A stretch of 64,000 nt of DNA from a virus (lineage: Duplodnaviria > Caudoviricetes): IMG/VR virus record IMGVR_UViG_3300028048_000096, positions 36,767 through 100,766 of that record; one strand, given 5' to 3'. The position numbers were made by a program, and so were the translations under genes. Under the pieces are notes generated by a model that saw only the letters and a list, made by a program, of their open reading frames with translations, was not told where the DNA came from and made no database searches. Shown here piece by piece: positions 1 through 64,000 of this stretch; the first letter of the stretch is position 1; each line of letters starts with the position of its first letter.

Positions 1-16
1 GAGCGTAATTTTGCTC

Positions 17-47
17 AAAAAAAGCACCCATATAAAGGGTGCTTTTA
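17..47 (-). terminator. Rho-independent terminator closing the left cassette
   Basis: AAAGCACCC-ATATAAA-GGGTGCTTT hairpin followed by a T-run on the minus strand, immediately after the stop of 51..560. Confidence 0.8.
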
Positions 48-50
48 TCT

Positions 51-560
51 TTAGTCCATCTTATTCATCATTTCTAAGATTGCTTTTCTTGTTTTTTCGT
101 CAGAAGCCGTTTCCATTAATTTTCTTAATTCCTGTTTCATTTCTTCAGGGTCGCTTCCATGCCTACTATATCCATCATTTGTATACATAGGATATATCAT
201 AGGATATCTATATGAATTACCCATATCATAATTCGATGAACCCATGCCGCGGCCGCCTTGTCCACCTTGACCACGGCCGCCCTGTGCGTAGGAATAATCT
301 CCATATGAATTCCAAGGGTCTCTCTGTCCGCCATATGTTCCATCGACATAATATCTACCCATAGAACGTTGACTATATCCACCCATCATCTCTTCTTTTT
401 CTGACTCAAGTTTTTCAATCTTCATTAAATTTTTTAATGAACCAGTTAAACCTTTTAATAACTCCACAGTTGCGGGAGTGTCAATTTCTTTCTTCTTCGC
501 AATACCTTCTAATTCTTTGCACACCATTTCTTGAAGGTCGCGTGAAACATATCTATCCAT
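51..560 (-). CDS. hypothetical protein with Gly/Tyr/Met-rich low-complexity middle (accessory cassette gene 6)
   Basis: 169-aa ORF; AGGAGG RBS upstream; helical ends flanking a YG/GRG-rich region. Confidence 0.8.
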   Translation of the reverse strand: MDRYVSRDLQEMVCKELEGIAKKKEIDTPATVELLKGLTGSLKNLMKIEKLESEKEEMMGGYSQRSMGRYYVDGTYGGQRDPWNSYGDYSYAQGGRGQGGQGGRGMGSSNYDMGNSYRYPMIYPMYTNDGYSRHGSDPEEMKQELRKLMETASDEKTRKAILEMMNKMD

Positions 561-572
561 ACTGAACCTCCT

Positions 573-1007
573 TTATGCTGTTCTTTCGACAATTAAATTG
601 GCATTTTGTACATTAATTGCTTGGTCAGAAGTATTTTCTACTGCTATTGTATAGCAGCATCCTCTGGGAACAGTTATATATAACTCCTCAGCAATATTCC
701 AATAAGAATCAACTACTGTAGGAGTTACAATTGCTGAACTTGTAGGCACTGGTTCACCATCAATTGCTAAAGCAACTGAAATTGGACCAGCAGTACCGTC
801 AGTAGGAACTGCAATATTTCCACCAAAGAAAATTCTATAACGTGCAAAACAACCACAAGAGTTATTAACAATACCGCGCAAAGTCACTATGCCGGAGCCC
901 TCTCTATGGAGTACGTAGCCTCTATTACAAGGAACTGCGGTTTCGGTAAACAAGATATTTTGACCAGCAGCTACTTCTTGAACTGCATTACTTGTAAATT
1001 CCGCCAT
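573..1007 (-). CDS. beta-rich hypothetical protein, possibly BclA-C/TNF-like fold (cassette gene 5)
   Basis: GGAGG RBS at 1016-1020 favours the start MAEFTSN at 1007; alternating beta pattern, Cys pairs; the fold assignment is inference. Confidence 0.7.
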   Translation of the reverse strand: MAEFTSNAVQEVAAGQNILFTETAVPCNRGYVLHREGSGIVTLRGIVNNSCGCFARYRIFFGGNIAVPTDGTAGPISVALAIDGEPVPTSSAIVTPTVVDSYWNIAEELYITVPRGCCYTIAVENTSDQAINVQNANLIVERTA

Positions 1008-1024
1008 TGTTAACACCTCCCTAA

Positions 1025-1792
1025 TTAGAAACTACCACAGCCGCAGCCATAGTTAGTCTGTCCACAGCAATTAGGGTTCTGTACTACATATGCAGGAACA
1101 GGTGTGGGATTCAGATACTGTTCAAGCGCAACCGTCTGAGCCGCATTATCTGCAAGAATTCTTGCGGTCTGTGCGGTCTGTGAAGCCTGCATATTAGCAA
1201 GGTTAATCTGTGTTTGAAGATTTGCGTTTTGAGTTTTAAGTGCATCAATTTCTTGCTGACAAAGTTTATCAATGATTGTTTGGATGCCTGCATTCTGATT
1301 TGCAATGATGTCACGAACGCCATCGCTAACAGCAGCACGGTCTGCGCATGCTTCTCTAGCAATATCTGCACCAAGGTTGGCAAGTCCAAGCCTATTTTCG
1401 CAGCAACAATCTTGGAAATTAGAAGCTAAATTACTCATCATTGCTGTTGTAGCAACCTGATTTGCATTTAAAGTTTGAAGAATGTTTGCCTGAGAATTAC
1501 ATCTTGATACTTCAGCATTAGCAAAACCATTGCCTACTGCAGTTGCAAGATTTCCAAGAGAATTCATAACTGCACTCTGGTCAAATCCTCTCTGAACATC
1601 AGATACTACATAAGTCGCACCATCACCGCTTCCGTTATTTCCGCCAAAACCTCCGCGATTCCAGCCGCCAGCAAAAGCAAATAAGAAAAGAACGATTAAC
1701 CACCAGGCGCCTCCTTCTCCTCCAAATCCATCTCTGCCACCAGTTACAGCAGCGATATCAGATACACTAAGTCCACCATCAGTTAAAGACAT
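1025..1792 (-). CDS. membrane-anchored coiled-coil, Cys-rich hypothetical protein (cassette gene 4)
   Basis: hydrophobic WWLIVLFLFAF between Gly-rich linkers, heptad region, CCC motif, C-terminal CCG..GCGCG; AGGAGG RBS. Confidence 0.8.
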   Translation of the reverse strand: MSLTDGGLSVSDIAAVTGGRDGFGGEGGAWWLIVLFLFAFAGGWNRGGFGGNNGSGDGATYVVSDVQRGFDQSAVMNSLGNLATAVGNGFANAEVSRCNSQANILQTLNANQVATTAMMSNLASNFQDCCCENRLGLANLGADIAREACADRAAVSDGVRDIIANQNAGIQTIIDKLCQQEIDALKTQNANLQTQINLANMQASQTAQTARILADNAAQTVALEQYLNPTPVPAYVVQNPNCCGQTNYGCGCGSF

Positions 1793-1856
1793 TTTATTTT
1801 CCTCCTATAAGATAAAAGATATAACCTATCTCATAGAGAGGATTGGAAATTTATTT

Positions 1857-2072
1857 CTAAAATAAAAACGCGCGCAATTGGTCAGCCTGTTCCGCTAGTT
1901 GTTTGAACTGTTCCTGACTCATTTGCCCGCTACGAAGTAGTGATTGAACTTGTTGCTTGGGGTCGCCTTTAAACATTGACTTAAACTCATTAAACTGAGT
2001 AAGCATTTGTTTAAGGTCATTACCCTGATTTATTCGTTGTGGGCCCAAAATATTAAATAACGAATTGTTCAT
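1857..2072 (-). CDS. small Gln/Met-rich hypothetical protein (cassette gene 3)
   Basis: 71 aa, GGAGG RBS, overlaps upstream gene end. Confidence 0.7.
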   Translation of the reverse strand: MNNSLFNILGPQRINQGNDLKQMLTQFNEFKSMFKGDPKQQVQSLLRSGQMSQEQFKQLAEQADQLRAFLF

Positions 2073-2454
2073 TCTTCTTACCTCCTTTAGATTTAAGGAG
2101 TTCTTCGAGTTTGCTTATGCGCTCCTCGAATTCGTCTTTTGTAACGAAAGAAGTCTGTCCAATCTTTGACGTTGACTCTTGCGACTCCGCAGTTATCTCT
2201 TTGAATTCAAAGACTCTTAACGGACGTGGCATTCCACTAAGTTCAGTGGTTTTGATGTAAAAGACATCTCTCTCCGAGTCCATTAACACAGCACTAGTTC
2301 CTGGGTTAATCGCACAAGCTCGCGCACCTGCTTCACCCTGAACCCATTTAATGCCGTTATCCGAAGTTGTTTGAGTCGGCGCCATATATGTATTTTGGGC
2401 TTGACTTAAAGGCGTATATGTATACGCCGGATAATACGTGTTGTTTACTGCCAT
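2053..2454 (-). CDS. hypothetical protein (cassette gene 2)
   Basis: start MAVNN at 2454 is preferred (RBS GAGAGG, abuts the upstream stop); WVQGEAGA...LMDSE...FYIK core. Confidence 0.75.
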   Translation of the reverse strand: MAVNNTYYPAYTYTPLSQAQNTYMAPTQTTSDNGIKWVQGEAGARACAINPGTSAVLMDSERDVFYIKTTELSGMPRPLRVFEFKEITAESQESTSKIGQTSFVTKDEFEERISKLEELLKSKGGKKNEQFVI

Positions 2455-2455
2455 T

Positions 2456-2836
2456 TTATCTGCCTCTCTCAAAATAATAAATTGGGATTTCACTGCCCGA
2501 ATCCCACGAGTCGTAGTAGTCTCCATCTACTACCGCAATAACGTGTTCGCCAGTGCCGAGTACATAACTGCCTACTGGATGGTCAATACAGAACTCTCTA
2601 ACTGTATAACAATCAGGACAAGTTTCTGGTATGGTGCGGCGTACGAAACCTTGTGAGCGTAAAAACTCACCCCATACACGGTTTGCTGACGGCATATCGT
2701 ACATTTGGTATCCTTGACTTACTAGTCGAAGATACGTTTGTCTCCAATCTCTCTCTATGATTTTGGAAATTGCGCGAATTGTGCAATCCCCAACCGATAG
2801 GCCCAAAGGATTTGGGTTGTAGTATCTATACCCCAT
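2456..2836 (-). CDS. hypothetical protein with Cys-His-Asp signature (cassette gene 1)
   Basis: GDCTIRAI, HVIAV and YYDSWDS motifs resemble a papain-like triad (inference); AGGAGG RBS. Confidence 0.75.
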   Translation of the reverse strand: MGYRYYNPNPLGLSVGDCTIRAISKIIERDWRQTYLRLVSQGYQMYDMPSANRVWGEFLRSQGFVRRTIPETCPDCYTVREFCIDHPVGSYVLGTGEHVIAVVDGDYYDSWDSGSEIPIYYFERGR

Positions 2837-2941
2837 AATACTACCTCCTTTCTTTGTGCCTAAATTTAAGTAGAAAAATAAAAAGACGCCTATATAAAAT
2901 AGACGTCAAAAACTAACAAATTTGTGTTAATTTATAATAAA

Positions 2942-3178
2942 TTACATTGAAGGTACTTCATGAGTTGTTGAGCCATCAATATGCTTATAACTTTCTGCTC
3001 TAATGGCGCGCCCGTCATCAGTTAAAATAAAAGCGGTGTGAATAGGAACATCACTAATCGCAGCCGAAGCTAAGATTTGATGGAATTTGCTATCTGCAGC
3101 GAACTCATCTTCAAATTGATTGATAAGTGTTGCAACTTGACCTTCAGAATTTGTTTGAGTTTCAAGAACAATGTACAT
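2942..3178 (-). CDS. small hypothetical protein at end of fibre cluster
   Basis: 78 aa, AAGGAG RBS. Confidence 0.7.
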   Translation of the reverse strand: MYIVLETQTNSEGQVATLINQFEDEFAADSKFHQILASAAISDVPIHTAFILTDDGRAIRAESYKHIDGSTTHEVPSM

Positions 3179-3190
3179 TTTAATTCTCCT

Positions 3191-3985
3191 TTAACTATAT
3201 AACCAAGAGCTACCATCGTATAGTCGGGATATATATTCTGTTCGCACCCATTGAGTCCCGTTGTAAACCCAAGACTCTTCAATTGGATACCACCCGTCAT
3301 CAATATATATAAATTTTTGTGTTGGCGCAATCATTAATGCTTCTTTCCACTGTGCATATATTGTGCCACCGCCACTTACGCTATAACTATCGCCTGGATA
3401 ATATTTAGTACCACTTCCATTTTTATTAGCTGTCCAATATAAGAATTGATAACCCATACGTGTCGGTTGATTATATGCGTTAACTGTAGCAGGCGTTGAA
3501 GATGTATATGTCTGAGCTTCAGGTTCTGCCCAACCTCCGTTAGCATCATAATTCAAATAATATGTGGTTGCTGCCGCTGCAGGGACTGTAATTGAAATAG
3601 AGCCTGTTGCAGGATTAGGTGAACCTCCGCTATACGCAAAGCTTACTTGAAGCGTCTTTGTCTGGGCGCTGGAAGTACGGGTGAAACTAACCGACGTTGA
3701 AGTAGTTGACCACGGTATGAGCTTATACTCTGTAGTGCAATACACACTCCCCTGTGACTTACTTGCTGAACCTAACGATGTCCCACCACATGTTGCAGAA
3801 ACCGTTCCAGTGGTGGTGTAGGTGTACGTACCTGCGTATTGATTGGTGTAGTAGGCTACTCCAATCTCGGAAACTGTAACAGTTGTTGCACTACTGCTTG
3901 TAGATACGCTGTATTTGATGTATCCGCGTCTTCGTCCGTGTGTGATACCCGAAACGGTCATCTCCGCTGTGTATAAAATAGCCAT
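3191..3985 (-). CDS. putative fibre/adhesin with InlB B-repeat (Listeria-Bacteroides repeat)-like domain
   Basis: YDANGG...PTRMGYQFLYWT...IYAQW motif; Thr/Ser-rich Ig-like N-terminal half. Confidence 0.65.
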   Translation of the reverse strand: MAILYTAEMTVSGITHGRRRGYIKYSVSTSSSATTVTVSEIGVAYYTNQYAGTYTYTTTGTVSATCGGTSLGSASKSQGSVYCTTEYKLIPWSTTSTSVSFTRTSSAQTKTLQVSFAYSGGSPNPATGSISITVPAAAATTYYLNYDANGGWAEPEAQTYTSSTPATVNAYNQPTRMGYQFLYWTANKNGSGTKYYPGDSYSVSGGGTIYAQWKEALMIAPTQKFIYIDDGWYPIEESWVYNGTQWVRTEYISRLYDGSSWLYS

Positions 3986-3995
3986 TGTTTACACC

Positions 3996-4664
3996 TCAGA
4001 ATAATTTAATGTATGAATAATGTAACTCACCTGTCGACATACTACCTGACGATACTGCTGCCGTGAACGAAATAGTTGTTGATGCATCGGTACACTGTAC
4101 GAGTCCGCAACCGTTTTGAATGAGACCGGATGTTGTACCCGGGGCTGCACGAACTTGAGTGATGGTATTAGCACCTGCCTTCAAATCCCAACGACAAGTA
4201 CCTTCTGTATATCCACCACCATAGTTGATTTGGAAAGTTATGAGATAGAGCCCAGGCGGTAACGTGAATCTATGCATCTCCGTCGTGGTGGTTGTAATAG
4301 TGTTAGGCAATGCAGGAGTAGTAGTTCTGGTTAAGTTAACTCTCGGCTGGAACGTATAGGCTGACGCGCCCGTTTGAAAATAAACGGTTCCAGTTGTTGC
4401 ACTACCTGTCGGAGGATCACTTCCATATTTTATATTAGTAATCTTCTCCGTTGTTCCATCTGTAGCTGCAGCTTGTGCTGAAATCGTACCTGAAAAAGTT
4501 TTATTTCCCGAAAATGTCTGCGCGCCAGTGGTCACCAAAACTCCATTTTGAGGGGTTAAATATAACTGATTTTCATTAATAGTACCACCAGATGAGGCAG
4601 TATTATACTGTGCTTGTGTTAGATAGTTAATTACTAATGTATCTAAATTTGTTGTTGTTGACAT
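3996..4664 (-). CDS. putative tail fibre protein
   Basis: N-terminal INYLTQAQY...NQLYLTP and QTFSGNKTF fibre motifs; beta-rich C-terminal domain. Confidence 0.6.
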   Translation of the reverse strand: MSTTTNLDTLVINYLTQAQYNTASSGGTINENQLYLTPQNGVLVTTGAQTFSGNKTFSGTISAQAAATDGTTEKITNIKYGSDPPTGSATTGTVYFQTGASAYTFQPRVNLTRTTTPALPNTITTTTTEMHRFTLPPGLYLITFQINYGGGYTEGTCRWDLKAGANTITQVRAAPGTTSGLIQNGCGLVQCTDASTTISFTAAVSSGSMSTGELHYSYIKLF

Positions 4665-4677
4665 TTGCTTACCTCTC

Positions 4678-5463
4678 TTATGATGAGTATGCTACAGCAT
4701 ATTTATATAATGTTGAAGCCATAAGACCATAACTCGTACCAGCTACATATACTTTCATTGTTTTCGCATCTGAAAATCTCATAAATAAAGTATTTGATGC
4801 TGATGGTTTAGACGAACTATAAAAATTAATAGTTGAACTTCCCGAATTTGTGTAAGAAGTCGCTGAAGAAGTACTGCTCTTATATCTTGTATAAATATGA
4901 CCATAATTTTCAGTACCGCTTGTACCATATGTTGGAGTAGAATTATATGGTTTTACAACTGATGCCATACCAATAGCATATCTCTGAATGGTACTGCTCC
5001 AAGTAGTACTCGTATCATACATATCTGGACTTACTTCAAGAAAGACCATTATAGGATAACCCGTCCCCGTATATGGAATATTGACTGTTTGAATAGAACC
5101 AGTTGTAGAACTTGTTGTGAAAGTACCAGTTATAAGATTAGACGCGCCGCCAGCTGGAATTGTATAGTATAAGGCAGTATTGTTATAGCCTACGGGAATA
5201 TTCAAATACTGTACTGATGAACCAGGTGATAATGTAGCTCTATATACTCCCGAAGAAGTAGAAGACATAGCACTCGGTGGAGTTATGGTTGACATCGCAT
5301 TAATTTGCACACTTTCCAAACCGTCATAACCACTATCAAAAGTAATTAGTTGAGAGGAAGTAGAAGGATTAATGCCTGTCTTTGTTTGTAAAACTGGGGC
5401 ACTACTAGTGCCATCACCCTCAACTGTTGGCACGACTAAATGTGAACCTAAATATAAACTCAT
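4678..5463 (-). CDS. Ser/Thr-rich putative fibre/decoration protein
   Basis: LQTKTGINPSTSSQLITFDSGYDGLESVQI motif; composition and context. Confidence 0.55.
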   Translation of the reverse strand: MSLYLGSHLVVPTVEGDGTSSAPVLQTKTGINPSTSSQLITFDSGYDGLESVQINAMSTITPPSAMSSTSSGVYRATLSPGSSVQYLNIPVGYNNTALYYTIPAGGASNLITGTFTTSSTTGSIQTVNIPYTGTGYPIMVFLEVSPDMYDTSTTWSSTIQRYAIGMASVVKPYNSTPTYGTSGTENYGHIYTRYKSSTSSATSYTNSGSSTINFYSSSKPSASNTLFMRFSDAKTMKVYVAGTSYGLMASTLYKYAVAYSS

Positions 5464-5464
5464 G

Positions 5465-6208
5465 CTACCACCTCACAATTTGTGCTGGACTTGCAATCGC
5501 AGCCACACCACTGGTTACAACCGAAGTGCCACCGACGGTTACATCAGTTACACCACCAGTTTGAACTTGTGCCCAAGTCGGCGCACCACTTCCATTCGAT
5601 TTTAGTACATACCCAGATGTACCTGCAGTTGTGGGTGCATAAAAGCTTGGAGAGGTTGTTGCAGTACCATTAAGAGTAATTGTTGGTACAGTTGGAATTG
5701 AAGGTATATCGCTAGTTAAGGCAATTGTTCCAGTAGCGTCAGGCAAAGTAAGTATAATATTACTAGTTGCGCTAGGATTTATTATTGTTTGTCCTTTGCT
5801 AGTTCCATTATTTGCCAATCCTAGCCCACCAGCGTATGCCCCAGATGCGCTACCAACGGTTAAATATGTCGGCCCGCCACTATTTCTATAGGCGGTAATA
5901 TCTGGAACATAATATTTATTTGCTGCTGTAGTCTCTGCTGGGCCGCTTAATAGGTAAGATGTTGTACCAGTCGATAATGACGTCGTTTTTAATTTTTCAT
6001 CAGAATCAGTTGTAATAAAACCACTATCATTAGTTAAATGTGATGTTTTAGTTGGAATATTCGTTGTGATAATTCCACTAGTCACTGTTTGGGCGCCAGC
6101 GATATGACTTCCCGCGGTTGTCGTCATTCCAGTAACATAACCACTAACGGTATCTTTTATGTTATAAGTATTACCATCAGGTAATTTAATTCGACTTACA
6201 TCTGCCAT
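5465..6208 (-). CDS. putative tail fibre protein
   Basis: IPTKTSHLTNDSGFIT, LTLPDATGTIALTSDIP and GTSGYVLKSNGSGAPTW fibre motifs. Confidence 0.65.
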   Translation of the reverse strand: MADVSRIKLPDGNTYNIKDTVSGYVTGMTTTAGSHIAGAQTVTSGIITTNIPTKTSHLTNDSGFITTDSDEKLKTTSLSTGTTSYLLSGPAETTAANKYYVPDITAYRNSGGPTYLTVGSASGAYAGGLGLANNGTSKGQTIINPSATSNIILTLPDATGTIALTSDIPSIPTVPTITLNGTATTSPSFYAPTTAGTSGYVLKSNGSGAPTWAQVQTGGVTDVTVGGTSVVTSGVAAIASPAQIVRW

Positions 6209-6285
6209 TTTGATTCTCCTTTTACTCCGACATTGATGCGCGGCCAGTCAGTGAAATGACCGACCGCGCTACATCTATTTATAAA

Positions 6286-8118
6286 TTATTCATTACCTTT
6301 AGTTACGCTGACATCAGTTGCATTTGTAAGCACAGTAACACTATCCTTATTATTCCAAGCAGTATTTGCACCACTTGCGGTAGCTTTAATCTTAGAAGTT
6401 GTAAGCTCTTGTACGAATTTCTGACGTCCTGTTGCTGTACTATCTTCTGCGCTAAGAGTAACAGTCGGTTGTGTAACTGAACTAATACCATTAACAAGAC
6501 TGATAACACCAGTACCAGCTGTAGCATTTTTGGCAAGAGCAATTGTAGGTTGAGCCGTAACTTTTACTCCAGTTAAGGCCGCGGCCGTTGTCGGTGTACC
6601 AAGTCCAGTAAGTGCACTTGCAGAAGAACCAATTGTTACTCCAGTTACAACTGCAGCACCTGTTCCTTCTTCATCTGTTTCACCTGTCGCAACAGTAACA
6701 GCAGTACCTACCTTAGCAACCGTCTTATCACTAATTGTAACTGCAGTTACTATATCACTACCAGTACCCGTAGATGCGACTGAACCTGTAGCCACTGTAA
6801 CCGCAGAACCAGCCTTTGCGACTGTCTTATCACTAATAGTTACACCCGTAACGATATCACTTCCAGTTCCTGTATCTGATACAGCGCCCGTGGCAACAGT
6901 TACTGCTGAACCAGCTTTTGCTACGGTTTTATCACTAATTGTAACCGCAGTTACTACGTCACTACCAGTGCCTGTGGATGCAACAGCACCTGTCGCAACA
7001 GTTTTTGCTGTACCTAAAGTAACTTTTGAAGCGGTATTTGCAGTACCTAATACCGTATTTGTAGCACTTACATCACTACCATTACCACCACCAATTATAA
7101 GGGTTTCTGTTTCTCCCGTTGCGGTTCCCATTTGGAAAGTCCAGGTTGATTTATTTGCAGTTACTGAAGAATTTCCTGTAATATTTGGCACAGATACATC
7201 TGTATTGCCCGTAACATTAGGTACTGTTGTAGTGACTAATTTACTTGCGGTTTTAGTTACTTTAGAAACACTTTCTGTTCCATTAGTGGGAACAATACTC
7301 GTAGTAACTAACTTACTTGCAGTTTGGGTCACTTTAGAAACGCTTTCGGTTCCATTAGTTGGCGTAATACTTGTCGTAACAAGTTTACTCGCAGTTTTAG
7401 TTACTTTAGAAACACTTTCTGTTCCATTAGTAGGAACAATACTTGTAGTAACTAAATTCTTTCCCGTTTCTGCAGAAACAGATTTAACAAACGTATCAGT
7501 CGTAGCATTTGGAAAACCAGTTATAGCATTTGCGGTTCCATTTGCACCAACTGCGGTACCACTTGCAGTAGCTTTTACGTTTGTAGTTGATGGAGTTACT
7601 GCAGTACCACTTGCAGTGGCTGCCATATACTTTGTTGTTCCACCTTTTACATAACTTACATTACCATTTGTGGAATCTTCGGCAAGTGTAATAGTGGGCT
7701 GAGTAATTTTAAAGGTAGCATCTGAACCGATTACTGTATCCGTAGCCTTTGATAAATCAACATCAGTAACAATATCAGATAAATCAATTTGGGTATCACC
7801 AATTTTTTCCCAAGCTCTTGAACCGCTTTCACCTACTGGTACATACTCATCATAATGGTCACTTACACCAGCTAATGTTGAAGACCTAACCAAATAAAAC
7901 GCACCAGGCGTTGCATCATCTGCCGCAAGGGTACCTGTATAACTCGTTCCATTGTAAGTAACTACAATTCCCTCTGGAATCTTAGTTACGTCAGGAGTAC
8001 TTGTACCATCCCAGCCTATAATAAAAGATACACCACCCGAAATCATTTCACGGGCGACCGCGTCTTTTATGTCATATACATTACCACTAGGTAATTTAAT
8101 TCTACTAATATCAGGCAT
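6286..8118 (-). CDS. Thr/Val/Ala-rich repeat fibre-like protein (610 aa)
   Basis: N-terminus shared with 5465..6208; YDEYV..WEKIGDT motif; two internal tandem repeat sets. Confidence 0.65.
   Translation of the reverse strand: MPDISRIKLPSGNVYDIKDAVAREMISGGVSFIIGWDGTSTPDVTKIPEGIVVTYNGTSYTGTLAADDATPGAFYLVRSSTLAGVSDHYDEYVPVGESGSRAWEKIGDTQIDLSDIVTDVDLSKATDTVIGSDATFKITQPTITLAEDSTNGNVSYVKGGTTKYMAATASGTAVTPSTTNVKATASGTAVGANGTANAITGFPNATTDTFVKSVSAETGKNLVTTSIVPTNGTESVSKVTKTASKLVTTSITPTNGTESVSKVTQTASKLVTTSIVPTNGTESVSKVTKTASKLVTTTVPNVTGNTDVSVPNITGNSSVTANKSTWTFQMGTATGETETLIIGGGNGSDVSATNTVLGTANTASKVTLGTAKTVATGAVASTGTGSDVVTAVTISDKTVAKAGSAVTVATGAVSDTGTGSDIVTGVTISDKTVAKAGSAVTVATGSVASTGTGSDIVTAVTISDKTVAKVGTAVTVATGETDEEGTGAAVVTGVTIGSSASALTGLGTPTTAAALTGVKVTAQPTIALAKNATAGTGVISLVNGISSVTQPTVTLSAEDSTATGRQKFVQELTTSKIKATASGANTAWNNKDSVTVLTNATDVSVTKGNE
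6690..7000 (-). repeat. 3 x 102-bp (34-aa) intragenic tandem repeat plus a partial fourth
   Basis: TVATGxVxxTGTGSD(V/I)VT(A/G)VTISDKTVAKxGxAV repeated; coordinates approximate. Confidence 0.85.
7235..7455 (-). repeat. 3 x 72-bp (24-aa) intragenic tandem repeat
   Basis: LVTTSI(V/T)PTNGTESVSKVT(K/Q)TASK repeated; coordinates approximate. Confidence 0.85.
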
Positions 8119-8131
8119 TTGTATCTCTCCT

Positions 8132-8524
8132 TTAATTCCTATTTAAAATTAGTACCTCATCAGATAATTCATCACGAATTATATCTTCAGAGTCATCTAT
8201 ATTTATTTTATTATTCCAAAATAATTTTTCTTGAAGAGTAACATGGATATCGTGATTATTAATATGTTCCATTAAGATATCCCTTGTTTTCTCATCTACA
8301 AATGGCAAATCTTGAACATACGCATTCCCTGTTCCAACTTTTATATTTGGAATCTCTACCGTCTTTGTAATTGTCTCACCATACTCTTCAACTGTATATG
8401 TTTTTGTTTCATAATCAGTGTAAACGATAACCTCCCCTGCAAGAGGAATAAATCCTTGTGCATTATTCCAATGCTCGGTTGTATCTCGTTTTAATTGAAT
8501 TCTTGTATTAACTGTAGCACTCAT
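8132..8524 (-). CDS. Mtd-N/hyaluronidase-N-like fibre attachment domain protein
   Basis: RIQLKRDTTEHW...PLAGEV...IKVGTG...DLPF pattern. Confidence 0.65.
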   Translation of the reverse strand: MSATVNTRIQLKRDTTEHWNNAQGFIPLAGEVIVYTDYETKTYTVEEYGETITKTVEIPNIKVGTGNAYVQDLPFVDEKTRDILMEHINNHDIHVTLQEKLFWNNKINIDDSEDIIRDELSDEVLILNRN

Positions 8525-8847
8525 ATCCCACCTCCAATATTTGTGGTACTAGTGCCACAATCTAAAATTAAATCATCTAATCGAATTGCCTTATCTTCAA
8601 TTATAATTCCATTCCCAGCAGAATATAATCCTTGCTCAATTAATTCCATTATTTCTTCATATTCACTTTGAAATAAATATTCAATCTCTGACCAAGGATG
8701 TATTCCATCACCTATTTTCAGCTTATTAACGTCTGTTGAATATGCTGGTTCACCAAGTCTTAAAATCGGATTAGCTTCAATCCATTCTGGTTCTGTGGCG
8801 CGGCGCAGTTGAATTATAGCCTTTACATGTCTTGTTTTAGTAGCCAT
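8521..8847 (-). CDS. Mtd-N/hyaluronidase-N-like fibre attachment domain protein
   Basis: IQLRRAT..EW..ANPILRLGEP...KLKIGDG..PWS; start MATK at 8847 is preferred. Confidence 0.65.
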   Translation of the reverse strand: MATKTRHVKAIIQLRRATEPEWIEANPILRLGEPAYSTDVNKLKIGDGIHPWSEIEYLFQSEYEEIMELIEQGLYSAGNGIIIEDKAIRLDDLILDCGTSTTNIGGGI

Positions 8848-9013
8848 ACCCCTCAACACCTCCACCATCATAAATAATTACCTCATCATAATATACATCT
8901 TCAGGTTTGGTATTATTTATGTCAATTTTATTTTCTAAAACGGTAGAAGTCTTATGAAGCTTAACCTTAAAATCTTGGTTACTATTAAAAACTGTTTTAA
9001 ATACCTTCTCCAT
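8837..9013 (-). CDS. 58-aa hypothetical protein not in the ORF track
   Basis: MEKVFKTV...YDGGGVEGYGY*, AAGGAG RBS, fills the gap between flanking genes. Confidence 0.65.
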   Translation of the reverse strand: MEKVFKTVFNSNQDFKVKLHKTSTVLENKIDINNTKPEDVYYDEVIIYDGGGVEGYGY

Positions 9014-9022
9014 TTTAGCTCC

Positions 9023-9436
9023 TTATATTACACCATCTTTTAAAACTCCATATATGCGCTCATGAATAACTTCTGACGCATATGCTTCTCCTTCTGTATC
9101 TAAAACTCGAATTTGAATTGCAGTTATGTTCTTTTCCGCGGCGGGATAAAACTTAAATGCAAGAGTATCTTCTTGAGTTAAATGAATTGTTGCTTGACAT
9201 CCTTTAGGTTCTTCTTCCTCAATATCCGTATTGTTTCCTATTATATCGTCTCCAATATTTGTATCAGTAATAAAACCATTGTCATCTTTTTCAATAGGAG
9301 CAAGTTCAATTTCACTTATATCTTTTTCTAAAACTACTTCTCCATTTTGCCAATAAGTAACATACAATTCTACTATTTCATCTATAGATAAAGGTAAAGT
9401 AAAACTATGATATGGAGTTGTGCCTCTATATAACAT
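9023..9436 (-). CDS. hypothetical structural protein (first gene of fibre operon)
   Basis: RGTTP...LTQEDTL..IQIR motif typical of phage baseplate-adjacent proteins (inference); GGAGG RBS. Confidence 0.6.
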   Translation of the reverse strand: MLYRGTTPYHSFTLPLSIDEIVELYVTYWQNGEVVLEKDISEIELAPIEKDDNGFITDTNIGDDIIGNNTDIEEEEPKGCQATIHLTQEDTLAFKFYPAAEKNITAIQIRVLDTEGEAYASEVIHERIYGVLKDGVI

Positions 9437-9480
9437 TATTTTTTACCTCCGCTTAAATAATTTAATATCCATTCCTTTCT

Positions 9481-9512
9481 TAAGTAGACTTTATCATTGA
9501 TAACTCTACTTT
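9481..9512. promoter_or_regulatory. imperfect palindrome carrying putative divergent late-type promoters
   Basis: AAGTAGACTTTATCA-T-TGATAACTCTACTT; AGTTAT-N13-TACTTA on minus, ACTTTA-N13-TACTTT on plus. Confidence 0.5.
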
Positions 9513-9531
9513 TTTGTACGGAGGGATTTTT

Positions 9532-9927
9532 ATGAGTCAATACGAAGAAAAAATAGTTGCTCTACTAAAAAGAGACAAAATTAAATTTGAAAGAGAAAAA
9601 AAATTTAACGATTTACGAAATGGGCGTTTTCGTTTTGATTTTTATGTCTATGTACAGGGCGGCCCAGCGATTGTAGAAGCTAATGGCATCCAACATTATA
9701 CTCAGGTCAAAAAATTTCAACCGACCCGCCGCGATTTCAACGCGCAACGTGAACGGGATAGGCGCAAGATAAGCTATTGTCTCGCCAACCGAATTCCTAT
9801 CTACTGTATACCCTATTGGGAAATTGAAAACCTTACATGTGCGGCCGACCTATTCCAAGAGCGATTCCGCGCGAAGACTCGATGGAAAAACGATGTTGAC
9901 TTTCAAAATTTCAAAAATCGTCAATAA
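9532..9927 (+). CDS. stand-alone PD-(D/E)XK/Vsr-like endonuclease
   Basis: E..I...L, RFDFY, IVEANGIQHY, D..K..YC, IPYW; same domain as the C-termini of 15259, 38296 and 39761. Confidence 0.7.
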   Translation: MSQYEEKIVALLKRDKIKFEREKKFNDLRNGRFRFDFYVYVQGGPAIVEANGIQHYTQVKKFQPTRRDFNAQRERDRRKISYCLANRIPIYCIPYWEIENLTCAADLFQERFRAKTRWKNDVDFQNFKNRQ

Positions 9928-9930
9928 AAT

Positions 9931-9960
9931 TTGACAGACTCGTCAAAATTTGGGTATAAT
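9931..9960 (+). promoter_or_regulatory. sigmaA-type promoter
   Basis: TTGACA-N18-TATAAT. Confidence 0.7.
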
Positions 9961-10042
9961 AAAAGCGGAGCTTGAAAAAAACAAAAAAATCCAAAAGAAA
10001 TTTATATTATATTATATTTAAGTAATAATAGGAGGATTATAT

Positions 10043-11092
10043 ATGTATTTATATATAATAATCTTCCTGCTTCTTGTATTTATATTTTATCTATTTACAA
10101 AAGAAAAGAAAATAAAAGAAGAAAATTCAAGTTTACGCTTAAACCGATTAGAAGATTTAAAGGATTATTTTAGAAAGGAGTGGGAAGAAGAAGAAAATCA
10201 ACTTATTCAAAAGAAAAGGGATAAGTTAAACGCAATTGAAAAAGAATGCTTAACTCATGAGTTTGTAACTAAAGACAAAATCAATAAATTAGATTTTCAA
10301 ATTAAAAGTTTAGAAACTCAATTAGTTGAAAAAGAAAAACGGTATAATGAAGTAAATCAAGATTTAGACTTATATCGAAAGGGTAAAATTGAAGAAATAG
10401 ACGCGGGGCTTATTGAATTAACTCATAAAAAGACAATTTTACTTGAAAATGAATTTAAAGAGAAAAAAGAAAACAAATTAAAAGAATTTGATGACGTAGT
10501 AAATTTCTTACAAACTCAAGAAGCGTCAATGAAAAATGAAATTGAGCAACTTAAGTTAGTATTAGAAGATTATCGTACAAAGCGCGCCGCCATTAATGAA
10601 GAGATTTTACGGCAGAAACAACTCGAAGAACAGCAAGACTTTTATCGAATCCAACTTGACCCTAATGAAATTGGTGATATAGAAATCCTTAGAAATACGG
10701 CCGCGCGCCTTCAACGTCCAGAAATTATTAATAAAATTATATGGTCTGGTTATTATCAGAAACCTCTTGCAGAATTACGTAAGCGACTTCTGCCAAACGG
10801 AGACATAAGCGGAATATATAAAATAACTCGACTTAAAACAAAGGAAATTTATATAGGTCAAAGCACATCATTAGATAAGCGTTGGCAAGAACATACGAAA
10901 TCTGCTTTGGGAGTTGGAACTTTAGCCTCTTCTCAACTTCATCGAGTAATGGCACTAGATGGTCCAGAGAATTTTACCTTTGAAGTCCTTGAAGAGACAC
11001 CTAAAGATAAGCTCCGTGAGCGAGAATCTTATTATATAGATTTTTATGATAGTAAAAACTATGGCCTTAATACAATTAAAGGCGATAAATAA
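10043..11092 (+). CDS. membrane-anchored coiled-coil protein with C-terminal GIY-YIG domain
   Basis: N-terminal hydrophobic helix, ~180-aa coiled coil, GIYKI...IYIGQS..R..EH...E....N. Confidence 0.8.
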   Translation: MYLYIIIFLLLVFIFYLFTKEKKIKEENSSLRLNRLEDLKDYFRKEWEEEENQLIQKKRDKLNAIEKECLTHEFVTKDKINKLDFQIKSLETQLVEKEKRYNEVNQDLDLYRKGKIEEIDAGLIELTHKKTILLENEFKEKKENKLKEFDDVVNFLQTQEASMKNEIEQLKLVLEDYRTKRAAINEEILRQKQLEEQQDFYRIQLDPNEIGDIEILRNTAARLQRPEIINKIIWSGYYQKPLAELRKRLLPNGDISGIYKITRLKTKEIYIGQSTSLDKRWQEHTKSALGVGTLASSQLHRVMALDGPENFTFEVLEETPKDKLRERESYYIDFYDSKNYGLNTIKGDK

Positions 11093-11128
11093 ATAAATAA
11101 CGCGAAAGCGAAGGAGGAAGAACCTTTC

Positions 11129-12190
11129 ATGAATTTAATTCAAGACCAAATTATTCAAACTAAAGAACCTAAAGTATTCGTTAATTCTGCCGCGGCCGCA
11201 GGAAAAACATTCGTACTAACCGAACGTATACGTTATCTTTTAGATAATGGAGTACAACCCGAAGAGATTGTTGCAATTACTTTTACAAATAACGCGGCAT
11301 CAGTAATGTATGAACGTTTAGGGCGGCCGAATGGTTTATTTATCGGAACAGTACATTCATATTGCAATTTTTTGCTTAGGTGTTCAGGAATCGATACAAG
11401 TAATCTTCTTGATGAAGAAAGATTTGACGATTTATTTCCGCTAATCCAAGAGCATCCAGAATGCGTGCGCCATGTGAGTCATTTACTTTTAGATGAAGGA
11501 CAGGATTCAACACAAGAACAATTTGAGTTTTTTGAGCTTATTAATCCTGACAATTTCATGTACTTTTTTGATATTCGTCAAAGCATCTACTCATTTATTG
11601 GTGCGGACCCGCAATATTTAATTAATAAAATAGAAAATGACCCTGATATAGTTGTTTATAATATGGTTCAAAATCATCGTAATTATCGAGAAATTTTACA
11701 GTTTGCGAAGAAATTCTTATATCGACTTGGTCCTTCTTATGCCGATAATTCAGTTCCTACAAGAGGAAGTTCTCAAGGATGTGTATTTGAAGGAGATTAT
11801 ACACCATCTCAAGCAATTGAAATTTTTAAAAAAGTTAACTCCACGCTACAAGATGATTGGAAAGATTGGTTTATTTTGTGTCGTACTAATGCCGATGTTG
11901 AATTATTTGCAACCCTTTTAAATAAAGAAGGAATCCCAAATGATACTTTTAAACAATCGGAATTAACTAATGCAGAAATTGAAGACCGTATGAAAGAGAA
12001 TACAGTTAAAATTTTAACCGTACATAGCGCGAAGGGCATGGAAAATAAGAATGTGTTAGTGTTCAATGTAAGAGCTTACAAAGATGAAGAGGCGCGCATA
12101 TGCTATGTCGCAGCGACACGTGCGAGAGACCATTTAATTTGGATACGGATGCCGAAGAAGAAAAAAGCAAAAATTGTAAATTGGGAATAA
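11129..12190 (+). CDS. minimal UvrD/Rep-family SF1A helicase
   Basis: AAAGKT, ITFTN, GTVHS, LLDEGQD, QSIYSF, TVHSAKGME, YVAATRA; only 353 aa. Confidence 0.85.
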   Translation: MNLIQDQIIQTKEPKVFVNSAAAAGKTFVLTERIRYLLDNGVQPEEIVAITFTNNAASVMYERLGRPNGLFIGTVHSYCNFLLRCSGIDTSNLLDEERFDDLFPLIQEHPECVRHVSHLLLDEGQDSTQEQFEFFELINPDNFMYFFDIRQSIYSFIGADPQYLINKIENDPDIVVYNMVQNHRNYREILQFAKKFLYRLGPSYADNSVPTRGSSQGCVFEGDYTPSQAIEIFKKVNSTLQDDWKDWFILCRTNADVELFATLLNKEGIPNDTFKQSELTNAEIEDRMKENTVKILTVHSAKGMENKNVLVFNVRAYKDEEARICYVAATRARDHLIWIRMPKKKKAKIVNWE

Positions 12191-12218
12191 AAAAGACCGA
12201 CTTATATGTCGGTCTTTT
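12189..12218. terminator. bidirectional terminator
   Basis: AAAAGACCGAC-TTATAT-GTCGGTCTTTT between convergent genes. Confidence 0.85.
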
Positions 12219-12221
12219 AAA

Positions 12222-12698
12222 TTAAACTGTAATAGTACCAGCGCCAGTAATTCCAAATTCACCTGCAGCATAGGTAATGTCACCAGTTACTGTTATTGGC
12301 GTAGCCAAATCAAAATCACTCATAACACCAATCAATCCTTTTTCAGAATCAATTGGAACTTGAACAGTTTGAGTACCTGGTCCTATTAACATAACTACGC
12401 CATTAAAATTTCCATTACTATCATAGTTCGGCAAATAAATTTTATTAATATTCATTCCATTAGATGTTATTGTAACATCTACTAACTCAAGACTATTTGA
12501 ACTTGAAGCAGGGACATTAACAATTACCTTGCTATATGCACCACCAGATTGCTGATATGTACCATTAGAAGTGGCTATCAAAGTGCTAAGTTTAATTTTC
12601 TCTTGCTCTGAAAGAGCCTGTAACATACTCTTTAATACATTAGGATTAGTATTTGCGGGAGTATGCATTACATAGTCAAGAACTTCTTGTATATTCAT
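12222..12698 (-). CDS. hypothetical, possibly virion-associated protein
   Basis: 158 aa; N-terminal LDYVMHTPANTNPNVLK, beta-rich remainder; GGAGG RBS. Confidence 0.65.
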   Translation of the reverse strand: MNIQEVLDYVMHTPANTNPNVLKSMLQALSEQEKIKLSTLIATSNGTYQQSGGAYSKVIVNVPASSSNSLELVDVTITSNGMNINKIYLPNYDSNGNFNGVVMLIGPGTQTVQVPIDSEKGLIGVMSDFDLATPITVTGDITYAAGEFGITGAGTITV

Positions 12699-12717
12699 GG
12701 CTTCCTCCCGTAGCTAA

Positions 12718-12912
12718 TTATTCTTTCTTTTCTTCGCCTTGTTCTTCTATAGGTTCTTCTCCGGGTTCAACCGCGGGCTCCTCTGTGGGAGTTGGGTCTT
12801 CTTCGCTTTCATCCTCTTCTGGTTCAATAGATTCTAAAACAGCTTTAAGAACCGCGGGATTTAAAGCATCTTTATTTTTTAAAATAAAATCAATTGTTTC
12901 TTTCATTTTCAT
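12718..12912 (-). CDS. small acidic Glu/Pro-rich protein
   Basis: AGGAGG RBS at 12922-12927 favours start MKMKET at 12912. Confidence 0.6.
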   Translation of the reverse strand: MKMKETIDFILKNKDALNPAVLKAVLESIEPEEDESEEDPTPTEEPAVEPGEEPIEEQGEEKKE

Positions 12913-12950
12913 AGGTACGTACCTCCTAATTTTATTTGTACTCGTACATT

Positions 12951-12977
12951 TATAAGTCATTTTCACCGCTTTAAACT
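12951..12977 (-). promoter_or_regulatory. putative phage late promoter
   Basis: AGTTTA-N13-GACTTATA, same spacing as at 63915-63941. Confidence 0.55.
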
Positions 12978-12985
12978 CTGTAAAT

Positions 12986-13014
12986 TTGACTTTTAATAAA
13001 TTTTTTGATATAAT
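12986..13014 (+). promoter_or_regulatory. sigmaA-type promoter with extended -10
   Basis: TTGACT-N17-TATAAT with TG at the extended -10 position. Confidence 0.75.
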
Positions 13015-13043
13015 ATAAGTAGAATGAGAAAGGAGCAAGTAAA

Positions 13044-13247
13044 ATGACCGAAATTAACAAAACAAAAGTAGAACGCGGTGATACAATTGTTATAATTGAT
13101 ATGTTGGGTGAGCCGCAGTATAATGGAAAAAGTGGAACTGTTGACCATATTGACTCTATGGGCCAAATTCATTGTAAAGGATTTGGATTAGCGGTGATTC
13201 CAGAGCAAGATATATTTAAGATTATTAAGAAAGAAAAAGATATATAA
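13044..13247 (+). CDS. small SH3-like protein (DUF4314-like)
   Basis: G..GTVDHIDSMGQIH....LAVIP..D pattern. Confidence 0.6.
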   Translation: MTEINKTKVERGDTIVIIDMLGEPQYNGKSGTVDHIDSMGQIHCKGFGLAVIPEQDIFKIIKKEKDI

Positions 13248-13411
13248 TGTTTAAAGTTAAGAAAATAAGTACGGGTGAAATTTTTCAAGTCCTCGATACT
13301 CATGTTGATGATTATTTTAATATAACCTATTTTCTTATTTGGGAAAACAATGGTTGGAGATGGAGGCTTGCAAAGAATTTCGTACCACCAGGAGTAGAAA
13401 TTAATGAGTAA
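13247..13411 (+). CDS. 54-aa hypothetical protein not in the ORF track
   Basis: TAATG overlap with the upstream gene; MFKVKK...FLIWENNGWRW...NFVPP; overlaps the gyrB start. Confidence 0.6.
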   Translation: MFKVKKISTGEIFQVLDTHVDDYFNITYFLIWENNGWRWRLAKNFVPPGVEINE

Positions 13412-15257
13412 TTCTTATGGAATTGATGATATTAAAAGTTTAAGTTTCCGCGAAGGCGTGCGCGAGCGTATACAAATGTATTTAGGCAGCGATGACCTTG
13501 ATGGAACATATCAGGCTTTTAAAGAAATTATAAATAATGCAACTGATGAAGCAATCGCAGGATTTGGTACAAAAATTGAAATCTACGTCCATGAAAGTGA
13601 TAACTCAATAGATATTCGTGATTATGGGCGCGGCGTTCCTTTTGGAATTCGTGAAGATGGAGAGAATGTTTTAATTTCAATCTATTCTAAATCTCATACG
13701 GGTGGAAAATTTGAAGAAGGTGCATATAAGAATTCAAGCGGTCTTAATGGTATTGGCGCCAAGTGCGTTTGTTTAAGTTCTGACCATTTTCTTGTTCAAA
13801 GTTTTCGTGATGGCAAGGGCGCGGAAGCAAGATTTAAGAAAGGTTTTCTTGAATCTTATGAAGAATTTGATACTGCCGAGCCAAACGGAACTTTTGTTTC
13901 CTTTCAACCTGATCCTGAGGTTTTTAAGAATGGAGAACTTGGTTATTCTTTTGAAAAGATAAGTGAAGATATTAAAAATATATCATATCTTTATAGTGGA
14001 ATAACCTTTGAAATTAAAGGTGAAAAAGGTAAGAAAAATACCTATTGCGCCAAAAATGGAATTGTAGATTTTGTAAAAGACAATATAAAAAGTCCTTTAC
14101 ATAAACATATAATTGTAGGTAAAGCAGAAGATGAAACTGATAAAGTTGAAATTGCATTCCAATGGGGAGATGGAAAAGAAAGCGAGTATGTCTTCGTTAA
14201 TGGCTTGCGTTGTCCAGAAGGTGGTAGTCCTATCACCGGCGCAAAGGGAGCAATTACGCGTACGTTTAATTCGCTCTCAGGGCAAAAATTCGATGGCGAT
14301 AGTATACGTTCAGGTTTGTTCTATGTTATCAACTGTTCCGTGGCGCAACCTTCTTTTGCTAACCAAACGAAGTCAAAAATTAACAACGCTAATTTGCGAA
14401 CTTTGGCTTCAAATGCATTCTCAGACGCACTCAAGCAAATGAGCCTGAGATATAAGGATGAGTTTGATACAATTGTTGAATTGCTTAAAAAGTATGCGAA
14501 GGCTGAGGCCGCTGCAGAAAGAGCAAGACAGAATGTATTAAACGCGGCGCGCGAGATTGAAAAAAATCAAAAGAAAAAGGTTTTTGCAAGTGATAAGCTT
14601 AAGGACGCAGAATTTCTTGGACAAAATTCCACTCTTCTAATTGTCGAAGGTAATAGTGCTATGGGAGGCATGGCGCGAGCTCGTGATTATACTCACTATG
14701 GACTACTCGCAATTAGAGGAAAAATTATCAACTGTTTGTCTAATCCTGAAGAGAAAATTTATAATAATGAAGAGATTAAGCTGCTTTTAAGTGCAATGAA
14801 TATCGTACCTGGGAAGTATAATTCACAAAAATTACGCTATGGAAAGATAGGTATCTGCGTCGACGCTGATTCCGATGGAAGTCATATTGCATTACTTATA
14901 ATGAGTGCGTTACAGTATCTTGCACCGGAATTCATCCGCGAAGGGCGTTTGTGCTGGTTAAGGTCTCCACTCTATATTGTTGAAAACAAGGGAAAAGAAA
15001 GTTATTATTTCACCGATGAAGAATTTAATAAGGTAAGAAATAAGATTAAGGGTGAAGTTACTAGGGCGAAGGGTCTTGGTGAATTATCCGATGAGACCGC
15101 AAGGGCTTCAATGTTTTCAAGTGAATATCAAAGGATGGACGTGTTAGATTGGGATGCAGATGCAGTAAGTTTATTATATGACTTAATGGGCGAAGATGTA
15201 GAGTGCCGTCGAAAATTTATTATGGAAAAGGTAGATTTTACCAAAATACGAGAATAA
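13404..15257 (+). CDS. gyrB: type IIA topoisomerase B subunit (GyrB/ParE)
   Basis: GHKL motifs (EIINNATDE, DYGRGVP, GGKF, GLNGIG); Toprim EGNSA, IRGK, DADSDG, KGLGE. Confidence 0.92.
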   Translation: MSNSYGIDDIKSLSFREGVRERIQMYLGSDDLDGTYQAFKEIINNATDEAIAGFGTKIEIYVHESDNSIDIRDYGRGVPFGIREDGENVLISIYSKSHTGGKFEEGAYKNSSGLNGIGAKCVCLSSDHFLVQSFRDGKGAEARFKKGFLESYEEFDTAEPNGTFVSFQPDPEVFKNGELGYSFEKISEDIKNISYLYSGITFEIKGEKGKKNTYCAKNGIVDFVKDNIKSPLHKHIIVGKAEDETDKVEIAFQWGDGKESEYVFVNGLRCPEGGSPITGAKGAITRTFNSLSGQKFDGDSIRSGLFYVINCSVAQPSFANQTKSKINNANLRTLASNAFSDALKQMSLRYKDEFDTIVELLKKYAKAEAAAERARQNVLNAAREIEKNQKKKVFASDKLKDAEFLGQNSTLLIVEGNSAMGGMARARDYTHYGLLAIRGKIINCLSNPEEKIYNNEEIKLLLSAMNIVPGKYNSQKLRYGKIGICVDADSDGSHIALLIMSALQYLAPEFIREGRLCWLRSPLYIVENKGKESYYFTDEEFNKVRNKIKGEVTRAKGLGELSDETARASMFSSEYQRMDVLDWDADAVSLLYDLMGEDVECRRKFIMEKVDFTKIRE

Positions 15258-15258
15258 T

Positions 15259-15981
15259 ATGAAACTAATTGATTTAACTGGTAAAACTTTCGGTAATTTA
15301 ACTGTTATTGAGAGAGATTGGGAATATCAAAAGAAAAACAACTATGAAAAACCATATTGGAAGTGTCATTGCTCTTGTGGGAAAATTGTTTCAGTTTTAG
15401 GGAAAAGTCTACGAGAAGGTACACAAGTTAGTTGTGGGTGCCTAGCCAAGCAAAGAGCTAAACAATTAAATTTTAAAGATATTACTAATCAGCGATTCGG
15501 TAAGCTGACAGCTTTAAAATATGTTGGAAATTCTAAGTGGGAATGTCAATGTGATTGTGGTTTTAAATGTGTGGTTGCTACTGGTCATTTAACCTCTGGT
15601 CACACCACATCATGTGGTTGTTTGCGTTCTAAAGGAGAGTCGATAATTTCTCAATGGCTAGATACAAATAACTATCTTTATAAAAAACAATATACAAATC
15701 AATTATTGAGAAATAATAAAGGTAATATATTGAAAATTGATTTTGCTATTTTAAATAGTCAAAATCAACCAATAGGTTTTATTGAATATAATGGTAAACA
15801 ACATTATGATATTAATGATGCTTGGTATAAACCAGAAGTAGAAGAGGGATTAATAATAAAGGAGCAATATGCTTACAAAAACAATATTCCTTTTATTATT
15901 ATCTCTTATCAAGATGATATTATTAGTACATTAGAAAATTTTATTTTGAAGAAAGTTGATTTTAGTAAGGTAAGAGAATAA
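15259..15981 (+). mobile_element. free-standing homing-endonuclease-like gene (2 Cys-rich repeats + PD-(D/E)XK-like domain)
   Basis: DLTG..FG.LTV...WKCHCSCG...SCGC x2, then KIDF...IEYNGKQHY; sits between gyrB and gyrA. Confidence 0.8.
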
Positions 15982-18330
15982 ATGAGTAATTTAAAAACAA
16001 TAATCGAAGATTCAATGATACAATATAGTGGTGCGGTTTTGCAAAGCCGTGCTCTTGTTGACGTGCGCGATGGTCTCAAACCATCTGCTCGTCAAATCTT
16101 CTATTCAATGCTTACTCGTAAACTTACTCATAATAAACCATATAAGAAAACTGCTAATGCTGTTGGTATGGCTATGGCTGACTTCTATATCCATGGTGAT
16201 TCAAGTTGCGAAGGCGTTATAATGCGCGCCGGTCAAGAATTTGCCATGAGATATCCACTTGTAGATGTTAAAGGTAACGTAGGTTCGCTTATTGAATCTG
16301 GCAATTGGGCTGCCATGCGTTATACAGAAAGCCGACTCTCAAAAATTTCTAATATCTTATTCACAGATATAGATAAGGATACAATAGAAGAATGGAGAGA
16401 TAACTATGATAATACAAAACAGTATCCCGCTGTTCTTCCAAGTAAAGGCTTCTACAATATATGTAACGGAAGTCAAGGAATTGGAGTTGGTCTTGCCGCG
16501 TCAATACCTCAGTATAACTTAAAAGAAATGAACCAAGCTCTTGAGCACTTACTTCTCAACCCTGATTGCGATTTTGAAGAAATTTATATTGCTCCAGACT
16601 TTGCGACGGGCGCGATTCTTCTTAATGAAGATGAAGTTAAGAACTCAATGAAGCAAGGAACTGGTTTTGCTTGTAAGTTACGTAGCGTTGTAGACTATGA
16701 TAAGAAAGAAAATTGCTTCATAGTAACTGAAATACCCTATGGAGTTTATACAAATACAATATGCGGTGAATTGGAAGATATAATTAACGGTGAAGAAAAT
16801 CCAGGAATTGAACGTTTTAACGACTTAACTGGAAAGACTCCACTTATTAAAATTTACCTTAATAAAAGAGTTAATCCCGATAAAGTATTAAAGTATTTAT
16901 ATAAGAATACTTCGCTTCAATACTACTATGGAATTAATTTTACAATGTTAGATATGGGTAGATTTCCAAAAGTGTTTACTTGGAAAGAAATGTTACAAGC
17001 CCATATTGACCATGAAAAAGAAGTTTATCGCAGAGGGTTTGAATTTGACCTTAAAAAGATAACTGACCGACTTCATATAATTGATGGATTATTGATTTGT
17101 CTTGCTAATATTGATGAAGTAGTACATATAATTAAATCGTCCACGTCGTCAGTTACGGCGGCCACCGCATTAAAAGAGCGATTCTTACTTGATGATGTGC
17201 AGACAAAGGCAATTCTTGATATGAAGTTAAGCCGACTCGCGCATTTAGAGGTTAAGAAATTAACTGATGAGAAAGAAGAACTTGAACGGTCGGCCGCGCA
17301 TATAAGTCAAATCTTATCCGACGTCGACTTATTTAATCAAGAACTTATAAATGGTTGGAGAGAAGTTTCCCAAAAATTTGGTGATGAGCGTCGCACGCGC
17401 ATCCTCAATATTGCTAAAGAAAACGAAGAGCCGCGCGAAACTCATGAACTTCTAATCAACCTATCAAATCAAAATAATATTTATATCACAACCGTTTCAA
17501 CACTTTATTCACAAAAACGTGGTGGTGTGGGCAATAAATTCAAAATGAGTAAAGGAGAATATGTGATAAGTACTGCTTCTGGTACAAACCTCGATACACT
17601 TCTCTTCTTCTCTAATGAGGGTAATTGCTATCACACTCAAATTTCAGACCTACCATTTGAGGAAGTGATTCCAATTGAATCACTATGCAACCTCAACACA
17701 ACAGAACACATTAAACAACTCGCATTTCTCAATCGCAAAGACAGTAAAGAACATATCATTTTCTTGACTAAAAAGGGAATACTCAAAAAGTCTAGATTAT
17801 CCGAATATAATACAAAAATGAAAATCGGTGTTAAGGCCCTTAACTTAGACGAAGGCGATGAAATTTGTTCAATACTTCTAATGAATGATGAACGAGTTGG
17901 TATGTTGACAGCGCGCGGTCAATTCGTAATGTGTGAAACCAAAGACATACGTGCTATTGGTAGAATCGCGCGAGGAGTAAAAGGAATTACGTTAAATCTG
18001 GGTGATAGTTTAGTTTCAGCACAAATCATTCCAAGCAACGTAAAAGAATTATTGACCATAAGTGAGTTGGGCTTCAGTAAACGAACTTCAATTTCTGAGT
18101 TTAACGTAACTGGTAGAGCAACCAAAGGAGTAAAAATCCAAACACTTAAAGAAAACGATTCAATGATTGACTTTGCACCCATTGTGAACCAGAGAGATAC
18201 GATAGTGGTGTCATCGAACTCTCAAATCAAATTTAACATTGACGAGATTAACTTACTTAGCAAAGGCGCGCAAGGCACCAAATCGATAAAATTGAATGTA
18301 GCTAAAGTAATTGGATTACAAATTTTTTAA
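15982..18330 (+). CDS. gyrA: type IIA topoisomerase A subunit (GyrA/ParC)
   Basis: RALVDVRDGLKP, YIHGDSS, AAMRYTESRL (catalytic Tyr); beta-pinwheel CTD with QKRGGVG. Confidence 0.92.
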   Translation: MSNLKTIIEDSMIQYSGAVLQSRALVDVRDGLKPSARQIFYSMLTRKLTHNKPYKKTANAVGMAMADFYIHGDSSCEGVIMRAGQEFAMRYPLVDVKGNVGSLIESGNWAAMRYTESRLSKISNILFTDIDKDTIEEWRDNYDNTKQYPAVLPSKGFYNICNGSQGIGVGLAASIPQYNLKEMNQALEHLLLNPDCDFEEIYIAPDFATGAILLNEDEVKNSMKQGTGFACKLRSVVDYDKKENCFIVTEIPYGVYTNTICGELEDIINGEENPGIERFNDLTGKTPLIKIYLNKRVNPDKVLKYLYKNTSLQYYYGINFTMLDMGRFPKVFTWKEMLQAHIDHEKEVYRRGFEFDLKKITDRLHIIDGLLICLANIDEVVHIIKSSTSSVTAATALKERFLLDDVQTKAILDMKLSRLAHLEVKKLTDEKEELERSAAHISQILSDVDLFNQELINGWREVSQKFGDERRTRILNIAKENEEPRETHELLINLSNQNNIYITTVSTLYSQKRGGVGNKFKMSKGEYVISTASGTNLDTLLFFSNEGNCYHTQISDLPFEEVIPIESLCNLNTTEHIKQLAFLNRKDSKEHIIFLTKKGILKKSRLSEYNTKMKIGVKALNLDEGDEICSILLMNDERVGMLTARGQFVMCETKDIRAIGRIARGVKGITLNLGDSLVSAQIIPSNVKELLTISELGFSKRTSISEFNVTGRATKGVKIQTLKENDSMIDFAPIVNQRDTIVVSSNSQIKFNIDEINLLSKGAQGTKSIKLNVAKVIGLQIF

Positions 18331-18350
18331 AATTCGAACGGTTTGAAAAT

Positions 18351-18379
18351 TTGAAAGTGTTCTGAAAATCTGATATAAT
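18351..18379 (+). promoter_or_regulatory. sigmaA-type promoter with extended -10
   Basis: TTGAAA-N17-TATAAT with TG. Confidence 0.7.
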
Positions 18380-18449
18380 AATTATAGAAAGTTGAGAGAG
18401 AAAACTTTCGCAGAATTAATAAATTATTAAATTTAAAGGAGAATTAAAA

Positions 18450-18707
18450 ATGAAAGACGGTAAGATGACAGAGAAGGAAATCGCAGTATTTAACTATGTA
18501 AAGTCCAATGGCGGAAGAGTTTCTATTGATGAGATTGCTGAAGCACTTGAGAGGTCTCCTCGTTCTATCGGTCCCAACATCAATGCTTTTGTTAGCAATG
18601 ACCTTGCTGTAAGAGAGAAGGTTGAGGTTGAGGGAGCAGAGAAGCCGGTTACATATGTAGTGCTTACTGATGCTGGCATGAATTTTGTTCCTGCTACTGA
18701 AGAGTAA
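18450..18707 (+). CDS. winged helix-turn-helix DNA-binding protein
   Basis: MTEKE..VFNYVK...SIDEIAEAL.RSPRSI...LTDAG (MarR-like wHTH pattern). Confidence 0.7.
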   Translation: MKDGKMTEKEIAVFNYVKSNGGRVSIDEIAEALERSPRSIGPNINAFVSNDLAVREKVEVEGAEKPVTYVVLTDAGMNFVPATEE

Positions 18708-18791
18708 TCGAGTAGGTCAAGGTGCGGAGGCTGAGTCTCAGCCTCCATTCTATTATTTAATGTATTTGAAAATTAAAAAAGAGGAAGAAAA

Positions 18792-19709
18792 ATGTTAAGA
18801 CAAGCAGAAAACAGAGTAAAAATTGAAGGAATTTTAAACGAAATAGACCTTGAAACAAAAGCATTGCCGAGAAAGGATGGTTCCACAATTGATGGAATCA
18901 CAGGTAGAGTTATTGTTAAAGTTAATACAACCATTAGTGGCGAAGACAAGGATCTTATGATTCCAGTTCATGTCTTTGCATATAAGCTTACAAATGCGGG
19001 TAAGCCCAATCCTGCATACGAAAGTCTGCTTAAGGTTAAGAACGAATTTTTAAGCGTCGCCGCGACTGGTGATGAAAATGCCGCCAACAGAGTTCGTATT
19101 ACTGGTGCAAATATCAGAATGAATGAGTATTATTCACAGGACGGAAGACTTATCTCCTTCCCAAGAATCAATGCATCTTTCATTAATAAGATTAGAAAGG
19201 AAGAGTGTAAGCCTGAAGCAACTTGTTCTGTTGAGTTCGTTGTAGCTCAGAAGAGGGAAGAGGTTGATAGAAATGGTGAGCCTACCGGCAGATATATGAT
19301 TAATGCAGTTCTTCCCCAGTATGGCGGTCTTGTTGATGTTGTTCCGTTCTATGCGGAAAGCGAAGGAGTTATTAACGCAGTATCTCAGTATTGGAATGAG
19401 GGAGATACAGTTAAGGCGAATTGCAGACTTAACTTTACTACAAAGGTAGAACCCACTTATGAAGATGTTGATTTTGGTGAACCTATTGAGAGAACCAGAA
19501 CAACCAGTGTAAGTGACATCGTAATCATTGGTGGTTCTCAGACTCCAGTTAGTGATGAGTTTGCTTTTGATAGTAAGGAAATTCAGGATGCCTTAACTCA
19601 GAGAAAGGCTAGACTTGAATCACTGAAGGAAAGAAGCATGTCTAGAGTATCTCAGAAGGCAACTCCTAGTGCAAATCCTAGCGCTGGTTTTGCAGACCTC
19701 GGATTTTAA
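18792..19709 (+). CDS. putative ssDNA-binding (double OB-fold) protein
   Basis: position before the recombination ATPase, acidic/aromatic C-terminal tail FADLGF, codon use typical of highly expressed genes; inference. Confidence 0.55.
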   Translation: MLRQAENRVKIEGILNEIDLETKALPRKDGSTIDGITGRVIVKVNTTISGEDKDLMIPVHVFAYKLTNAGKPNPAYESLLKVKNEFLSVAATGDENAANRVRITGANIRMNEYYSQDGRLISFPRINASFINKIRKEECKPEATCSVEFVVAQKREEVDRNGEPTGRYMINAVLPQYGGLVDVVPFYAESEGVINAVSQYWNEGDTVKANCRLNFTTKVEPTYEDVDFGEPIERTRTTSVSDIVIIGGSQTPVSDEFAFDSKEIQDALTQRKARLESLKERSMSRVSQKATPSANPSAGFADLGF

Positions 19710-19721
19710 TGGAGGTGAATT

Positions 19722-21772
19722 ATGGCTGGTATAGATATTTTAAATATTGAACCTACCGTAATTTCACGAGATTTAAAAGGAAAGTACATTCTAGTTTATG
19801 GTAAGCCAAAGGTAGGTAAAACTACCTTGGCTGCCAGATTTCCTAAAAACCTGCTTATTGCATTTGAAAAAGGATATAATGCTATAGATGGAATTAAAGC
19901 GGTAGACATTAATCGTTGGGCAGATTTTAAATTGGTTCTTCGGCAGCTTGAAAAGCCCGAAGCCCGCGCGATGTATGATACAATTACAATTGATACTACT
20001 ACAATTGCGTAAAAAAGGAGAGATAAAATGGAATACACGGTTCGGCGTGATAGTGGAAACCGAATAATTTGGGAACAATCTCAAATTGAATATATAAAAA
20101 AAGAGTATAATTCTGGTAATAGTTGTACAGCTATTGCTAAACAATTCAATGTTGGAAGAGATTCGATAGGAAGACTTCTTAAAAAAGAAGGAATTCATGT
20201 TAAATCTCCAAAAGAATATTATCAAAATCTTTTTCCTAAAAATGAAAACTATTTTAATAAAATTGACACTCCTGAAAAAGCATATTGGCTAGGTTTTTTG
20301 TATGCTGATGGATGTATAACTTGTGGAAACATTACCATTAGCTTACAAGAAAACGACTATGAACAATTAAAACAATTTCAACAAGATATTGAAGCAATCA
20401 ATAATAAAATCACTAAAACACAAAAAGATAATAAGTTTGGGTGGCAATTTACAATTCGTAGTTCTCAAATGATTAAAGATTTAAAAAAACTTGGGTGCAT
20501 TGAAAGAAAAAGTTTAATACTAACCTTTCCCACAGAAGAACAAGTGCCAAAAAAATATATTTATGATTTTATTAGGGGTTATTTTGATGGAGATGGAACC
20601 TTGAGTTTTGATAGAAGAAGAAAAACTCCACAAGCAAGATTTGGTTTTGCTGGAACTAAAGAGTTTTTATTATCAATTCAAAATGAATTAGAAATTAATT
20701 TAACCCTTCAGTCACGAGGAAATGCTTATGCTTTTGTTGTAAGTGGTAATAAACAAGCAAAAAAGTTTTTTGATAAAATATATAATAATCCAACAAGATA
20801 TTTAAAACGTAAATATGAATTATACCAATCCTTTTTATCTTACTGCGCTTGATACGTGAACCTATAAATATAGGGTGTGAATAGGTTTTAACTTATTTGC
20901 TAACGGTGAAAATCTGGTGAAACTCCAGACAATACCGTGCCAAGCCGCATTAGCGGAAGGTGTAACGACCATCCCGAAAGGGAGTAGGATTAAAGCGAGG
21001 TGAAAGTCCAAATCCGAAGTGCGTATCCTTCCATTGGGAAGAAGAGATGGTCTATTCCTTATAGTAATATAAGGTAGGTAAAGATGAAATGTGTGAACAG
21101 TTTGTTTGCGCGCAGAATGGAGTTCAGTCAATTCGTGATATTCCTTGGGGACAAGGCTGGACTCTTGTAAAGAAAGAGTTTGAAACTTGTTTAAGAAAAA
21201 TTACAATGCTTGGTTATGGACTCGTACTTATTTCTCATATAGAAACAAGAAAAGAAAAGACAGCAGATGATTCAGAAATTGAAATTCTTGCTCCTTCAAT
21301 GCCAAAGCGTTGTTATGAAGTAGTTAATCAAATTGTTGATATTATAGGTTATATTGCTACTGAATGGGATGAAAATGGAGAAAGCCAGAGATGGCTTTAT
21401 ACAAGGCAAACTCCTACCGTTATGGCGGGCAGCCGTTTTCCTTATCTCGCACCTAAAATTAAACTTGGTTATGATGAGCTAGTTAAGGCAATTAATGATG
21501 CTATAGATAAACAAAGAGAAATTGACGGCGCAACGGTAGTAGATAAAATTGAGCAGAAAATTGAAGAACCACTTAATTTTAATCAAATCAGAACCGAGGC
21601 ACAAACTCTTTGGGGCAATCTTGTAGGTAAAGACCCTGCAAATGCAGATAAAATTCTCAAGAAGGTCGAAATGATTTTCGGAAGAAAAATTAAACTTAGT
21701 GAAATCACTGAAGACCAAGTTGACCTTTTCAATTTAGTATTAATTGAAATGAAAGATATGTTAAATGCCTAA
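19722..21772 (+). CDS. AAA_24/Sak4-like ATPase, spliced: exon1 19722-20010, exon2 21084-21772 (325 aa)
   Basis: Walker A GKPKVGKTT and Walker B ITIDT in exon1, LVLISH in exon2; junction GCG T|AT GAA ATG restores the frame (IAYEMCEQ). Confidence 0.85.
20011..21083 (+). ncRNA. group I intron in the AAA_24 gene
   Basis: exon ends in U and intron ends in G; core GCTAACGGTGAA..AATACCGTG, GTAACGACCAT / GATGGTCT (P7 GACCA:TGGTC). Confidence 0.88.
20028..20852 (+). mobile_element. intron-encoded LAGLIDADG homing endonuclease with N-terminal HTH
   Basis: AYWLGFLYADG and FIRGYFDGDG double motif. Confidence 0.88.
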
Positions 21773-21776
21773 CTCA

Positions 21777-21806
21777 TAAAAGACGTATAGAGATATACGT
21801 CTTTTA
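21777..21806 (+). terminator. terminator
   Basis: AAAAGACGTATA-GAGA-TATACGTCTTTT. Confidence 0.8.
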
Positions 21807-21809
21807 AAT

Positions 21810-21838
21810 TTGACTTTTTTTCATTTTTATGATATAAT
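21810..21838 (+). promoter_or_regulatory. sigmaA-type promoter with extended -10
   Basis: TTGACT-N17-TATAAT with TG. Confidence 0.75.
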
Positions 21839-21860
21839 ATAATTAGGAAGGAGTGAGAAG

Positions 21861-22385
21861 ATGCCAATTTGTAGAATTTGTAAAGAAAAAATTAATAAAG
21901 AAAAAGATGATTGGATAATGCCGTCTAATCTATATTATTATCATAAGAAATGTTATGAGGACTGGAAAGCATCTACTCCCGCAACAGATAAGGAGTACAA
22001 AAGTTTTATTTATGATTTCATTTCGCGAGATTTGAAAGTATCTTATGACTATCATATGATAGAAGCGCAAATTAATAAGTTTGTGAAAGAAAATAAATGC
22101 ACAATTAAAGGGATATTTTTTACTTTAAAATACTTTTATGAAGTTAAAAAGAATGATTGGGATAAAGGTCATGGCGGCATAGGTATAGTTCCGTTTGTAT
22201 ACAATGAAGCTTGTAATTATTGGATTTTAAGAGAAAAAGAAAGTAATGGAATAGTAGCGCAAATTGAACGACAAATGAAAGAAGCAGACAGACGGGAAGT
22301 AAAAACTGTGGTACGCCAAAATAAGAAGAAAAAGAAGTACACAATGGACTTCGATGAAATTGAAAGGATGGAAGATAATGATTGA
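21861..22385 (+). CDS. Zn-finger protein preceding the helicase (possible loader/initiator)
   Basis: CRIC...HKKC, GIGIVPFVY; role inferred from position. Confidence 0.6.
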   Translation: MPICRICKEKINKEKDDWIMPSNLYYYHKKCYEDWKASTPATDKEYKSFIYDFISRDLKVSYDYHMIEAQINKFVKENKCTIKGIFFTLKYFYEVKKNDWDKGHGGIGIVPFVYNEACNYWILREKESNGIVAQIERQMKEADRREVKTVVRQNKKKKKYTMDFDEIERMEDND

Positions 22386-23946
22386 CAAAGGTTGTATACA
22401 ACAGATATTAGGAAGCCTTATGAAACATCCGCAGTTTCTTAGCGAGGTTGACCGATATCAGTTTAATTTAACCGACTTCCCAGATAGATTTGAAAAATAT
22501 ATATTTAATGCGATTGAAGTTCTTTATAGGAATGGTGCAATTAAGATTCAACCCATAGATATAGAAAATGAGATGAGTCATAATGAGGCGGCCAAGGCAA
22601 CCTTTAAGAATAATAATGGTATTGAATATTTACAAGATATACAAGAACTTGCAGAGATTGAAAACTTTCCATATTATTATAATAAATTTAAGAAGTTAAA
22701 TTTGTTAAGTGATTTAAAGAAAAGCGGATTTGATATAAGTAGTTTTTATTGCGAAGACTTAACGAATCCAAAATCACAAGAAATAAATAGTAAGTTTGAG
22801 TTTTTAACCTTAAAAGATATAACTGATGGAATTAGAAGTAGAATTCTAGGGTTAGAAACAAAATATGAAGTTAATGAAGAGGTTGAAACAGAAAGCGCGG
22901 CCGAAGGTATTGAAGAACTGGTAGAATCATTAAGAGAAACTCAAGAAATAGGTATGCCAGTTCAAGGTGCAATTTTTAATCAAGTTATTGACGGCGCGCG
23001 AAAAGGAACTCTGACAATTAGGTCCGCGGCAAGTTCAGTTGGTAAGACAAGAAGTGCGGTAGCAGATGCATGTTATTTGGCTTATCCAATTCGTTATAAT
23101 AGTGAAAAATGCGAATGGGAACAAGTTGGTAGCTCGGAAAAAGTTTTATTCATTGTAACTGAGCAACAATTTAAAGAAGTCAGGAAAATGATTTTAGCTT
23201 ATTTAACTGATTTGAATGAAAGCCGATTTAAGTATGGAGATTTTAACGAAAGAGAACAGGGTGTTATAACACAAGCAATTGGTTTAATGAAAAGGTATGA
23301 AGATAATCTTACATTAGTAAAAATGCCGAATCCAACGATAGAGCTTGTAAAGACACTTGTAAGAGAAAACTGTATAACAAGAGATATAGGTTATGTTTTT
23401 TATGATTATATTTTTATTGGTCCAGCATTATTAAATGAGTTCAGAGGTTTTAATTTAAGAAACGATGAAGTTTTGTTAATGTTTGCAACCGCATTAAAAG
23501 ATTTAGCGGTTGAATTAGACGTGGCAATGTTTACATCGACTCAATTAAATGCAAAAGGCGATGATAATAAAGATATAAGAAACGAAGGAAGTTTGGCGGG
23601 TGGCCGAAGTACAATTAACAAGGCTGATAATGGTGCAATTATGGCAAGGCCAACAAAGGAAGAATTAGAAGTTCTTGAACCATTATTTAAATCAGCAGAT
23701 ATGCCAAACTTAGTAACGGATATATATAAAGTAAGAAGTGGAGAATGGACACAAGTAAGAATTTGGTCGGTTATGAATTTAGGAACTCTTAAGAAAAGAG
23801 ACTTATTTATAACTAATTCTCGATTAGAACCCATAGAAGATTTCTTTGAAAGAGAAGAATATCAGATTAAAAATTGGGACGACGAAGAAGATAAAATCTT
23901 AAAAGACATAATTAAACGATTAGAAAGTGGTGAGATAGTTGATTGA
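22378..23946 (+). CDS. dnaB: DnaB-like replicative helicase
   Basis: Walker A SSVGKTR, TEQ, YVFYDYI, LKDLAVEL..FTSTQLN, NKAD, YKVR. Confidence 0.85.
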   Translation: MIDKGCIQQILGSLMKHPQFLSEVDRYQFNLTDFPDRFEKYIFNAIEVLYRNGAIKIQPIDIENEMSHNEAAKATFKNNNGIEYLQDIQELAEIENFPYYYNKFKKLNLLSDLKKSGFDISSFYCEDLTNPKSQEINSKFEFLTLKDITDGIRSRILGLETKYEVNEEVETESAAEGIEELVESLRETQEIGMPVQGAIFNQVIDGARKGTLTIRSAASSVGKTRSAVADACYLAYPIRYNSEKCEWEQVGSSEKVLFIVTEQQFKEVRKMILAYLTDLNESRFKYGDFNEREQGVITQAIGLMKRYEDNLTLVKMPNPTIELVKTLVRENCITRDIGYVFYDYIFIGPALLNEFRGFNLRNDEVLLMFATALKDLAVELDVAMFTSTQLNAKGDDNKDIRNEGSLAGGRSTINKADNGAIMARPTKEELEVLEPLFKSADMPNLVTDIYKVRSGEWTQVRIWSVMNLGTLKKRDLFITNSRLEPIEDFFEREEYQIKNWDDEEDKILKDIIKRLESGEIVD

Positions 23947-24988
23947 TTATCAGGGTATTATAGAACAATTAGATACAGATAAAGTAATTCAACTAATGGA
24001 AACATTAGGTGTTGATTCATATGTGCGGCGACCCGGTCATGTTATCTTTCCTACCATCTGTCATAATGAAGATGCTAGTGAAGCTTCAATGAAGCTGTAT
24101 TATTATGAAAACAACCATATTTTTTATTGCTACACTAATTGTCAAAGTATGTCAATCTTCAAATTCCTCAAGCACTATTACGAATGTCGAAACCTATCGT
24201 ATGACTGGTATGAGGATATTTATAAGGTCGTACTTGATTGCAGTAATTTTCGGCTGGCCGCGCCTGGACAATCGACTTATAAGTCAATTCGTGAACAATA
24301 TAGACGTCCAGAACAAGTTAAGCTTCCCACGTATCCCGAAGGTATTTTACAAACCTTCACAAAATTTTATCCACCTGAATGGTTAAATGATGGAATTAGT
24401 AAATCTGCGATGGATAAGTTTAATATATTATATTCAATCCCACAGAATAAAATTATAATTCCACATTATAATATAGATAATGAGTTGGTTGGAGTGCGCG
24501 GCCGAGCCTTAAATGAGTGGGAAGTTGAAAATGTGGGTAAATACATGCCGGTTCAAATTGAAGGTAAATGGTATAGTCATCCGTTATCTCTTAATTTATA
24601 TGGACTTAATAAAACAAAAGAGAATATAAAAGAAACTGGTGTATGTTTTATCTTTGAAGCAGAAAAATCAGTTTTACAGATGGATAGTTTTGACCGTCCT
24701 AATTGCGCGGCCGCCGTATGCGGAAGTCAATTTAATAAGTTTGCACTTAAAATTCTTGTTCAAAATTGCCATCCAAATGAAATTGTAATTTGCTTCGATA
24801 AAGAAGAGAAACCAAAAGAAGATATATATTTTAATAAGTTATATAAACTATGTAGTAAATATAAAAATTATGCAAACTTTTCTTTTATTTATGATATGGA
24901 GAACTTACTTGAACTAAAAGACTCTCCAACGGATAAAGGACAAGATACTTTTGAACGACTTTTAAATAAAAGGGTAAGGGTAAAATGA
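23939..24988 (+). CDS. DNA primase (DnaG-like, Zn + Toprim)
   Basis: CHN..CYTNC, IIIPH, VRGR, LYGLN, FEAEKS, CFDKE, KDSP.D. Confidence 0.85.
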   Translation: MIDYQGIIEQLDTDKVIQLMETLGVDSYVRRPGHVIFPTICHNEDASEASMKLYYYENNHIFYCYTNCQSMSIFKFLKHYYECRNLSYDWYEDIYKVVLDCSNFRLAAPGQSTYKSIREQYRRPEQVKLPTYPEGILQTFTKFYPPEWLNDGISKSAMDKFNILYSIPQNKIIIPHYNIDNELVGVRGRALNEWEVENVGKYMPVQIEGKWYSHPLSLNLYGLNKTKENIKETGVCFIFEAEKSVLQMDSFDRPNCAAAVCGSQFNKFALKILVQNCHPNEIVICFDKEEKPKEDIYFNKLYKLCSKYKNYANFSFIYDMENLLELKDSPTDKGQDTFERLLNKRVRVK

Positions 24989-25803
24989 TTATATATGGTA
25001 TTTATAGCAACATTCAAAACAAATATATCTATATAGGTCAAACTAATAGTTTCTCACGAAGAAAAGATGAGCATTATTTTACTGGACATCTAGATATAGA
25101 TAAATTAATTCAAAACAATCCTACTCAATATTTTATGTTATTATTAGAAGATAATATTTCTGATAATGATATTAATAGTCGAGAAAAATTTTGGATTGAC
25201 TATTATGATACTTATAATAACGGTTTAAATAAAACTATTGGAGGAAAAGGTACTCCAAAACTCAATAATAATTTAATCCAATTAATTATTACTGATTTAA
25301 AAAATAGTTCTATGGCTTTTTCTGAAATATGTATTAAATATAATATTTCAGATTGTACCTTATGGAGAATTAATAATGGTTTAACATATGAGGTAAAAGA
25401 AAATTATCCTATTAGACCGTGTAAAGCAAGAAAATTAAATGAAAATGATGTTAGACAAATTATTCATTTATTACAGGATACACGCTTAACATTAAAACAA
25501 ATAGGAGAATTATTTAATGTTACAGATGTAACTATCAATACAATTAATCAAGGAAGAACAAAAATTTGGCATCACTTGAGTAATAAATATCCTATTAGAG
25601 AAAGCGCAGGAAAACGAACTGCTTTAACTAAAAAAGAGTTGTTTCAAATAGCAGATTTACTTCAAAATTCCTCTTTATCTCAAAAAGAAATTAGTTATTT
25701 ATTCAACACAAGTGAAATGATAATCTCAAGTATCAATACTGGGCAAAGAGATTATTGCAAACAATTAAATATGAAATTTCCAATTAGAAATAGAGGATGG
25801 TAA
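24985..25803 (+). mobile_element. free-standing GIY-YIG homing endonuclease with three HTH-like repeats
   Basis: IIYGI..IYIGQT..R..EH..E..WI..N; three ~55-60-aa repeats ending (Y/F)PIR; very AT-rich. Confidence 0.8.
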
Positions 25804-25804
25804 T

Positions 25805-27553
25805 ATGCGTACAAAATTAGTAAATAAAGATATAAGAGAAAATTATACCGCAGAGTTATTAAAGGAACGTGGAGTTACGGAAGATATACTACCTTACTTT
25901 TTGGGCGAACCAGTTCAAGGTTTATTACAAGACCCCGAAGCTTTTGATAATATCTTTCAAGGCTATAATCTATTTGAAGAAATAATTAATCTCGCTCCAG
26001 ATAAACGAATCTTATTAGTTGTAGATTCTGATGTAGATGGTTTTACTTCTAGTGCCATTATGTATACTTATTTAAAGCGAGTAAATCCAAATCTTCAAAT
26101 TGATTATATTCTTCATGAAGGTAAGGGTCACGGACTCAGCGATGTAATAGATACAATTCTTGAAGGAGAAGATAACTTAAGATATGTAATCTTACCCGAT
26201 AGTAGTAGTAACGATTTTAGCTTCCATGAACAACTGGGCGCGCAAGGAATTAAATGTCTTGTCCTCGACCACCATATTGTAGAAGAAGATACCCAATTCT
26301 CGCCCTCCGCAGTAATTATCAATAACCAGTTATCGCAAAGGTATCAAAATAAAGACCTTTGTGGCGCGGGCGTAGCTTGGCAATTCTGTCGCTTCTGTGA
26401 TATGCGTAGGGGAACAAATTATGCTGATGATTTAATTGACCTCGCCGCACTTGGGATTGTCAGTGATATGATGAGCGTTATATCGCCTGAAAATAGATAT
26501 ATTATTTATGAGGGCTTAAGAAATATTAAAAACTATTTCTTCCTTGCCCTTTGTGAGAAGCAGTCTTTTTCAATGGGAGGCAAAATTAATCCCACAACAA
26601 TTGCTTTCTATATTACACCTTTAATTAACGCATTAATTCGTGTAGGTACAATGGATGAAAAGCGTAGATGTTTTGAAGCATTTATTGACGGACATCAGAT
26701 GGTTCCAAGCCAAAAGCGTGGCGCGAAAGGAACATATGAAGAGGTTGCAATTGAGTCTGCGCGCGAGTGTACAAATGCAAGAGCAAAGCAAAATCGAATT
26801 CTTGATAAGGCCGTAGAAGAACTTGAGATTAAAATTTTTAAGTATGACCTATTAGAAAATAAAATTTTATTTGTTAGGTTAGATGAAGAAGATTTCCCTG
26901 CGGAATTGAACGGATTAACTGCGATGAAGCTGGCCGCGAAGTATAAGCGTCCAACAATTGTGGCTCGATTAAATGATGAAGGATATGACAGAGGTTCCAG
27001 TAGAGGCTTAAATGAATCTGCACTTAAATCGTTTAAAGAGTTTATGAATGAAAGTGGTTATTTCGAATATACTGCTGGTCATGATAATGCTTGCGGTATC
27101 TCAATTCTTGATAAGAATTTACATGACTTCCATGAGTATGCAAATAAAGAGTTAGCAGATATGGATTTCGGTGAGAACTGGTATGAAATTAACTTTGAAC
27201 GTTTCGCGGCAGACCCAGATATGATTCCATTAATTTATGACCTTGCCGCGCATGAAGATTTATTTGGACAGCATAATAATGAACCACTTATTCATGTAAC
27301 TGATATAAACCTAAAAAGAAGTGATATTGCAGTTATTGGTAAGAATGCGGATACAATTAGAATTGAGAAGTTTGGAGTTACTTATCTTAAATTCCATGCA
27401 AAAGAAATGATTGAAGAATTAGCACAAGTCAATTCAAATGAAATTAAAATTGAAATTGTAGGAAGAGCAAATTTAAATGAATTTGCGGGAAGGGTAACGC
27501 CTCAGATTTTTATTACCGATTTTCAAGTTGATGATGGAACATTGGGGTTTTAG
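25805..27553 (+). CDS. recJ: RecJ-like DHH/DHHA1 ssDNA exonuclease
   Basis: DSDVDG, LDHH, LCGAGV, VSDMM, GSSR, AGHDNACG. Confidence 0.9.
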   Translation: MRTKLVNKDIRENYTAELLKERGVTEDILPYFLGEPVQGLLQDPEAFDNIFQGYNLFEEIINLAPDKRILLVVDSDVDGFTSSAIMYTYLKRVNPNLQIDYILHEGKGHGLSDVIDTILEGEDNLRYVILPDSSSNDFSFHEQLGAQGIKCLVLDHHIVEEDTQFSPSAVIINNQLSQRYQNKDLCGAGVAWQFCRFCDMRRGTNYADDLIDLAALGIVSDMMSVISPENRYIIYEGLRNIKNYFFLALCEKQSFSMGGKINPTTIAFYITPLINALIRVGTMDEKRRCFEAFIDGHQMVPSQKRGAKGTYEEVAIESARECTNARAKQNRILDKAVEELEIKIFKYDLLENKILFVRLDEEDFPAELNGLTAMKLAAKYKRPTIVARLNDEGYDRGSSRGLNESALKSFKEFMNESGYFEYTAGHDNACGISILDKNLHDFHEYANKELADMDFGENWYEINFERFAADPDMIPLIYDLAAHEDLFGQHNNEPLIHVTDINLKRSDIAVIGKNADTIRIEKFGVTYLKFHAKEMIEELAQVNSNEIKIEIVGRANLNEFAGRVTPQIFITDFQVDDGTLGF

Positions 27554-27555
27554 TT

Positions 27556-28545
27556 ATGGAACAAAAATATATAATAGAATATAAGGGTAAATCAATTAAT
27601 ACAAAAAATTGGTTACCAGTTACAGAAGAAGAATTAGAGCAGTATAGAAACGAATATTATCAAAAACCCACTCTGCAAACTGTTCAAAAGCAGATGAAGA
27701 AAATTACAACTGATGGAGTAATGATAGATAAAATCACTCGTTATTATTTTAGAGATTTAATGGCACAAACTCAGTTAAGTACAGCAAAATGGACAGTTGA
27801 AGATGTATTTAATAGTACTGATTTGTGTGGAATATTTAAAGCAAAAGTAGTAAATAGTCCAAAAGTTTTTAAACCTGAGGTTTCAATGGGTTATAATATT
27901 GAACGAGCTATTGCTTTAGGTGGGAAAGGATATGCTAAAATTCCCACACAGTTTCCTTTCCAAGCTGTACAACATATAATGTCTAATTATAATGTTAATA
28001 ATTCTGTATATGACTTCTCTTGTGGTTGGGGCTCTAGATTACTTGGTGCGTTAAAATATAATATCAATTATTATGGAACAGACCCTAATTATAAATTATG
28101 TGAAAGATTATTAGAACTAACCGCAAATTACAAACAAATCATAAAGCGTGATAACATAGTTGATATTCGTTCTATTGGTAGTGAAATTTTTATTCCAGAG
28201 TGGGAAAATAAAATGGGTTTATGTTTCAGTAGCCCGCCATATTTTTCATTAGAAGATTATAAATATGGAAAACAAAGCTGGAATCCTAACGTAAGCTATG
28301 AACAATGGTTAAATAACTATTTATATCCAACTTTAAATAATACTATCAAATATTTAATTAATGGTGGTATTTTAGCTATTAATATTAAAGATACCAATGT
28401 TCCAATTGCCACCGATACAAATAAATATTTAGAAAGTAGATTAAAATATTTAGATACAATTCCCTTAAAAAATATTAAAAGATTAAAAAGTACAGGTGGT
28501 TTAACCGATACCACTGATGAAGGCATCTATATATATAAAAAATAG
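27556..28545 (+). CDS. orphan amino (N4-C/N6-A) DNA methyltransferase
   Basis: motif I DFSCGWG precedes motif IV SSPPYF; no cognate REase adjacent. Confidence 0.8.
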   Translation: MEQKYIIEYKGKSINTKNWLPVTEEELEQYRNEYYQKPTLQTVQKQMKKITTDGVMIDKITRYYFRDLMAQTQLSTAKWTVEDVFNSTDLCGIFKAKVVNSPKVFKPEVSMGYNIERAIALGGKGYAKIPTQFPFQAVQHIMSNYNVNNSVYDFSCGWGSRLLGALKYNINYYGTDPNYKLCERLLELTANYKQIIKRDNIVDIRSIGSEIFIPEWENKMGLCFSSPPYFSLEDYKYGKQSWNPNVSYEQWLNNYLYPTLNNTIKYLINGGILAINIKDTNVPIATDTNKYLESRLKYLDTIPLKNIKRLKSTGGLTDTTDEGIYIYKK

Positions 28546-28562
28546 TTGCAGATATTGTTAAT

Positions 28563-28591
28563 TTGACAATTTAATAAAATTCTGATATAAT
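28563..28591 (+). promoter_or_regulatory. sigmaA-type promoter with extended -10
   Basis: TTGACA-N17-TATAAT with TG. Confidence 0.8.
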
Positions 28592-28612
28592 ATATATATA
28601 GAAAGGTGAAAA

Positions 28613-28804
28613 ATGGAAATAATTAAAATATTAAATTTACTTCGAAAATATGACATACCAGAGAGTTATCCTTTATGGGCAGAACATGATATAATTGGTT
28701 TTAATGTTGATTATGAAAAAATTAGTGAAGAAGATATTAATACATTACAAAAATTAGGATGCTTTTTCGATGAAGAGTATGATAGTTTAATAATGTTTGT
28801 ATAA
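28613..28804 (+). CDS. small hypothetical protein
   Basis: 63 aa, AAAGGTG RBS, AEHD motif. Confidence 0.6.
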   Translation: MEIIKILNLLRKYDIPESYPLWAEHDIIGFNVDYEKISEEDINTLQKLGCFFDEEYDSLIMFV

Positions 28805-28826
28805 ACTAGAAAGAGAGGTAGCGTGA

Positions 28827-31800
28827 ATGGAAAAATTAAAATTTCCAGGTTCGCTGCATAATCACACAGACTTTAGTAATTTTCGTCTTAGGGACTCAAT
28901 TAATACAGTTGAGTCTCTAGTTGACTATGCCGTCGAACTTGGACAAGAAGTAGTAGCGATTACCGAGCACGACACAATCGCATCACATATTCGTGCAGAA
29001 AAATATTATAAGAAAATTAAAGAGAAAAATCCGAATTTTAAAGTAATTCTTGGAAATGAGATTTATCTTGTAAGAAATGGATTGAATTCAGATAATTTTG
29101 ATAAAGATAAAGATAGATATTTCCATTTTATTTTACTTGCTAAAGATGAAATTGGACATAAGCAAATCCGTGAGATTTCAACTCGTGCATGGATGAGGAG
29201 TTATGTCGCGCGCCGCATGAGAAGAGTTCCAACTTATTATAATGATTTAATTGAAGTAATTGGTAAAAATCCAGGTCATGTAATAGGTTCAACCGCATGT
29301 TTGGGTGGATGTTTACCGACTCAGTTAATTAGAAATAGAGATAATAGCGCGCCATCAATGGATTTAATTAAAAGATGGATTTTACAGTTGCAAGGAATTT
29401 TCGGTAAAGAAGATTTCTATTTTGAAATGCAACCATCGTTTAATAAAGACCAGATTTATGTAAATCATAAATTAGTTGAATTAAGTGAAGAATTGGGAAT
29501 AAAATATATAATTACAAATGACGCACATTATTTGAAGAAAGAAGATAGACCAATTCATAAAGCTTTTCTTAATTCACAACAGGGTGATAGAGAAGTTGAT
29601 GATTTCTATGCCACAACTTATCTTATGAATACAGAAGAAATTGAATCTTATATGTTAAAAGAAATGGGAGAGGAAGTTCTTCAAAAAGCATATAGGACAA
29701 TTTTAGAGATTAAAGATAAATGTCAAGATTATTCTTTAATGAAGCCATTAAAGATTCCGAGATTAAATTGGAAAAGTTATAATCACTTAGCAAATGGTAT
29801 TTGGTTTGAACGAATCCCTATGTTAGAAAAGTTTGTAAATTCTTCTTACGAATCAGATAAACATTTAGCTCATGCAATAGTAGATAGAATTTATGATTCT
29901 CCTGACCTTCAAAATAAAGAAGTATATGATGAGGTCAACGCGTGTCTTGAAGATACATGGATTAGTTCTGAAGTAAATGGAAGTAGATGGAGTGCATATT
30001 TCTTAAATCTTCAAAATATAATTGACTCATGTTGGGATGCAGGAACATTAGTAGGATGCGGCCGTGGGTCTGGTGTAGGATTTATCTTATTATATTTGTT
30101 AGGTATAACACAGATTAATCCGTTAAGAGAAAAGAGCCAGACAAAGCGCTGGAGATTCTTGAATCCAGAGCGTGTATCTGTTCTAGATGTAGATATTGAT
30201 ATTGAAGGCGGCCGCAGAGCAGAAGTTTTAAAGAACTTTCGTCGTATTTATGGAGAAGATAGAGTTGCGAATGTATTAACTTTAAAAACCGAGAAGTCAA
30301 AATCAGCAATTCTTACCGCGGCGCGTGGTTTAGGAATCGATGTTGATACGGCGCAATATTTATCTTCATTTATTGAGGCGGATAGAGGACAATTAAGAAC
30401 TCTGAAACAAACTTTTTATGGTGATTCTGAAAACGGAATAAGTGCTTCAAAGCAATTTAGAATTGAAATGGAGGAAAATTATCCTGAACTATGGAAGGTT
30501 GCACAAGGAATTGAAGGATTAATAAATGGCTGTGGTATTCATGCAGGTGGAGTTATTTTTGTAGATGAACCTTTTACAAACTCGACCGCATTAATGCGGG
30601 CTCCAAGTGGAGAAATTATAACTCAATTCGACCTCCATGCCGCAGAGGATACTGGATTAATTAAATACGATATTCTTTCAGTTGAAGCATTAGATAAAAT
30701 TCATAATTGTCTTGATTTAATTTGTGATTATGGATATGAGCAAAGAGAGAATACTTTAAGAGAAACTTATGAAAAAATCATTGGAATTTATAAATTAGAA
30801 CGTGAAGCTCCCGAAATGTGGAAAATGTGTTGGGAGCATAAAGTTCAAAGTTTATTCCAAATGGAAAAGCAATCTGGTATTAGTGGAATTGCAGCGATGA
30901 AACCGACTTCAGTAGACGACTTAGCAATTCTTAATTCTGCGATTAGGTTAATGGCAACTGAAAAAGGCGGAGAAATGCCAGTTAATAAACTTGCAAGATT
31001 TAAAGCGCATCCAGGTGATTGGGATAGAGAACTTCAAAAATATGGACTCGGTGAAGAAGCAAAGAAAATTCTTGAACCAGTTTTAGGAGTTTCATATGGA
31101 TTGTGTATTGCACAAGAACAATTCATGCAATTGGTTCAGCTTCCAGAACTTGGTGGTTTTAATCTAACTTGGGCAGATAAGTTAAGAAAGTCAATTGCAA
31201 AGAAAAATCCCGCAGAATATGATAAATTAACTGAAGAATATTTTAAGACAATTAAAGAAAAAGGTTTAGATGAAAAACTTTGTGATTATACTTGGAATAT
31301 ATTAATTGCAATGAGTAAAGGTTATGGTTTTAACTTATCTCATACGTTAGCATATTCATTAATTGGACTTCAAGAACTTAATCTTGCATATAGATATCCG
31401 TTAATTCTTTGGGATTGCGCTTGTTTAATAACTGATAGCGGCGGTGCAGAAAAAGAGTCCGAAGAAGAAGAATCAAGCAATACTGTTGAAGAAATTTATA
31501 ATGATAATATAGGAAATTTTGAAGAAGTAGAAGAAGAAGATGAAGAAGAAAACGAAGAAGAAGAAGGAAATGAGACAACCACTTCTAAAAAGAAAACCAA
31601 TAGAACTGTAAACTATGGAAAAATTGCAACAGCTATTGGTAAAATGAAAAGTGCAGGAATCAAAATAATCGCAACTGATATAAATAAATCTTCATATACA
31701 TTTTCACCAGATGTAGAGAATAATTTAATTATTTATGGATTAAGTGGTATTACAAGAGTCGGTGAAGATTTAGTTAAAGAAATTATAAATAATCGTCCGT

Positions 31801-32819
31801 ATGAATCAATTGAGAACTTTTTAAATAAAGTTAAAATTAATAAGCCGCAGATGATTAATTTAATTAAGTCTGGAGCATTTGATACGTTATATGGCGGCGA
31901 CCGCTTAAAAGCAATGAAAACTTACATAAATCTAATTGCAGATAAAAAGAAGCGTATTACTTTACAGAATATGAAAATGTTAATTGATTTTAATTTAATT
32001 CCAAACAATTATGATTTTCAATGTAGAGTTTATAATTTTAATAAGTATCTTAAAAAGTTTAAGATAAATGATTCATATGGATTAGACTTGGCCGCATTTA
32101 CTTTTTATAGTAATAATTTTGATATAGATTATTTAACTCCATATAATCAAGATAATATTTTGTTTTTAATTAAACAAACTAAATGGGATAATTTATATAA
32201 AAAGCAAATGGATATAATCCGTCCATATATTCAAAAGTATAATACAGATTTATTAAATAGTGTTAACGAAAGATTATATAATGAGACTTGGGAAAAATAT
32301 TGTTTAGGTACAATAAGTAAATGGGAAATGGATTCAATTTCTTGTTATATTCATGACCATGAAATGACAAAAGTAAAAAATATAATTTATGGTTTTTCTG
32401 ATTTCTCAAAGTTATCTGATGAGCCAACAGTTAATTATGAGTTTACTTCAAAACAAACTGGTCAAAAGATTCCATTATATAAAATCTATCGTATTGCGGG
32501 AACGGTTTTGGATAAGGATAAAAATAAAAAGACAGTAACATTATTAACCACAGATAGTGTAGTAACTGTTAAAATCTTTGGAGACGCGTTCACTCATTAT
32601 GATAAACAATTATCTGAACGTGGCGCGGATGGTAAGAAGCACGTCACAGAAAAGTCTTGGCTTAGTCGTGGTAATAAAATCATCGTAACTGGAATTAAAA
32701 GAGATAATGATTTTATATGTAAAAAATATAAGAATACTCCATATCATTTGGTTGAATTAATAACTTCAATTGATGATAGCGGGTATATAAAAACACAACA
32801 GGAGCGCGCGAGTGCATGA
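28827..32819 (+). CDS. dnaE: DNA polymerase III alpha subunit (family C)
   Basis: PHP domain (LHNHT, ITEH, NDAHY), GRGSGVG, RFLNPER, LDVDID, GIHAGG, IKYDIL, YGFNLSH. Confidence 0.93.
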   Translation: MEKLKFPGSLHNHTDFSNFRLRDSINTVESLVDYAVELGQEVVAITEHDTIASHIRAEKYYKKIKEKNPNFKVILGNEIYLVRNGLNSDNFDKDKDRYFHFILLAKDEIGHKQIREISTRAWMRSYVARRMRRVPTYYNDLIEVIGKNPGHVIGSTACLGGCLPTQLIRNRDNSAPSMDLIKRWILQLQGIFGKEDFYFEMQPSFNKDQIYVNHKLVELSEELGIKYIITNDAHYLKKEDRPIHKAFLNSQQGDREVDDFYATTYLMNTEEIESYMLKEMGEEVLQKAYRTILEIKDKCQDYSLMKPLKIPRLNWKSYNHLANGIWFERIPMLEKFVNSSYESDKHLAHAIVDRIYDSPDLQNKEVYDEVNACLEDTWISSEVNGSRWSAYFLNLQNIIDSCWDAGTLVGCGRGSGVGFILLYLLGITQINPLREKSQTKRWRFLNPERVSVLDVDIDIEGGRRAEVLKNFRRIYGEDRVANVLTLKTEKSKSAILTAARGLGIDVDTAQYLSSFIEADRGQLRTLKQTFYGDSENGISASKQFRIEMEENYPELWKVAQGIEGLINGCGIHAGGVIFVDEPFTNSTALMRAPSGEIITQFDLHAAEDTGLIKYDILSVEALDKIHNCLDLICDYGYEQRENTLRETYEKIIGIYKLEREAPEMWKMCWEHKVQSLFQMEKQSGISGIAAMKPTSVDDLAILNSAIRLMATEKGGEMPVNKLARFKAHPGDWDRELQKYGLGEEAKKILEPVLGVSYGLCIAQEQFMQLVQLPELGGFNLTWADKLRKSIAKKNPAEYDKLTEEYFKTIKEKGLDEKLCDYTWNILIAMSKGYGFNLSHTLAYSLIGLQELNLAYRYPLILWDCACLITDSGGAEKESEEEESSNTVEEIYNDNIGNFEEVEEEDEEENEEEEGNETTTSKKKTNRTVNYGKIATAIGKMKSAGIKIIATDINKSSYTFSPDVENNLIIYGLSGITRVGEDLVKEIINNRPYESIENFLNKVKINKPQMINLIKSGAFDTLYGGDRLKAMKTYINLIADKKKRITLQNMKMLIDFNLIPNNYDFQCRVYNFNKYLKKFKINDSYGLDLAAFTFYSNNFDIDYLTPYNQDNILFLIKQTKWDNLYKKQMDIIRPYIQKYNTDLLNSVNERLYNETWEKYCLGTISKWEMDSISCYIHDHEMTKVKNIIYGFSDFSKLSDEPTVNYEFTSKQTGQKIPLYKIYRIAGTVLDKDKNKKTVTLLTTDSVVTVKIFGDAFTHYDKQLSERGADGKKHVTEKSWLSRGNKIIVTGIKRDNDFICKKYKNTPYHLVELITSIDDSGYIKTQQERASA

Positions 32820-33946
32820 GTTATGGTTTATATGATGGGGATTTGCCGCTTTACGACAGATTCCCATTCCTCAACTTAGAACTAATGAAGTTAGCTACAT
32901 ATTATAAAAATAAACGAGAAATAGTTAGTCTAACTCAAGATTTTATACCACAAAAATATAGTCATTTTATCGTAAGACAGGACTATTTTAATCCCAATGT
33001 AAACTATCCATATTATAAACATGTTGAGTTCGGTGGTAAAGCCTTTAATGGGCCGATATATAAGCCAATGGCTTTAGAAATAGAAGAATGTAGACCAGAT
33101 ATAAGCATCTATAATAATATAAAAACAACTTATAAATTTACTCAAAACGATAGTAAAGCTTTTCACACAATGCGGAACGCCATACATTTACGGCTTTCAT
33201 TGGATGGCCGCGCAATCTGGTCAAACTTCTCTAAACAACTTCCAAATGATAAGGGTCATAGTGGTTTAATTTTTCATGACGATAACCTTGAAAATATAGC
33301 TGATTCACAACAGATAATTCAAGAACTACTAGAAGGATTACTTCCGGCACCGCTTCAACGGATAGGCACAAAATATCCAATTCAAGTAGAAACCGAAGAC
33401 AGATACATAAGTTGGCTCAGGTTTCTTGCAATTAATCAATTCTATTCTCTTCAATATAATGGAATACCTTGTCAAGAAAGTTTAGAAGAAATTGCAACAA
33501 TTACCAAAAACTCAACCCGTCTGCCGCAGACAACGCTTAACGTTACCGCAAATACAACATATGAAAAATTCATAACACAAGATATAGTATCTATAATGCG
33601 GAATTCCGCAATTTTATGTACCTATAAGGCGCAAATCCCACTTATTTATGATGACACCTTTTTCATAGATAAACGATGGGCAGATGTTACTTGGATTATT
33701 CAACAGTATATAGCTTTTTTAATCAATCTACTTCACAAACGAGATAGGGTTGAAAGAGTTATACCTTACGAAACACTTTATAACTACTATAATTACTTAA
33801 TTAAAAAACCACGTCATACTGGTTTAAAAGTAGATAAACAATTTATCCAAGAAACTTTTCAATTTGTGCGCCTTAATAACTATGAACTATTTACTCTATT
33901 TTATAAACCTATAAAGGAGATAGCAAATGAAGCCAGAAGAAATTAA
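32816..33946 (+). CDS. hypothetical protein; N-terminus resembles phage radical-SAM-like proteins but has no CxxxCxxC
   Basis: GLYD.D....NLELMKLATYYK, FGG, IEECRPD..IY. Confidence 0.5.
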   Translation: MSYGLYDGDLPLYDRFPFLNLELMKLATYYKNKREIVSLTQDFIPQKYSHFIVRQDYFNPNVNYPYYKHVEFGGKAFNGPIYKPMALEIEECRPDISIYNNIKTTYKFTQNDSKAFHTMRNAIHLRLSLDGRAIWSNFSKQLPNDKGHSGLIFHDDNLENIADSQQIIQELLEGLLPAPLQRIGTKYPIQVETEDRYISWLRFLAINQFYSLQYNGIPCQESLEEIATITKNSTRLPQTTLNVTANTTYEKFITQDIVSIMRNSAILCTYKAQIPLIYDDTFFIDKRWADVTWIIQQYIAFLINLLHKRDRVERVIPYETLYNYYNYLIKKPRHTGLKVDKQFIQETFQFVRLNNYELFTLFYKPIKEIANEARRN

Positions 33947-34115
33947 AGAAAAAATTACTTTCAATAACCATATGATTGAGAAATTACTCGATCCTACGGT
34001 TTTTATTCTTCAACCTGAAATTGAAGCTTATTTGAAAGAAAATGAAGAATTGAGACAAATGTGTGCTCATAAATTTGAAAATGGAGTTTGCGTTTACTGT
34101 GGAAAAGAAGAGTAA
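33927..34115 (+). CDS. small Zn-finger protein
   Basis: CAH...CVYCG; AAGGAG RBS. Confidence 0.65.
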   Translation: MKPEEIKEKITFNNHMIEKLLDPTVFILQPEIEAYLKENEELRQMCAHKFENGVCVYCGKEE

Positions 34116-34151
34116 TCCTTAAAATATTTAAATACTTAGGAGGACGCTTTA

Positions 34152-36341
34152 ATGCAATACATTAAAAAAAGAGATGGTAGATTAGTTGAATTTAATAGAA
34201 TTAAAATCGTTGATGCCATCTTAAAAGCTTTCAAAGAAGTAGACGGAACTGCAAGTGATTATGCTTTAGAGAAAGCAAACAATATCGCTACTTTTATCGA
34301 AAATAAAAGTAAAAACAAAATCTTAACTGTAGAAGAAATTCAAGACCTTGTAGAACAAGGTTTAATGTCAACCAAAAGAAAAGATGTAGCAAGAGCATAT
34401 ATTGCTTATCGTATCGAAAGAACTCGTATCCGTAATTGGAATACGCAAATGATGAATCAAGTCGCAGTTAAACTCGCGGCAAGTGATGTACAAAATCAGA
34501 ATGCGAATGTTGATGAATATTCATTCGGCGGCCGCAGAGGTGAAGCTGATTCAGTTATCTTTAAGCAATATGCCCTTGATAACTTAGTTTCCGAAATGGC
34601 TCGTAACAATCACTTAAATAATGAAATTTATATTCATGATTTAGACAGTTATATTTTAGGTATGCATAATTGTCTTACCATTCCTTTTGATAAATTATTA
34701 GCAGAGGGATTTAATACAAGACAAACTGATGTGCGCCCAGCTAATTCAGTTAATACTGCATTCCAATTAGTGGCTGTATTATTCCAATTGCAATCTTTAC
34801 AACAGTTTGGTGGAGTAAGCGCAAGCCATTTAGATTGGACAATGGTTCCTTATGTGCGTAAGTCTTTCTTAAAACATTTTAAAGATGGGGTTAAATATTT
34901 AGAAGAACATCATTTTGATGGCGAACCTATATCAATTGAAGATGAAGTTTATAAATCTCATCCTGCTGCATACAGATATGCAATGGATATGACAATTAAA
35001 GAAATTCAACAAGCGGTAGAAGGCATGTATCATAACCTTAATACTCTTCAGAGTAGAAGCGGTAATCAACTTCCCTTCACTTCAATTAATTACGGTACTT
35101 GTACACTACCTGAAGGCCGCATGATTATTAGAGCTTTACTTCAAGGCTCAATTAAAGGCGTCGGCAAACTTCATAAAACTCCAATTTTTCCTTGTGGAAT
35201 TTTCCAATATATGAAAGGAGTTAATGATAAGCCCGGCACGCCGAATTATGACTTATTCCAACTGGCTCTTGAATCAACCGCAAAGCGTTTATATCCAAAT
35301 TATGCTAACGTAGATTGGAGTGGTAATGCGGGATACGATAGAAATGACCCAAAGACCTACTTCAGTACAATGGGATGCCGCACGGCAAATGGCTTTGATA
35401 TTAATGGCTTTGGTCAACTTAAAGATGGCCGTGGAAATATTTGTCCAGTAACTATAATCCTTCCTACGCTTGCGATGGAGGCTAAGGAATCACTCCATGA
35501 AGATGATGATATAGTTGAAGCTTTTATGGATTTACTTGACGAGAAAATCTTTGAAGCGAAAGATATGTTACTTGAACGCTTTGAATATATTTGTTCTCAA
35601 AATCCTGAGTCTGCTAAATTCATGTATGAAAATGGTACAATGGAGGGATATATTCCCGAAGAGGGAATTCGCTCCGCACTTAAACATGGTACAATTGTTA
35701 TTGGCCAATTAGGTTTAGCGGAAACATTACAAATATTAATTGGCTGTGACCATACAACTGAAAAAGGAATGGAACTTGCAAAGCGCATTGAACAGTTATT
35801 TAAAGATAGATGTGCAGAATTTAAACAACGTTATAAATTAAACTTCGGCGTATATTATACGCCCGCAGAAAATTTATGCTATACGGCAATGAAAAAATTT
35901 AAAGCAAAATATGGAAACATCCCCAATATAAGCGACCGTGAGTATTTTACCAATTCAATGCATGTCCCAGTTTGGAAAGAAATTTCTCCTTTTGATAAAA
36001 TAGATATTGAAAGCCAATTAACTGGTTATTCAAGTGCTGGTTGTATTACTTATGTTGAATTAGAGGGTGCGATACTTAAAAATCTTTCGGCCCTGGAGCA
36101 GATAGTTACTTATGCGATGGAAAAAGATATACCATACTTTGCAATTAATGTGCCTAATGATACTTGTCTTGAGTGTGGTTGGACAGGAGAAATTGCAAAT
36201 GAATGCCCAGAATGTGGCTCAACAAATATACAAAGACTTAGAAGAGTTACGGGATATTTAACGGGCAATTATACAACAGCATTTAATTATGGAAAACAAA
36301 AAGAGGTTGAAGACAGATATAAACATTCGAGGAAGTTATGA
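34152..36341 (+). CDS. nrdD: anaerobic (class III) ribonucleotide reductase
   Basis: ATP cone (IKKRDG), IYIHD, HNC, TMGCRT, TPAENL, CxxC/CxxC, RRVTGYL glycyl-radical loop. Confidence 0.95.
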   Translation: MQYIKKRDGRLVEFNRIKIVDAILKAFKEVDGTASDYALEKANNIATFIENKSKNKILTVEEIQDLVEQGLMSTKRKDVARAYIAYRIERTRIRNWNTQMMNQVAVKLAASDVQNQNANVDEYSFGGRRGEADSVIFKQYALDNLVSEMARNNHLNNEIYIHDLDSYILGMHNCLTIPFDKLLAEGFNTRQTDVRPANSVNTAFQLVAVLFQLQSLQQFGGVSASHLDWTMVPYVRKSFLKHFKDGVKYLEEHHFDGEPISIEDEVYKSHPAAYRYAMDMTIKEIQQAVEGMYHNLNTLQSRSGNQLPFTSINYGTCTLPEGRMIIRALLQGSIKGVGKLHKTPIFPCGIFQYMKGVNDKPGTPNYDLFQLALESTAKRLYPNYANVDWSGNAGYDRNDPKTYFSTMGCRTANGFDINGFGQLKDGRGNICPVTIILPTLAMEAKESLHEDDDIVEAFMDLLDEKIFEAKDMLLERFEYICSQNPESAKFMYENGTMEGYIPEEGIRSALKHGTIVIGQLGLAETLQILIGCDHTTEKGMELAKRIEQLFKDRCAEFKQRYKLNFGVYYTPAENLCYTAMKKFKAKYGNIPNISDREYFTNSMHVPVWKEISPFDKIDIESQLTGYSSAGCITYVELEGAILKNLSALEQIVTYAMEKDIPYFAINVPNDTCLECGWTGEIANECPECGSTNIQRLRRVTGYLTGNYTTAFNYGKQKEVEDRYKHSRKL

Positions 36342-36901
36342 AACTAACAGAAGTATTTCAAAAATCTATTTTAGCAGGCATATTAATTGGATTCGGAGTT
36401 ATTATAAATCTTCAATCTAACGATAAAGTTGTAGGGGCACTACTCTTTAGCTTTGGCTTACTTACAATAATTGAAATGCAACTTTTACTCTATACAGGTA
36501 AAATTGGCTTTTTAGAAGAAGATTTAATGCCTATGTTAATTCCCATATTAATTTTTAATTGTATTGGTATTGCAATTACAGTTTTCCTATATGGTGCGGC
36601 CAATCCAGATTTTAATACCGTTATTGCTAATGCGGCCAGTATAAAATTTGCTAAAGGCTATCTTACCCTATTTATAAATGCATGCTTCTGCGGCGCATTA
36701 ATTCATTTTGCGGTTAAAAATAAAGTTAAGATTTTAACAATTTTTGCAATAATGATTTTTATTTTAACAGGTGCCGAACACTGTATAGCTGATTTTCCAT
36801 ATTTACTGTATGCGCCTTCTTTTGAAAACGTATGCAAATTTATTGAAGTCGTATGTGGTAATTCTATGGGCGCATTAATAATTGAGAGGTTAACCTGGTG
36901 A
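36338..36901 (+). CDS. short formate/nitrite transporter (FNT) family channel
   Basis: SILAGILIGFG, GALLFSFGL, LYTG, FC, FILTGAEHCIAD; multiple TM helices. Confidence 0.8.
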   Translation: MKLTEVFQKSILAGILIGFGVIINLQSNDKVVGALLFSFGLLTIIEMQLLLYTGKIGFLEEDLMPMLIPILIFNCIGIAITVFLYGAANPDFNTVIANAASIKFAKGYLTLFINACFCGALIHFAVKNKVKILTIFAIMIFILTGAEHCIADFPYLLYAPSFENVCKFIEVVCGNSMGALIIERLTW

Positions 36902-37398
36902 GATATAATACAATACTTGCTAATGATGTAGTAAACGGAGAAGGAGTTTGCGTCTCCTTCTTCGTGCAAGGCTGCCCACACCGATGCGAAGGATGTTTTA
37001 ATCCTGAAACGTGGGATTTTGCAGGCGGCCGCGAGTATACATCAGACATAAAATGGGAAATTATAAAACTAATTAGCGCAAATAATATTCAAAGAAACTT
37101 TTCAGTACTTGGTGGGGAGCCGATGTCTATGCGGAATTTAGAAATGACTGATGAAGTTATATCTGCGGTACGCGTAGCTTATCCTGATATTAAAATATTT
37201 TTGTGGACTGGATTTTTCTTATTCGACCTTATAGACTTAAACGATGAGCATGTCAATTCTATTCTTTCTAAGGTAGATTATGTAATTGATGGACCTTTTG
37301 ATGAAAAATTAAAAGATTTAAGTTTAAAATTGCGCGGTAGCTCTAACCAAAGAATATGGACAAAAATAAATAATAATTGGGTAGAACAAGATGGATAA
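36898..37398 (+). CDS. nrdG: anaerobic RNR activase (radical SAM)
   Basis: NGEG, GCPHRCEGCFN, LGGEP, IDGPF, RGSSNQ. Confidence 0.93.
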   Translation: MRYNTILANDVVNGEGVCVSFFVQGCPHRCEGCFNPETWDFAGGREYTSDIKWEIIKLISANNIQRNFSVLGGEPMSMRNLEMTDEVISAVRVAYPDIKIFLWTGFFLFDLIDLNDEHVNSILSKVDYVIDGPFDEKLKDLSLKLRGSSNQRIWTKINNNWVEQDG

Positions 37399-37594
37399 GA
37401 TTACTGTTACTTATGGAAAACTTAAGAAAATAATGAAACAATTAAGACAAATGAATTTTCAAGATAGTGATGAAGTTTCATTTGAATTTATTATAGGTAG
37501 CTGTTTTCCAGATATTTACAACAATATACAAGAAGAAATGAGACGTCAGCATGCAATGGGTTATGCTGAAGGACTCAAAAATAGCAAGAATTAA
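37391..37594 (+). CDS. small hypothetical protein
   Basis: 67 aa, overlaps the nrdG stop. Confidence 0.6.
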   Translation: MDKITVTYGKLKKIMKQLRQMNFQDSDEVSFEFIIGSCFPDIYNNIQEEMRRQHAMGYAEGLKNSKN

Positions 37595-37622
37595 GTCAGA
37601 AATTTTTTCTGACTTTTTCTTT
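37594..37622 (+). terminator. terminator
   Basis: AGTCAGAAA-TTT-TTTCTGACT followed by T-run. Confidence 0.65.
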
Positions 37623-37631
37623 TGTGAAAAT

Positions 37632-37660
37632 TTGCAAAAAAAAATTTTTTATGATATAAT
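37632..37660 (+). promoter_or_regulatory. sigmaA-type promoter with extended -10
   Basis: TTGCAA-N17-TATAAT with TG. Confidence 0.7.
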
Positions 37661-37693
37661 ATATATAGAAAATGAAAATGGAAAGGAGTTTAT

Positions 37694-39546
37694 ATGATTA
37701 AGATTGATAATCAATGTGTATCTAATTTTGAAAATGCAATTAGAGGCATGCGCAATCCGTTAGAGTCATGGAAGCAATCTGATAGTCGTTATGGATTAGG
37801 AGATTGCGACGATGAATATTGTGCAATGCGCTTATTTGATTCTACTGATGCCTGGATGAATTATTTGGGGTATGATTTCTTAGAAGATATAGAATCAGAA
37901 GCTGACCGCAAACAATGGCTAAAAGCAGAAAAAGAAATTGAAGAATGGCTTTGGAGTTCATCTTTATTGGATAAAGATGGGCCATATGAGCATAGATTTT
38001 ATTTTGGACCGAAAGACTTGAAACTTGCTCAAAGTCTTGTACGCGCTGGCACAGATGAAGCAAAGTTTATAAGGCAAATTTTTATTTCAGTAGATATTAC
38101 TGCGCCATTATATTGGTAGTTTCTTTCTGCCAATGAAATACTTTTCCCATTTATCGATGGGGGTTATACCGAAGGGTATAGCTAACGGGGAACTTACCTT
38201 AAGAATCCCGTGGGAAACATAAAAGGTTTCAAATTCTTATAGTGTTTGATACTCTTTTTCACTTATATATAGAAGAGAAAAAGAGGTGATTAACAATGGA
38301 AAAACAAACAAGACAATCAAAACCTAGGGTTGACTTAACTAATAAACAGTTTGGTTACTTAACGCCAATGTACTATATAAAAGGTGGAAAATGGCATTGC
38401 AAATGTAAATGTGGAAATGAAATTGATGTAGATACTCGAAATTTGAATAGCGGACATACTAAATCATGTGGATGCTTAATAAAAGAAAAAGCATCATTGA
38501 ATGTAAAAGATATGGTTGGCTATGAATCTGAATATTTAAAAGTTTTATCGCGCGCGGGTTCTGATAACCAGGGTGCTGCCTTATGGAACTGTTTATGTAA
38601 AAGATGCGGTAATACTTTTATTACACGAGGCTCTTCAATTCGAGCAGGATATGTGCAAGGATGTGGTTGTGTTCATTCTTTAAATGAGCAAAATATTGCA
38701 CAATTATTAACACAAAACCATATAGAGTTTGCAACTCAATACACTTTTCCTGACTTAATTGGTATAAATGGTGGCCATTTACGATTTGATTTCGCAATTT
38801 TTGATTCAAATCATATTTTATCACATTTAATAGAATACAATGGCGAGCAACATTATATCCAACCATTAGGTAGTTGGGAAAAAGGTTTTGATACATTACA
38901 AGAGCATGACAAAATAAAACAAGAATATTGTAAAAAACACAACATTCGATTAATTGTTATTCCATATACTCAACAATATACTATAAGTGATTTGTTATAA
39001 TTTATGAACCTGTAGAGACTATCCCCAAAGCCTTCTGGGCCGGGGAGTAGGGCTACTATTGATACGTAGCGATGTTTTAGGTAACGAAGCATCTGAAAAC
39101 CGAAATGGTATCCTATATTTTAAAATATAGTAAAAGATAGTCCACTTAAAGGGAAAGAAATGGATACTTACAAAGTAGGGACCGTAGCTAATTCTACTAG
39201 TACAATGCATAAGTTAAGCTCGCGACCAATTGAAATTAACGACTTTAGTTTTGATAAAGAATTTCATAGCTATCCTATGATACAGAATATTATAAGAGAT
39301 TGTGAGTTTTTAAGACAAAAATATATCGAAACAAAAGATAAAACTTACTGGCGCGCACTTATACAATTGTTGCCTGAATCATATAATCAAACTCGTACTT
39401 GGACAGCAAACTATGCTGTTTTAAGAAATATATATTTTGCAAGGCGCAATCATAAATTAACTGAGTGGAGAGAATTCTGTCAATGGATTGAATCTCTTCC
39501 TTGGGCAAAAGAATTAATTTGTTTAGAGGAGAAGAAGGAAAAATGA
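37694..39546 (+). CDS. divergent ThyX-like protein, spliced: exon1 37694-38117, exon2 39152-39546 (272 aa)
   Basis: junction TGG T|GG AAA gives APLYWWKEMDTYKVG..NSTSTMHK; LLPESY, NY..LRNIY..R..H are ThyX-like, but the canonical RHR motif is absent. Confidence 0.7.
38118..39151 (+). ncRNA. group I intron in the ThyX-like gene
   Basis: P1 ATTGGT|AG : CTGCCAAT with U.G at the splice site; P10 TTTCTTTC : GAAAGAAA; P7 GACTA:TAGTC; terminal G. Confidence 0.92.
38296..39000 (+). mobile_element. intron-encoded endonuclease (2 Cys-rich repeats + PD-(D/E)XK-like domain)
   Basis: WHCKCKCG..SCGC repeats; LRFDF..IEYNGEQHY..D..K..YC..IPY. Confidence 0.8.
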
Positions 39547-39755
39547 AGTTAATCAGACAAATTGAAGAATATCGTGTAGACACTGAGCAAGAAGCAAAAG
39601 AAGTAATGGAACAATTTAGACAAGATGCTCATAATAAAGGATATGTATTAAAATCCAGTGGATATACTTTAAAAGAAAAGAAGCAAAAAGGTGAAGTCAT
39701 TGATAGTGGTTTTCTACTTAAAGTTGTAAAGGAAATTTCAACTTTTTGGGAGTAA
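39543..39755 (+). CDS. small hypothetical protein
   Basis: ATGA overlap with the ThyX-like stop; 70 aa. Confidence 0.7.
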   Translation: MKLIRQIEEYRVDTEQEAKEVMEQFRQDAHNKGYVLKSSGYTLKEKKQKGEVIDSGFLLKVVKEISTFWE

Positions 39756-39760
39756 AATAA

Positions 39761-40693
39761 ATGCAAAAACTAATTGATGAAACGGGCAATAAGTATGGTT
39801 TATTAACTGTTATTGAACCCACAAGAGATAAAAATAACCGGGCGGCATGGCTATGTAAGTGCGAATGCGGGAATACAAAAATAGTTCGCGGTTCGGATTT
39901 ACGAGAAGGAAAAATTACAAGTTGCGGCCGGGGATGTAAGCTTCGCTATCAACGTAGTGGAGTTTTTAAAGATGAAACAGGAAATCAATATGGACGTTTA
40001 ACCGTTTTATACCGCGCACCGTATAAAAAAAATGATAATAAAGTGTTATGGCATTGCCACTGTTCTTGTGGTAATGAATGTGACGTAAGAGGTGCTGATT
40101 TACGTAGTGGAAAAATTGTTTCATGTGGATGTTATAGTGCAGAACAAGCTTCTAATTTACAATTCAAAGATGAGACTGGACATCAATATGGATATCTTAC
40201 TGTTTTATCATTAGTTAAAAAATCACCAGAAGCAATTTGGCTTTGTAAATGTAAATGTGGTAATTTAAAAGAAGTAAGTGGTCAAATGCTTCGTAATGGA
40301 AATACAAAATCATGTGGCTGTTTAAAATCTTGGTATGAAGAAGAAATTGCTGCTATTTTAAATAATAATAATGTAAATTATAGTCGCGAAGTAAGCTTTT
40401 TTGACTTAATAAGTGATACAAAACATAAATTACGTTTTGACTTTGGTATTTATGATGAAAAAAATCAATTAAAAGGACTTATTGAGTATCAAGGTAAGCA
40501 ACATTTTGAACCCATTAATGGATGGGGAGGCCAAGAAGGCTTTGAACGACTTCAAAAGCATGATAATATGAAAAAGGAATATTGCAAACAAAAAGGTATT
40601 CCATTGCTTATTCTTGATAAAAATAATAATTTAGGAGAAGATGTTATGATATATATAACAAAGATTTTTGGAGGTATTTGGGATGCCGAATGA
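39761..40693 (+). mobile_element. free-standing homing-endonuclease-like gene (3 Cys-rich repeats + PD-(D/E)XK-like domain)
   Basis: DETG..YG.LTV..W.C.C.CG..L..G...SCG x3; LRFDF..IEYQGKQHF. Confidence 0.8.
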
Positions 40694-41609
40694 TTATAAC
40701 TTAGAACTGGTCGGCGCGCACTTACTTGATAAACTTGCAGAAGAAAATCCACAGATTGCAGATGAACTTAAGCAATTGGTAGAAAGTAATCCCGACTTTT
40801 TAGATATGATTGGTGGAGCGGATGTAATTGGAACTCTCTTTATGATGGAAGATGAACAATTTGATTTATTACAAGATTCGCTTGCTCAAGCTTTTACAGG
40901 TGCATTACAAACACAAGATTTTGATGAACTTATTACAACGACAATGATTCAAAATGGATTAACAATCGATTCTGTTGATGAAGAAATAGATAAGTTCTTT
41001 TATATAATAAATTCAATTGAAGAATTAAGTGATATTAAGAAAGCCTTTTTACATAGAATCTTAATTCAAATGGGCGACCATATAAAATCAAGGCTGGGTG
41101 TAAATGAAATTGTTACAATTCCCTTTGAGAAAAGTGATGCAACAATAACTCCAGGCTACGCACGTCATGGTGACGCAGGCATGGATATATATTCTACTGA
41201 AGACTATACTATTGACCCAGGTAAAACAGTAATAATTCCTACGGGGATTAAAATGGCAATTCCGGAAGGATATGCAATACTTATTCAGCCCAGGTCTGGT
41301 CTTAGTGCAAAAACCAAATTGCGTGTAGCCAATACACCAGGCCTTATCGATTCTGGCTATAGAGATGAAATCGGCGTAATCGTTGAAAATATTGAGCCAC
41401 CTTTCAAAGATATAGAATATGAATTTGATACTAATGGAGAAATTCATATCAAATCAATACTCCATGGAAGTGCTTATACAATTTCCAAAGGAGATAGAAT
41501 TGCACAGATGAGATTAGTTAAAGTACCGCAAGCGCATTTAGTTGAAGTCGCATCTGTAGAAAATATCGGAGTCAACCGTGAAGGCGGTTTTGGACATACG
41601 GGAAAGTAA
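40683..41609 (+). CDS. dut: trimeric dUTPase with acidic N-terminal extension
   Basis: AGMDI, PRSG, GLIDSGYR, GDRIAQ, REGGFGHTG; GGAGG RBS before the ATG at 40683. Confidence 0.9.
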   Translation: MPNDYNLELVGAHLLDKLAEENPQIADELKQLVESNPDFLDMIGGADVIGTLFMMEDEQFDLLQDSLAQAFTGALQTQDFDELITTTMIQNGLTIDSVDEEIDKFFYIINSIEELSDIKKAFLHRILIQMGDHIKSRLGVNEIVTIPFEKSDATITPGYARHGDAGMDIYSTEDYTIDPGKTVIIPTGIKMAIPEGYAILIQPRSGLSAKTKLRVANTPGLIDSGYRDEIGVIVENIEPPFKDIEYEFDTNGEIHIKSILHGSAYTISKGDRIAQMRLVKVPQAHLVEVASVENIGVNREGGFGHTGK

Positions 41610-42341
41610 GTGTCTAAAATTCGAATAGATGATATACGAAAGGCGGCGGTAGAACACAATTGGAAATTAATATCTGAAGAATATAAAAATTTAGATACTG
41701 ATTTAGTTTTTGAATGTGAAGAGGGGCATAGAGTTTATCTTCCTTATAAAAAAGTAAGAGATAAATGGGAATGTCCACTTTGTAAGAAAAATAAATATTA
41801 TAATTTTGATGAATCTTTACCTTCTAAAAAGAAAGATGTGCAACGTACATTGGGTTTAGACCAGGCCACACATATAACAGGCTACTCAATTTTTGATGGT
41901 AATGAATTAATAAGTGCAGGAACGTTTGAAGCAGATGCCGATGATGAAATCGCACGAGACGTGCAAATTAAAGATTGGCTTATACAATTTATAATGAAAG
42001 AAAAAATTGATATAGTCGGAATGGAAGATATTCAACTACAACAATTTGATAATAAAATTGTTGGTGTTACTACCTATCGTACACTCGCGCGACTTCAAGG
42101 TGCGTTGCTTGTGGCGTGTAAAGAAAATGGAATTGATACTGTAGTGTGCGCGCCAGCAACATGGCGGGCGCATTGTAAAGTCAAAGGCCGCACTCGCGCA
42201 GATAAAAAACGTTCTATGCAAAACTTAGTCAAAGAATGGTTTGACGTAACCGTTTCTGATGATGTTGCTGATGCAATAGGATTAGGAAAATACGTCGCAG
42301 ATACATATAAGAAAAAAGTTGAAGTATTCAACTGGGAATAA
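41610..42341 (+). CDS. RuvC-like Holliday junction resolvase with N-terminal Zn ribbon
   Basis: C..GH...CPLC; LGLDQA..TGYS, GMED, DDVADAI. Confidence 0.8.
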   Translation: MSKIRIDDIRKAAVEHNWKLISEEYKNLDTDLVFECEEGHRVYLPYKKVRDKWECPLCKKNKYYNFDESLPSKKKDVQRTLGLDQATHITGYSIFDGNELISAGTFEADADDEIARDVQIKDWLIQFIMKEKIDIVGMEDIQLQQFDNKIVGVTTYRTLARLQGALLVACKENGIDTVVCAPATWRAHCKVKGRTRADKKRSMQNLVKEWFDVTVSDDVADAIGLGKYVADTYKKKVEVFNWE

Positions 42342-42354
42342 TTGGAGGAAATAA

Positions 42355-42741
42355 ATGGTTACTATTACAATGCAGCAAGCGTTAGACTTCAGACAGGCAT
42401 ATAATTTCTTTAACGGAATCAAGCTTCCTCTGAAGGCCGCATATAAATTAACAAAGATTAAAAAAGCAGTAGAAGCAGAAACTCAATACTATGGAGAGAA
42501 GTTCCAAGAAATCATTGATACTTATGCAAAGAAAGATGAAAATGGAAATTTAGTATATAATGATGAAGGTACTCAAATTTTAATTAAAGATGGCATGGTT
42601 GTAGAGTGTAATCAGAAATTAGAAGAGCTTCATAATTTAGAGATTGAAATTGAAAACTATAACCTTACAATTGAAGACCTTGGTGAAGGAATCGAAGTTA
42701 CTACTGGCGACTTAGATGCTCTCATGCCCTTCTTTTCTTAA
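42355..42741 (+). CDS. hypothetical helical protein
   Basis: 128 aa, GGAGG RBS. Confidence 0.7.
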   Translation: MVTITMQQALDFRQAYNFFNGIKLPLKAAYKLTKIKKAVEAETQYYGEKFQEIIDTYAKKDENGNLVYNDEGTQILIKDGMVVECNQKLEELHNLEIEIENYNLTIEDLGEGIEVTTGDLDALMPFFS

Positions 42742-42751
42742 TAAATTAATT

Positions 42752-42784
42752 TAAAAGAGGAGTCATAATTGACTCCTCTTTTTA
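42752..42784. terminator. bidirectional terminator between replication and virion modules
   Basis: AAAAGAGGAGTCA-TAAT-TGACTCCTCTTTT. Confidence 0.88.
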
Positions 42785-42786
42785 TT

Positions 42787-45700
42787 TTATCTAAAGTTCC
42801 GAACTGCAGTTACGTTTCTATAAGTTGCATCTTTTACAATATCTCGTTTAATTCTTGCAGTTAATCTATCAACGTCATAATCACTTGCAATCTTTTCAAC
42901 ATTTACATTTATATTAAATTCAGTTGGTGAATTATATATATTTGATGTATCAGTATGAGAAATCGTACGCATAACACCAGAAAGTATATCTTTTAATGCA
43001 ATAAAGTTCTTTGTATCTTGAGCATTTAATACAAGTTCAGGTTTAGCTCTCGTACCATCAAGCCAAGCGGGTCCGGTTGTCTTATTCAAACCACCGCGCG
43101 CATATTTTGGAAACTTTTTATGTGTTGCATTTCCTGTATTAGGTCCCCAAATGCCATCTTGTGTTGTTCCTACGGCTTTTTGTAACTGTACAATCGCTGC
43201 AGTTGTCTTTGGACCAATTATTCCATCAATCACCAAATCCGCACCAAAATTACCAATTAACTTATCCTTTTTTAAGTCATTTAAGCCTTGTTGCAAAGCT
43301 TTCTTTTGAGCAGAACTGAAAGTATTTTGATGCGCGGCCGGCACACCAGCAAGCCTTCCATGAGCATTCGGACTAGTATTCGCAGCTCCACCACCAGAAC
43401 TTCCACCTGATGAACCTCCAGACGAACCAGAGCCAGCAGAACCAGTAGTTGGAATACCATCATTAGTTGGATTATATACGCCTGGTGTATTGGGATTGTT
43501 TTGACCTTGACCAATAGTAGTGCCTACTACTTCCATCATATCTTGGTCAAGTTGAATTAAGGCGTTGTATAAATCTTGTTGTTGACTAATAGCCTCTTCT
43601 AAATAAGGAATTGCAGCACTTGCATTACCAGCTTCGATAATCTGTCTTTCAATTTCATTCTTATCAATTAATTGTTCCCATTTGCCACGACCCAGCTCTT
43701 TAGTTTCATCTAAAAGCAAAGCGATTTGAGTTGCGTTAGCCTTAATATCATCAAGTAACTCATCAGCCATCGCAGCATAAACACCAGCTTGCTTATTATA
43801 TTCAATCTGTTGTTTTGCGAGGTCGATTTGCTGTTGACGTTGTTTCGAAGCTTCATCAGCCTGCGTCTGCATTTGCGCAAGCATTTGGTCTTCAAGTGTA
43901 CGACCATAGGAACGTTGAGCATCGCCAATTTCTTTTTCTAATTGAGCAATTTCAACTTGGTTGCCACCACCAGTATTTGCACGCAATATAGAAAGTCGTT
44001 CTTGTTTTCGTGCGATATCAGCTTCGGTTTTTGCATTGTCTTCTGCTTTGCGTCTTGCATCAATACTCTTTTTAACTTGTTCAAGTACTGACTTGGCCGC
44101 GTTAGTAAGTGAAGAATTTAATGATTCTAATTTGCTGACCTCTTTCTGTGCTGCATCAACAAAAGCATCAATAAGGTCGTTTTCAAGGTCAGCCATAGTC
44201 TTATAATAATCGTCTAATTGCTCACCTAATTCTTTTAAATAATCCTGAACTTCACTAATTGCTTCGTGATAATCAATTTGACCCTCAACAAGATTATCAA
44301 AACCATCTTTAATAGCGTTATATGTATCTTCACTAATTTTTCCAGCTAACCTATCTGCTTCAAGTTGCTCTTCATTGAAATCAAAAGTATAACTTCCATC
44401 TGCATTTTGTGTAGAAGTCACATACAATTGACCCCAGGCCGCCCTTGCATATTCGTCATACGCCGCGGCCTCGCGTGCGAGCATTTCAGCAGTAAGCGCC
44501 TGTCCATTTTTCAGTGCGGCTTCATTCTCAGCCTTAATAGCTTCATAACGTTCTTTTTCTGCTGAGCCGCCATCCATTAAAGCTTCAATCTCTTCCTGTC
44601 TAGCTTGAATCATTGCATATAATAGTTCAAGTCTTTGCTTGGTTAATTCTATGCTACCTTGTTGAGCATTATTTAAATGGTCAAGCACAGTCGCCATATC
44701 TTCGAACTGAGTATTCACTGAAGACAAGAGCAAGCCAATTTCTGACGTAAAGCGACCATTCATTGCTTCATTTAATTCAAGTTGTTTAGACAGGTCATAA
44801 ACTCTTGTAAGTTCATTCTCCCAACCATAGAAGGCCTCTCTAACTTGATTAACTAAGTCTTTAAGTTTTTGTTGAGCATCTTCTATTGCTTTGGCCGCAG
44901 AGTTAAAACTGGACTGTAAATTTGAAATTTGTTGATTTAATAAGTTGAATAAAGACTCTGCATTAGCAGTTAAATTCTCTCCACCATATCCATTGGCTTG
45001 TAAGTATTTAACAATAGCATCATAGCTTACTGAGTAACCTGTATCTGCATTTCCGCTAATAAATTGCGAAGTACCAACTGAAATTTCTTCAGATTCATTA
45101 CTTGCATTCGTAAGGCTAACCCACAATTGACGATTGCCATTAGCGAGCCATTCGAGTTCAGCCTTGTAAGAGTCACGAAGTTGTTGTTGCTGTGCGATGG
45201 TTTGATGAAGCAGTTGAGTTTGTTTTTCTACATCTTTAGAAATATCAGAGTACTTAACGCCAAGCTTTGCAAGTGTGTCGCTAATTGATTTGGTGATTTT
45301 TTCAATCTTTTCAGTTAATTGATTAATTGACTGATTAAGATTGAAGCGACGAACTTCTTCTTTGTACCAATTTGAGTGTTTAGGGTCTTTTTCTTTATCA
45401 CTTGAAGAAGATTTTGACCCCGAGCTACTTCCAGAACTAGAGCCTCTAGAACCACCAGATGAGCCGCTTGAATAATCATAATGACCAGCATGAGAACCGG
45501 CAGGAATAGATTTCTGCTTAATGATGTCTTTAGATTGCTCATGAGAGTATACAACGGCATCGCTAGGCAAATTAAGCATCTGTGGTCCATGTGCACCGAG
45601 AATCATAGAGCGATTTTCACTTGGTAACCAAGCAATTTCAAACCCCTTCTCACCAGTAAGAGTTAATCCTCCTTTATTCTTGGGACCAACTGTACCATAA

Positions 45701-48700
45701 CGACCACGTGCAGATGAACCAGCATAGAAACCAGATGATGAAATGTAATTATTACTACCTTTAGCACTACTATGAGCCACAATATTTGCAACGTTTGCAG
45801 CAATATTTGATATACTTGAAGCTACACCATTAATTGTACTAGTAAATTTAATATTGACATTCTTATTATTTATACTATTTAATTGATCATTAACCCCTTG
45901 TAATTCAGCGGTAACATTACTAGCTTTTTTTTGGGCTTCTGCAAGTTGTTCTTGAAGCATAGGAAGTTCTGGATTATTGGGATCAATCTGTGATAATTTT
46001 GTTATTTCTTTCTGCAAATCGATAACTTCTTGATTAGCGTTTTTTAATTCTTGCTCAAGAGTATTTTTTTGAACTTCTATATTAGCTTTTACGGCAATTA
46101 AATCAGCAGCCCCTGTAATTTTTTCAGGATTAGCCTCTTCTTTAGGAGTATTTCCAATAATACCTGCATCTTCAAATGCTGTAACAATTGCATCAGCAAT
46201 AATATTACCGACTTCTTCCCATTTACTTGCTTCCTTGAATTCTTCAATGGCATCGTTAAATTCAGTAGCATTTAATACATCAGAAATGTCCATTTCTTTG
46301 CCATCAATTAGCAAAGATTTTAAATCTAGTTCTTTAGCTTGTTTATATGCTAATTCTACTGCTTTTTGATAGTTATATCCGTCAGCTTGTAATTGTTGAA
46401 TTACTTTGGTAAAATTACCAACGTTATTTTTAGCATCAAACAAGTCAAGTCCAGCGCTTCTTAAACTACCCTCATTCTCTGTATTTGCTCCATATTTCGC
46501 AGCCAAATAACTATCTAAATTATCAGTAATATCATCAAAAACTTGAACAGTTTTACCAAAAGCATTAGTTAAGTCAGTTTGTAATTGAGCCGCTGCCTCT
46601 TCGCCATATTGTTCTATATAGCCACCAGTAGTTTTTAAAGCATCAAATGTACTTTGACTAATAGCGACTGCTTGACCTTCATCAATATCAAAACCAGTAG
46701 TTTCGGTTGTCTGAATTCGAGCGAATTCACTAATACCTGCTTCGCGACCATTTTTCATAAGGTCTTCAGCAAGATTGTCTCCAACAATACCCCAGTCTTG
46801 GCCAATTAACCCCTCAAGAATACCTCTGGCAAGTTCTTCACTTACATGAAGTCGCGTGGCCATTTCTGCTACGACTTCTTCATAAGTCATATTACCAATA
46901 TCAAATTCAAGACCACTATCTCCATAAAATACTTTTAGTCTTTCATCATTAATGGTCATTTGCTCGCCAAGAATGTCGAGACCACGAGCCATATTGTTTA
47001 TTGCCATTAAGGCAGTATCTTGTAAACTATCGGTTAATAATGGTGCAGCGTTATTAATTAAATATTTTTCGAGTTCTTTATTACTACCAAATTCTTTTAC
47101 CTTTGTATAATAAAATTCTTCACTAAATAAATTTTTTATTGCATTTAAAGCGGTTTCATTACTATAATATCCCTTTTCATAATTTTCTTTGATAGTACCC
47201 ATTCGTTCGCGATAAGCTTCGATGCCTTCGCTATAATCTTGACCTTCGTCAAAATTATCTAGGTCTTTTTTTACTTGAGCCACCAGATTATCTAAAGCAT
47301 TAAAATGCTTCATCGCGGCCAAAGTAGCACTATTAATACCATCAAAGCTTCCCGTTTCTTGGAAATAATTAAGTGCAGTCGCTAAATTTTCAGCTTCAAA
47401 GCCATCTAATTCCAGTATTTTTTGTAATGTACCGCACTCTTTGGCCATTTCTTCAATGCCACTAGCATCAATCTTTCCAGATTCGTCAGCAAAATCTTTC
47501 CACTTATCAGTTAAAATTTCAAGGAAGTCAGAAGATTGTACAAGTTCTTCGAATTGCTTTCCTGTTAAATTAAGTGACTTATCTACTCGCTTTTGTCCTG
47601 TAATAAATTCCTTTTGTTTATTATTAAGTTCCTCAAAAGCTTCTGTTCCTTCTGCATAAGTTTCATAAAATTGACCACGTTCAATAGCGCTTGTCCAATC
47701 AACACTATTAATTAATTCTGCAAGTTTTTGTTGTGTTGCTTCATCAGGAGCACCAAGTAAAGCATCAAATAGATTTTGACCCATACTCATAGCATTGGTT
47801 GAATCAAAGCTTCGTGATACTTGATCCATAAATCTATTAGCCGCCTCAGCGCTACCTGCGGTTAATCCCTTTGTGATTAAATTCGCATATTGCCTAGGTA
47901 TTTTTTCTACTTGTGTAGCTTTTATTCCCTTACTTTTTGCATACCATACTGCAGCATCAGCATAAGCTTTTGTTTGTATCTGTTTTAAATTTTCTGCATT
48001 TTCTTTTAGTTGATTAGCTAAATCTTCTGCACTAGCATTTTCATTTTGTAATATAACTTTTGCCAATTCATCTCCAGAATCTCCCAATATATCAACTATT
48101 TCATCCACTTCCATATTACGAAATTCTTCAAGTTGAGATAAGTCTATTTCTAAATTATTATTTAATAAATCATTTATAAAATTAGAGCCTTCCGTGTTCC
48201 CAAAAACTGAATCAAATGATTTTCCAAGAGATTTAACCGCGCCTTCAACTTTAGGAGCTTGCTCTTGAAATTGAAGAAGCGCCATAATTTGTGGATACAT
48301 TTTTTTAAGTGTATCATTATCTATATCTACTTCTTCACCGCTTAAATCAGTAATTTTTCCGGTTGCGCTATTAAATACTCCACCAATGAAATCAGCATAT
48401 GCTTGTTTCATTGCGTTGGTATCTACACCCGAAGTAGAGAAAGCTTTTTGGGCTTCATCAAAATTTTGACTAAACAGACTTAAAACCGTATCATTTAATT
48501 CTCCACTGCTTGATAATGCAGCACGAATCGCTTGTTTGTTTGCAGCTTCAGATTCAGCTTTAATTCGAGCTTCAATACTATCCCATTCGCGTTTACCTTC
48601 TTCAGAAAGTGCATTATAATTTATTTCATCTGCTTGTGCTTCAGTAATAGTATAACTATCTTGTCCATGTTTTATTGTCCGAGATTTTGTTTTATGAACA

Positions 48701-51700
48701 CCCTCGTCTTTTAATAATTTATCTTTCTCTTGTTCTGTTAATGCCGCGTTATGTAAAGCATTATTATATATATCTAAAGCTTGTGCTTGTCCTAATAACT
48801 TATTTTGTTCATCTTGTACAGCTTTAAAACCCGCTTCAGAAATATACATACGACCATTTGCATCAGTGGTCATATAATCTTGCAGCATCGGATATTTTTT
48901 AATTAAGTCAAGAATTTGCTGATTAGCTTCAACAAGAGCAAGATTCCACTCTGTAGTGCCAACCACAAGACCATCAAATAAACTATCGGCATTACGAATT
49001 TCTTCAATTGAATTCTTCAGTTCTTCAGTCGCTGTTTTAAGATTATCAAAGGCATCACTAGAAGTTTTCGCGGCATTGGCAAGAGCTTCCATCTCACGCT
49101 TATCTTTTGTTAATGCAAAATAAAGCACGGCTCCAATGGCAGCGATGGCTGCGATAACAGCAATAAGGGGCAAAAATGGAGCAATTGCCTCCCAGGCTGC
49201 GACTGCTACTCCCTTCAAACCAGCTTTCATTGCTGTAAAGCCTACTACAGAATCCACTCCTGCTTTTTTAATTGAAGTTCCGTAAATCTTAGCAGCTTTC
49301 GCCGCAATACCTCCAAAAGATTGCAAACCAATTCCTAATAAAGAAATTGCTTTACCTACGGGTGCTAAGGGAGTGCCTTGTAATATGTTACCAAATGCTT
49401 GACAAGCTACTCCCGCATTATAAAACTTATTAGCCAACATACCTAATGATTGTCCGTATTTAGGAATGTCTTCTTCAAAATAATCAGCTTGTTCATTTAA
49501 AGATTCTTGTTGCTCTTTACTAAATTGAAAAGGATTATCTTCATCATACTCTTGATTTGCTGCTGCCCTAAATTTATTACTTAAATCTGTTGAGGTCGGT
49601 TGTGGGCTATAAGGTAATGGTTTATTTTTTAATATATTATCACGAGCACTAGTATATGCAATACTAAAAGCTGTACCCGCTTCTTTTCCTGCCTTTTCAG
49701 CAGCAACTTTCTCTGCTTGGGCTTCTTTAATAGCATTTTTAGGAGAAAAGAAAAGATTAGTAATGGCCTCTTTTCCAGTCATCTCTTTTTTAAACCAGCC
49801 AACACCACTTTCAATCCCTTTAGATAAAGCCGTACGTGCAATGCTTAATCCACTTAAAGTTAATAATAAAGTGGTTAAAGATTTAGTAACTCCCTTAAAT
49901 GGATCTGGCGGAATTTCACCTATTATATCAACTAAATCATTAACCTTATCAATAAAACCAGTTAATAAATCAATACCACCTTTTAATAATTCATTATTCA
50001 TTAAGCCCATTGCAAATTGAGCCCAGGCGTTCTTTAATTTATTAATCTTAGCGTCTAATCCTTCAAGAGTCTTCTCAAATTGCCTCTGTGAAGCCCCACT
50101 AGCATCATAAGCCGCATCAACAAGTTCCATTGTACGACTATAATTACTCATCATAGCAATGAAACGTGATTGTTGTCTAGAACCTGCGGCCATAGTGGCA
50201 ATATACCTTTGCTGACCCATAGATAACGTATCCCACTTTGCAGCTATCTCAAGGAATACATCATCTAATTTTCTAAACTCGCCATTTGTATTTAAAAGAT
50301 TAACGCCAATAGATTTTAAAGCTTTATCAACTTTATTAGCATCAAGCATAACCCCTTCAGAATCAATCAACTTTGTGGGGTCCTGTTTCATTTCTTGGAA
50401 CCTGGCAACTACAGTTTTTAATGCAGTACCTAAGTTTTCAGGTGCTTCACGTGTAGTTTCAATCATTTGTGCTAAGAAAGCCGCGGTTGTTTCTAACTCC
50501 ATACCTGCATTATGAGCAAGAGAAGCAACCTTTTCCATAGCAGTACTAATTTCTTGAGTATCAGAAGCAGTAATAGCAGCTAGTTCTGAATATACATCAT
50601 TAATACGTTGTGCAGAAACCTGACTTATCTCTAAATTAAATCCACGTAATGCCGCAGTCATAGCATCTGTGGCATCCTTAGCATCCATACCAGCAATACG
50701 AGCCATTTTTAATGTCTCTACTGCTAAGCCCATAGATTGTGTAGTATTTAAACCCTGTTGATAGTAAAGAGTTGTAGCTTCATATACGTCTTTAATAGAA
50801 GAACCAAGCTTATTGGCTTCTGCAGTATAGAGTGGAAGTTTCTCCCACATGTCACCAACACTGAAATTGGTAACCACTGCAGTTTCAGTCATTGCCTTAT
50901 CAAGTTCTTGAATAGTTTTAAAGGCATCTCTTGCAATTTGACCAACCTTACGAATCATTTGACCTAAGCCAAAATAACTCTGTATTTGCCTATCAATAGA
51001 TTTAACTTGATTATCAAAATTAAAATCTTCTTTATGGGCTTTTTGTAAAGTGGCAGTTAAACTTTCAACCTCTCCCGTAGATTCTTGAGCCTTGTTACTA
51101 AATTCCCTTAAAGAATTTTCAGAAGTAGCCTGTACTTCTTTAAAACGTTGCTGTAATATTGTTAAAGTTTCTTCTAAAGGTATACCTTTTGCTTGTGTCT
51201 CAGTGAAAACTTGCTGAATTTCAGTTAATGCACTTTTTGCAGTATCAGTGTTAGCACTACTTAATTTCCCAACTGTAGAGCCCAAAATATTACCTTGGGC
51301 ATCTTTTTTAACACTAACTTTATTTATATATTTTTCTAATTCTCGTAATGCGGCTTTCGCATCTTCTAACTCGCCATTATCAACATGACCAATTAATTGA
51401 TTTAATAACCCCTCTTTACCAGAAATTTTTTCATTTTTAATAGCTTGTTTTAATTGATTAATTGGGGCAGATAATTTATCGGGATCAATTTTAATATTTT
51501 CAAGTTGTTTTGTAATCTCTTTGATTTGATCCCCAACTTCTTTAAAATCTCCAGTATTAACATCAAAAATATCGCTTAAGTCAGATTTAGCAACATTTTG
51601 AACATCTTTAACAATATCTTGATAAAGATTATTAATTTTTGATAAAGAGCTTTCTACTTGTCGATAATCACCAGAAGTTTTAATTCCTTCTTTAATTTTT

Positions 51701-51873
51701 GTTTCGTACTTATCAAATTCTTTAAGTATATTTGCTATATTTTTATCTAAATTTCCACCTATTTTATCTGGTAGCTTTAAATTTTTAAAGGCTTTTTGTA
51801 TCTCACCGACATTCGCCTTTACATCCGATAAATCGGTTATTGGTTTAATTGTAAAGGTAAAAGTATCAGCCAT
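42787..51873 (-). CDS. tail tape measure protein (3028 aa) with C-terminal peptidoglycan-binding domain
   Basis: TP901-type TMP core (ELDKAMTETAVV...G.ALKT..AR), TM segments, coiled coils; DGIIGPKT..A...LQ...DGIWGPNT near the C-terminus. Confidence 0.9.
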   Translation of the reverse strand: MADTFTFTIKPITDLSDVKANVGEIQKAFKNLKLPDKIGGNLDKNIANILKEFDKYETKIKEGIKTSGDYRQVESSLSKINNLYQDIVKDVQNVAKSDLSDIFDVNTGDFKEVGDQIKEITKQLENIKIDPDKLSAPINQLKQAIKNEKISGKEGLLNQLIGHVDNGELEDAKAALRELEKYINKVSVKKDAQGNILGSTVGKLSSANTDTAKSALTEIQQVFTETQAKGIPLEETLTILQQRFKEVQATSENSLREFSNKAQESTGEVESLTATLQKAHKEDFNFDNQVKSIDRQIQSYFGLGQMIRKVGQIARDAFKTIQELDKAMTETAVVTNFSVGDMWEKLPLYTAEANKLGSSIKDVYEATTLYYQQGLNTTQSMGLAVETLKMARIAGMDAKDATDAMTAALRGFNLEISQVSAQRINDVYSELAAITASDTQEISTAMEKVASLAHNAGMELETTAAFLAQMIETTREAPENLGTALKTVVARFQEMKQDPTKLIDSEGVMLDANKVDKALKSIGVNLLNTNGEFRKLDDVFLEIAAKWDTLSMGQQRYIATMAAGSRQQSRFIAMMSNYSRTMELVDAAYDASGASQRQFEKTLEGLDAKINKLKNAWAQFAMGLMNNELLKGGIDLLTGFIDKVNDLVDIIGEIPPDPFKGVTKSLTTLLLTLSGLSIARTALSKGIESGVGWFKKEMTGKEAITNLFFSPKNAIKEAQAEKVAAEKAGKEAGTAFSIAYTSARDNILKNKPLPYSPQPTSTDLSNKFRAAANQEYDEDNPFQFSKEQQESLNEQADYFEEDIPKYGQSLGMLANKFYNAGVACQAFGNILQGTPLAPVGKAISLLGIGLQSFGGIAAKAAKIYGTSIKKAGVDSVVGFTAMKAGLKGVAVAAWEAIAPFLPLIAVIAAIAAIGAVLYFALTKDKREMEALANAAKTSSDAFDNLKTATEELKNSIEEIRNADSLFDGLVVGTTEWNLALVEANQQILDLIKKYPMLQDYMTTDANGRMYISEAGFKAVQDEQNKLLGQAQALDIYNNALHNAALTEQEKDKLLKDEGVHKTKSRTIKHGQDSYTITEAQADEINYNALSEEGKREWDSIEARIKAESEAANKQAIRAALSSSGELNDTVLSLFSQNFDEAQKAFSTSGVDTNAMKQAYADFIGGVFNSATGKITDLSGEEVDIDNDTLKKMYPQIMALLQFQEQAPKVEGAVKSLGKSFDSVFGNTEGSNFINDLLNNNLEIDLSQLEEFRNMEVDEIVDILGDSGDELAKVILQNENASAEDLANQLKENAENLKQIQTKAYADAAVWYAKSKGIKATQVEKIPRQYANLITKGLTAGSAEAANRFMDQVSRSFDSTNAMSMGQNLFDALLGAPDEATQQKLAELINSVDWTSAIERGQFYETYAEGTEAFEELNNKQKEFITGQKRVDKSLNLTGKQFEELVQSSDFLEILTDKWKDFADESGKIDASGIEEMAKECGTLQKILELDGFEAENLATALNYFQETGSFDGINSATLAAMKHFNALDNLVAQVKKDLDNFDEGQDYSEGIEAYRERMGTIKENYEKGYYSNETALNAIKNLFSEEFYYTKVKEFGSNKELEKYLINNAAPLLTDSLQDTALMAINNMARGLDILGEQMTINDERLKVFYGDSGLEFDIGNMTYEEVVAEMATRLHVSEELARGILEGLIGQDWGIVGDNLAEDLMKNGREAGISEFARIQTTETTGFDIDEGQAVAISQSTFDALKTTGGYIEQYGEEAAAQLQTDLTNAFGKTVQVFDDITDNLDSYLAAKYGANTENEGSLRSAGLDLFDAKNNVGNFTKVIQQLQADGYNYQKAVELAYKQAKELDLKSLLIDGKEMDISDVLNATEFNDAIEEFKEASKWEEVGNIIADAIVTAFEDAGIIGNTPKEEANPEKITGAADLIAVKANIEVQKNTLEQELKNANQEVIDLQKEITKLSQIDPNNPELPMLQEQLAEAQKKASNVTAELQGVNDQLNSINNKNVNIKFTSTINGVASSISNIAANVANIVAHSSAKGSNNYISSSGFYAGSSARGRYGTVGPKNKGGLTLTGEKGFEIAWLPSENRSMILGAHGPQMLNLPSDAVVYSHEQSKDIIKQKSIPAGSHAGHYDYSSGSSGGSRGSSSGSSSGSKSSSSDKEKDPKHSNWYKEEVRRFNLNQSINQLTEKIEKITKSISDTLAKLGVKYSDISKDVEKQTQLLHQTIAQQQQLRDSYKAELEWLANGNRQLWVSLTNASNESEEISVGTSQFISGNADTGYSVSYDAIVKYLQANGYGGENLTANAESLFNLLNQQISNLQSSFNSAAKAIEDAQQKLKDLVNQVREAFYGWENELTRVYDLSKQLELNEAMNGRFTSEIGLLLSSVNTQFEDMATVLDHLNNAQQGSIELTKQRLELLYAMIQARQEEIEALMDGGSAEKERYEAIKAENEAALKNGQALTAEMLAREAAAYDEYARAAWGQLYVTSTQNADGSYTFDFNEEQLEADRLAGKISEDTYNAIKDGFDNLVEGQIDYHEAISEVQDYLKELGEQLDDYYKTMADLENDLIDAFVDAAQKEVSKLESLNSSLTNAAKSVLEQVKKSIDARRKAEDNAKTEADIARKQERLSILRANTGGGNQVEIAQLEKEIGDAQRSYGRTLEDQMLAQMQTQADEASKQRQQQIDLAKQQIEYNKQAGVYAAMADELLDDIKANATQIALLLDETKELGRGKWEQLIDKNEIERQIIEAGNASAAIPYLEEAISQQQDLYNALIQLDQDMMEVVGTTIGQGQNNPNTPGVYNPTNDGIPTTGSAGSGSSGGSSGGSSGGGAANTSPNAHGRLAGVPAAHQNTFSSAQKKALQQGLNDLKKDKLIGNFGADLVIDGIIGPKTTAAIVQLQKAVGTTQDGIWGPNTGNATHKKFPKYARGGLNKTTGPAWLDGTRAKPELVLNAQDTKNFIALKDILSGVMRTISHTDTSNIYNSPTEFNINVNVEKIASDYDVDRLTARIKRDIVKDATYRNVTAVRNFR

Positions 51874-51915
51874 CCTTTCTTCCTCCTTATAATAAAAAAT
51901 AGCGTCAATTAAAAA

Positions 51916-52719
51916 TTAACGCCATTCATCATTCTCATCTATATCATCTTCTAAAAAGAAAATTTCTATCGCCTTTAAATCATGACTTTTCCCAATCGGC
52001 AAAGCCACTCCTTCAAAAACTCCCACAACTGGTTGTGCATTTTCTCCTAAAGTAAGATTCAAACTTGACGTTATTTTTAATTTCGGAATCTTAATAATTG
52101 CAGTATGTGTTGCACCAGTTACGTCATCTTTGAATCTTGTGCGGCCCTCTAAGCTCAGATATCCTTCCATAAACGGATCGCCAATAATTGCTTGCGTAAC
52201 TGTATTTTTATACTCATAGGTATAATCTACAATAACGTCTGTATAAACTAAAGGAGTTTGAATATGTATTTCATCCAGCATCTGCGCGCCAGTTATTTTC
52301 TCACCAGTTTCTTTATTATAAATAAAAATCCATTTATCAGCAGGAACTTGAGTTAATTCAATTATACCATCTTCATCCGTTTCTAATTCATCACGTTGTG
52401 AAATTAAAACCGATTTAATATCTGTATCAATATTAAGAAGATGTGAATTATTCATAAGTCCAAACTGACTCTTCGAAAAAATTCCTTGCGTAAAGGCAAG
52501 GTTTACTCCTTCAGTCCTCGTAAAGACAACTAATTTTCGGTTAAAATAACCGCCTTGCGCGGCTACTTGACGATTTATCTCGTCAAACTTACTCATCATT
52601 ATCTTATCAAATGCGGCAACTACTTCACCAGCCGCGATTTGTTTTCCATTTATCTCTATAGGATAAGTCGCTTTTAACTGCACCGAGTATAGTTCTTGCA
52701 TTCCAAATTGATTATCCAT
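51916..52719 (-). CDS. second tail-tube-like protein
   Basis: FGMQELY.V, AQGG..N.KL and IKIPKLKI parallel motifs in 52788..53783. Confidence 0.55.
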   Translation of the reverse strand: MDNQFGMQELYSVQLKATYPIEINGKQIAAGEVVAAFDKIMMSKFDEINRQVAAQGGYFNRKLVVFTRTEGVNLAFTQGIFSKSQFGLMNNSHLLNIDTDIKSVLISQRDELETDEDGIIELTQVPADKWIFIYNKETGEKITGAQMLDEIHIQTPLVYTDVIVDYTYEYKNTVTQAIIGDPFMEGYLSLEGRTRFKDDVTGATHTAIIKIPKLKITSSLNLTLGENAQPVVGVFEGVALPIGKSHDLKAIEIFFLEDDIDENDEWR

Positions 52720-52736
52720 TTGTTTGTCTCCTAATT

Positions 52737-52770
52737 AAAAGTGGGGAGACGATTGCCGCCTCCCCGCCAT
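52737..52770 (-). terminator. terminator after the major tail gene
   Basis: GCGGGGAGGCG-GCAAT-CGTCTCCCCAC-TTTT on the minus strand. Confidence 0.7.
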
Positions 52771-52787
52771 TAGTTTTAATTATTAAA

Positions 52788-53783
52788 TTAGCCGTCAATA
52801 GGTTCAACTGTAGTCTCATTCTTGGACTTACCAGTAGCAACAGAAGCATCATATCCGTCTTCTGCAACTGTTGCATAAGGAGCACGCTCTGTAGCTTCAT
52901 TAAATGCATCAAGTACAGAAGCAACACCCTTATTATGACCAGTACCAGACTGACTAGCACTACCAAGACTATACTTAACAAGCTTAAGCATTGAACCATC
53001 AACACTCTTTAAGCATTCTACGTTCATTGTAAACTCAGCAGGATCACCATCAGCTTCCATAGTAAGACTTACGTCCTCTGCAGAAACCTTTCCCTTAGGA
53101 ATAATGAACTGAAGGAATTCATCTTGACCATTCTGATAATTTCTAGCATAAGTATCGCCAGTAATATAATAAGTATTAGCATTAAATTCTGCACCAATAT
53201 TAATTGTAATACCATTAGCAACGACACCAGTAGTACCATCTGGAGCACTTACGCAATCTAATAAATCAAATGTAACAAAGTCAAAATTCTTAGGTTCCCA
53301 AGTAACACTAGCAAGCTTAACCGGTGTAGGATTTGCTTTGGCTGCAGTAGTATTACCAAGTCCATAAGCGAAATAAGTCATCTTATTCTTAGCTATATAT
53401 AAGTCTTGACCATTAATATTAAAGGTAGCCATAGTATTTACTGTGGTATCTTCTTTAATATCATTTACGCTTAAAGTTTTAAGAACTTCTTGTGTGGAAC
53501 CATTATCTTCCATAACTCCACCGAACATGATGCCAAGTGATTTAGCACTGAATAAAGCATCAGTAAGTTCAAGAGTTAATTCTTTATTAGTATCCCAAGA
53601 AAGAAGCTTTACATTACTCTTACCACCTCTAGCTTCTACTTGTTCAGCAGACTGGCTAATAGTAGTTACCTTAGCAGTATCAATATACAGCACAGGAGCA
53701 GAAGGAGCGCCCTTTGAGTCCATCTCATAGAACATAACGTCTGCTACTTCTTTAATAGCATATTTATCAAGAATTGCTGCCAT
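52788..53783 (-). CDS. major tail tube protein
   Basis: YAIKEVADV, ARGG.SN.KL.SWD, FIIPKGKV, LTMEADGDP; highly-expressed codon style; position. Confidence 0.7.
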   Translation of the reverse strand: MAAILDKYAIKEVADVMFYEMDSKGAPSAPVLYIDTAKVTTISQSAEQVEARGGKSNVKLLSWDTNKELTLELTDALFSAKSLGIMFGGVMEDNGSTQEVLKTLSVNDIKEDTTVNTMATFNINGQDLYIAKNKMTYFAYGLGNTTAAKANPTPVKLASVTWEPKNFDFVTFDLLDCVSAPDGTTGVVANGITINIGAEFNANTYYITGDTYARNYQNGQDEFLQFIIPKGKVSAEDVSLTMEADGDPAEFTMNVECLKSVDGSMLKLVKYSLGSASQSGTGHNKGVASVLDAFNEATERAPYATVAEDGYDASVATGKSKNETTVEPIDG

Positions 53784-53798
53784 TTAAATAGCCTCCTA

Positions 53799-54560
53799 TT
53801 ATTCTTTTTCATCTAGATTTTTAATCCAATATTTGGGTTTTACTTTTTTGCTATCCGCGCCGGCAAGTAAAGCCTGTATATCAATATCATATGCTTCCTT
53901 TTGCTGTTCCATTTCAACTAGCCAATGGACGCACGCATAGCTAATCTCTCCAATATTAAGTGGCGTTAAACCAATTCCCATACAACAAATTGCTGCTAAT
54001 AGGGTTCCAAATTTTGGACCATTTTTGCTTTTCTTTTTTTGTCTAATTTTATCACCTTCACGCACTTTTCGTTTATAACGTAAGATGCGAGGGTCTAAAT
54101 TAGTTTCTTCAGGGTCGGGCGGCTGTATCTTAGGAATCCCTAACACAGTACGAATTTCATTTTGAAAATCAAAAAAGTTATCTTCAGTGAGAAGGCGAGG
54201 ATTCTCTAAATCAATATCAGGATCTAACTCATCCTCGCTTTTCCCAATCAATAACATATTAATCTCTGGTATTATTGTAACGGGTTCATGAATAAACAAC
54301 TTAAATCCGTCCAATATCCTCTGTTGCATATCTCCGCCTTGATAATAATTTAATAACAAATATTCAAATGGTGTAGGTATTTTTTTGACCCGTTCATCCT
54401 TCAAATATTCATCATTTAAATCTTCCTGAGTAATTGTAAATAATGCATGATATATATTGAAGTGTTCATCACCAGATACATCATTTACCGTTGGCGGATA
54501 AATTTTACATATATTTTTAAAAGGTATAGGGAAACCTAAAAGTACCCTATCATCAATCAT
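53799..54560 (-). CDS. putative tail assembly chaperone
   Basis: position; C-terminal ALLAGA....KYWI; inference. Confidence 0.5.
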   Translation of the reverse strand: MIDDRVLLGFPIPFKNICKIYPPTVNDVSGDEHFNIYHALFTITQEDLNDEYLKDERVKKIPTPFEYLLLNYYQGGDMQQRILDGFKLFIHEPVTIIPEINMLLIGKSEDELDPDIDLENPRLLTEDNFFDFQNEIRTVLGIPKIQPPDPEETNLDPRILRYKRKVREGDKIRQKKKSKNGPKFGTLLAAICCMGIGLTPLNIGEISYACVHWLVEMEQQKEAYDIDIQALLAGADSKKVKPKYWIKNLDEKE

Positions 54561-55053
54561 AAGTGGTTAAACTAAAAGTCATAAGGTAGGCTGAAATTTC
54601 TTCTGTTAAGAAATCAAGGTCAAAATCACCGCCACTCATTTTTCCTAACCCATCAATCTTCTTACCATTTAATGACTTTTGAATTTCACCCATTATGGCA
54701 AAGGGCCGCAAATTTGTATCTTTTATAATCCATTGAGTCAATGGAACAAAGACTTCTACACTCACAGTTATATGTTTAAATTCAGAATTATTCATATCCG
54801 TGCGACCGCGCGCAATTCTAAGTGCAATAATTGAGTGCGCCGTTTCCTTAGGTCCAACTCTTGGGACTATTTTTACTAACTTTTCAAACACTTCATTCTG
54901 AATTTGTTCTGATGTTAAATCTTCATGTGATAAAGGGTCTTTATCTGTATAATATAAAAGTTTTAACAAATTTTGATTAGCTAATAAACGTCGAATAATT
55001 TTCTGCGCATTTACCCCTAATTCAATGCAATTTCTAACTTTATATTCAGCCAT
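54553..55053 (-). CDS. putative tail terminator/completion protein
   Basis: position and size; LLKLLYY, RP..I. Confidence 0.5.
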   Translation of the reverse strand: MAEYKVRNCIELGVNAQKIIRRLLANQNLLKLLYYTDKDPLSHEDLTSEQIQNEVFEKLVKIVPRVGPKETAHSIIALRIARGRTDMNNSEFKHITVSVEVFVPLTQWIIKDTNLRPFAIMGEIQKSLNGKKIDGLGKMSGGDFDLDFLTEEISAYLMTFSLTTYD

Positions 55054-55783
55054 TATTATCTACCCCCTTATTAATCCAGAAGAAATCATCCTTTTCATCT
55101 TCTTCGGTTTGCTTGGGAGCAGGAGTTAAATCTCTTATGTATTGAGGGTCAACTGATACAAATTCAACCCCAGGAGTCGATTGAATATCATAACCCGTAA
55201 CTACATAGGCTTCTTTTAGAGGTCCTTCACCAACTTCCATATAATCATCTTTACGTAGATACTCATTACGCGGCATTATAAAGAAGCTTAATTTTAAATT
55301 TTCTGTATATAATGTTTTATTTCTACTTCTTGATTTAAGTTCATCTTTTAACATATTATCTTCTTGTCCATAAAAATATGCCCAAGTATTTTGAGTAACT
55401 CCACTTCTATCTTTCCAAGTAAGGTAATGAGTCATTTTAATTACAATATACCTATTATAGCCACTAGCTTTAATATCTTCAAGATAATAAATCATCCATG
55501 GCCGCAATTCCATATCTTTATCGGGAATAAACAAAATTGTACCATTTGGCATATCTAAATGAACATCAGTAAGTAAATACTGCATTGTTTTAGTTTCATT
55601 TTGACGTAAAGGAGTTAATTCACCCTCATACATCTCATCTTCATATTCAAACTCAACATAATATACAGATTTTTTTAATTGTAATTTAAAATTTTCTTCT
55701 CTTTGCCTTTGCATACGAGACTGAAAATCAATTCCATAGCGGTTTAACCGCTTTAGATAGACATTATGATAGTAATCTTCCAT
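55046..55783 (-). CDS. putative head-closure/neck protein
   Basis: position in the neck cluster. Confidence 0.5.
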   Translation of the reverse strand: MEDYYHNVYLKRLNRYGIDFQSRMQRQREENFKLQLKKSVYYVEFEYEDEMYEGELTPLRQNETKTMQYLLTDVHLDMPNGTILFIPDKDMELRPWMIYYLEDIKASGYNRYIVIKMTHYLTWKDRSGVTQNTWAYFYGQEDNMLKDELKSRSRNKTLYTENLKLSFFIMPRNEYLRKDDYMEVGEGPLKEAYVVTGYDIQSTPGVEFVSVDPQYIRDLTPAPKQTEEDEKDDFFWINKGVDNNG

Positions 55784-55795
55784 CGCGGCAACCTC

Positions 55796-56056
55796 CTATT
55801 TAGAAAGTAAACTCATACAATCAAAAATTGTACTCCTAAACTTCTCATAATTCAAATACCGACAGGCCGCAAGCTTGTGGTATAATCTATAATAATTAAT
55901 TGTGCGTTCATCTTCATCGAAACCTAAAAGTTCAATTAAAATTGAGTCAAGGAATTTTTCCCATTCTCTACCTTTCTCATACTCACAAAGTAAACCAAAT
56001 AACCTATTCTTTAGGTTATTATAATAACCTTCTTGAACCGTAGGATTATATTCCAC
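55796..56056 (-). CDS. small neck-region protein
   Basis: 86 aa; synteny. Confidence 0.55.
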   Translation of the reverse strand: MEYNPTVQEGYYNNLKNRLFGLLCEYEKGREWEKFLDSILIELLGFDEDERTINYYRLYHKLAACRYLNYEKFRSTIFDCMSLLSK

Positions 56057-56058
56057 TA

Positions 56059-56493
56059 CTATTCTCCCGCAAGTACTCTAAAATCGAAAGGTTTATTATT
56101 ATCACGAGAACGATAGTAAATACGCTCAAGTTTAAGCGCCTTATATTCCTCCCGTTCAAGTAATTGTTTTAATTTATCAATTAGGTTCGCTTGAGAGAAA
56201 TCTCTCTCAACATAAAGAGGCTTTACATTTTCCCAGGTCAGAATTTCACGATTTAACCACTCACATTTCATATAAGTTGCTAAAATCTGAATTTCTTTTG
56301 CGCCAATTGCTTCATCAACAAAGTAGCCCTCATCGTCAATCTCTAAGCTAACACGCGGAAACTTAAACCAGGGAATTGCACCATCGAGCAATGAACGCCA
56401 ATCTTGCTCAATTTCTTCATCTGTCCAATGTAACCATTCGTCTTCTTGCATTTTAGATAAAAATGCGTCATAGACTGCGTGTATTGAGGTCAT
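56059..56493 (-). CDS. putative head-tail adaptor
   Basis: VYDAFLSK, EIQILA.YM..EW, DFSQAN. Confidence 0.55.
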   Translation of the reverse strand: MTSIHAVYDAFLSKMQEDEWLHWTDEEIEQDWRSLLDGAIPWFKFPRVSLEIDDEGYFVDEAIGAKEIQILATYMKCEWLNREILTWENVKPLYVERDFSQANLIDKLKQLLEREEYKALKLERIYYRSRDNNKPFDFRVLAGE

Positions 56494-56494
56494 T

Positions 56495-56986
56495 TTATTC
56501 CTCCTTTTGAGCAGCTAAATCATCCCTATTAAGTTTAATTGCACTTATAATATCAATACCTGTCATTCCCTTAAGAATTTCTGCTTTTTCAAAATTAGCA
56601 ATCTCATTCTCAATTGCATAACGAATCAACTCATTAACCTGTTCAGTAGGAAGTTCTTTCAACCTATCTCTAAATTCATGTACTGGAAGAACAGTTAAAT
56701 AACGTTTCATCTGTGCGTCATCTAATGCAATTATATTAACTGGTTCAGTCGCATCTTCAGGCTCAAGTCCAAGTCTCTGCTTCATTTTCATATCATCAAT
56801 TCCAAGAATACCCTCTGTAAATAAAGCTTCTACACCAGGACTATAAAGTGCTTCCTGTAACTGTTCGAATGGAATCACTCTAACTGTGCCTTTCTTTTCC
56901 CATACTCTTTTAAGTCTCATGTCTGGAACTGTTAAAACAACTCTATGAGATACTAAACTCTTAACATTTACTTTTTCGTCTGCCAT
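56495..56986 (-). CDS. hypothetical protein downstream of the capsid gene
   Basis: AAGGAG RBS favours start MADEK at 56986. Confidence 0.65.
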   Translation of the reverse strand: MADEKVNVKSLVSHRVVLTVPDMRLKRVWEKKGTVRVIPFEQLQEALYSPGVEALFTEGILGIDDMKMKQRLGLEPEDATEPVNIIALDDAQMKRYLTVLPVHEFRDRLKELPTEQVNELIRYAIENEIANFEKAEILKGMTGIDIISAIKLNRDDLAAQKEE

Positions 56987-57049
56987 TGTAATTACTCCTT
57001 TTAACTCCATTTATGCGGTTGCTCTACGCGACGGCCGCACTTCTACATT

Positions 57050-57086
57050 AAAAAACAAGGGAAGGGGATTATTCCCCTCCCCTTTC
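57050..57086 (-). terminator. terminator after the major capsid gene
   Basis: AAGGGGAGGGGAAT-A-ATCCCCTTCCCTT-GTTTTTT on the minus strand. Confidence 0.8.
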
Positions 57087-57095
57087 TAAACCTAA

Positions 57096-58157
57096 TTAAA
57101 CATTAGGATACATTTCTTTATAAGTCTGAGGAATAGCCTCATTCTTATAAATAGCCCAGTTATGATAAGCAAGGATAGCAGTTCCAAGCTTTCTGTAGGT
57201 CATAATTTCCATTGACTGGTCCTTATTAACCCAATCATATACCTGAGTCTGTCCCTCGAAGACAACCTTGACAACTCTCTCGCCGCCAGTAGGAAGTACA
57301 TAAGCAAGCTGAGGATCAATCCAAGTCTCTACGTTGTTCTCATCAACAAAGGACTGAGGAATCTGTACGATAGGAGTTCCTCTAAACAGATTGATGTAAC
57401 CAGTATTGTGGATAGCATCAATGTCCTGCGGATGATAAACTCCACCATAGTTTCCATTCTGAGGAACAGGAACGATAGCATCAGCACCCATAGCAGCAAC
57501 GAACTCAGGCGGTGCAAAGATAATAGCGCCAGAACCATAAGCTCTAACTGTGGAGATAAGCTTCATCATTTCCTCTCCATCAAAGTCATTACCAACAGTA
57601 ACGTTGGCTCTGTTGTTAGCAGGAACACCAGTCTGGTTAACAGCAGCACGAAGTGCTCTCTGAACTTCCTGATATACTGCGTCTGTCTGAGCCTCTGTAA
57701 GAAGACTTACGAGTTCAGCCATATTTTCAGCTCCATCAAGCATTCTCTCGAAGTCAATTGTGCAGCCTCCGCCAATAGCGTGAGCGGCGACTTCGAATCT
57801 TCCAGTGTCAAGTCTGAAGGTCTCATAAACACCAGAAAGACCAACCTGAGTAAGGAACTTCTTAGCTCTCATTCTGCCAAGCTTTGTCTTAAACATAGCC
57901 TTTGTTCCTTGGGGTACTTGCTGAACTTCAGCAAACATACCAACGGCATCAATAACCTTATTAGGAACAATCTCATCGGCAGCTTGAATTATAATTTCAT
58001 AGATATCATATCTATTCTTCATGAACTGGTTAACAGAACCAGCCATCTCTCTAAGGCCATCAGCCAGTGCTTCATCCACGTTCTCTACGGAGAAGTTGGT
58101 AGGGGCTTGACCTTTAGCAGCATAAATTGCTAACTGTTTTAATTCATTTATAGTCAT
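57096..58157 (-). CDS. major capsid protein
   Basis: 353 aa, after protease/scaffold and decoration genes, followed by a strong terminator, strongly biased codons. Confidence 0.8.
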   Translation of the reverse strand: MTINELKQLAIYAAKGQAPTNFSVENVDEALADGLREMAGSVNQFMKNRYDIYEIIIQAADEIVPNKVIDAVGMFAEVQQVPQGTKAMFKTKLGRMRAKKFLTQVGLSGVYETFRLDTGRFEVAAHAIGGGCTIDFERMLDGAENMAELVSLLTEAQTDAVYQEVQRALRAAVNQTGVPANNRANVTVGNDFDGEEMMKLISTVRAYGSGAIIFAPPEFVAAMGADAIVPVPQNGNYGGVYHPQDIDAIHNTGYINLFRGTPIVQIPQSFVDENNVETWIDPQLAYVLPTGGERVVKVVFEGQTQVYDWVNKDQSMEIMTYRKLGTAILAYHNWAIYKNEAIPQTYKEMYPNV

Positions 58158-58179
58158 TTCTAAATCTCCTCCTTTTCTC

Positions 58180-58770
58180 TTATGCAGTCAGAACCTGGAA
58201 TTTAATACCAAATGAACCATCCGGCATAGTTGTGGCTTCAACAACCCTGAGTACCGGGCCAGCAGAAGGCTTAGTAGCACTTACTGCAATCGCACCCTCA
58301 TCACTAACACCACCATAGAGCGGAGTAGTATCAACATCTTCACAAGCTTCAATGAAGTTCTCATCAGCTGTTTTTGCAGAGGCGCCAGAACCAGTAGCGG
58401 TCCACTCTGTGTCATCATAACCAACGCAGTTAGTTGTGAAGAGCTCACCTACAGAAAGGAATCCAAGTCTAGGAAGGAAGGTTCCTCTTTCAAGTTTGAA
58501 GTCCTTAAGTGAATTTGCTCTTTCGTCATACATATGTTCTGTAGTATAGTTAAGTGCAACAGGGCAAGTAGCTATAACAGCGCTCTTAGGGAACTTAACT
58601 GTTCTGTTGACTCTATCTACAGCAAGCAGCATTCCATTTTCAGCAGGAACGGAAGCGAAATCAGTTGCATCAAGAGCGCACTGAGCTTCGATTCTACCAT
58701 CTCTGCGGAAGGCTACCTGATTTAATTCTAATTGACCAAAACCGTCAATTGTCATTCTTTTAAAAGCCAT
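58180..58770 (-). CDS. capsid decoration/minor head protein
   Basis: AENGMLL, GELFTTN; position between scaffold and MCP. Confidence 0.6.
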   Translation of the reverse strand: MAFKRMTIDGFGQLELNQVAFRRDGRIEAQCALDATDFASVPAENGMLLAVDRVNRTVKFPKSAVIATCPVALNYTTEHMYDERANSLKDFKLERGTFLPRLGFLSVGELFTTNCVGYDDTEWTATGSGASAKTADENFIEACEDVDTTPLYGGVSDEGAIAVSATKPSAGPVLRVVEATTMPDGSFGIKFQVLTA

Positions 58771-58784
58771 ATTTTCTTCCTCCG

Positions 58785-60173
58785 TTATTTTTTATATCTA
58801 CTAAGAATTTCCACAATTCCACCCTCATGGGCGTCATCTTTAGGAACGAAGTTAGGAACTTTTTCTTCAGTAGTAAAAATGGCTGGTTTGCTTTGTACTA
58901 ATACAAAAGCAAGTTCTTTTTCTAAACTTTCTTCAGTATAATTGTCAAGTCCCTCTCTGAAGGTGTCAATTACCTCATTTCCAAGTTGGACGGAATACTT
59001 AGTCAGAATTGCTTCTTTCTTTGCAAGTTCCGCGGCCGCCTTGTACGAAGATAACTGCTCATTCTCCTGAGTTAACTCGTCAATTTTAGCTAAAGAATTT
59101 TCGTTCTCTGTCTTAATTGTATTATAAAGCTCTGCAGCTTCTTCATTTTCCTTTTTTAAAGTAGCAATAGTTGTATTGCACTCTTCAATTTTGCTGTCAG
59201 ATTCTGTAATTTTGTCTTCAAGACCAATTACATATTCATCAACATGTTCATAAGAATTGTTGCGAATAGAATGAAGCATATCTAATGCTCTCTTTTCCTC
59301 TTCATTTACATCAATAATATAAGCGGTTTCTTTTCTATCAAGAGCAACAGAATCTGTTTCATCATCTTTTGTATAATATACTCTTTCATATCCATTTTTA
59401 GCATAGTTGAAGGCTAAAGCATATTCATCATATACCTCACAAACTGAGTATTCCATTTCCCAGCCGCCTTCTTCATTGCAATTAGGATTGAGAAGAGTCC
59501 AAATCATATTTAACTTCTGATTATCGGAAAGTTTAAACTCCATCTGTTCTCCTCCTAATTGTGATTCGTTTGAGGCCAATTTGAATTGCTCAAACTCTTC
59601 GATGGTGTTTTTAATTGACTCACAGAACGTATAGAATGCCGCGCCTTCAAAACAAGGCTCATAATCATCCCCTAATGCCTGTAATCCTAAAAAACGTCCC
59701 TCTTTAAAAACAAAATATCTTTTACCATTAATAAATTGCCACTCTCCGTCTATCGAGTCAGCATATAACTCCATAGACTGTGCTTTATCTACAATCTGTA
59801 ATGCTTCTTGCTTATAGATTCCAGTAAAGAGATACACATCAGCGCACGCATACATACGTTCTACGCCATCTTCATCAAGATGAGTCTCCCAAGCAAAGTT
59901 AGGATTTTCTGGCACGATACCATAAATGCGACCCTCATACCTCTGTTTGCCATGGTCAGTAAAATCATCTTCCATCGAATCGTAGATTCCTTTTACTGGG
60001 GTATAAGGTAAAGTTGCAATTAATTTCTCTGCGAACTCATCGGTTATAAAGGTGCCATTTCTGTTCGCGCCTTTGTAGAAGATACGACAACGTGCCTGAG
60101 ACAGGACTTCATTATATGCGGTAATGTTGCCATAAACAGATAGAGAGAAACTAGTCATTTGTTCTTTATTCAT
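58785..60173 (-). CDS. prohead protease-scaffold fusion
   Basis: NRNG, H, QSMEL, LG...EPCFEGA protease-like N-terminal half; acidic coiled-coil C-terminal half. Confidence 0.75.
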   Translation of the reverse strand: MNKEQMTSFSLSVYGNITAYNEVLSQARCRIFYKGANRNGTFITDEFAEKLIATLPYTPVKGIYDSMEDDFTDHGKQRYEGRIYGIVPENPNFAWETHLDEDGVERMYACADVYLFTGIYKQEALQIVDKAQSMELYADSIDGEWQFINGKRYFVFKEGRFLGLQALGDDYEPCFEGAAFYTFCESIKNTIEEFEQFKLASNESQLGGEQMEFKLSDNQKLNMIWTLLNPNCNEEGGWEMEYSVCEVYDEYALAFNYAKNGYERVYYTKDDETDSVALDRKETAYIIDVNEEEKRALDMLHSIRNNSYEHVDEYVIGLEDKITESDSKIEECNTTIATLKKENEEAAELYNTIKTENENSLAKIDELTQENEQLSSYKAAAELAKKEAILTKYSVQLGNEVIDTFREGLDNYTEESLEKELAFVLVQSKPAIFTTEEKVPNFVPKDDAHEGGIVEILSRYKK

Positions 60174-61675
60174 TAGTTCGTATTGCCTCCTCTATCTAAT
60201 GAAATTTCATTAGCGACGGTCTTTTCACTCTTGTCCTGTGGGTCCAATGCCGGACGTCCAGGAGAGTTACCAGATTGAGTATACGAAGTACTTAATGGAA
60301 TAAGTTTATCGGCAAGTTTCAATACGTCATTCTCTAAATCTTTGATATTTACAATCTCGCTTTGAGAAATTCCCATAGCAAGCGCAGGAATCAAGAAACT
60401 ATAACCAGAATTAGCAAGTTTCATTGAATTCTCTATATATCTAGATTCATTATAATAAGTAATAGGCAAAATTTCATAATTAAAACTAACTTCACCATTA
60501 CTAAATTTATCGTTCATCAGTCTTGTTACTAATTTATTAAGTCTTTTTGCAAATATCATCATTAATGCCATATCATTATTAATGGACGTCTCTAAAGATA
60601 AGTTTGATTCAGTACCAAATAACTGACTACTTGACCCAGACTCTGCATAGATATTAGTAAGTGCCTTATCAACACTATTTAATGCATTGTCATTATTACT
60701 ATGAGCAACGATTGAATCCACATCAGCATAAGTTGTTAAAACACTGACATTGCTATCGTCCTTTAACATGTTAACCGTACCTTTATGGATATATTCTGCT
60801 TCATCTGGTTCAAATAAAAGTCCACCGTCTTGTAAATGTGGAATCCTTTGAACGATAATTTTACGTATTTCGTTAAGGTCGCGCGCCTTGTTGATTGCTT
60901 TCGCCTCTTCATACTCAAGCGCGGCAGGTATTAATTCTAAGAAAGTGGGTATACCGTCAACCAGCGGCAGATAAACTGCGATATCACCAGGTAAAGGACA
61001 CCAATTAATTCTTTTTCCTTTCTTATATAATCTATACCAATTAACTATAAACTCTGGATAAACATCTAACGTGTTTTCTTTGATTTTTTCCTCAACGATT
61101 GAATCAAAGTATTGCACATTAAATTCTAATACATCGTTTCCATCACTATCAATATACTTAGAACGACAATATTTTGTCGGTAAGTCCAAAATGACAAGAC
61201 CTTTGTTTGAGACGTCAGAAATGAGACCATAATAAGTCCCATCTCTCAATGCCCTTATAGCAAAATGAGTGAACAAAGAAGGTAAATTAGCATTATCTAA
61301 GAAAGTTGCTGCATTTCTGTACTTTTTTTGAATACTAGGTTTGGAGAGATTTAAACCAAATGTTGGATTCGGAATTAATATACCCATATATTTTAATAAA
61401 GTAGCATAATGTAGTAAAATTCTACGATAAAAACTATTGTGTTCGAAGAAGTAACGTGATAATTGAATTTTACTATCAAGGTCGGCTGAATCAAGGACTT
61501 TATCTATTTCTTCACGAGTATATGCACCAGTTTTTTTATCGCGCTTTAACCAACGATTATAATATCCCCAATAATCATCCAAACCTCTAGCAGAACTAAT
61601 TTTATCAACATTATCAATCATTTTTTTATAGGCATCAGTAAAGAGGGTGATTTGTTCTTGTGTCTTTTTATCCAT
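60173..61675 (-). CDS. portal protein
   Basis: 500 aa between terminase and protease; C-terminal P..TSYTQS...GRP. Confidence 0.75.
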   Translation of the reverse strand: MDKKTQEQITLFTDAYKKMIDNVDKISSARGLDDYWGYYNRWLKRDKKTGAYTREEIDKVLDSADLDSKIQLSRYFFEHNSFYRRILLHYATLLKYMGILIPNPTFGLNLSKPSIQKKYRNAATFLDNANLPSLFTHFAIRALRDGTYYGLISDVSNKGLVILDLPTKYCRSKYIDSDGNDVLEFNVQYFDSIVEEKIKENTLDVYPEFIVNWYRLYKKGKRINWCPLPGDIAVYLPLVDGIPTFLELIPAALEYEEAKAINKARDLNEIRKIIVQRIPHLQDGGLLFEPDEAEYIHKGTVNMLKDDSNVSVLTTYADVDSIVAHSNNDNALNSVDKALTNIYAESGSSSQLFGTESNLSLETSINNDMALMMIFAKRLNKLVTRLMNDKFSNGEVSFNYEILPITYYNESRYIENSMKLANSGYSFLIPALAMGISQSEIVNIKDLENDVLKLADKLIPLSTSYTQSGNSPGRPALDPQDKSEKTVANEISLDRGGNTN

Positions 61676-62890
61676 TTATTTACCCCCTGTAAAGAAAACT
61701 AATTTGCGCTCGCCCGCACCTCTACGTTGTTTTTTCTTATAGTATTCTTCTTCCATTTCTTTTATTCTATAAAGTCCATACTCAAATGATGAAAATTTAT
61801 CTTTGGGAAAGCGAGAATTAATTCTTTCTAATACTATGTCTAAACTAACACCAGTTCGTTTAAGTCGCAAATTACTCATTTCTTCAAACAGTTTAGTTGT
61901 CATTTCGTGTGGCATCAATCGTATTACGCGTTGTTCAGTAGTCATTTTTTGGCCAGCTTTAGTTGCAAGTAAAGCACTTTTTGCCTCTTGCTCCTTGATT
62001 AAAAAATGAACCATGCCCGCATTAAGACGGGAGTAGCAATTTCCATGCATTTTAGAGTTAAGTTGTTGATTAGCTTTCACTCCATATAAAATACGTGGTG
62101 CATCCTTCGGTTGAATTGTTTTATAAACATCATCATTTATAAATCCAAGCGGAGGAAGCTCATTGCCAGCCTCATCGAATTGCGTTTTAATCAATTCATC
62201 ACCTAAACCAACACCAAGACCATTAGTATCTATAACGACTTCGCGCGGATTAAATGCCTTGATTATTTTTTTTAAGTCTGCTGCCTGAACAGAAAATGGT
62301 TTTGTTTGAGGAGTTCTACCCAAAACGATAAGATTTACCAAAGTTGCATAAAACTTACCCTTTAAGATATTAACTCTAAAAACACAAACCGCAGTCTGGT
62401 CAGAAATACGACCAACGTCCACTGATATTAAGTAGAATTGTTCAGAGCCGGGTCTATTAATTGCGTGCGTTTCCGGATTTTTTATTTTTCTATATTTAGT
62501 AAGTTTATCAAAAGAAAACCAAGAATCTTCATTACTTCCTTGCCAAAGCGACAAATATTCAGTAGCAAAAGACTCCGCATTGTAAGACGGGCTCATTTTT
62601 AATTTATTAATAAATTGACGGTCAATAAGACCATGTAAAGCGGGAAGCCGCCAATCACATCCAAAAATAAAGGCGTGTTGAGGGTCAATTACCGCATTTT
62701 CAAAGGTATCAATTAAACGGTCATAGGCAAATGACATTTTTGAGCCAGCACTTGTAGCGCAAATAATTTGTTGATTAGGTTCTTTAGGATTAACTGTATT
62801 GTTAGGCAAACGACGAGATACGTTTACAAGAGGAAGAACTACTGAGTTAATAGATTCTTCATCTCCATCTCTAATCTCATCTATCATACC
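61676..62890 (-). CDS. terminase large subunit, 3' exon (5' exon lies beyond the window)
   Basis: Walker B (G)MIDE at the exon start, ATSAG, EY.S.W, ISVDVG, VIDTNGLG, KDKFS. Confidence 0.85.
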   Translation of the reverse strand, partial: GMIDEIRDGDEESINSVVLPLVNVSRRLPNNTVNPKEPNQQIICATSAGSKMSFAYDRLIDTFENAVIDPQHAFIFGCDWRLPALHGLIDRQFINKLKMSPSYNAESFATEYLSLWQGSNEDSWFSFDKLTKYRKIKNPETHAINRPGSEQFYLISVDVGRISDQTAVCVFRVNILKGKFYATLVNLIVLGRTPQTKPFSVQAADLKKIIKAFNPREVVIDTNGLGVGLGDELIKTQFDEAGNELPPLGFINDDVYKTIQPKDAPRILYGVKANQQLNSKMHGNCYSRLNAGMVHFLIKEQEAKSALLATKAGQKMTTEQRVIRLMPHEMTTKLFEEMSNLRLKRTGVSLDIVLERINSRFPKDKFSSFEYGLYRIKEMEEEYYKKKQRRGAGERKLVFFTGGK

Positions 62891-63059
62891 CAAATGTTAT
62901 CATAAAGGCTTTTTATCCTTTATTTCTTTAGTTTTCACTAAAGGTCGGCATATCTTTTCACATTTACATGCGCCGCGGCCTCGTGGATGGATTATATCTT
63001 TTCACCATCTATGCTCTGCCCCTGACTTAATTAATAAGCCTTCGGTTCGGATTCCCATA

Positions 63060-63884
63060 TCAGTTAGAAGAACCTGACTTAGGGTTCCCGTTTAATTCCG
63101 CGGTTTTAACACGGCCGTATAATTGATTCTTGATTTGAGACGGTAATTCGTCGTATTTCTTTTTATTTAATTTTCTAGAGCGTCCATTAAACCAGTCTTT
63201 AACTGTTGCAGGTTTAATGCCTAAATAATTTGCAACTATTGTATATGAATATCCAAGTTCTTGCGCGGCGAAGGCAAAATTATAATCATCTTGTGTTAAT
63301 TGATAAGCCTTTTGACTACCACCTTGCTTCAATTGTCGTTCAAATGCTTTTTGGTTTAACTGATAAGTAACAAAGGTGTTTGCAGCCATTTTACCTTTTT
63401 CTTCGTCACTCATTTGTTCAAATTGAGCATTTGCTTCTAAAAAACGAATTTTTCGTTTTGCCGCACTTGCGGTTCCTTTTGACCAACCAAAAATTTGTTC
63501 GCAAGTCTTACCATAACCATCACCATACTTCCACTGTATACATAAAAATTTAATTATATCTTCATTAAGAACTTTTTGATGCAGCGGTGGTGTGCCTCCA
63601 CCAGGAACTAAATTAAAGCCATTATTTAAACTGTCATATTTTTCAATATATTTACATTCTAATGACTTTAATTCATCTGGATGTTGAATTTCAAATTCCC
63701 AATAACGGAAATGAAATTCTTGCTCGCCATATTTATTCCAAGCATTTTGTAACTTGGGATTTTCATGAGTATTATTTCGTAAAGCACTTAAGTGGTCTCT
63801 TTTTCTACGTTTGTAGTCTACCGTTAGACCTATATAACTTTCACCAGTTATTAAGCACTCTATTTGATATATGTAACCTTTCAT
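63060..63884 (-). mobile_element. intron-encoded GIY-YIG endonuclease with C-terminal HTH
   Basis: GYIYQI..SYIGLT..R..H..L...H.N..LQ.AW.KYG..E...N; ORF end runs into the intron core. Confidence 0.85.
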
Positions 63885-63914
63885 TTATTGTTTCCTCCGC
63901 TTATCTCTTCTAAT

Positions 63915-63941
63915 TATAAGTGGAAAAATGAAAAGTAAACT
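63915..63941 (-). promoter_or_regulatory. putative late promoter inside the terminase intron
   Basis: AGTTTA-N13-CACTTATA upstream of the endonuclease RBS. Confidence 0.55.
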
Positions 63942-64000
63942 ATATAAAATTAAGTGGAGGTCGAAGTAAAATTTTAAATTTTATACTCGAAACCGTGTCT

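Follow-up and report, generated by a model that had tools for sequence, protein, structure and literature searches.

The NotI site GCGGCCGC is confirmed to be far too frequent in the genome of an AT-rich phage, and its excess is the most visible product of a wider tendency to fill short stretches with G and C, rather than the trace of a specific recognition site. The window analyzed here, a 64-kb stretch of a 100.8-kb phage record, contains seven copies; the whole record contains 12, against an expectation of about 0.1. We consider it probable that these sites arise incidentally from a weak bias that favors the fixation of G/C according to sequence context and is specific to one phage clade. 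Our data establish the pattern itself, its dependence on sequence context, its distribution in the clade, and the fact that it depends on neither the resident methyltransferase nor codon usage nor restriction avoidance.

Each of the seven positions at which the initial annotation had placed GCGGCCGC was correct, as was its reading of the octamer in two codon frames, GGR-type at 249, 30208, 34528 and 37025 and AAA-type at 11192, 24707 and 59032 (Table 1). The near-matches that it had also listed correspond to G/C-only runs at 6577, 10698, 17291, 22895, 24496, 43332 and 44461. Its estimate of about 33% GC, made by eye, was replaced by a measured value of 35.1% for the window; overall GC3 is 0.24. 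Dinucleotide shuffles of the window yielded 0.14 +/- 0.35 GCGGCCGC sites, with a maximum of 1. When synonymous codons were shuffled within the genes of the whole record, delimited by crude ORF calls, 0.86 +/- 0.85 NotI sites (maximum 3) were obtained in coding sequence, where 11 are observed, and 24.4 +/- 4.3 G/C-only runs of at least 8 nt, where 87 are observed. The words GCGCGC, CGCGCG, CGGCCG and GCGGCC each exceed the synonymous null 5-6-fold. Loss of the enrichment under such a shuffle had been named beforehand as the outcome that would overturn the idea of a DNA signal; since the excess persists, that refutation fails, and a signal at the DNA level beyond codon usage, spread over several frames and symmetric between strands, is upheld. 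A first-order Markov model of the window predicts 14.0 +/- 3.9 G/C-only runs of at least 8 nt, against 61 found (23 of them at least 10 nt long), and 3.0 and 2.3 copies of GCGCGC and CGGCCG, against 25 and 20. The octamer itself, counted on both strands, adds nothing to its parts: a maximal-order Markov model built on 7-mers predicts 28.9 copies, and 24 are observed.

Table 1. Position in the window of the G/C-only tracts that hold a NotI site, of other example tracts and of the predicted methyltransferase gene.
Feature	Position	Strand	Remarks
G/C-only tract GCCGCGGCCGCC	246..257	-	holds NotI 249-256; encodes GGRG
G/C-only tract GCCGCGGCCGC	11189..11199	+	holds NotI 11192-11199; encodes AAAA; UvrD-like helicase gene
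G/C-only tract GCGCGGCCGCCG	24705..24716		holds NotI 24707-24714; encodes C-A-A-A-V; primase-like gene
G/C-only tract GGCGGCCGC	30207..30215		holds NotI 30208-30215; encodes GGR; PolC-like DNA polymerase gene
G/C-only tract CGGCGGCCGC	34526..34535		holds NotI 34528-34535; encodes F-G-G-R; nrdD
G/C-only tract GGCGGCCGCG	37024..37033		holds NotI 37025-37032; encodes GGRE; nrdG-like gene
G/C-only tract CCGCGGCCGCC	59030..59040	-	holds NotI 59032-59039; encodes K-A-A-A-E
Tract CGGCCGCGCGCC	10698..10709		12 nt, G/C-only; without NotI site
Tract CGCGGCGCGCG	14543..14553		11 nt; GyrB-like gene; alternating CG/GC type
Tract GCGCGGCCGGC	43332..43342	-	11 nt; gene of a 3028-aa tail protein
Tract GCGCCGCGGCC	62970..62980		11 nt; outside every called ORF
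Predicted orphan N6/N4-type DNA methyltransferase	27556..28545	+	motif I DFSCGWGS, motif IV SPPY

The tendency is graded by context. At four-fold degenerate sites of this genome (G000) the fraction of G/C climbs from 0.19 through 0.22, 0.36 and 0.60 to 0.67 with increasing length of the flanking G/C run. A similar rise is seen in a human-gut cluster and in the relatives G001 and G002, in-frame TAG codons in the latter two restricting their codon statistics to a subset of genes; tabulation by left and right flank gives the same rise in all five phage genomes, G000 to G004. The influence of the neighboring run grows with its length and reaches bases at least 5 nt away. The base chosen is also constrained: in long G/C context, G is taken in 60% and C in 9% of cases between two Cs, and C in 57% and G in 3% between two Gs, so that bases creating CG or GC steps (CGC, GCG) are preferred, with CCC and GGG disfavored. 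A/T runs are not in excess. Translational clustering of rare codons was rejected as the cause, because the coupling between third positions requires contiguous G/C (odds ratio 1.84 when both intervening bases are G/C, 1.10-1.15 otherwise) and because all three phases are used and the enrichment is symmetric under reverse complement. Clustering of Ala, Gly, Pro and Arg in the proteins was likewise rejected, being at most 1.0-1.16-fold.

These observations suggest a force on the DNA duplex that would give rise to short tracts, 7-14 bp long, made up of G/C alone. Where codons for Ala, Gly, Arg or Pro follow one another, they would supply the G/C neighbors, and the synonymous positions between them would be filled with whichever of G or C makes a CG or GC step; GCGGCCGC appears because Ala-Ala-Ala and Gly-Gly-Arg can be so spelled.

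The placement of the tracts shows nothing specific to individual sites. Their spacing is Poisson-like (CV 0.96), their density does not change along the genome and is similar in coding and non-coding DNA (GCGCCGCGGCC, lying outside every called ORF, is an instance of the latter), and G and C are nearly balanced on the coding strand (432:381), with reverse-complement words equally enriched. No excess of close pairs able to form hairpins was detected among the tracts. Conservation of the sites in relatives, a check proposed in the initial annotation, spoke for no site-specific role: relative to L003, identity is 84.8% inside tracts and 85.3% overall. Eight of 17 tracts of this genome are intact in that relative, 2-3 differ at one site and seven at two or more, typically by two third positions at once and never by indels. 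At the equivalent of 59030..59040, for example, L003 carries GGCTGCCGCAG in place of CCGCGGCCGCC, the two differing by two third-position changes.

Comparison of 17 close pairs, under an assumption of stationarity and with 92 S/W differences in G/C context, gave W-to-S rates 2.1-2.3 times and S-to-W rates 0.53-0.79 times those found elsewhere. S/W divergence was 0.077-0.097 in G/C context against a baseline of 0.058, so that gain is raised and loss lowered in the favored context while turnover is undiminished, the behavior expected of a fixation bias. The only near-identical contigs, at 99.99-100% identity, were of no use for polarizing substitutions. In G/C context, fixation would thus be about doubled in rate for W-to-S changes and slowed to about 0.5-0.8 of the rate elsewhere for S-to-W changes, equivalent to a scaled per-site bias of about 1-1.5. 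A bias this weak, acting without conservation of single sites, implies that tracts are continually born and lost at random places.

The rate estimates fit biased conversion, weak selection and a context-dependent mutation spectrum alike and cannot separate them. For a purely mutational origin, whether by protection from deamination of cytosines in G/C tracts or by the error signature of a PolC-like replicase, speak the dispersed, Poisson-like distribution, which is the same in every frame, on both strands and in coding as in non-coding DNA, the restriction of the effect to a clade with its own replication genes, and the predominance of transitions among S/W differences in G/C context. We nevertheless judge it improbable, since protection predicts only a slower S-to-W rate whereas W-to-S in context is about twofold faster, and predicts an equal rise of C and G whereas only the base forming CG or GC steps rises, CCC and GGG staying at 3-9%; moreover, AT-rich bacteria and the Thomasclavelia phage TR-TP2 lack any such effect. 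Uracil- or hydroxymethyl-containing DNA with unrepaired deamination was rejected as well, as a dUTPase gene is present, no ThyA homologue was found in the five phage genomes and the base-specific pattern does not fit.

As the source of the fixation bias, GC-biased mismatch correction or gene conversion in stable G/C context is what we infer to be likeliest, although our confidence in it stays somewhat short of even. It would act during the phage's own recombination-dependent replication; predicted recombination genes in the genome include a Sak4-type AAA_24 protein, RecJ, a UvrD-like helicase, RuvC and a ligase. No clade-specific mismatch-repair or glycosylase gene was recognized. Adjacent GIY-YIG and UvrD-like helicase genes are conserved in G000-G004, the helicase also occurring in G013 and being absent from the G005 phage-like region; as a repair module this pair was set aside and is a weak lead only, the nuclease domain being of the I-TevI homing type.

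The bias may almost as well stem from selection for the tracts themselves. Short, maximally stable G/C segments could serve as generic structural signals in an AT-rich phage chromosome, for instance as barriers to melting or branch migration, as nucleation points for annealing, or as a Chi-like self-marker rare in host DNA, each added tract giving a small additive benefit where coding permits. We hold this general proposal tentatively. It agrees with the preference for CG and GC steps, which stack most strongly, over GG and CC, and with gain and loss changed about 2-fold and 0.5-fold, as expected from one scaled selection coefficient near 1.2. Selection on whole tracts would account for the influence of bases 4-6 nt away, and for the all-or-none contrast among close relatives, at least as readily as biased conversion does, and the near-absence of tracts from AT-rich bacterial loci means that they would tell phage from host-like DNA. 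Against it stand the lack of positional conservation, regular spacing and strand or orientation bias, the complete filling of only 22-34% of permissive tripeptides, and a search that turned up no candidate reader protein. Gyrase is rejected as a correlate, since the phage-encoded enzyme fails to separate strong- from weak-effect clades, the latter encoding it too. Z-DNA is rejected because purine-pyrimidine alternation does not extend consistently into the flanks and alternating tracts stop at 7-8 nt. A particular form of the proposal, somewhat more doubtful still, is that the tracts constitute a selected, sequence-degenerate, genome-wide mark read by duplex stability, which would limit strand opening or the progress of nucleases or helicases, or would mark self against host DNA. 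Such a mark would resemble Chi in its logic but would be set by stacking energy instead of a fixed word.

The initial annotation had proposed an over-representation of the HIP1 kind, possibly tied to the methyltransferase at 27556. HIP1 (GCGATCGC) of cyanobacteria is likewise a G/C-rich palindromic octamer that occurs many-fold over expectation in genes and in several frames, and it has no established function (PMC5861425). It is, however, one word standing far above its variants and has been discussed together with cognate methylases (PMC5861425), whereas the phage octamer is predicted by its sub-words. Here G/C-only words as a class are enriched to an equal degree, dominant words differ among close relatives (G001 has 183 GCGCGC and no NotI site, G002 has 28 NotI sites), sites are unconserved and no matching methylase was found, so that a single iterated palindrome of the HIP1 kind is not supported. 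Very short patch (VSP) repair in E. coli, where Dcm and Vsr act on CCWGG, provides a second precedent, in which a repair-driven fixation bias raises the abundance of a word genome-wide without site-specific function; it needs a C5-methylase and Vsr on one site. A corresponding scheme for the phage, in which a cytosine methyltransferase (possibly the 27556 enzyme) modifies GCGGCCGC, CGGCCG or GCGCGC and T:G mismatch repair regenerates the site, could draw on the facts that the enriched words are classic 5mC-methylase sites, that the dominant ones vary by lineage and that this genome carries an orphan methyltransferase. Yet searches of the five phage genomes for C5-methyltransferase (PF00145), Vsr (PF03852) and ThyA-type genes were negative, with control genomes matching the first two; the 27556 enzyme is of N6/N4 type and present in this genome only, while in the four relatives that lack it the effect is as strong or stronger; and the effect follows G/C run length, not any one word. 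A HIP1- or VSP-like origin is therefore largely refuted and has a very small residual probability, and from its sequence type and distribution we judge the 27556 enzyme to be no part of the phenomenon.

Hardly more credible is an origin as a by-product of restriction avoidance, by which removal of A/T-containing targets (GATC, GCWGC, CAGCT, CCGG and others) would push synonymous choice toward G/C. GATC is indeed depleted 10-fold, GCAGC, CAGCT, CCGG and TCGA are depleted too, and GACC, the expected replacement of GATC, is enriched; forcing avoidance to an extreme (2642 avoided words reduced to 471) lifts NotI to about 5 and runs of at least 8 nt to about 45. When 16 avoided words were held at their observed counts during shuffling, however, only 27.5 such runs, 1.75 NotI sites and 7.4 GCGCGC were obtained, against 87, 11 and 39 observed, and relatives without GCWGC depletion have a stronger effect.

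Three further systems share single features with the phage tracts. Classical GC-biased gene conversion also confers a W-to-S fixation advantage that mimics weak selection, with gain up, loss down and no positional conservation, but it is independent of neighboring bases and raises GC over kilobase tracts, whereas in the phage the baseline GC3 remains 0.19 and the effect is limited to positions within G/C runs. Chi and DNA uptake sequences, too, are short words that are scattered in excess over a genome and accumulate with no conservation of position, in the case of uptake sequences by molecular drive; each is one word with an orientation and a known reader protein, unlike the phage tracts, in which many words are enriched, orientation bias is lacking and no reader is known. 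The GC clusters of yeast mitochondria similarly interrupt a very AT-rich genome with short G/C-rich islands, but these are mobile insertions of 30-40 bp, mostly in non-coding DNA, whereas the phage tracts are 7-14 nt long, in frame and made by substitution. The literature that we searched contained no description of such a force. A striking excess of a restriction palindrome may thus be only the visible end of a compositional force that is graded and context-dependent, and not a recognition signal, which matters for the interpretation of over-represented words in phage genomes. If biased repair or conversion is its source, the clade would be a clean natural model for work on such drives in viruses; if selection is, the tracts would be a previously unrecognized, stability-encoded DNA signal.

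The force lifts the G/C fraction at synonymous positions from about 0.2 to about 0.7 and is clade-wide in, and restricted to, one group of uncultured SPbeta-like gut and rumen phages. Controls were flat or opposite in trend, namely AT-rich bacterial loci (0.26-0.29 throughout), in which G/C tracts are almost absent, G005 MAG contigs, SPbeta and TR-TP2. By analogy only, with AT-rich Firmicutes controls, a host-encoded process would appear to be excluded. Most matches of an nrdD scan for the host lay on MAG contigs of phage-like character. One 181-kb contig, G005:C1, harbors two SPbeta-like regions without being a clear prophage in host DNA; a scan of 399 genomes of that class yielded no further portal match. 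The tracts provide a compositional fingerprint by which members of the clade may be recognized in metagenomes and mis-binned phage contigs detected.

The phage DNA shows a real and strong compositional effect: G/C tracts with abundant CG and GC steps are enriched cooperatively, and the NotI octamer GCGGCCGC is one of the words involved. Seven copies of this octamer lie in the window (bases 36767-100766 of the virus record), all where the initial annotation had located them, versus 0.14 expected from dinucleotide shuffles, and 12 occur in the full 100,766-bp record (GC content 35.2%). The near-matches listed with them proved to be G/C-only runs, and the sites occupy the two reading frames claimed, Gly-Gly-Arg at four and Ala-Ala-Ala at three. 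The excess also persists when synonymous codons are shuffled within each gene, the test that the annotation had named as able to refute it (11 NotI sites in coding sequence versus 0.86 ± 0.85). The suggested likeness to cyanobacterial HIP1, a signal residing in a single octamer, was not borne out, since the count of GCGGCCGC is already predicted by its 7-mers (24 on both strands versus 28.9).

Against the synonymous null, GGCCGC, GCGCGC, CGGCCG, GCGGCC and CGCGCG were each 5-6-fold enriched, and no enrichment was found for GGGGGG, CCCCCC, GGGCCC or GCCGGC. G/C-only runs of at least 8 nt numbered 87 versus 24.4 ± 4.3, and those of at least 10 nt 35 versus 5. Run lengths are distributed geometrically up to 5 nt and then form a heavy tail reaching 14 nt; a search for an excess of A/T runs detected none.

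At four-fold degenerate sites, G or C becomes more frequent the longer the flanking G/C runs are in sum: the G/C fraction is 0.19 at 0-2 nt, 0.22 at 3-4, 0.36 at 5-6, 0.60 at 7-8 and 0.67 at 9 or more, and it reaches 0.8-0.9 where each flank is at least 4 nt. Neighbouring third positions are coupled only if both intervening bases are G/C (odds ratio 1.84 versus 1.10-1.15), tracts occur in all three phases, and words and their reverse complements are enriched alike; the tendency thus belongs to the DNA duplex rather than to translation. The preferred base is whichever forms a CG or GC step: a site flanked by Cs holds G in 60% and C in 9% of cases, and a site flanked by Gs holds C in 57% and G in 3%. 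Tracts are evenly distributed along the genome with Poisson-like spacing (CV 0.96); their density is the same in coding and non-coding DNA, and neither strand is favoured. About a quarter of the permissive tripeptides are fully G/C, and protein composition is hardly altered.

Tracts are not conserved beyond the background. In 12.4 kb aligned with L003, a relative contig of 85% nucleotide identity, tracts were 84.8% identical versus 85.3% for the remainder, and the differences within them mostly involved two third positions at once, with no indels. Among 17 close pairs, and assuming stationarity, divergence between S (G or C) and W (A or T) at four-fold sites was not lower in G/C context (0.077-0.097 versus a baseline of 0.058); the implied W>S rate was 2.1-2.3 times and the S>W rate 0.53-0.79 times baseline. 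Such a pattern is characteristic of a fixation bias that is weak and directional (scaled coefficient roughly 1-1.5), not of site conservation. The tracts are best described as products of this weak bias, which depends on sequence context and acts in a single clade of SPbeta-like phages that are uncultured. As its source we tentatively prefer a repair or conversion drive, which we hold to be quite possible. Selection for stable tracts could produce the same bias and is only slightly less likely, and a context-dependent mutation spectrum is rather improbable; in its deamination-protection version, in which stable tracts are shielded, it accounts for neither the raised W>S rate nor the base specificity.

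Several other causes were tested and none was supported. Restriction avoidance is real, but a shuffle in which the counts of 16 avoided words were fixed as observed yielded only 27.5 runs of at least 8 nt (87 observed) and 1.75 NotI sites (11 observed). Methylation-linked repair found no basis, C5-methylase, Vsr and a ThyA-type enzyme being absent from all five genomes, and no support was found for Z-DNA, gyrase or the GIY-YIG/helicase pair. The orphan methyltransferase to which the initial annotation had suggested a possible tie is of N6/N4 type and matches PF01555 in pieces only, because of the order of its motifs I and IV; SPPY is frequent among N4-cytosine methylases. Its gene is missing from all four complete relatives (G001-G004), and an enzyme present only in this genome (G000) cannot explain a clade-wide effect.

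The context curve was seen in all four of G001-G004, in numerous rumen contigs and in an abundant human-gut cluster (L263-L279), and more weakly in the phAss-1-like group, which PMC10607447 describes. It was absent from AT-rich bacterial loci (flat at 0.26-0.29), from other contigs of a MAG, from Bacillus phage SPbeta and from Thomasclavelia phage TR-TP2, in 50 kb of which not a single run of at least 7 nt occurs. Individual words differ among lineages: G001 has 183 GCGCGC, no NotI site and few GGCC-centred words, and G002 has 28 NotI sites. These differences are most simply read as lineage-specific avoidance superimposed on a common tendency. In the G000 record GATC is depleted about 10-fold (21 versus 210 under the synonymous null) and its substitute GACC enriched 1.8-fold; CCGG (0.5-fold), TCGA (0.66-fold), GCAGC (0.48-fold) and CAGCT (0.33-fold) are also depleted. 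Among relatives, ACGT is avoided in G004 (11 versus 320) and TCGA in G003 (91 versus 432), and such differing sets point to lineage-specific restriction pressure.

The window encodes a PolC-like polymerase, GyrB-like and GyrA-like topoisomerase subunits, NrdD/NrdG, RecJ, a DnaB-like helicase, primase, RuvC, dUTPase and several homing endonucleases, and the structural proteins belong to the SPbeta-type YonB, YonD, YonG, YomW and YomU families. No cultured phage is close (top portal identity 29%); the relatives were all recovered from metagenomes of the rumen or gut. A free-standing 240-aa ORF separates the gyrB-like and gyrA-like genes, and homing-type nucleases are unusually dense (three GIY-YIG, one LAGLIDADG and two zinc-ribbon plus DUF2726 proteins); the five window ranges tabulated under these nucleases cover the ORF as well.

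Positions of individual features in the phage, its relatives and a MAG contig
Feature	Sequence	Position	Strand	Details
Orphan N6/N4-type methyltransferase	window	27556-28545	+	intact; motif I (DFSCGWGS) before motif IV (SPPY)
Homing-type nucleases	window	10043-12190
Homing-type nucleases	window	15259-15981
Homing-type nucleases	window	20028-20852
Homing-type nucleases	window	24985-25803
Homing-type nucleases	window	38296-40693
Endolysin	L199	14946-16001 (record 34946-36001)	-	C39-like peptidase, SH3, PG_binding_1 domains
ENA contig overrunning the record	L195	1-4157		99.994% identical to G000
GCCCGGGCG(CC) motif	G001 (L076-L077)	~91-102 kb		~10 copies, 0.3-1.4 kb apart
Portal homologues	G005:C1	112.9 and 142.6 kb
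Part syntenic with G000	G005:C1	~10-125 kb		GATC 0-1 per 10 kb; GCGC/CGCG excess
Remaining part	G005:C1	125-181 kb		neither GATC scarcity nor GCGC/CGCG excess

The record, 86% complete according to CheckV, is truncated at the window's right edge, since the ENA contig continues about 4.2 kb past its end. The domains of the endolysin imply a walled Gram-positive host, not a wall-less mollicute. Homologues of a GIY-YIG protein of the window hold 4-9 in-frame TAG codons in G001 and G002 (together loci L072-L084) and also in G010, and none in G000, G003 or G004, which suggests TAG recoding in the former three, as described for phAss-1 (PMC10607447). In G001 the GCCCGGGCG(CC) motif recurs in stretches without called ORFs, possibly as a repetitive element acting as an RNA or a terminator. 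The 181-kb contig G005:C1 (L178-L186), from a MAG binned as 'Mollicutes', contains two adjacent SPbeta-like regions and may represent tandem prophages or a chimeric assembly.

Follow-up and report, generated by a model that had tools for sequence, protein, structure and literature searches.

The gyrB-nuclease-gyrA junction

The window, that is, the whole 64,000-nucleotide stretch of viral DNA that was analysed, carries gyrB, a free-standing nuclease ORF and gyrA on the plus strand. The features of the junction are as follows.

13404-15257, plus strand: gyrB, 617 aa, with the Pfam domains DNA_gyraseB, Toprim and HATPase_c
13404-15209, plus strand: gyrB body up to codon -16, the resident sequence of the invaded phage
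15204-15209, plus strand: codons -17/-16 (TGC CGT), a candidate immunity change adjoining the insertion point
15210-15257, plus strand: upstream (working) gyrB tail, codons -15 to stop, a foreign replacement tail and left end of the proposed cassette
15258, plus strand: spacer of one base separating the stop of gyrB from the nuclease ATG, in a termination-reinitiation context
15259-15981, plus strand: free-standing nuclease ORF, 240 aa, with its own ATG, ending at the stop of the displaced gyrB tail
15286-15618, plus strand: pair of Cys-rich, CapR-like zinc-ribbon repeats (residues ~10-120), presumed to bind DNA
15628-15960, plus strand: Vsr-like PD-(D/E)XK nuclease domain (residues 124-234) in the predicted structure
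15937-15981, plus strand: downstream copy, the resident gyrB tail with its stop, now the nuclease C-terminus
15982-18330, plus strand: gyrA, with the Pfam domains DNA_topoisoIV and DNA_gyraseA_C; its ATG abuts the stop codon of the captured tail, an arrangement shared with the empty allele

The 13 C-terminal residues of GyrB (15216-15254, followed by TAA) recur at the end of the nuclease ORF (15940-15978, followed by TAA). An earlier reading of the DNA from sequence only had described this repeat, and its observations hold: 9 of 13 residues are identical, the synonymous differences AAG/AAA, GTA/GTT, AAA/AAG and CGA/AGA are all present between the copies, and the gyrA ATG (15982) immediately follows the second TAA. 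The extent given to the repeat requires correction, however, in that it reaches one to two codons further left, to codon -14 or -15 (15934/15937) rather than -13. With codon -14 and the stop counted, the two tails are identical at 34 of 45 nt. When the 13-residue tail is compared with the whole 64-kb window in six frames, the best other match has only 6 identities, which, together with the match of the downstream copy to genuine gyrB tails described below, excludes chance as the source of the repeat.

The nuclease has no stop codon of its own, and its frame runs into the displaced gyrB tail. The TAAATG junction to gyrA is present in the window, in the nuclease-bearing allele L097 and in L081, an allele in which the site is empty. 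The sequence-only reading had also proposed that coupling to gyrA is preserved; direct adjacency is found in the window and L097 only, whereas in the other relatives the captured tail is followed by additional ORFs. At both junctions, the predicted RNA folding does not exceed that of shuffled sequences.

The nuclease and its relatives

The nuclease has no Pfam match above the cut-off, and weak similarity to DUF2726 and DUF5889 is found in 19 and 16 of 31 relatives, respectively. A sequence-profile search of the PDB returned one chance match (E 0.48), and Foldseek returned no PDB match at E ≤0.001. In a fold search of 48,161 chains with the predicted model (mean pLDDT 86.8), the best match is the catalytic domain of I-Bth0305I (3r3p_B; Z 10.2, rmsd 2.6, 92 of 98 residues aligned), followed by 3hrl (Z 8.6) and Vsr (1cw0, Z 8.3). 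The catalytic domain of the model has a Vsr-like PD-(D/E)XK fold, and residues D161, E176, H182 and D187 are invariant in the alignment of nuclease relatives. The last helix of the predicted domain (221-232) runs into the captured tail. The N-terminal zinc ribbons are suggested by invariant Cys columns, by repeated strand-strand-strand-helix units in the model and by CapR-named clusters among atlas look-alikes.

I-Bth0305I is a Vsr-like ("EDxHD") homing endonuclease encoded in a recA intron of a Bacillus phage (PDB 3r3p). A survey of PD-(D/E)XK enzymes groups it with Vsr, DUF559 and DUF2726 (PMC3424549). The two proteins share an N-terminal DNA-binding part (presumed in the window protein), a C-terminal nuclease and, as judged from the predicted model, the catalytic fold. 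However, the window protein is only 14% identical to I-Bth0305I, is free-standing rather than intron-encoded, and carries different DNA-binding modules of the zinc-ribbon type. The dN/dS of the nuclease against its relatives is 0.07-0.23, which indicates strong purifying selection over deep divergence.

A search of GenBank phage DNA with 14800-16500 gave no match, and the relatives come from metagenomic collections only; the phages are uncultured. All of the approximately 35 close nuclease relatives (51-90% identity) end in a gyrB-type tail (31 of 31 among those aligned), and the nuclease ATG lies -1 to +4 nt from the gyrB stop in 16 of 16 contexts read, whatever lies downstream. Approximately 150 distant homologues at unrelated loci lack such a tail, and tail-ending nucleases are found only at gyrB, which is the pattern that the sequence-only reading had anticipated. 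For distant homologues located directly after another gene, the end-to-end similarity is no greater than for mismatched pairs, which gives no sign of tail capture in this set. An apparent decayed tail in L101, whose nuclease is 45% identical, was rejected as chance: this nuclease lies between nrdD and nrdG, and the matching letters are the start of the next gene.

The distribution at the gyrB site is patchy, with 16 carrier alleles against 73 nuclease-less alleles, including one truly empty site (L081). Several other nuclease genes occupy the same gyrB-gyrA spot in relatives, and two further paralogues of the nuclease are present inside the window. On the gyrB tree, the presence of the nuclease changes state 12 times, at least 7 of them on starred branches.

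Resident and replacement gyrB tails

In a lineage tree built on GyrB residues -118 to -19, with the tail excluded, the window nests (support 98, starred) with seven nuclease-less alleles (L039, L040, L041, L046, L062, L063 and L081). All seven carry the tail type of the downstream copy, which is closer than the upstream copy to each of them in nucleotide identity. Against genuine gyrB tails of related phages, the downstream copy reaches 13/14 aa and up to 41/45 nt (41/45 to L040 and L064, and 40/45 to the empty allele L081, in which the tail is followed by TAAATG and gyrA), compared with at most 38/45 nt between insert-free relatives and the upstream substitute. The same relation is observed in three other carriers that group elsewhere on the gyrB tree (L083 with L072/L075, L097 with L042/L048, and L100 with L052), in which a match to the local lineage is seen for the downstream copy (42/45 nt for L083 vs L072) but not for the upstream one. 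Three closely related nucleases have downstream copies that match three different resident lineages at 41-42/45 nt. The downstream copy is the resident tail and the upstream copy is the replacement, as the sequence-only reading had proposed in stating that the element supplied a new tail and captured the old one. Its further suggestion of a recoded, cleavage-resistant tail is not supported; the working tail diverges from the resident type approximately as the neighbouring gyrB does (77% identity to the empty allele L081, vs 73% for the gyrB body) and is not an outlier.

The two copies are nearly alike in three deeper lineages (L089, L092 and L093; 12-13/14 aa), and both homing within a lineage and conversion between the repeats explain this similarity. 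A possible remnant in L059 was rejected: resemblance to the empty allele is limited to the ~18 nt preceding gyrA (14/18 by hand count), and the rest of the extended C-terminus is not confidently alignable.

The insertion lies near the 3' end of gyrB, as had been claimed, but the junction is placed at codon -16/-15 and not approximately 13 codons before the stop. Between the window and L083, identity is approximately 65% in the gyrB body, 83% in the upstream tail, 85-90% in the nuclease and 77% in the downstream tail, and there is no similarity beyond. Between L059 and L087, gyrB is 90-96% identical up to about position -47 and about 75% identical thereafter, with 76% in the nuclease; the breakpoint is at the tail. 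The nuclease tree unites the window, L097 and L083 in a clade (99/96, starred), a grouping that the gyrB tree rejects (AU p 2e-5). The steps in identity at the tail boundary and the conflict between the trees indicate that the upstream tail travels with the nuclease, and the gyrB tail is conserved in 16 of 16 nuclease-bearing alleles. The closest nuclease-less relatives are only ~80-90% identical in nucleotide sequence; the cassette boundaries are therefore good only to one or two codons. The synonymous divergence between the window nuclease and its nearest relatives is 0.6-0.8, which indicates that the transfers are not very recent.

These breakpoints bear on the possibility of a single ancient insertion with tail duplication, followed by vertical descent, repeated losses (e.g., by recombination between the 45-nt repeats) and conversion within genomes, without ongoing homing. 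Lineage-specific residues shared by the two copies in deep lineages (L089, 13/14; L092 and L093, 12/14) would fit such a history, as would the tail of the nuclease-less L065 and L066, which is identical to the L059 upstream tail at 44/45 nt, Cys codon included, as expected from repeat-mediated loss. The rejected congruence of the nuclease and gyrB trees, the opposite contrasts of the two pairs (window vs L083, 86% in the nuclease and 65% in the gyrB body; L059 vs L087, 76% in the nuclease and 90% in gyrB), the abrupt breakpoints at the tail, and the match of three close nucleases to three different resident lineages render this history improbable. A similarly small probability is given to retention of the nuclease mainly as a weapon against competing related phages, whose gyrB it would cut (marker exclusion), with the duplicated tail a scar of its arrival. 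The strong purifying selection, the long persistence in many lineages and the retention of two further paralogues in the window agree with such a role, which is hard to tell from selfish homing because the same cut serves both; however, the patchy presence and the other nuclease genes that compete for the gyrB-gyrA spot look like selfish turnover.

Much less probable is the reverse assignment, in which the upstream tail is resident, the downstream copy is the nuclease's own travelling C-terminus and the insertion lies immediately 3' of the gyrB stop. The tail stays in frame in all close relatives, and its first residues fall in the last predicted helix, so the protein may need them; but in the window, L083, L097 and L100 it is the downstream copy that agrees with the local gyrB lineage and the upstream copy that goes with the nuclease, and a tail of this kind is missing from the distant homologues at other loci. 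Least probable of all, despite the occurrence of nucleases of the same fold in phage introns (I-Bth0305I) and of what seem to be intron-like inserts elsewhere in the window (thyX), is a group I intron or intein with the downstream tail as the true spliced gyrB end, given that the ORF, beginning 1 nt past the gyrB stop, occupies the insert to its end and leaves no room for a ribozyme, that the remaining 48 nt are conserved, translated gyrB tail, that no Rfam family matches anywhere in the window, nor any at E ≤1 within 14900-16300, and that the stop at 15255-15257 and the separate ATG exclude an intein, in agreement with the sequence-only reading.

A proposed tail-swapping cassette

The locus is probably occupied by a mobile homing-endonuclease cassette of approximately 730-780 nt (15204/15210 to ~15936), inserted within gyrB between codons -16 and -15. 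The cassette would consist, in order, of a replacement for the last 15 gyrB codons with a stop, the 1-nt spacer and the stop-less nuclease ORF; its tail would complete gyrB, and the nuclease would continue in frame into the displaced resident tail and terminate at the old gyrB stop. Because the nuclease ends there, the downstream neighbour (gyrA in the window, at TAAATG) would retain its start context, and translation of the three genes may remain coupled. During mixed infection, the nuclease would cut cassette-less gyrB alleles near codons -17 to -14, and the break would be repaired from the cassette-bearing genome, with gyrB as the homology arm on both sides (left, the gyrB body; right, the 45-nt tail). 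Since both arms are gyrB, spread would be independent of the hypervariable gyrB-gyrA spacer.

Two features may protect carriers: the putative site has lost its left half in the downstream copy, and the upstream copy is preceded by Cys, Tyr or Phe in place of Pro at codon -17. Codons -17/-16 are CCN AGA (Pro-Arg) in most nuclease-less alleles, compared with TGY/TAY/TTY CGN in those with the nuclease. Pro at codon -17 is present in 62 of 73 nuclease-less and 2 of 16 nuclease-bearing alleles (Fisher 5e-8; per-base p about 1e-7), the two exceptions being L089 and L099; by a conservative phylogenetic pair test the link is not significant (4 for, 1 against and 2 ties of 7 pairs). The replacement of Pro just left of the repeat is the change most linked to the nuclease in the alignment and is a candidate immunity change.

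The principle is already known from fungal mitochondrial mobile ORFs (mORFs) with a foreign gene C-terminus: atp6 of Allomyces macrogynus; atp6, atp9, cox2 and nad3 of Glomus sp.; atp9 of Rhizopus; and cox2 of Mortierella (PMC3630166). In these and in the window, an endonuclease gene lies in the 3' end of an essential gene and supplies an in-frame substitute C-terminus, apparently acquired horizontally, and the displaced native C-terminus lies downstream and is closer to insert-free relatives than the substitute is. The window differs in its phage host and gyrB target, and in a nuclease with zinc ribbons and a Vsr-like PD-(D/E)XK domain instead of LAGLIDADG or GIY-YIG. Additionally, the window nuclease has its own ATG after the substitute stop, whereas the fungal atp6 mORF is fused to the host gene, and it is stop-less, ends in the displaced tail and is flanked by a duplication of only 14-15 codons. 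The literature search on tail replacement by phage homing endonucleases found organelle papers only.

Free-standing homing endonucleases of T4-type phages (SegB, SegF, SegG and MobE) spread by "intronless homing", in which the insert-free allele is cut and flanking markers are co-converted, with carriers protected by differences at the target site. Like the window nuclease, they are encoded in intergenic regions or at gene ends and are patchy among related phages; unlike it, they lie between genes and cut at a distance. We know of no description of a T4-type free-standing nuclease that invades a coding sequence, replaces the end of the gene and captures the displaced one. To our knowledge, the usual view restricts free-standing homing endonucleases to intergenic positions, except where the host gene is shielded by an intron or intein. 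Replacement of the gene end with retention of the old one would be a third route in phages, and it recurs here in dozens of related phages.

It is more doubtful whether tail swapping is a scar left once or an adapted design that opens coding sequence to free-standing phage nucleases in the absence of introns and inteins; we put the latter forward tentatively, as somewhat the weaker case. If true, the use of conserved gyrB as both arms would permit spread across phages with unrelated gyrB-gyrA spacers, the old stop and its reinitiation site would be borrowed to serve the downstream gene, the first tail residues would finish the last helix of the nuclease domain, and the flanking direct repeats would permit clean loss of the cassette.

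The alleles form a natural series of 16 carriers, more than 70 non-carriers and one empty site, with at least 7 independent gains or losses, from which the cassette boundaries, the likely target (gyrB codons -17 to -14) and the candidate immunity change can be read off. The cassette explains local mosaicism at the gyrB 3' end. For annotation, this means that captured host sequence can account for the C-terminus of such a nuclease and for short "orphan" gene ends.

The gyrB-nuclease-gyrA locus and its encoded nuclease

The locus in the window comprises three consecutive genes:
13404-15257, + strand: gyrB, supported by Pfam
15259-15981, + strand: nuclease ORF of 240 aa, between gyrB and gyrA
15982-18330, + strand: gyrA, supported by Pfam

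Nine residues are common to the final 13 codons of gyrB and those of the nuclease ORF, the synonymous differences between the two tails named in the sequence-only reading are all present, and the gyrA ATG follows the second stop immediately, as that reading had described. The two tail copies are identical at 34 of 45 nt, with codon -14 (counted back from the gyrB stop) and the stop included, and no further site in the six frames of the window exceeds 6/13 to the gyrB tail. The window gyrB (13404-15257) is itself mosaic: its first two-thirds are nearest to the related phage loci L001 and L002 (about 70-85% nucleotide identity), and its last third is as close or closer to the L039-L046 group, with the switch near 14570.

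No Pfam family scores above threshold for the nuclease ORF, and the PHROGs families that match it are annotated as HNH or homing endonucleases. In an alignment of 31 close relatives (A1), Cys clusters in two N-terminal repeats are invariant, as are D161, E176, H182 and D187 in the C-terminal half; weak matches to DUF2726 and DUF5889 are found in 19 and 16 of the 31, respectively. A survey of the PD-(D/E)XK superfamily placed DUF2726 with Vsr, DUF559 and the homing endonuclease I-Bth0305I (PMC3424549). The AlphaFold model built from A1 (mean pLDDT 86.8) has two repeats of strand-strand-strand-helix topology and, at its C-terminus, an alpha/beta domain. When this domain is compared with 48,161 chains, the catalytic domain of I-Bth0305I ranks first (3r3p_B; Z 10.2, rmsd 2.6 over 92 residues), ahead of 3hrl and Vsr. 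Together with pairwise dN/dS values of 0.07-0.23 among the relatives, the predicted fold argues that the ORF is a working protein of the homing-endonuclease type, and the "HNH" label is probably wrong.

A protein search returned 30 protein clusters at 51-87% identity to the nuclease, every one of which (30/30) ends in a gyrB-type tail. Spacing between the gyrB stop and the nuclease ATG is -1 to +4 nt in 11 of 11 fetched contexts and in L059, L097, L099 and L100; in alleles with a split gyrB, the nuclease comes after the C-terminal gyrB fragment. gyrA is the next gene only in the window, L059 and L097, and the other carriers of the nuclease have small ORFs, HNH_3 or GIY-YIG genes downstream. 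Roughly 150 remoter homologues sit at other loci, among them two window paralogues and a gene flanked by nrdD and nrdG; none has a gyrB-type tail, and no capture of the ends of their own neighbouring genes is seen among them. Tailed relatives are all at gyrB in the contexts fetched, in line with the sequence-only reading, under which the tail should not recur on nucleases at unrelated loci. The tail thus appears to belong to the gyrB site rather than to the nuclease family. The nuclease genes at L093:3001-3735 and L096:520-1236 match database proteins only with TAG read as Gln, which suggests stop-codon reassignment in some members of this phage group.

One window paralogue (234 aa, 38296-39000) lies between two pieces of thyX (37694-38119 and 39160-39546). 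The sequence after the first piece is GC-rich and looks structured, and the thyX junction is without a few residues that the intact relative L101 has. The insert probably represents a group I intron that carries the endonuclease within it, although no Rfam family matches. Upstream of a dUTPase-like gene is a third paralogue (39761-40693), 310 aa long and with three zinc-ribbon repeats; no duplicated neighbour end is seen there.

Resident and mobile parts of the locus

Among 80 related gyrB-gyrA pairs from IMG/VR loci, the spacer ranges from -6 to 1694 nt, contains unrelated inserts and amounts to an insertion hot spot. Across L001-L082, nuclease genes of the HNH_3 and GIY-YIG types are found there along with unrelated small ORFs; L004, L047, L065, L073 and L113 carry members of further clades within the zinc-ribbon nuclease family, and L082 has a methyltransferase-like ORF whose first bases are the same as those of gyrA. 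In L084, L091, L092 (81-2998) and L093 (75-3000), gyrB itself is split into two ORFs near residue 490-500, with a GIY-YIG nuclease gene between the halves in L092 and L093 and nothing between them in L084 and L091, an arrangement reminiscent of T4 gene 39/mobA/gene 60.

A pattern scan for the tail-gyrA junction identified L081, an allele in which a gyrB tail of the downstream type is followed directly by gyrA, with TAAATG as in the window. The downstream copy matches this empty allele at 40 of 45 nt, which answers the comparison proposed in the sequence-only reading, and the gyrB tails of L040 and L064 at 41 of 45. The working tail matches no allele at more than 38 of 45 nt, the best being L065/L066 and L059. 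In a GyrB tree of 89 alleles (residues -118 to -19, tail excluded), the window groups at 98 with L039, L040, L041, L046, L062, L063 and L081, all of which are without the nuclease and carry the tail type of the downstream copy. The downstream copy also tracks the local lineage in L083 (with L072/L075), L097 (with L042/L048) and L100 (with L052). By these comparisons the downstream copy is the gyrB end present before insertion, and the original tail indeed serves as the in-frame C-terminus of the nuclease ORF, as had been proposed.

Four upstream tails (window, L059, L083 and L091) are alike among themselves. Nucleotide identity of the window to L083 is about 65% over the gyrB body, rises to 83% for the upstream tail and 85-90% across the nuclease, and falls to 77% for the downstream tail, with none beyond; between L059 and L087 it is 90-96% until about 47 nt before the stop and about 75% after. 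On the gyrB tree, carrier state has to change 12 times, 7 or more of these on well-supported branches. The nuclease tree unites the window, L097 and L083 (99/96), a grouping, picked after the trees were seen, that is rejected on the gyrB tree (AU p 2e-5). Tree placement, the identity steps at the tail and the tree conflict together indicate that the mobile unit is a substitute tail plus nuclease core, entering, as the alignments place it, between codons -16 and -15. The replacement tail of the sequence-only reading therefore stands, since it moves with the nuclease; the insertion point of about 13 codons before the stop is displaced to this junction.

The nuclease may instead benefit the phage as a weapon against competitors, a reading that sequence alone does not separate from selfish homing. 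One old insertion followed by vertical descent, losses and conversion between the repeats would fit the deep lineages, in which the two copies are nearly identical, but is at odds with both the tree conflict and the identity steps. An intron or intein, also dismissed in the sequence-only reading, is ruled out: gyrB has a stop and the nuclease its own ATG, the insert leaves no space for a ribozyme, and Rfam yields no match.

Possible carrier protection and the captured tail

Recoding of the tail against cleavage, as initially suggested, is not evident: the tail shows ordinary divergence, with 77% identity to the empty allele versus 73% for the adjacent gyrB body. The sharpest difference between carriers and non-carriers lies just left of the repeat, at codon -17, where 62 of 73 nuclease-free alleles encode Pro and 14 of 16 carriers instead encode Cys, Tyr, Phe or Glu (two or three base changes each); L089 and L099 are carriers that keep Pro. 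The following Arg codon tends to change from AGA to CGN in carriers. The association has p ~5e-8 with alleles taken as independent; in a conservative test on seven phylogenetically independent pairs, four are for, one is against and two are ties, which is not significant. Codon -17 is thus a good candidate, and no more, for an immunity change and a target position. L065 (3800-4721) and L066 (2900-3822) have no tail-swapping nuclease, and their tail is identical at 44 of 45 nt to the upstream tail of L059, Cys codon -17 included. These alleles may have lost the cassette through recombination between the repeats, or may have been converted to resistance without gaining it. Both have another nuclease (39% identical) 91 nt downstream.

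A stop before the tail is absent from every member of the nuclease clade (A1). The final nuclease-domain helix of the model (residues 221-232) takes in the first six captured residues, and those past the helix have low confidence. At L059:2300-2400 (same as L098 and L177; protein cluster P0006), the captured tail is longer and has decayed, the nuclease reading frame extends 7 nt into gyrA, and resemblance to the empty allele is limited to the last ~18 nt before the gyrA ATG. The nuclease of this cluster is intact despite its decayed, extended end, and on this evidence and the model it would need at most the first few captured residues. Use of the old stop as the nuclease end would keep the start context of the next gene, and the short distance from the new gyrB stop suggests synthesis of the nuclease by reinitiation. 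In a consensus scan, whose pattern matches are weak evidence, 11 of the 12 best-scoring promoter-like sites lie before gyrB leader ORFs and after gyrA, and the nuclease ORF itself contains weaker promoter-like sites and one terminator-like hairpin.

Parallels in other systems

The phage literature searched, including an article that deals with nuclease genes located at recombination boundaries in phages, holds no account of such tail replacement. The same principle has been described in fungal mitochondria for mobile endonuclease ORFs of Allomyces (atp6) and Glomus (atp6, atp9, cox2 and nad3), where the endonuclease brings a foreign C-terminus and the native one is left downstream, nearer to insert-free relatives (PMC3630166). 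The principle is therefore already known, and the gyrB cassette is a further instance of it, in phage. What distinguishes this instance is the depth of the natural series and, as read from the sequences, a separately translated, stop-less nuclease that would finish in the displaced tail.
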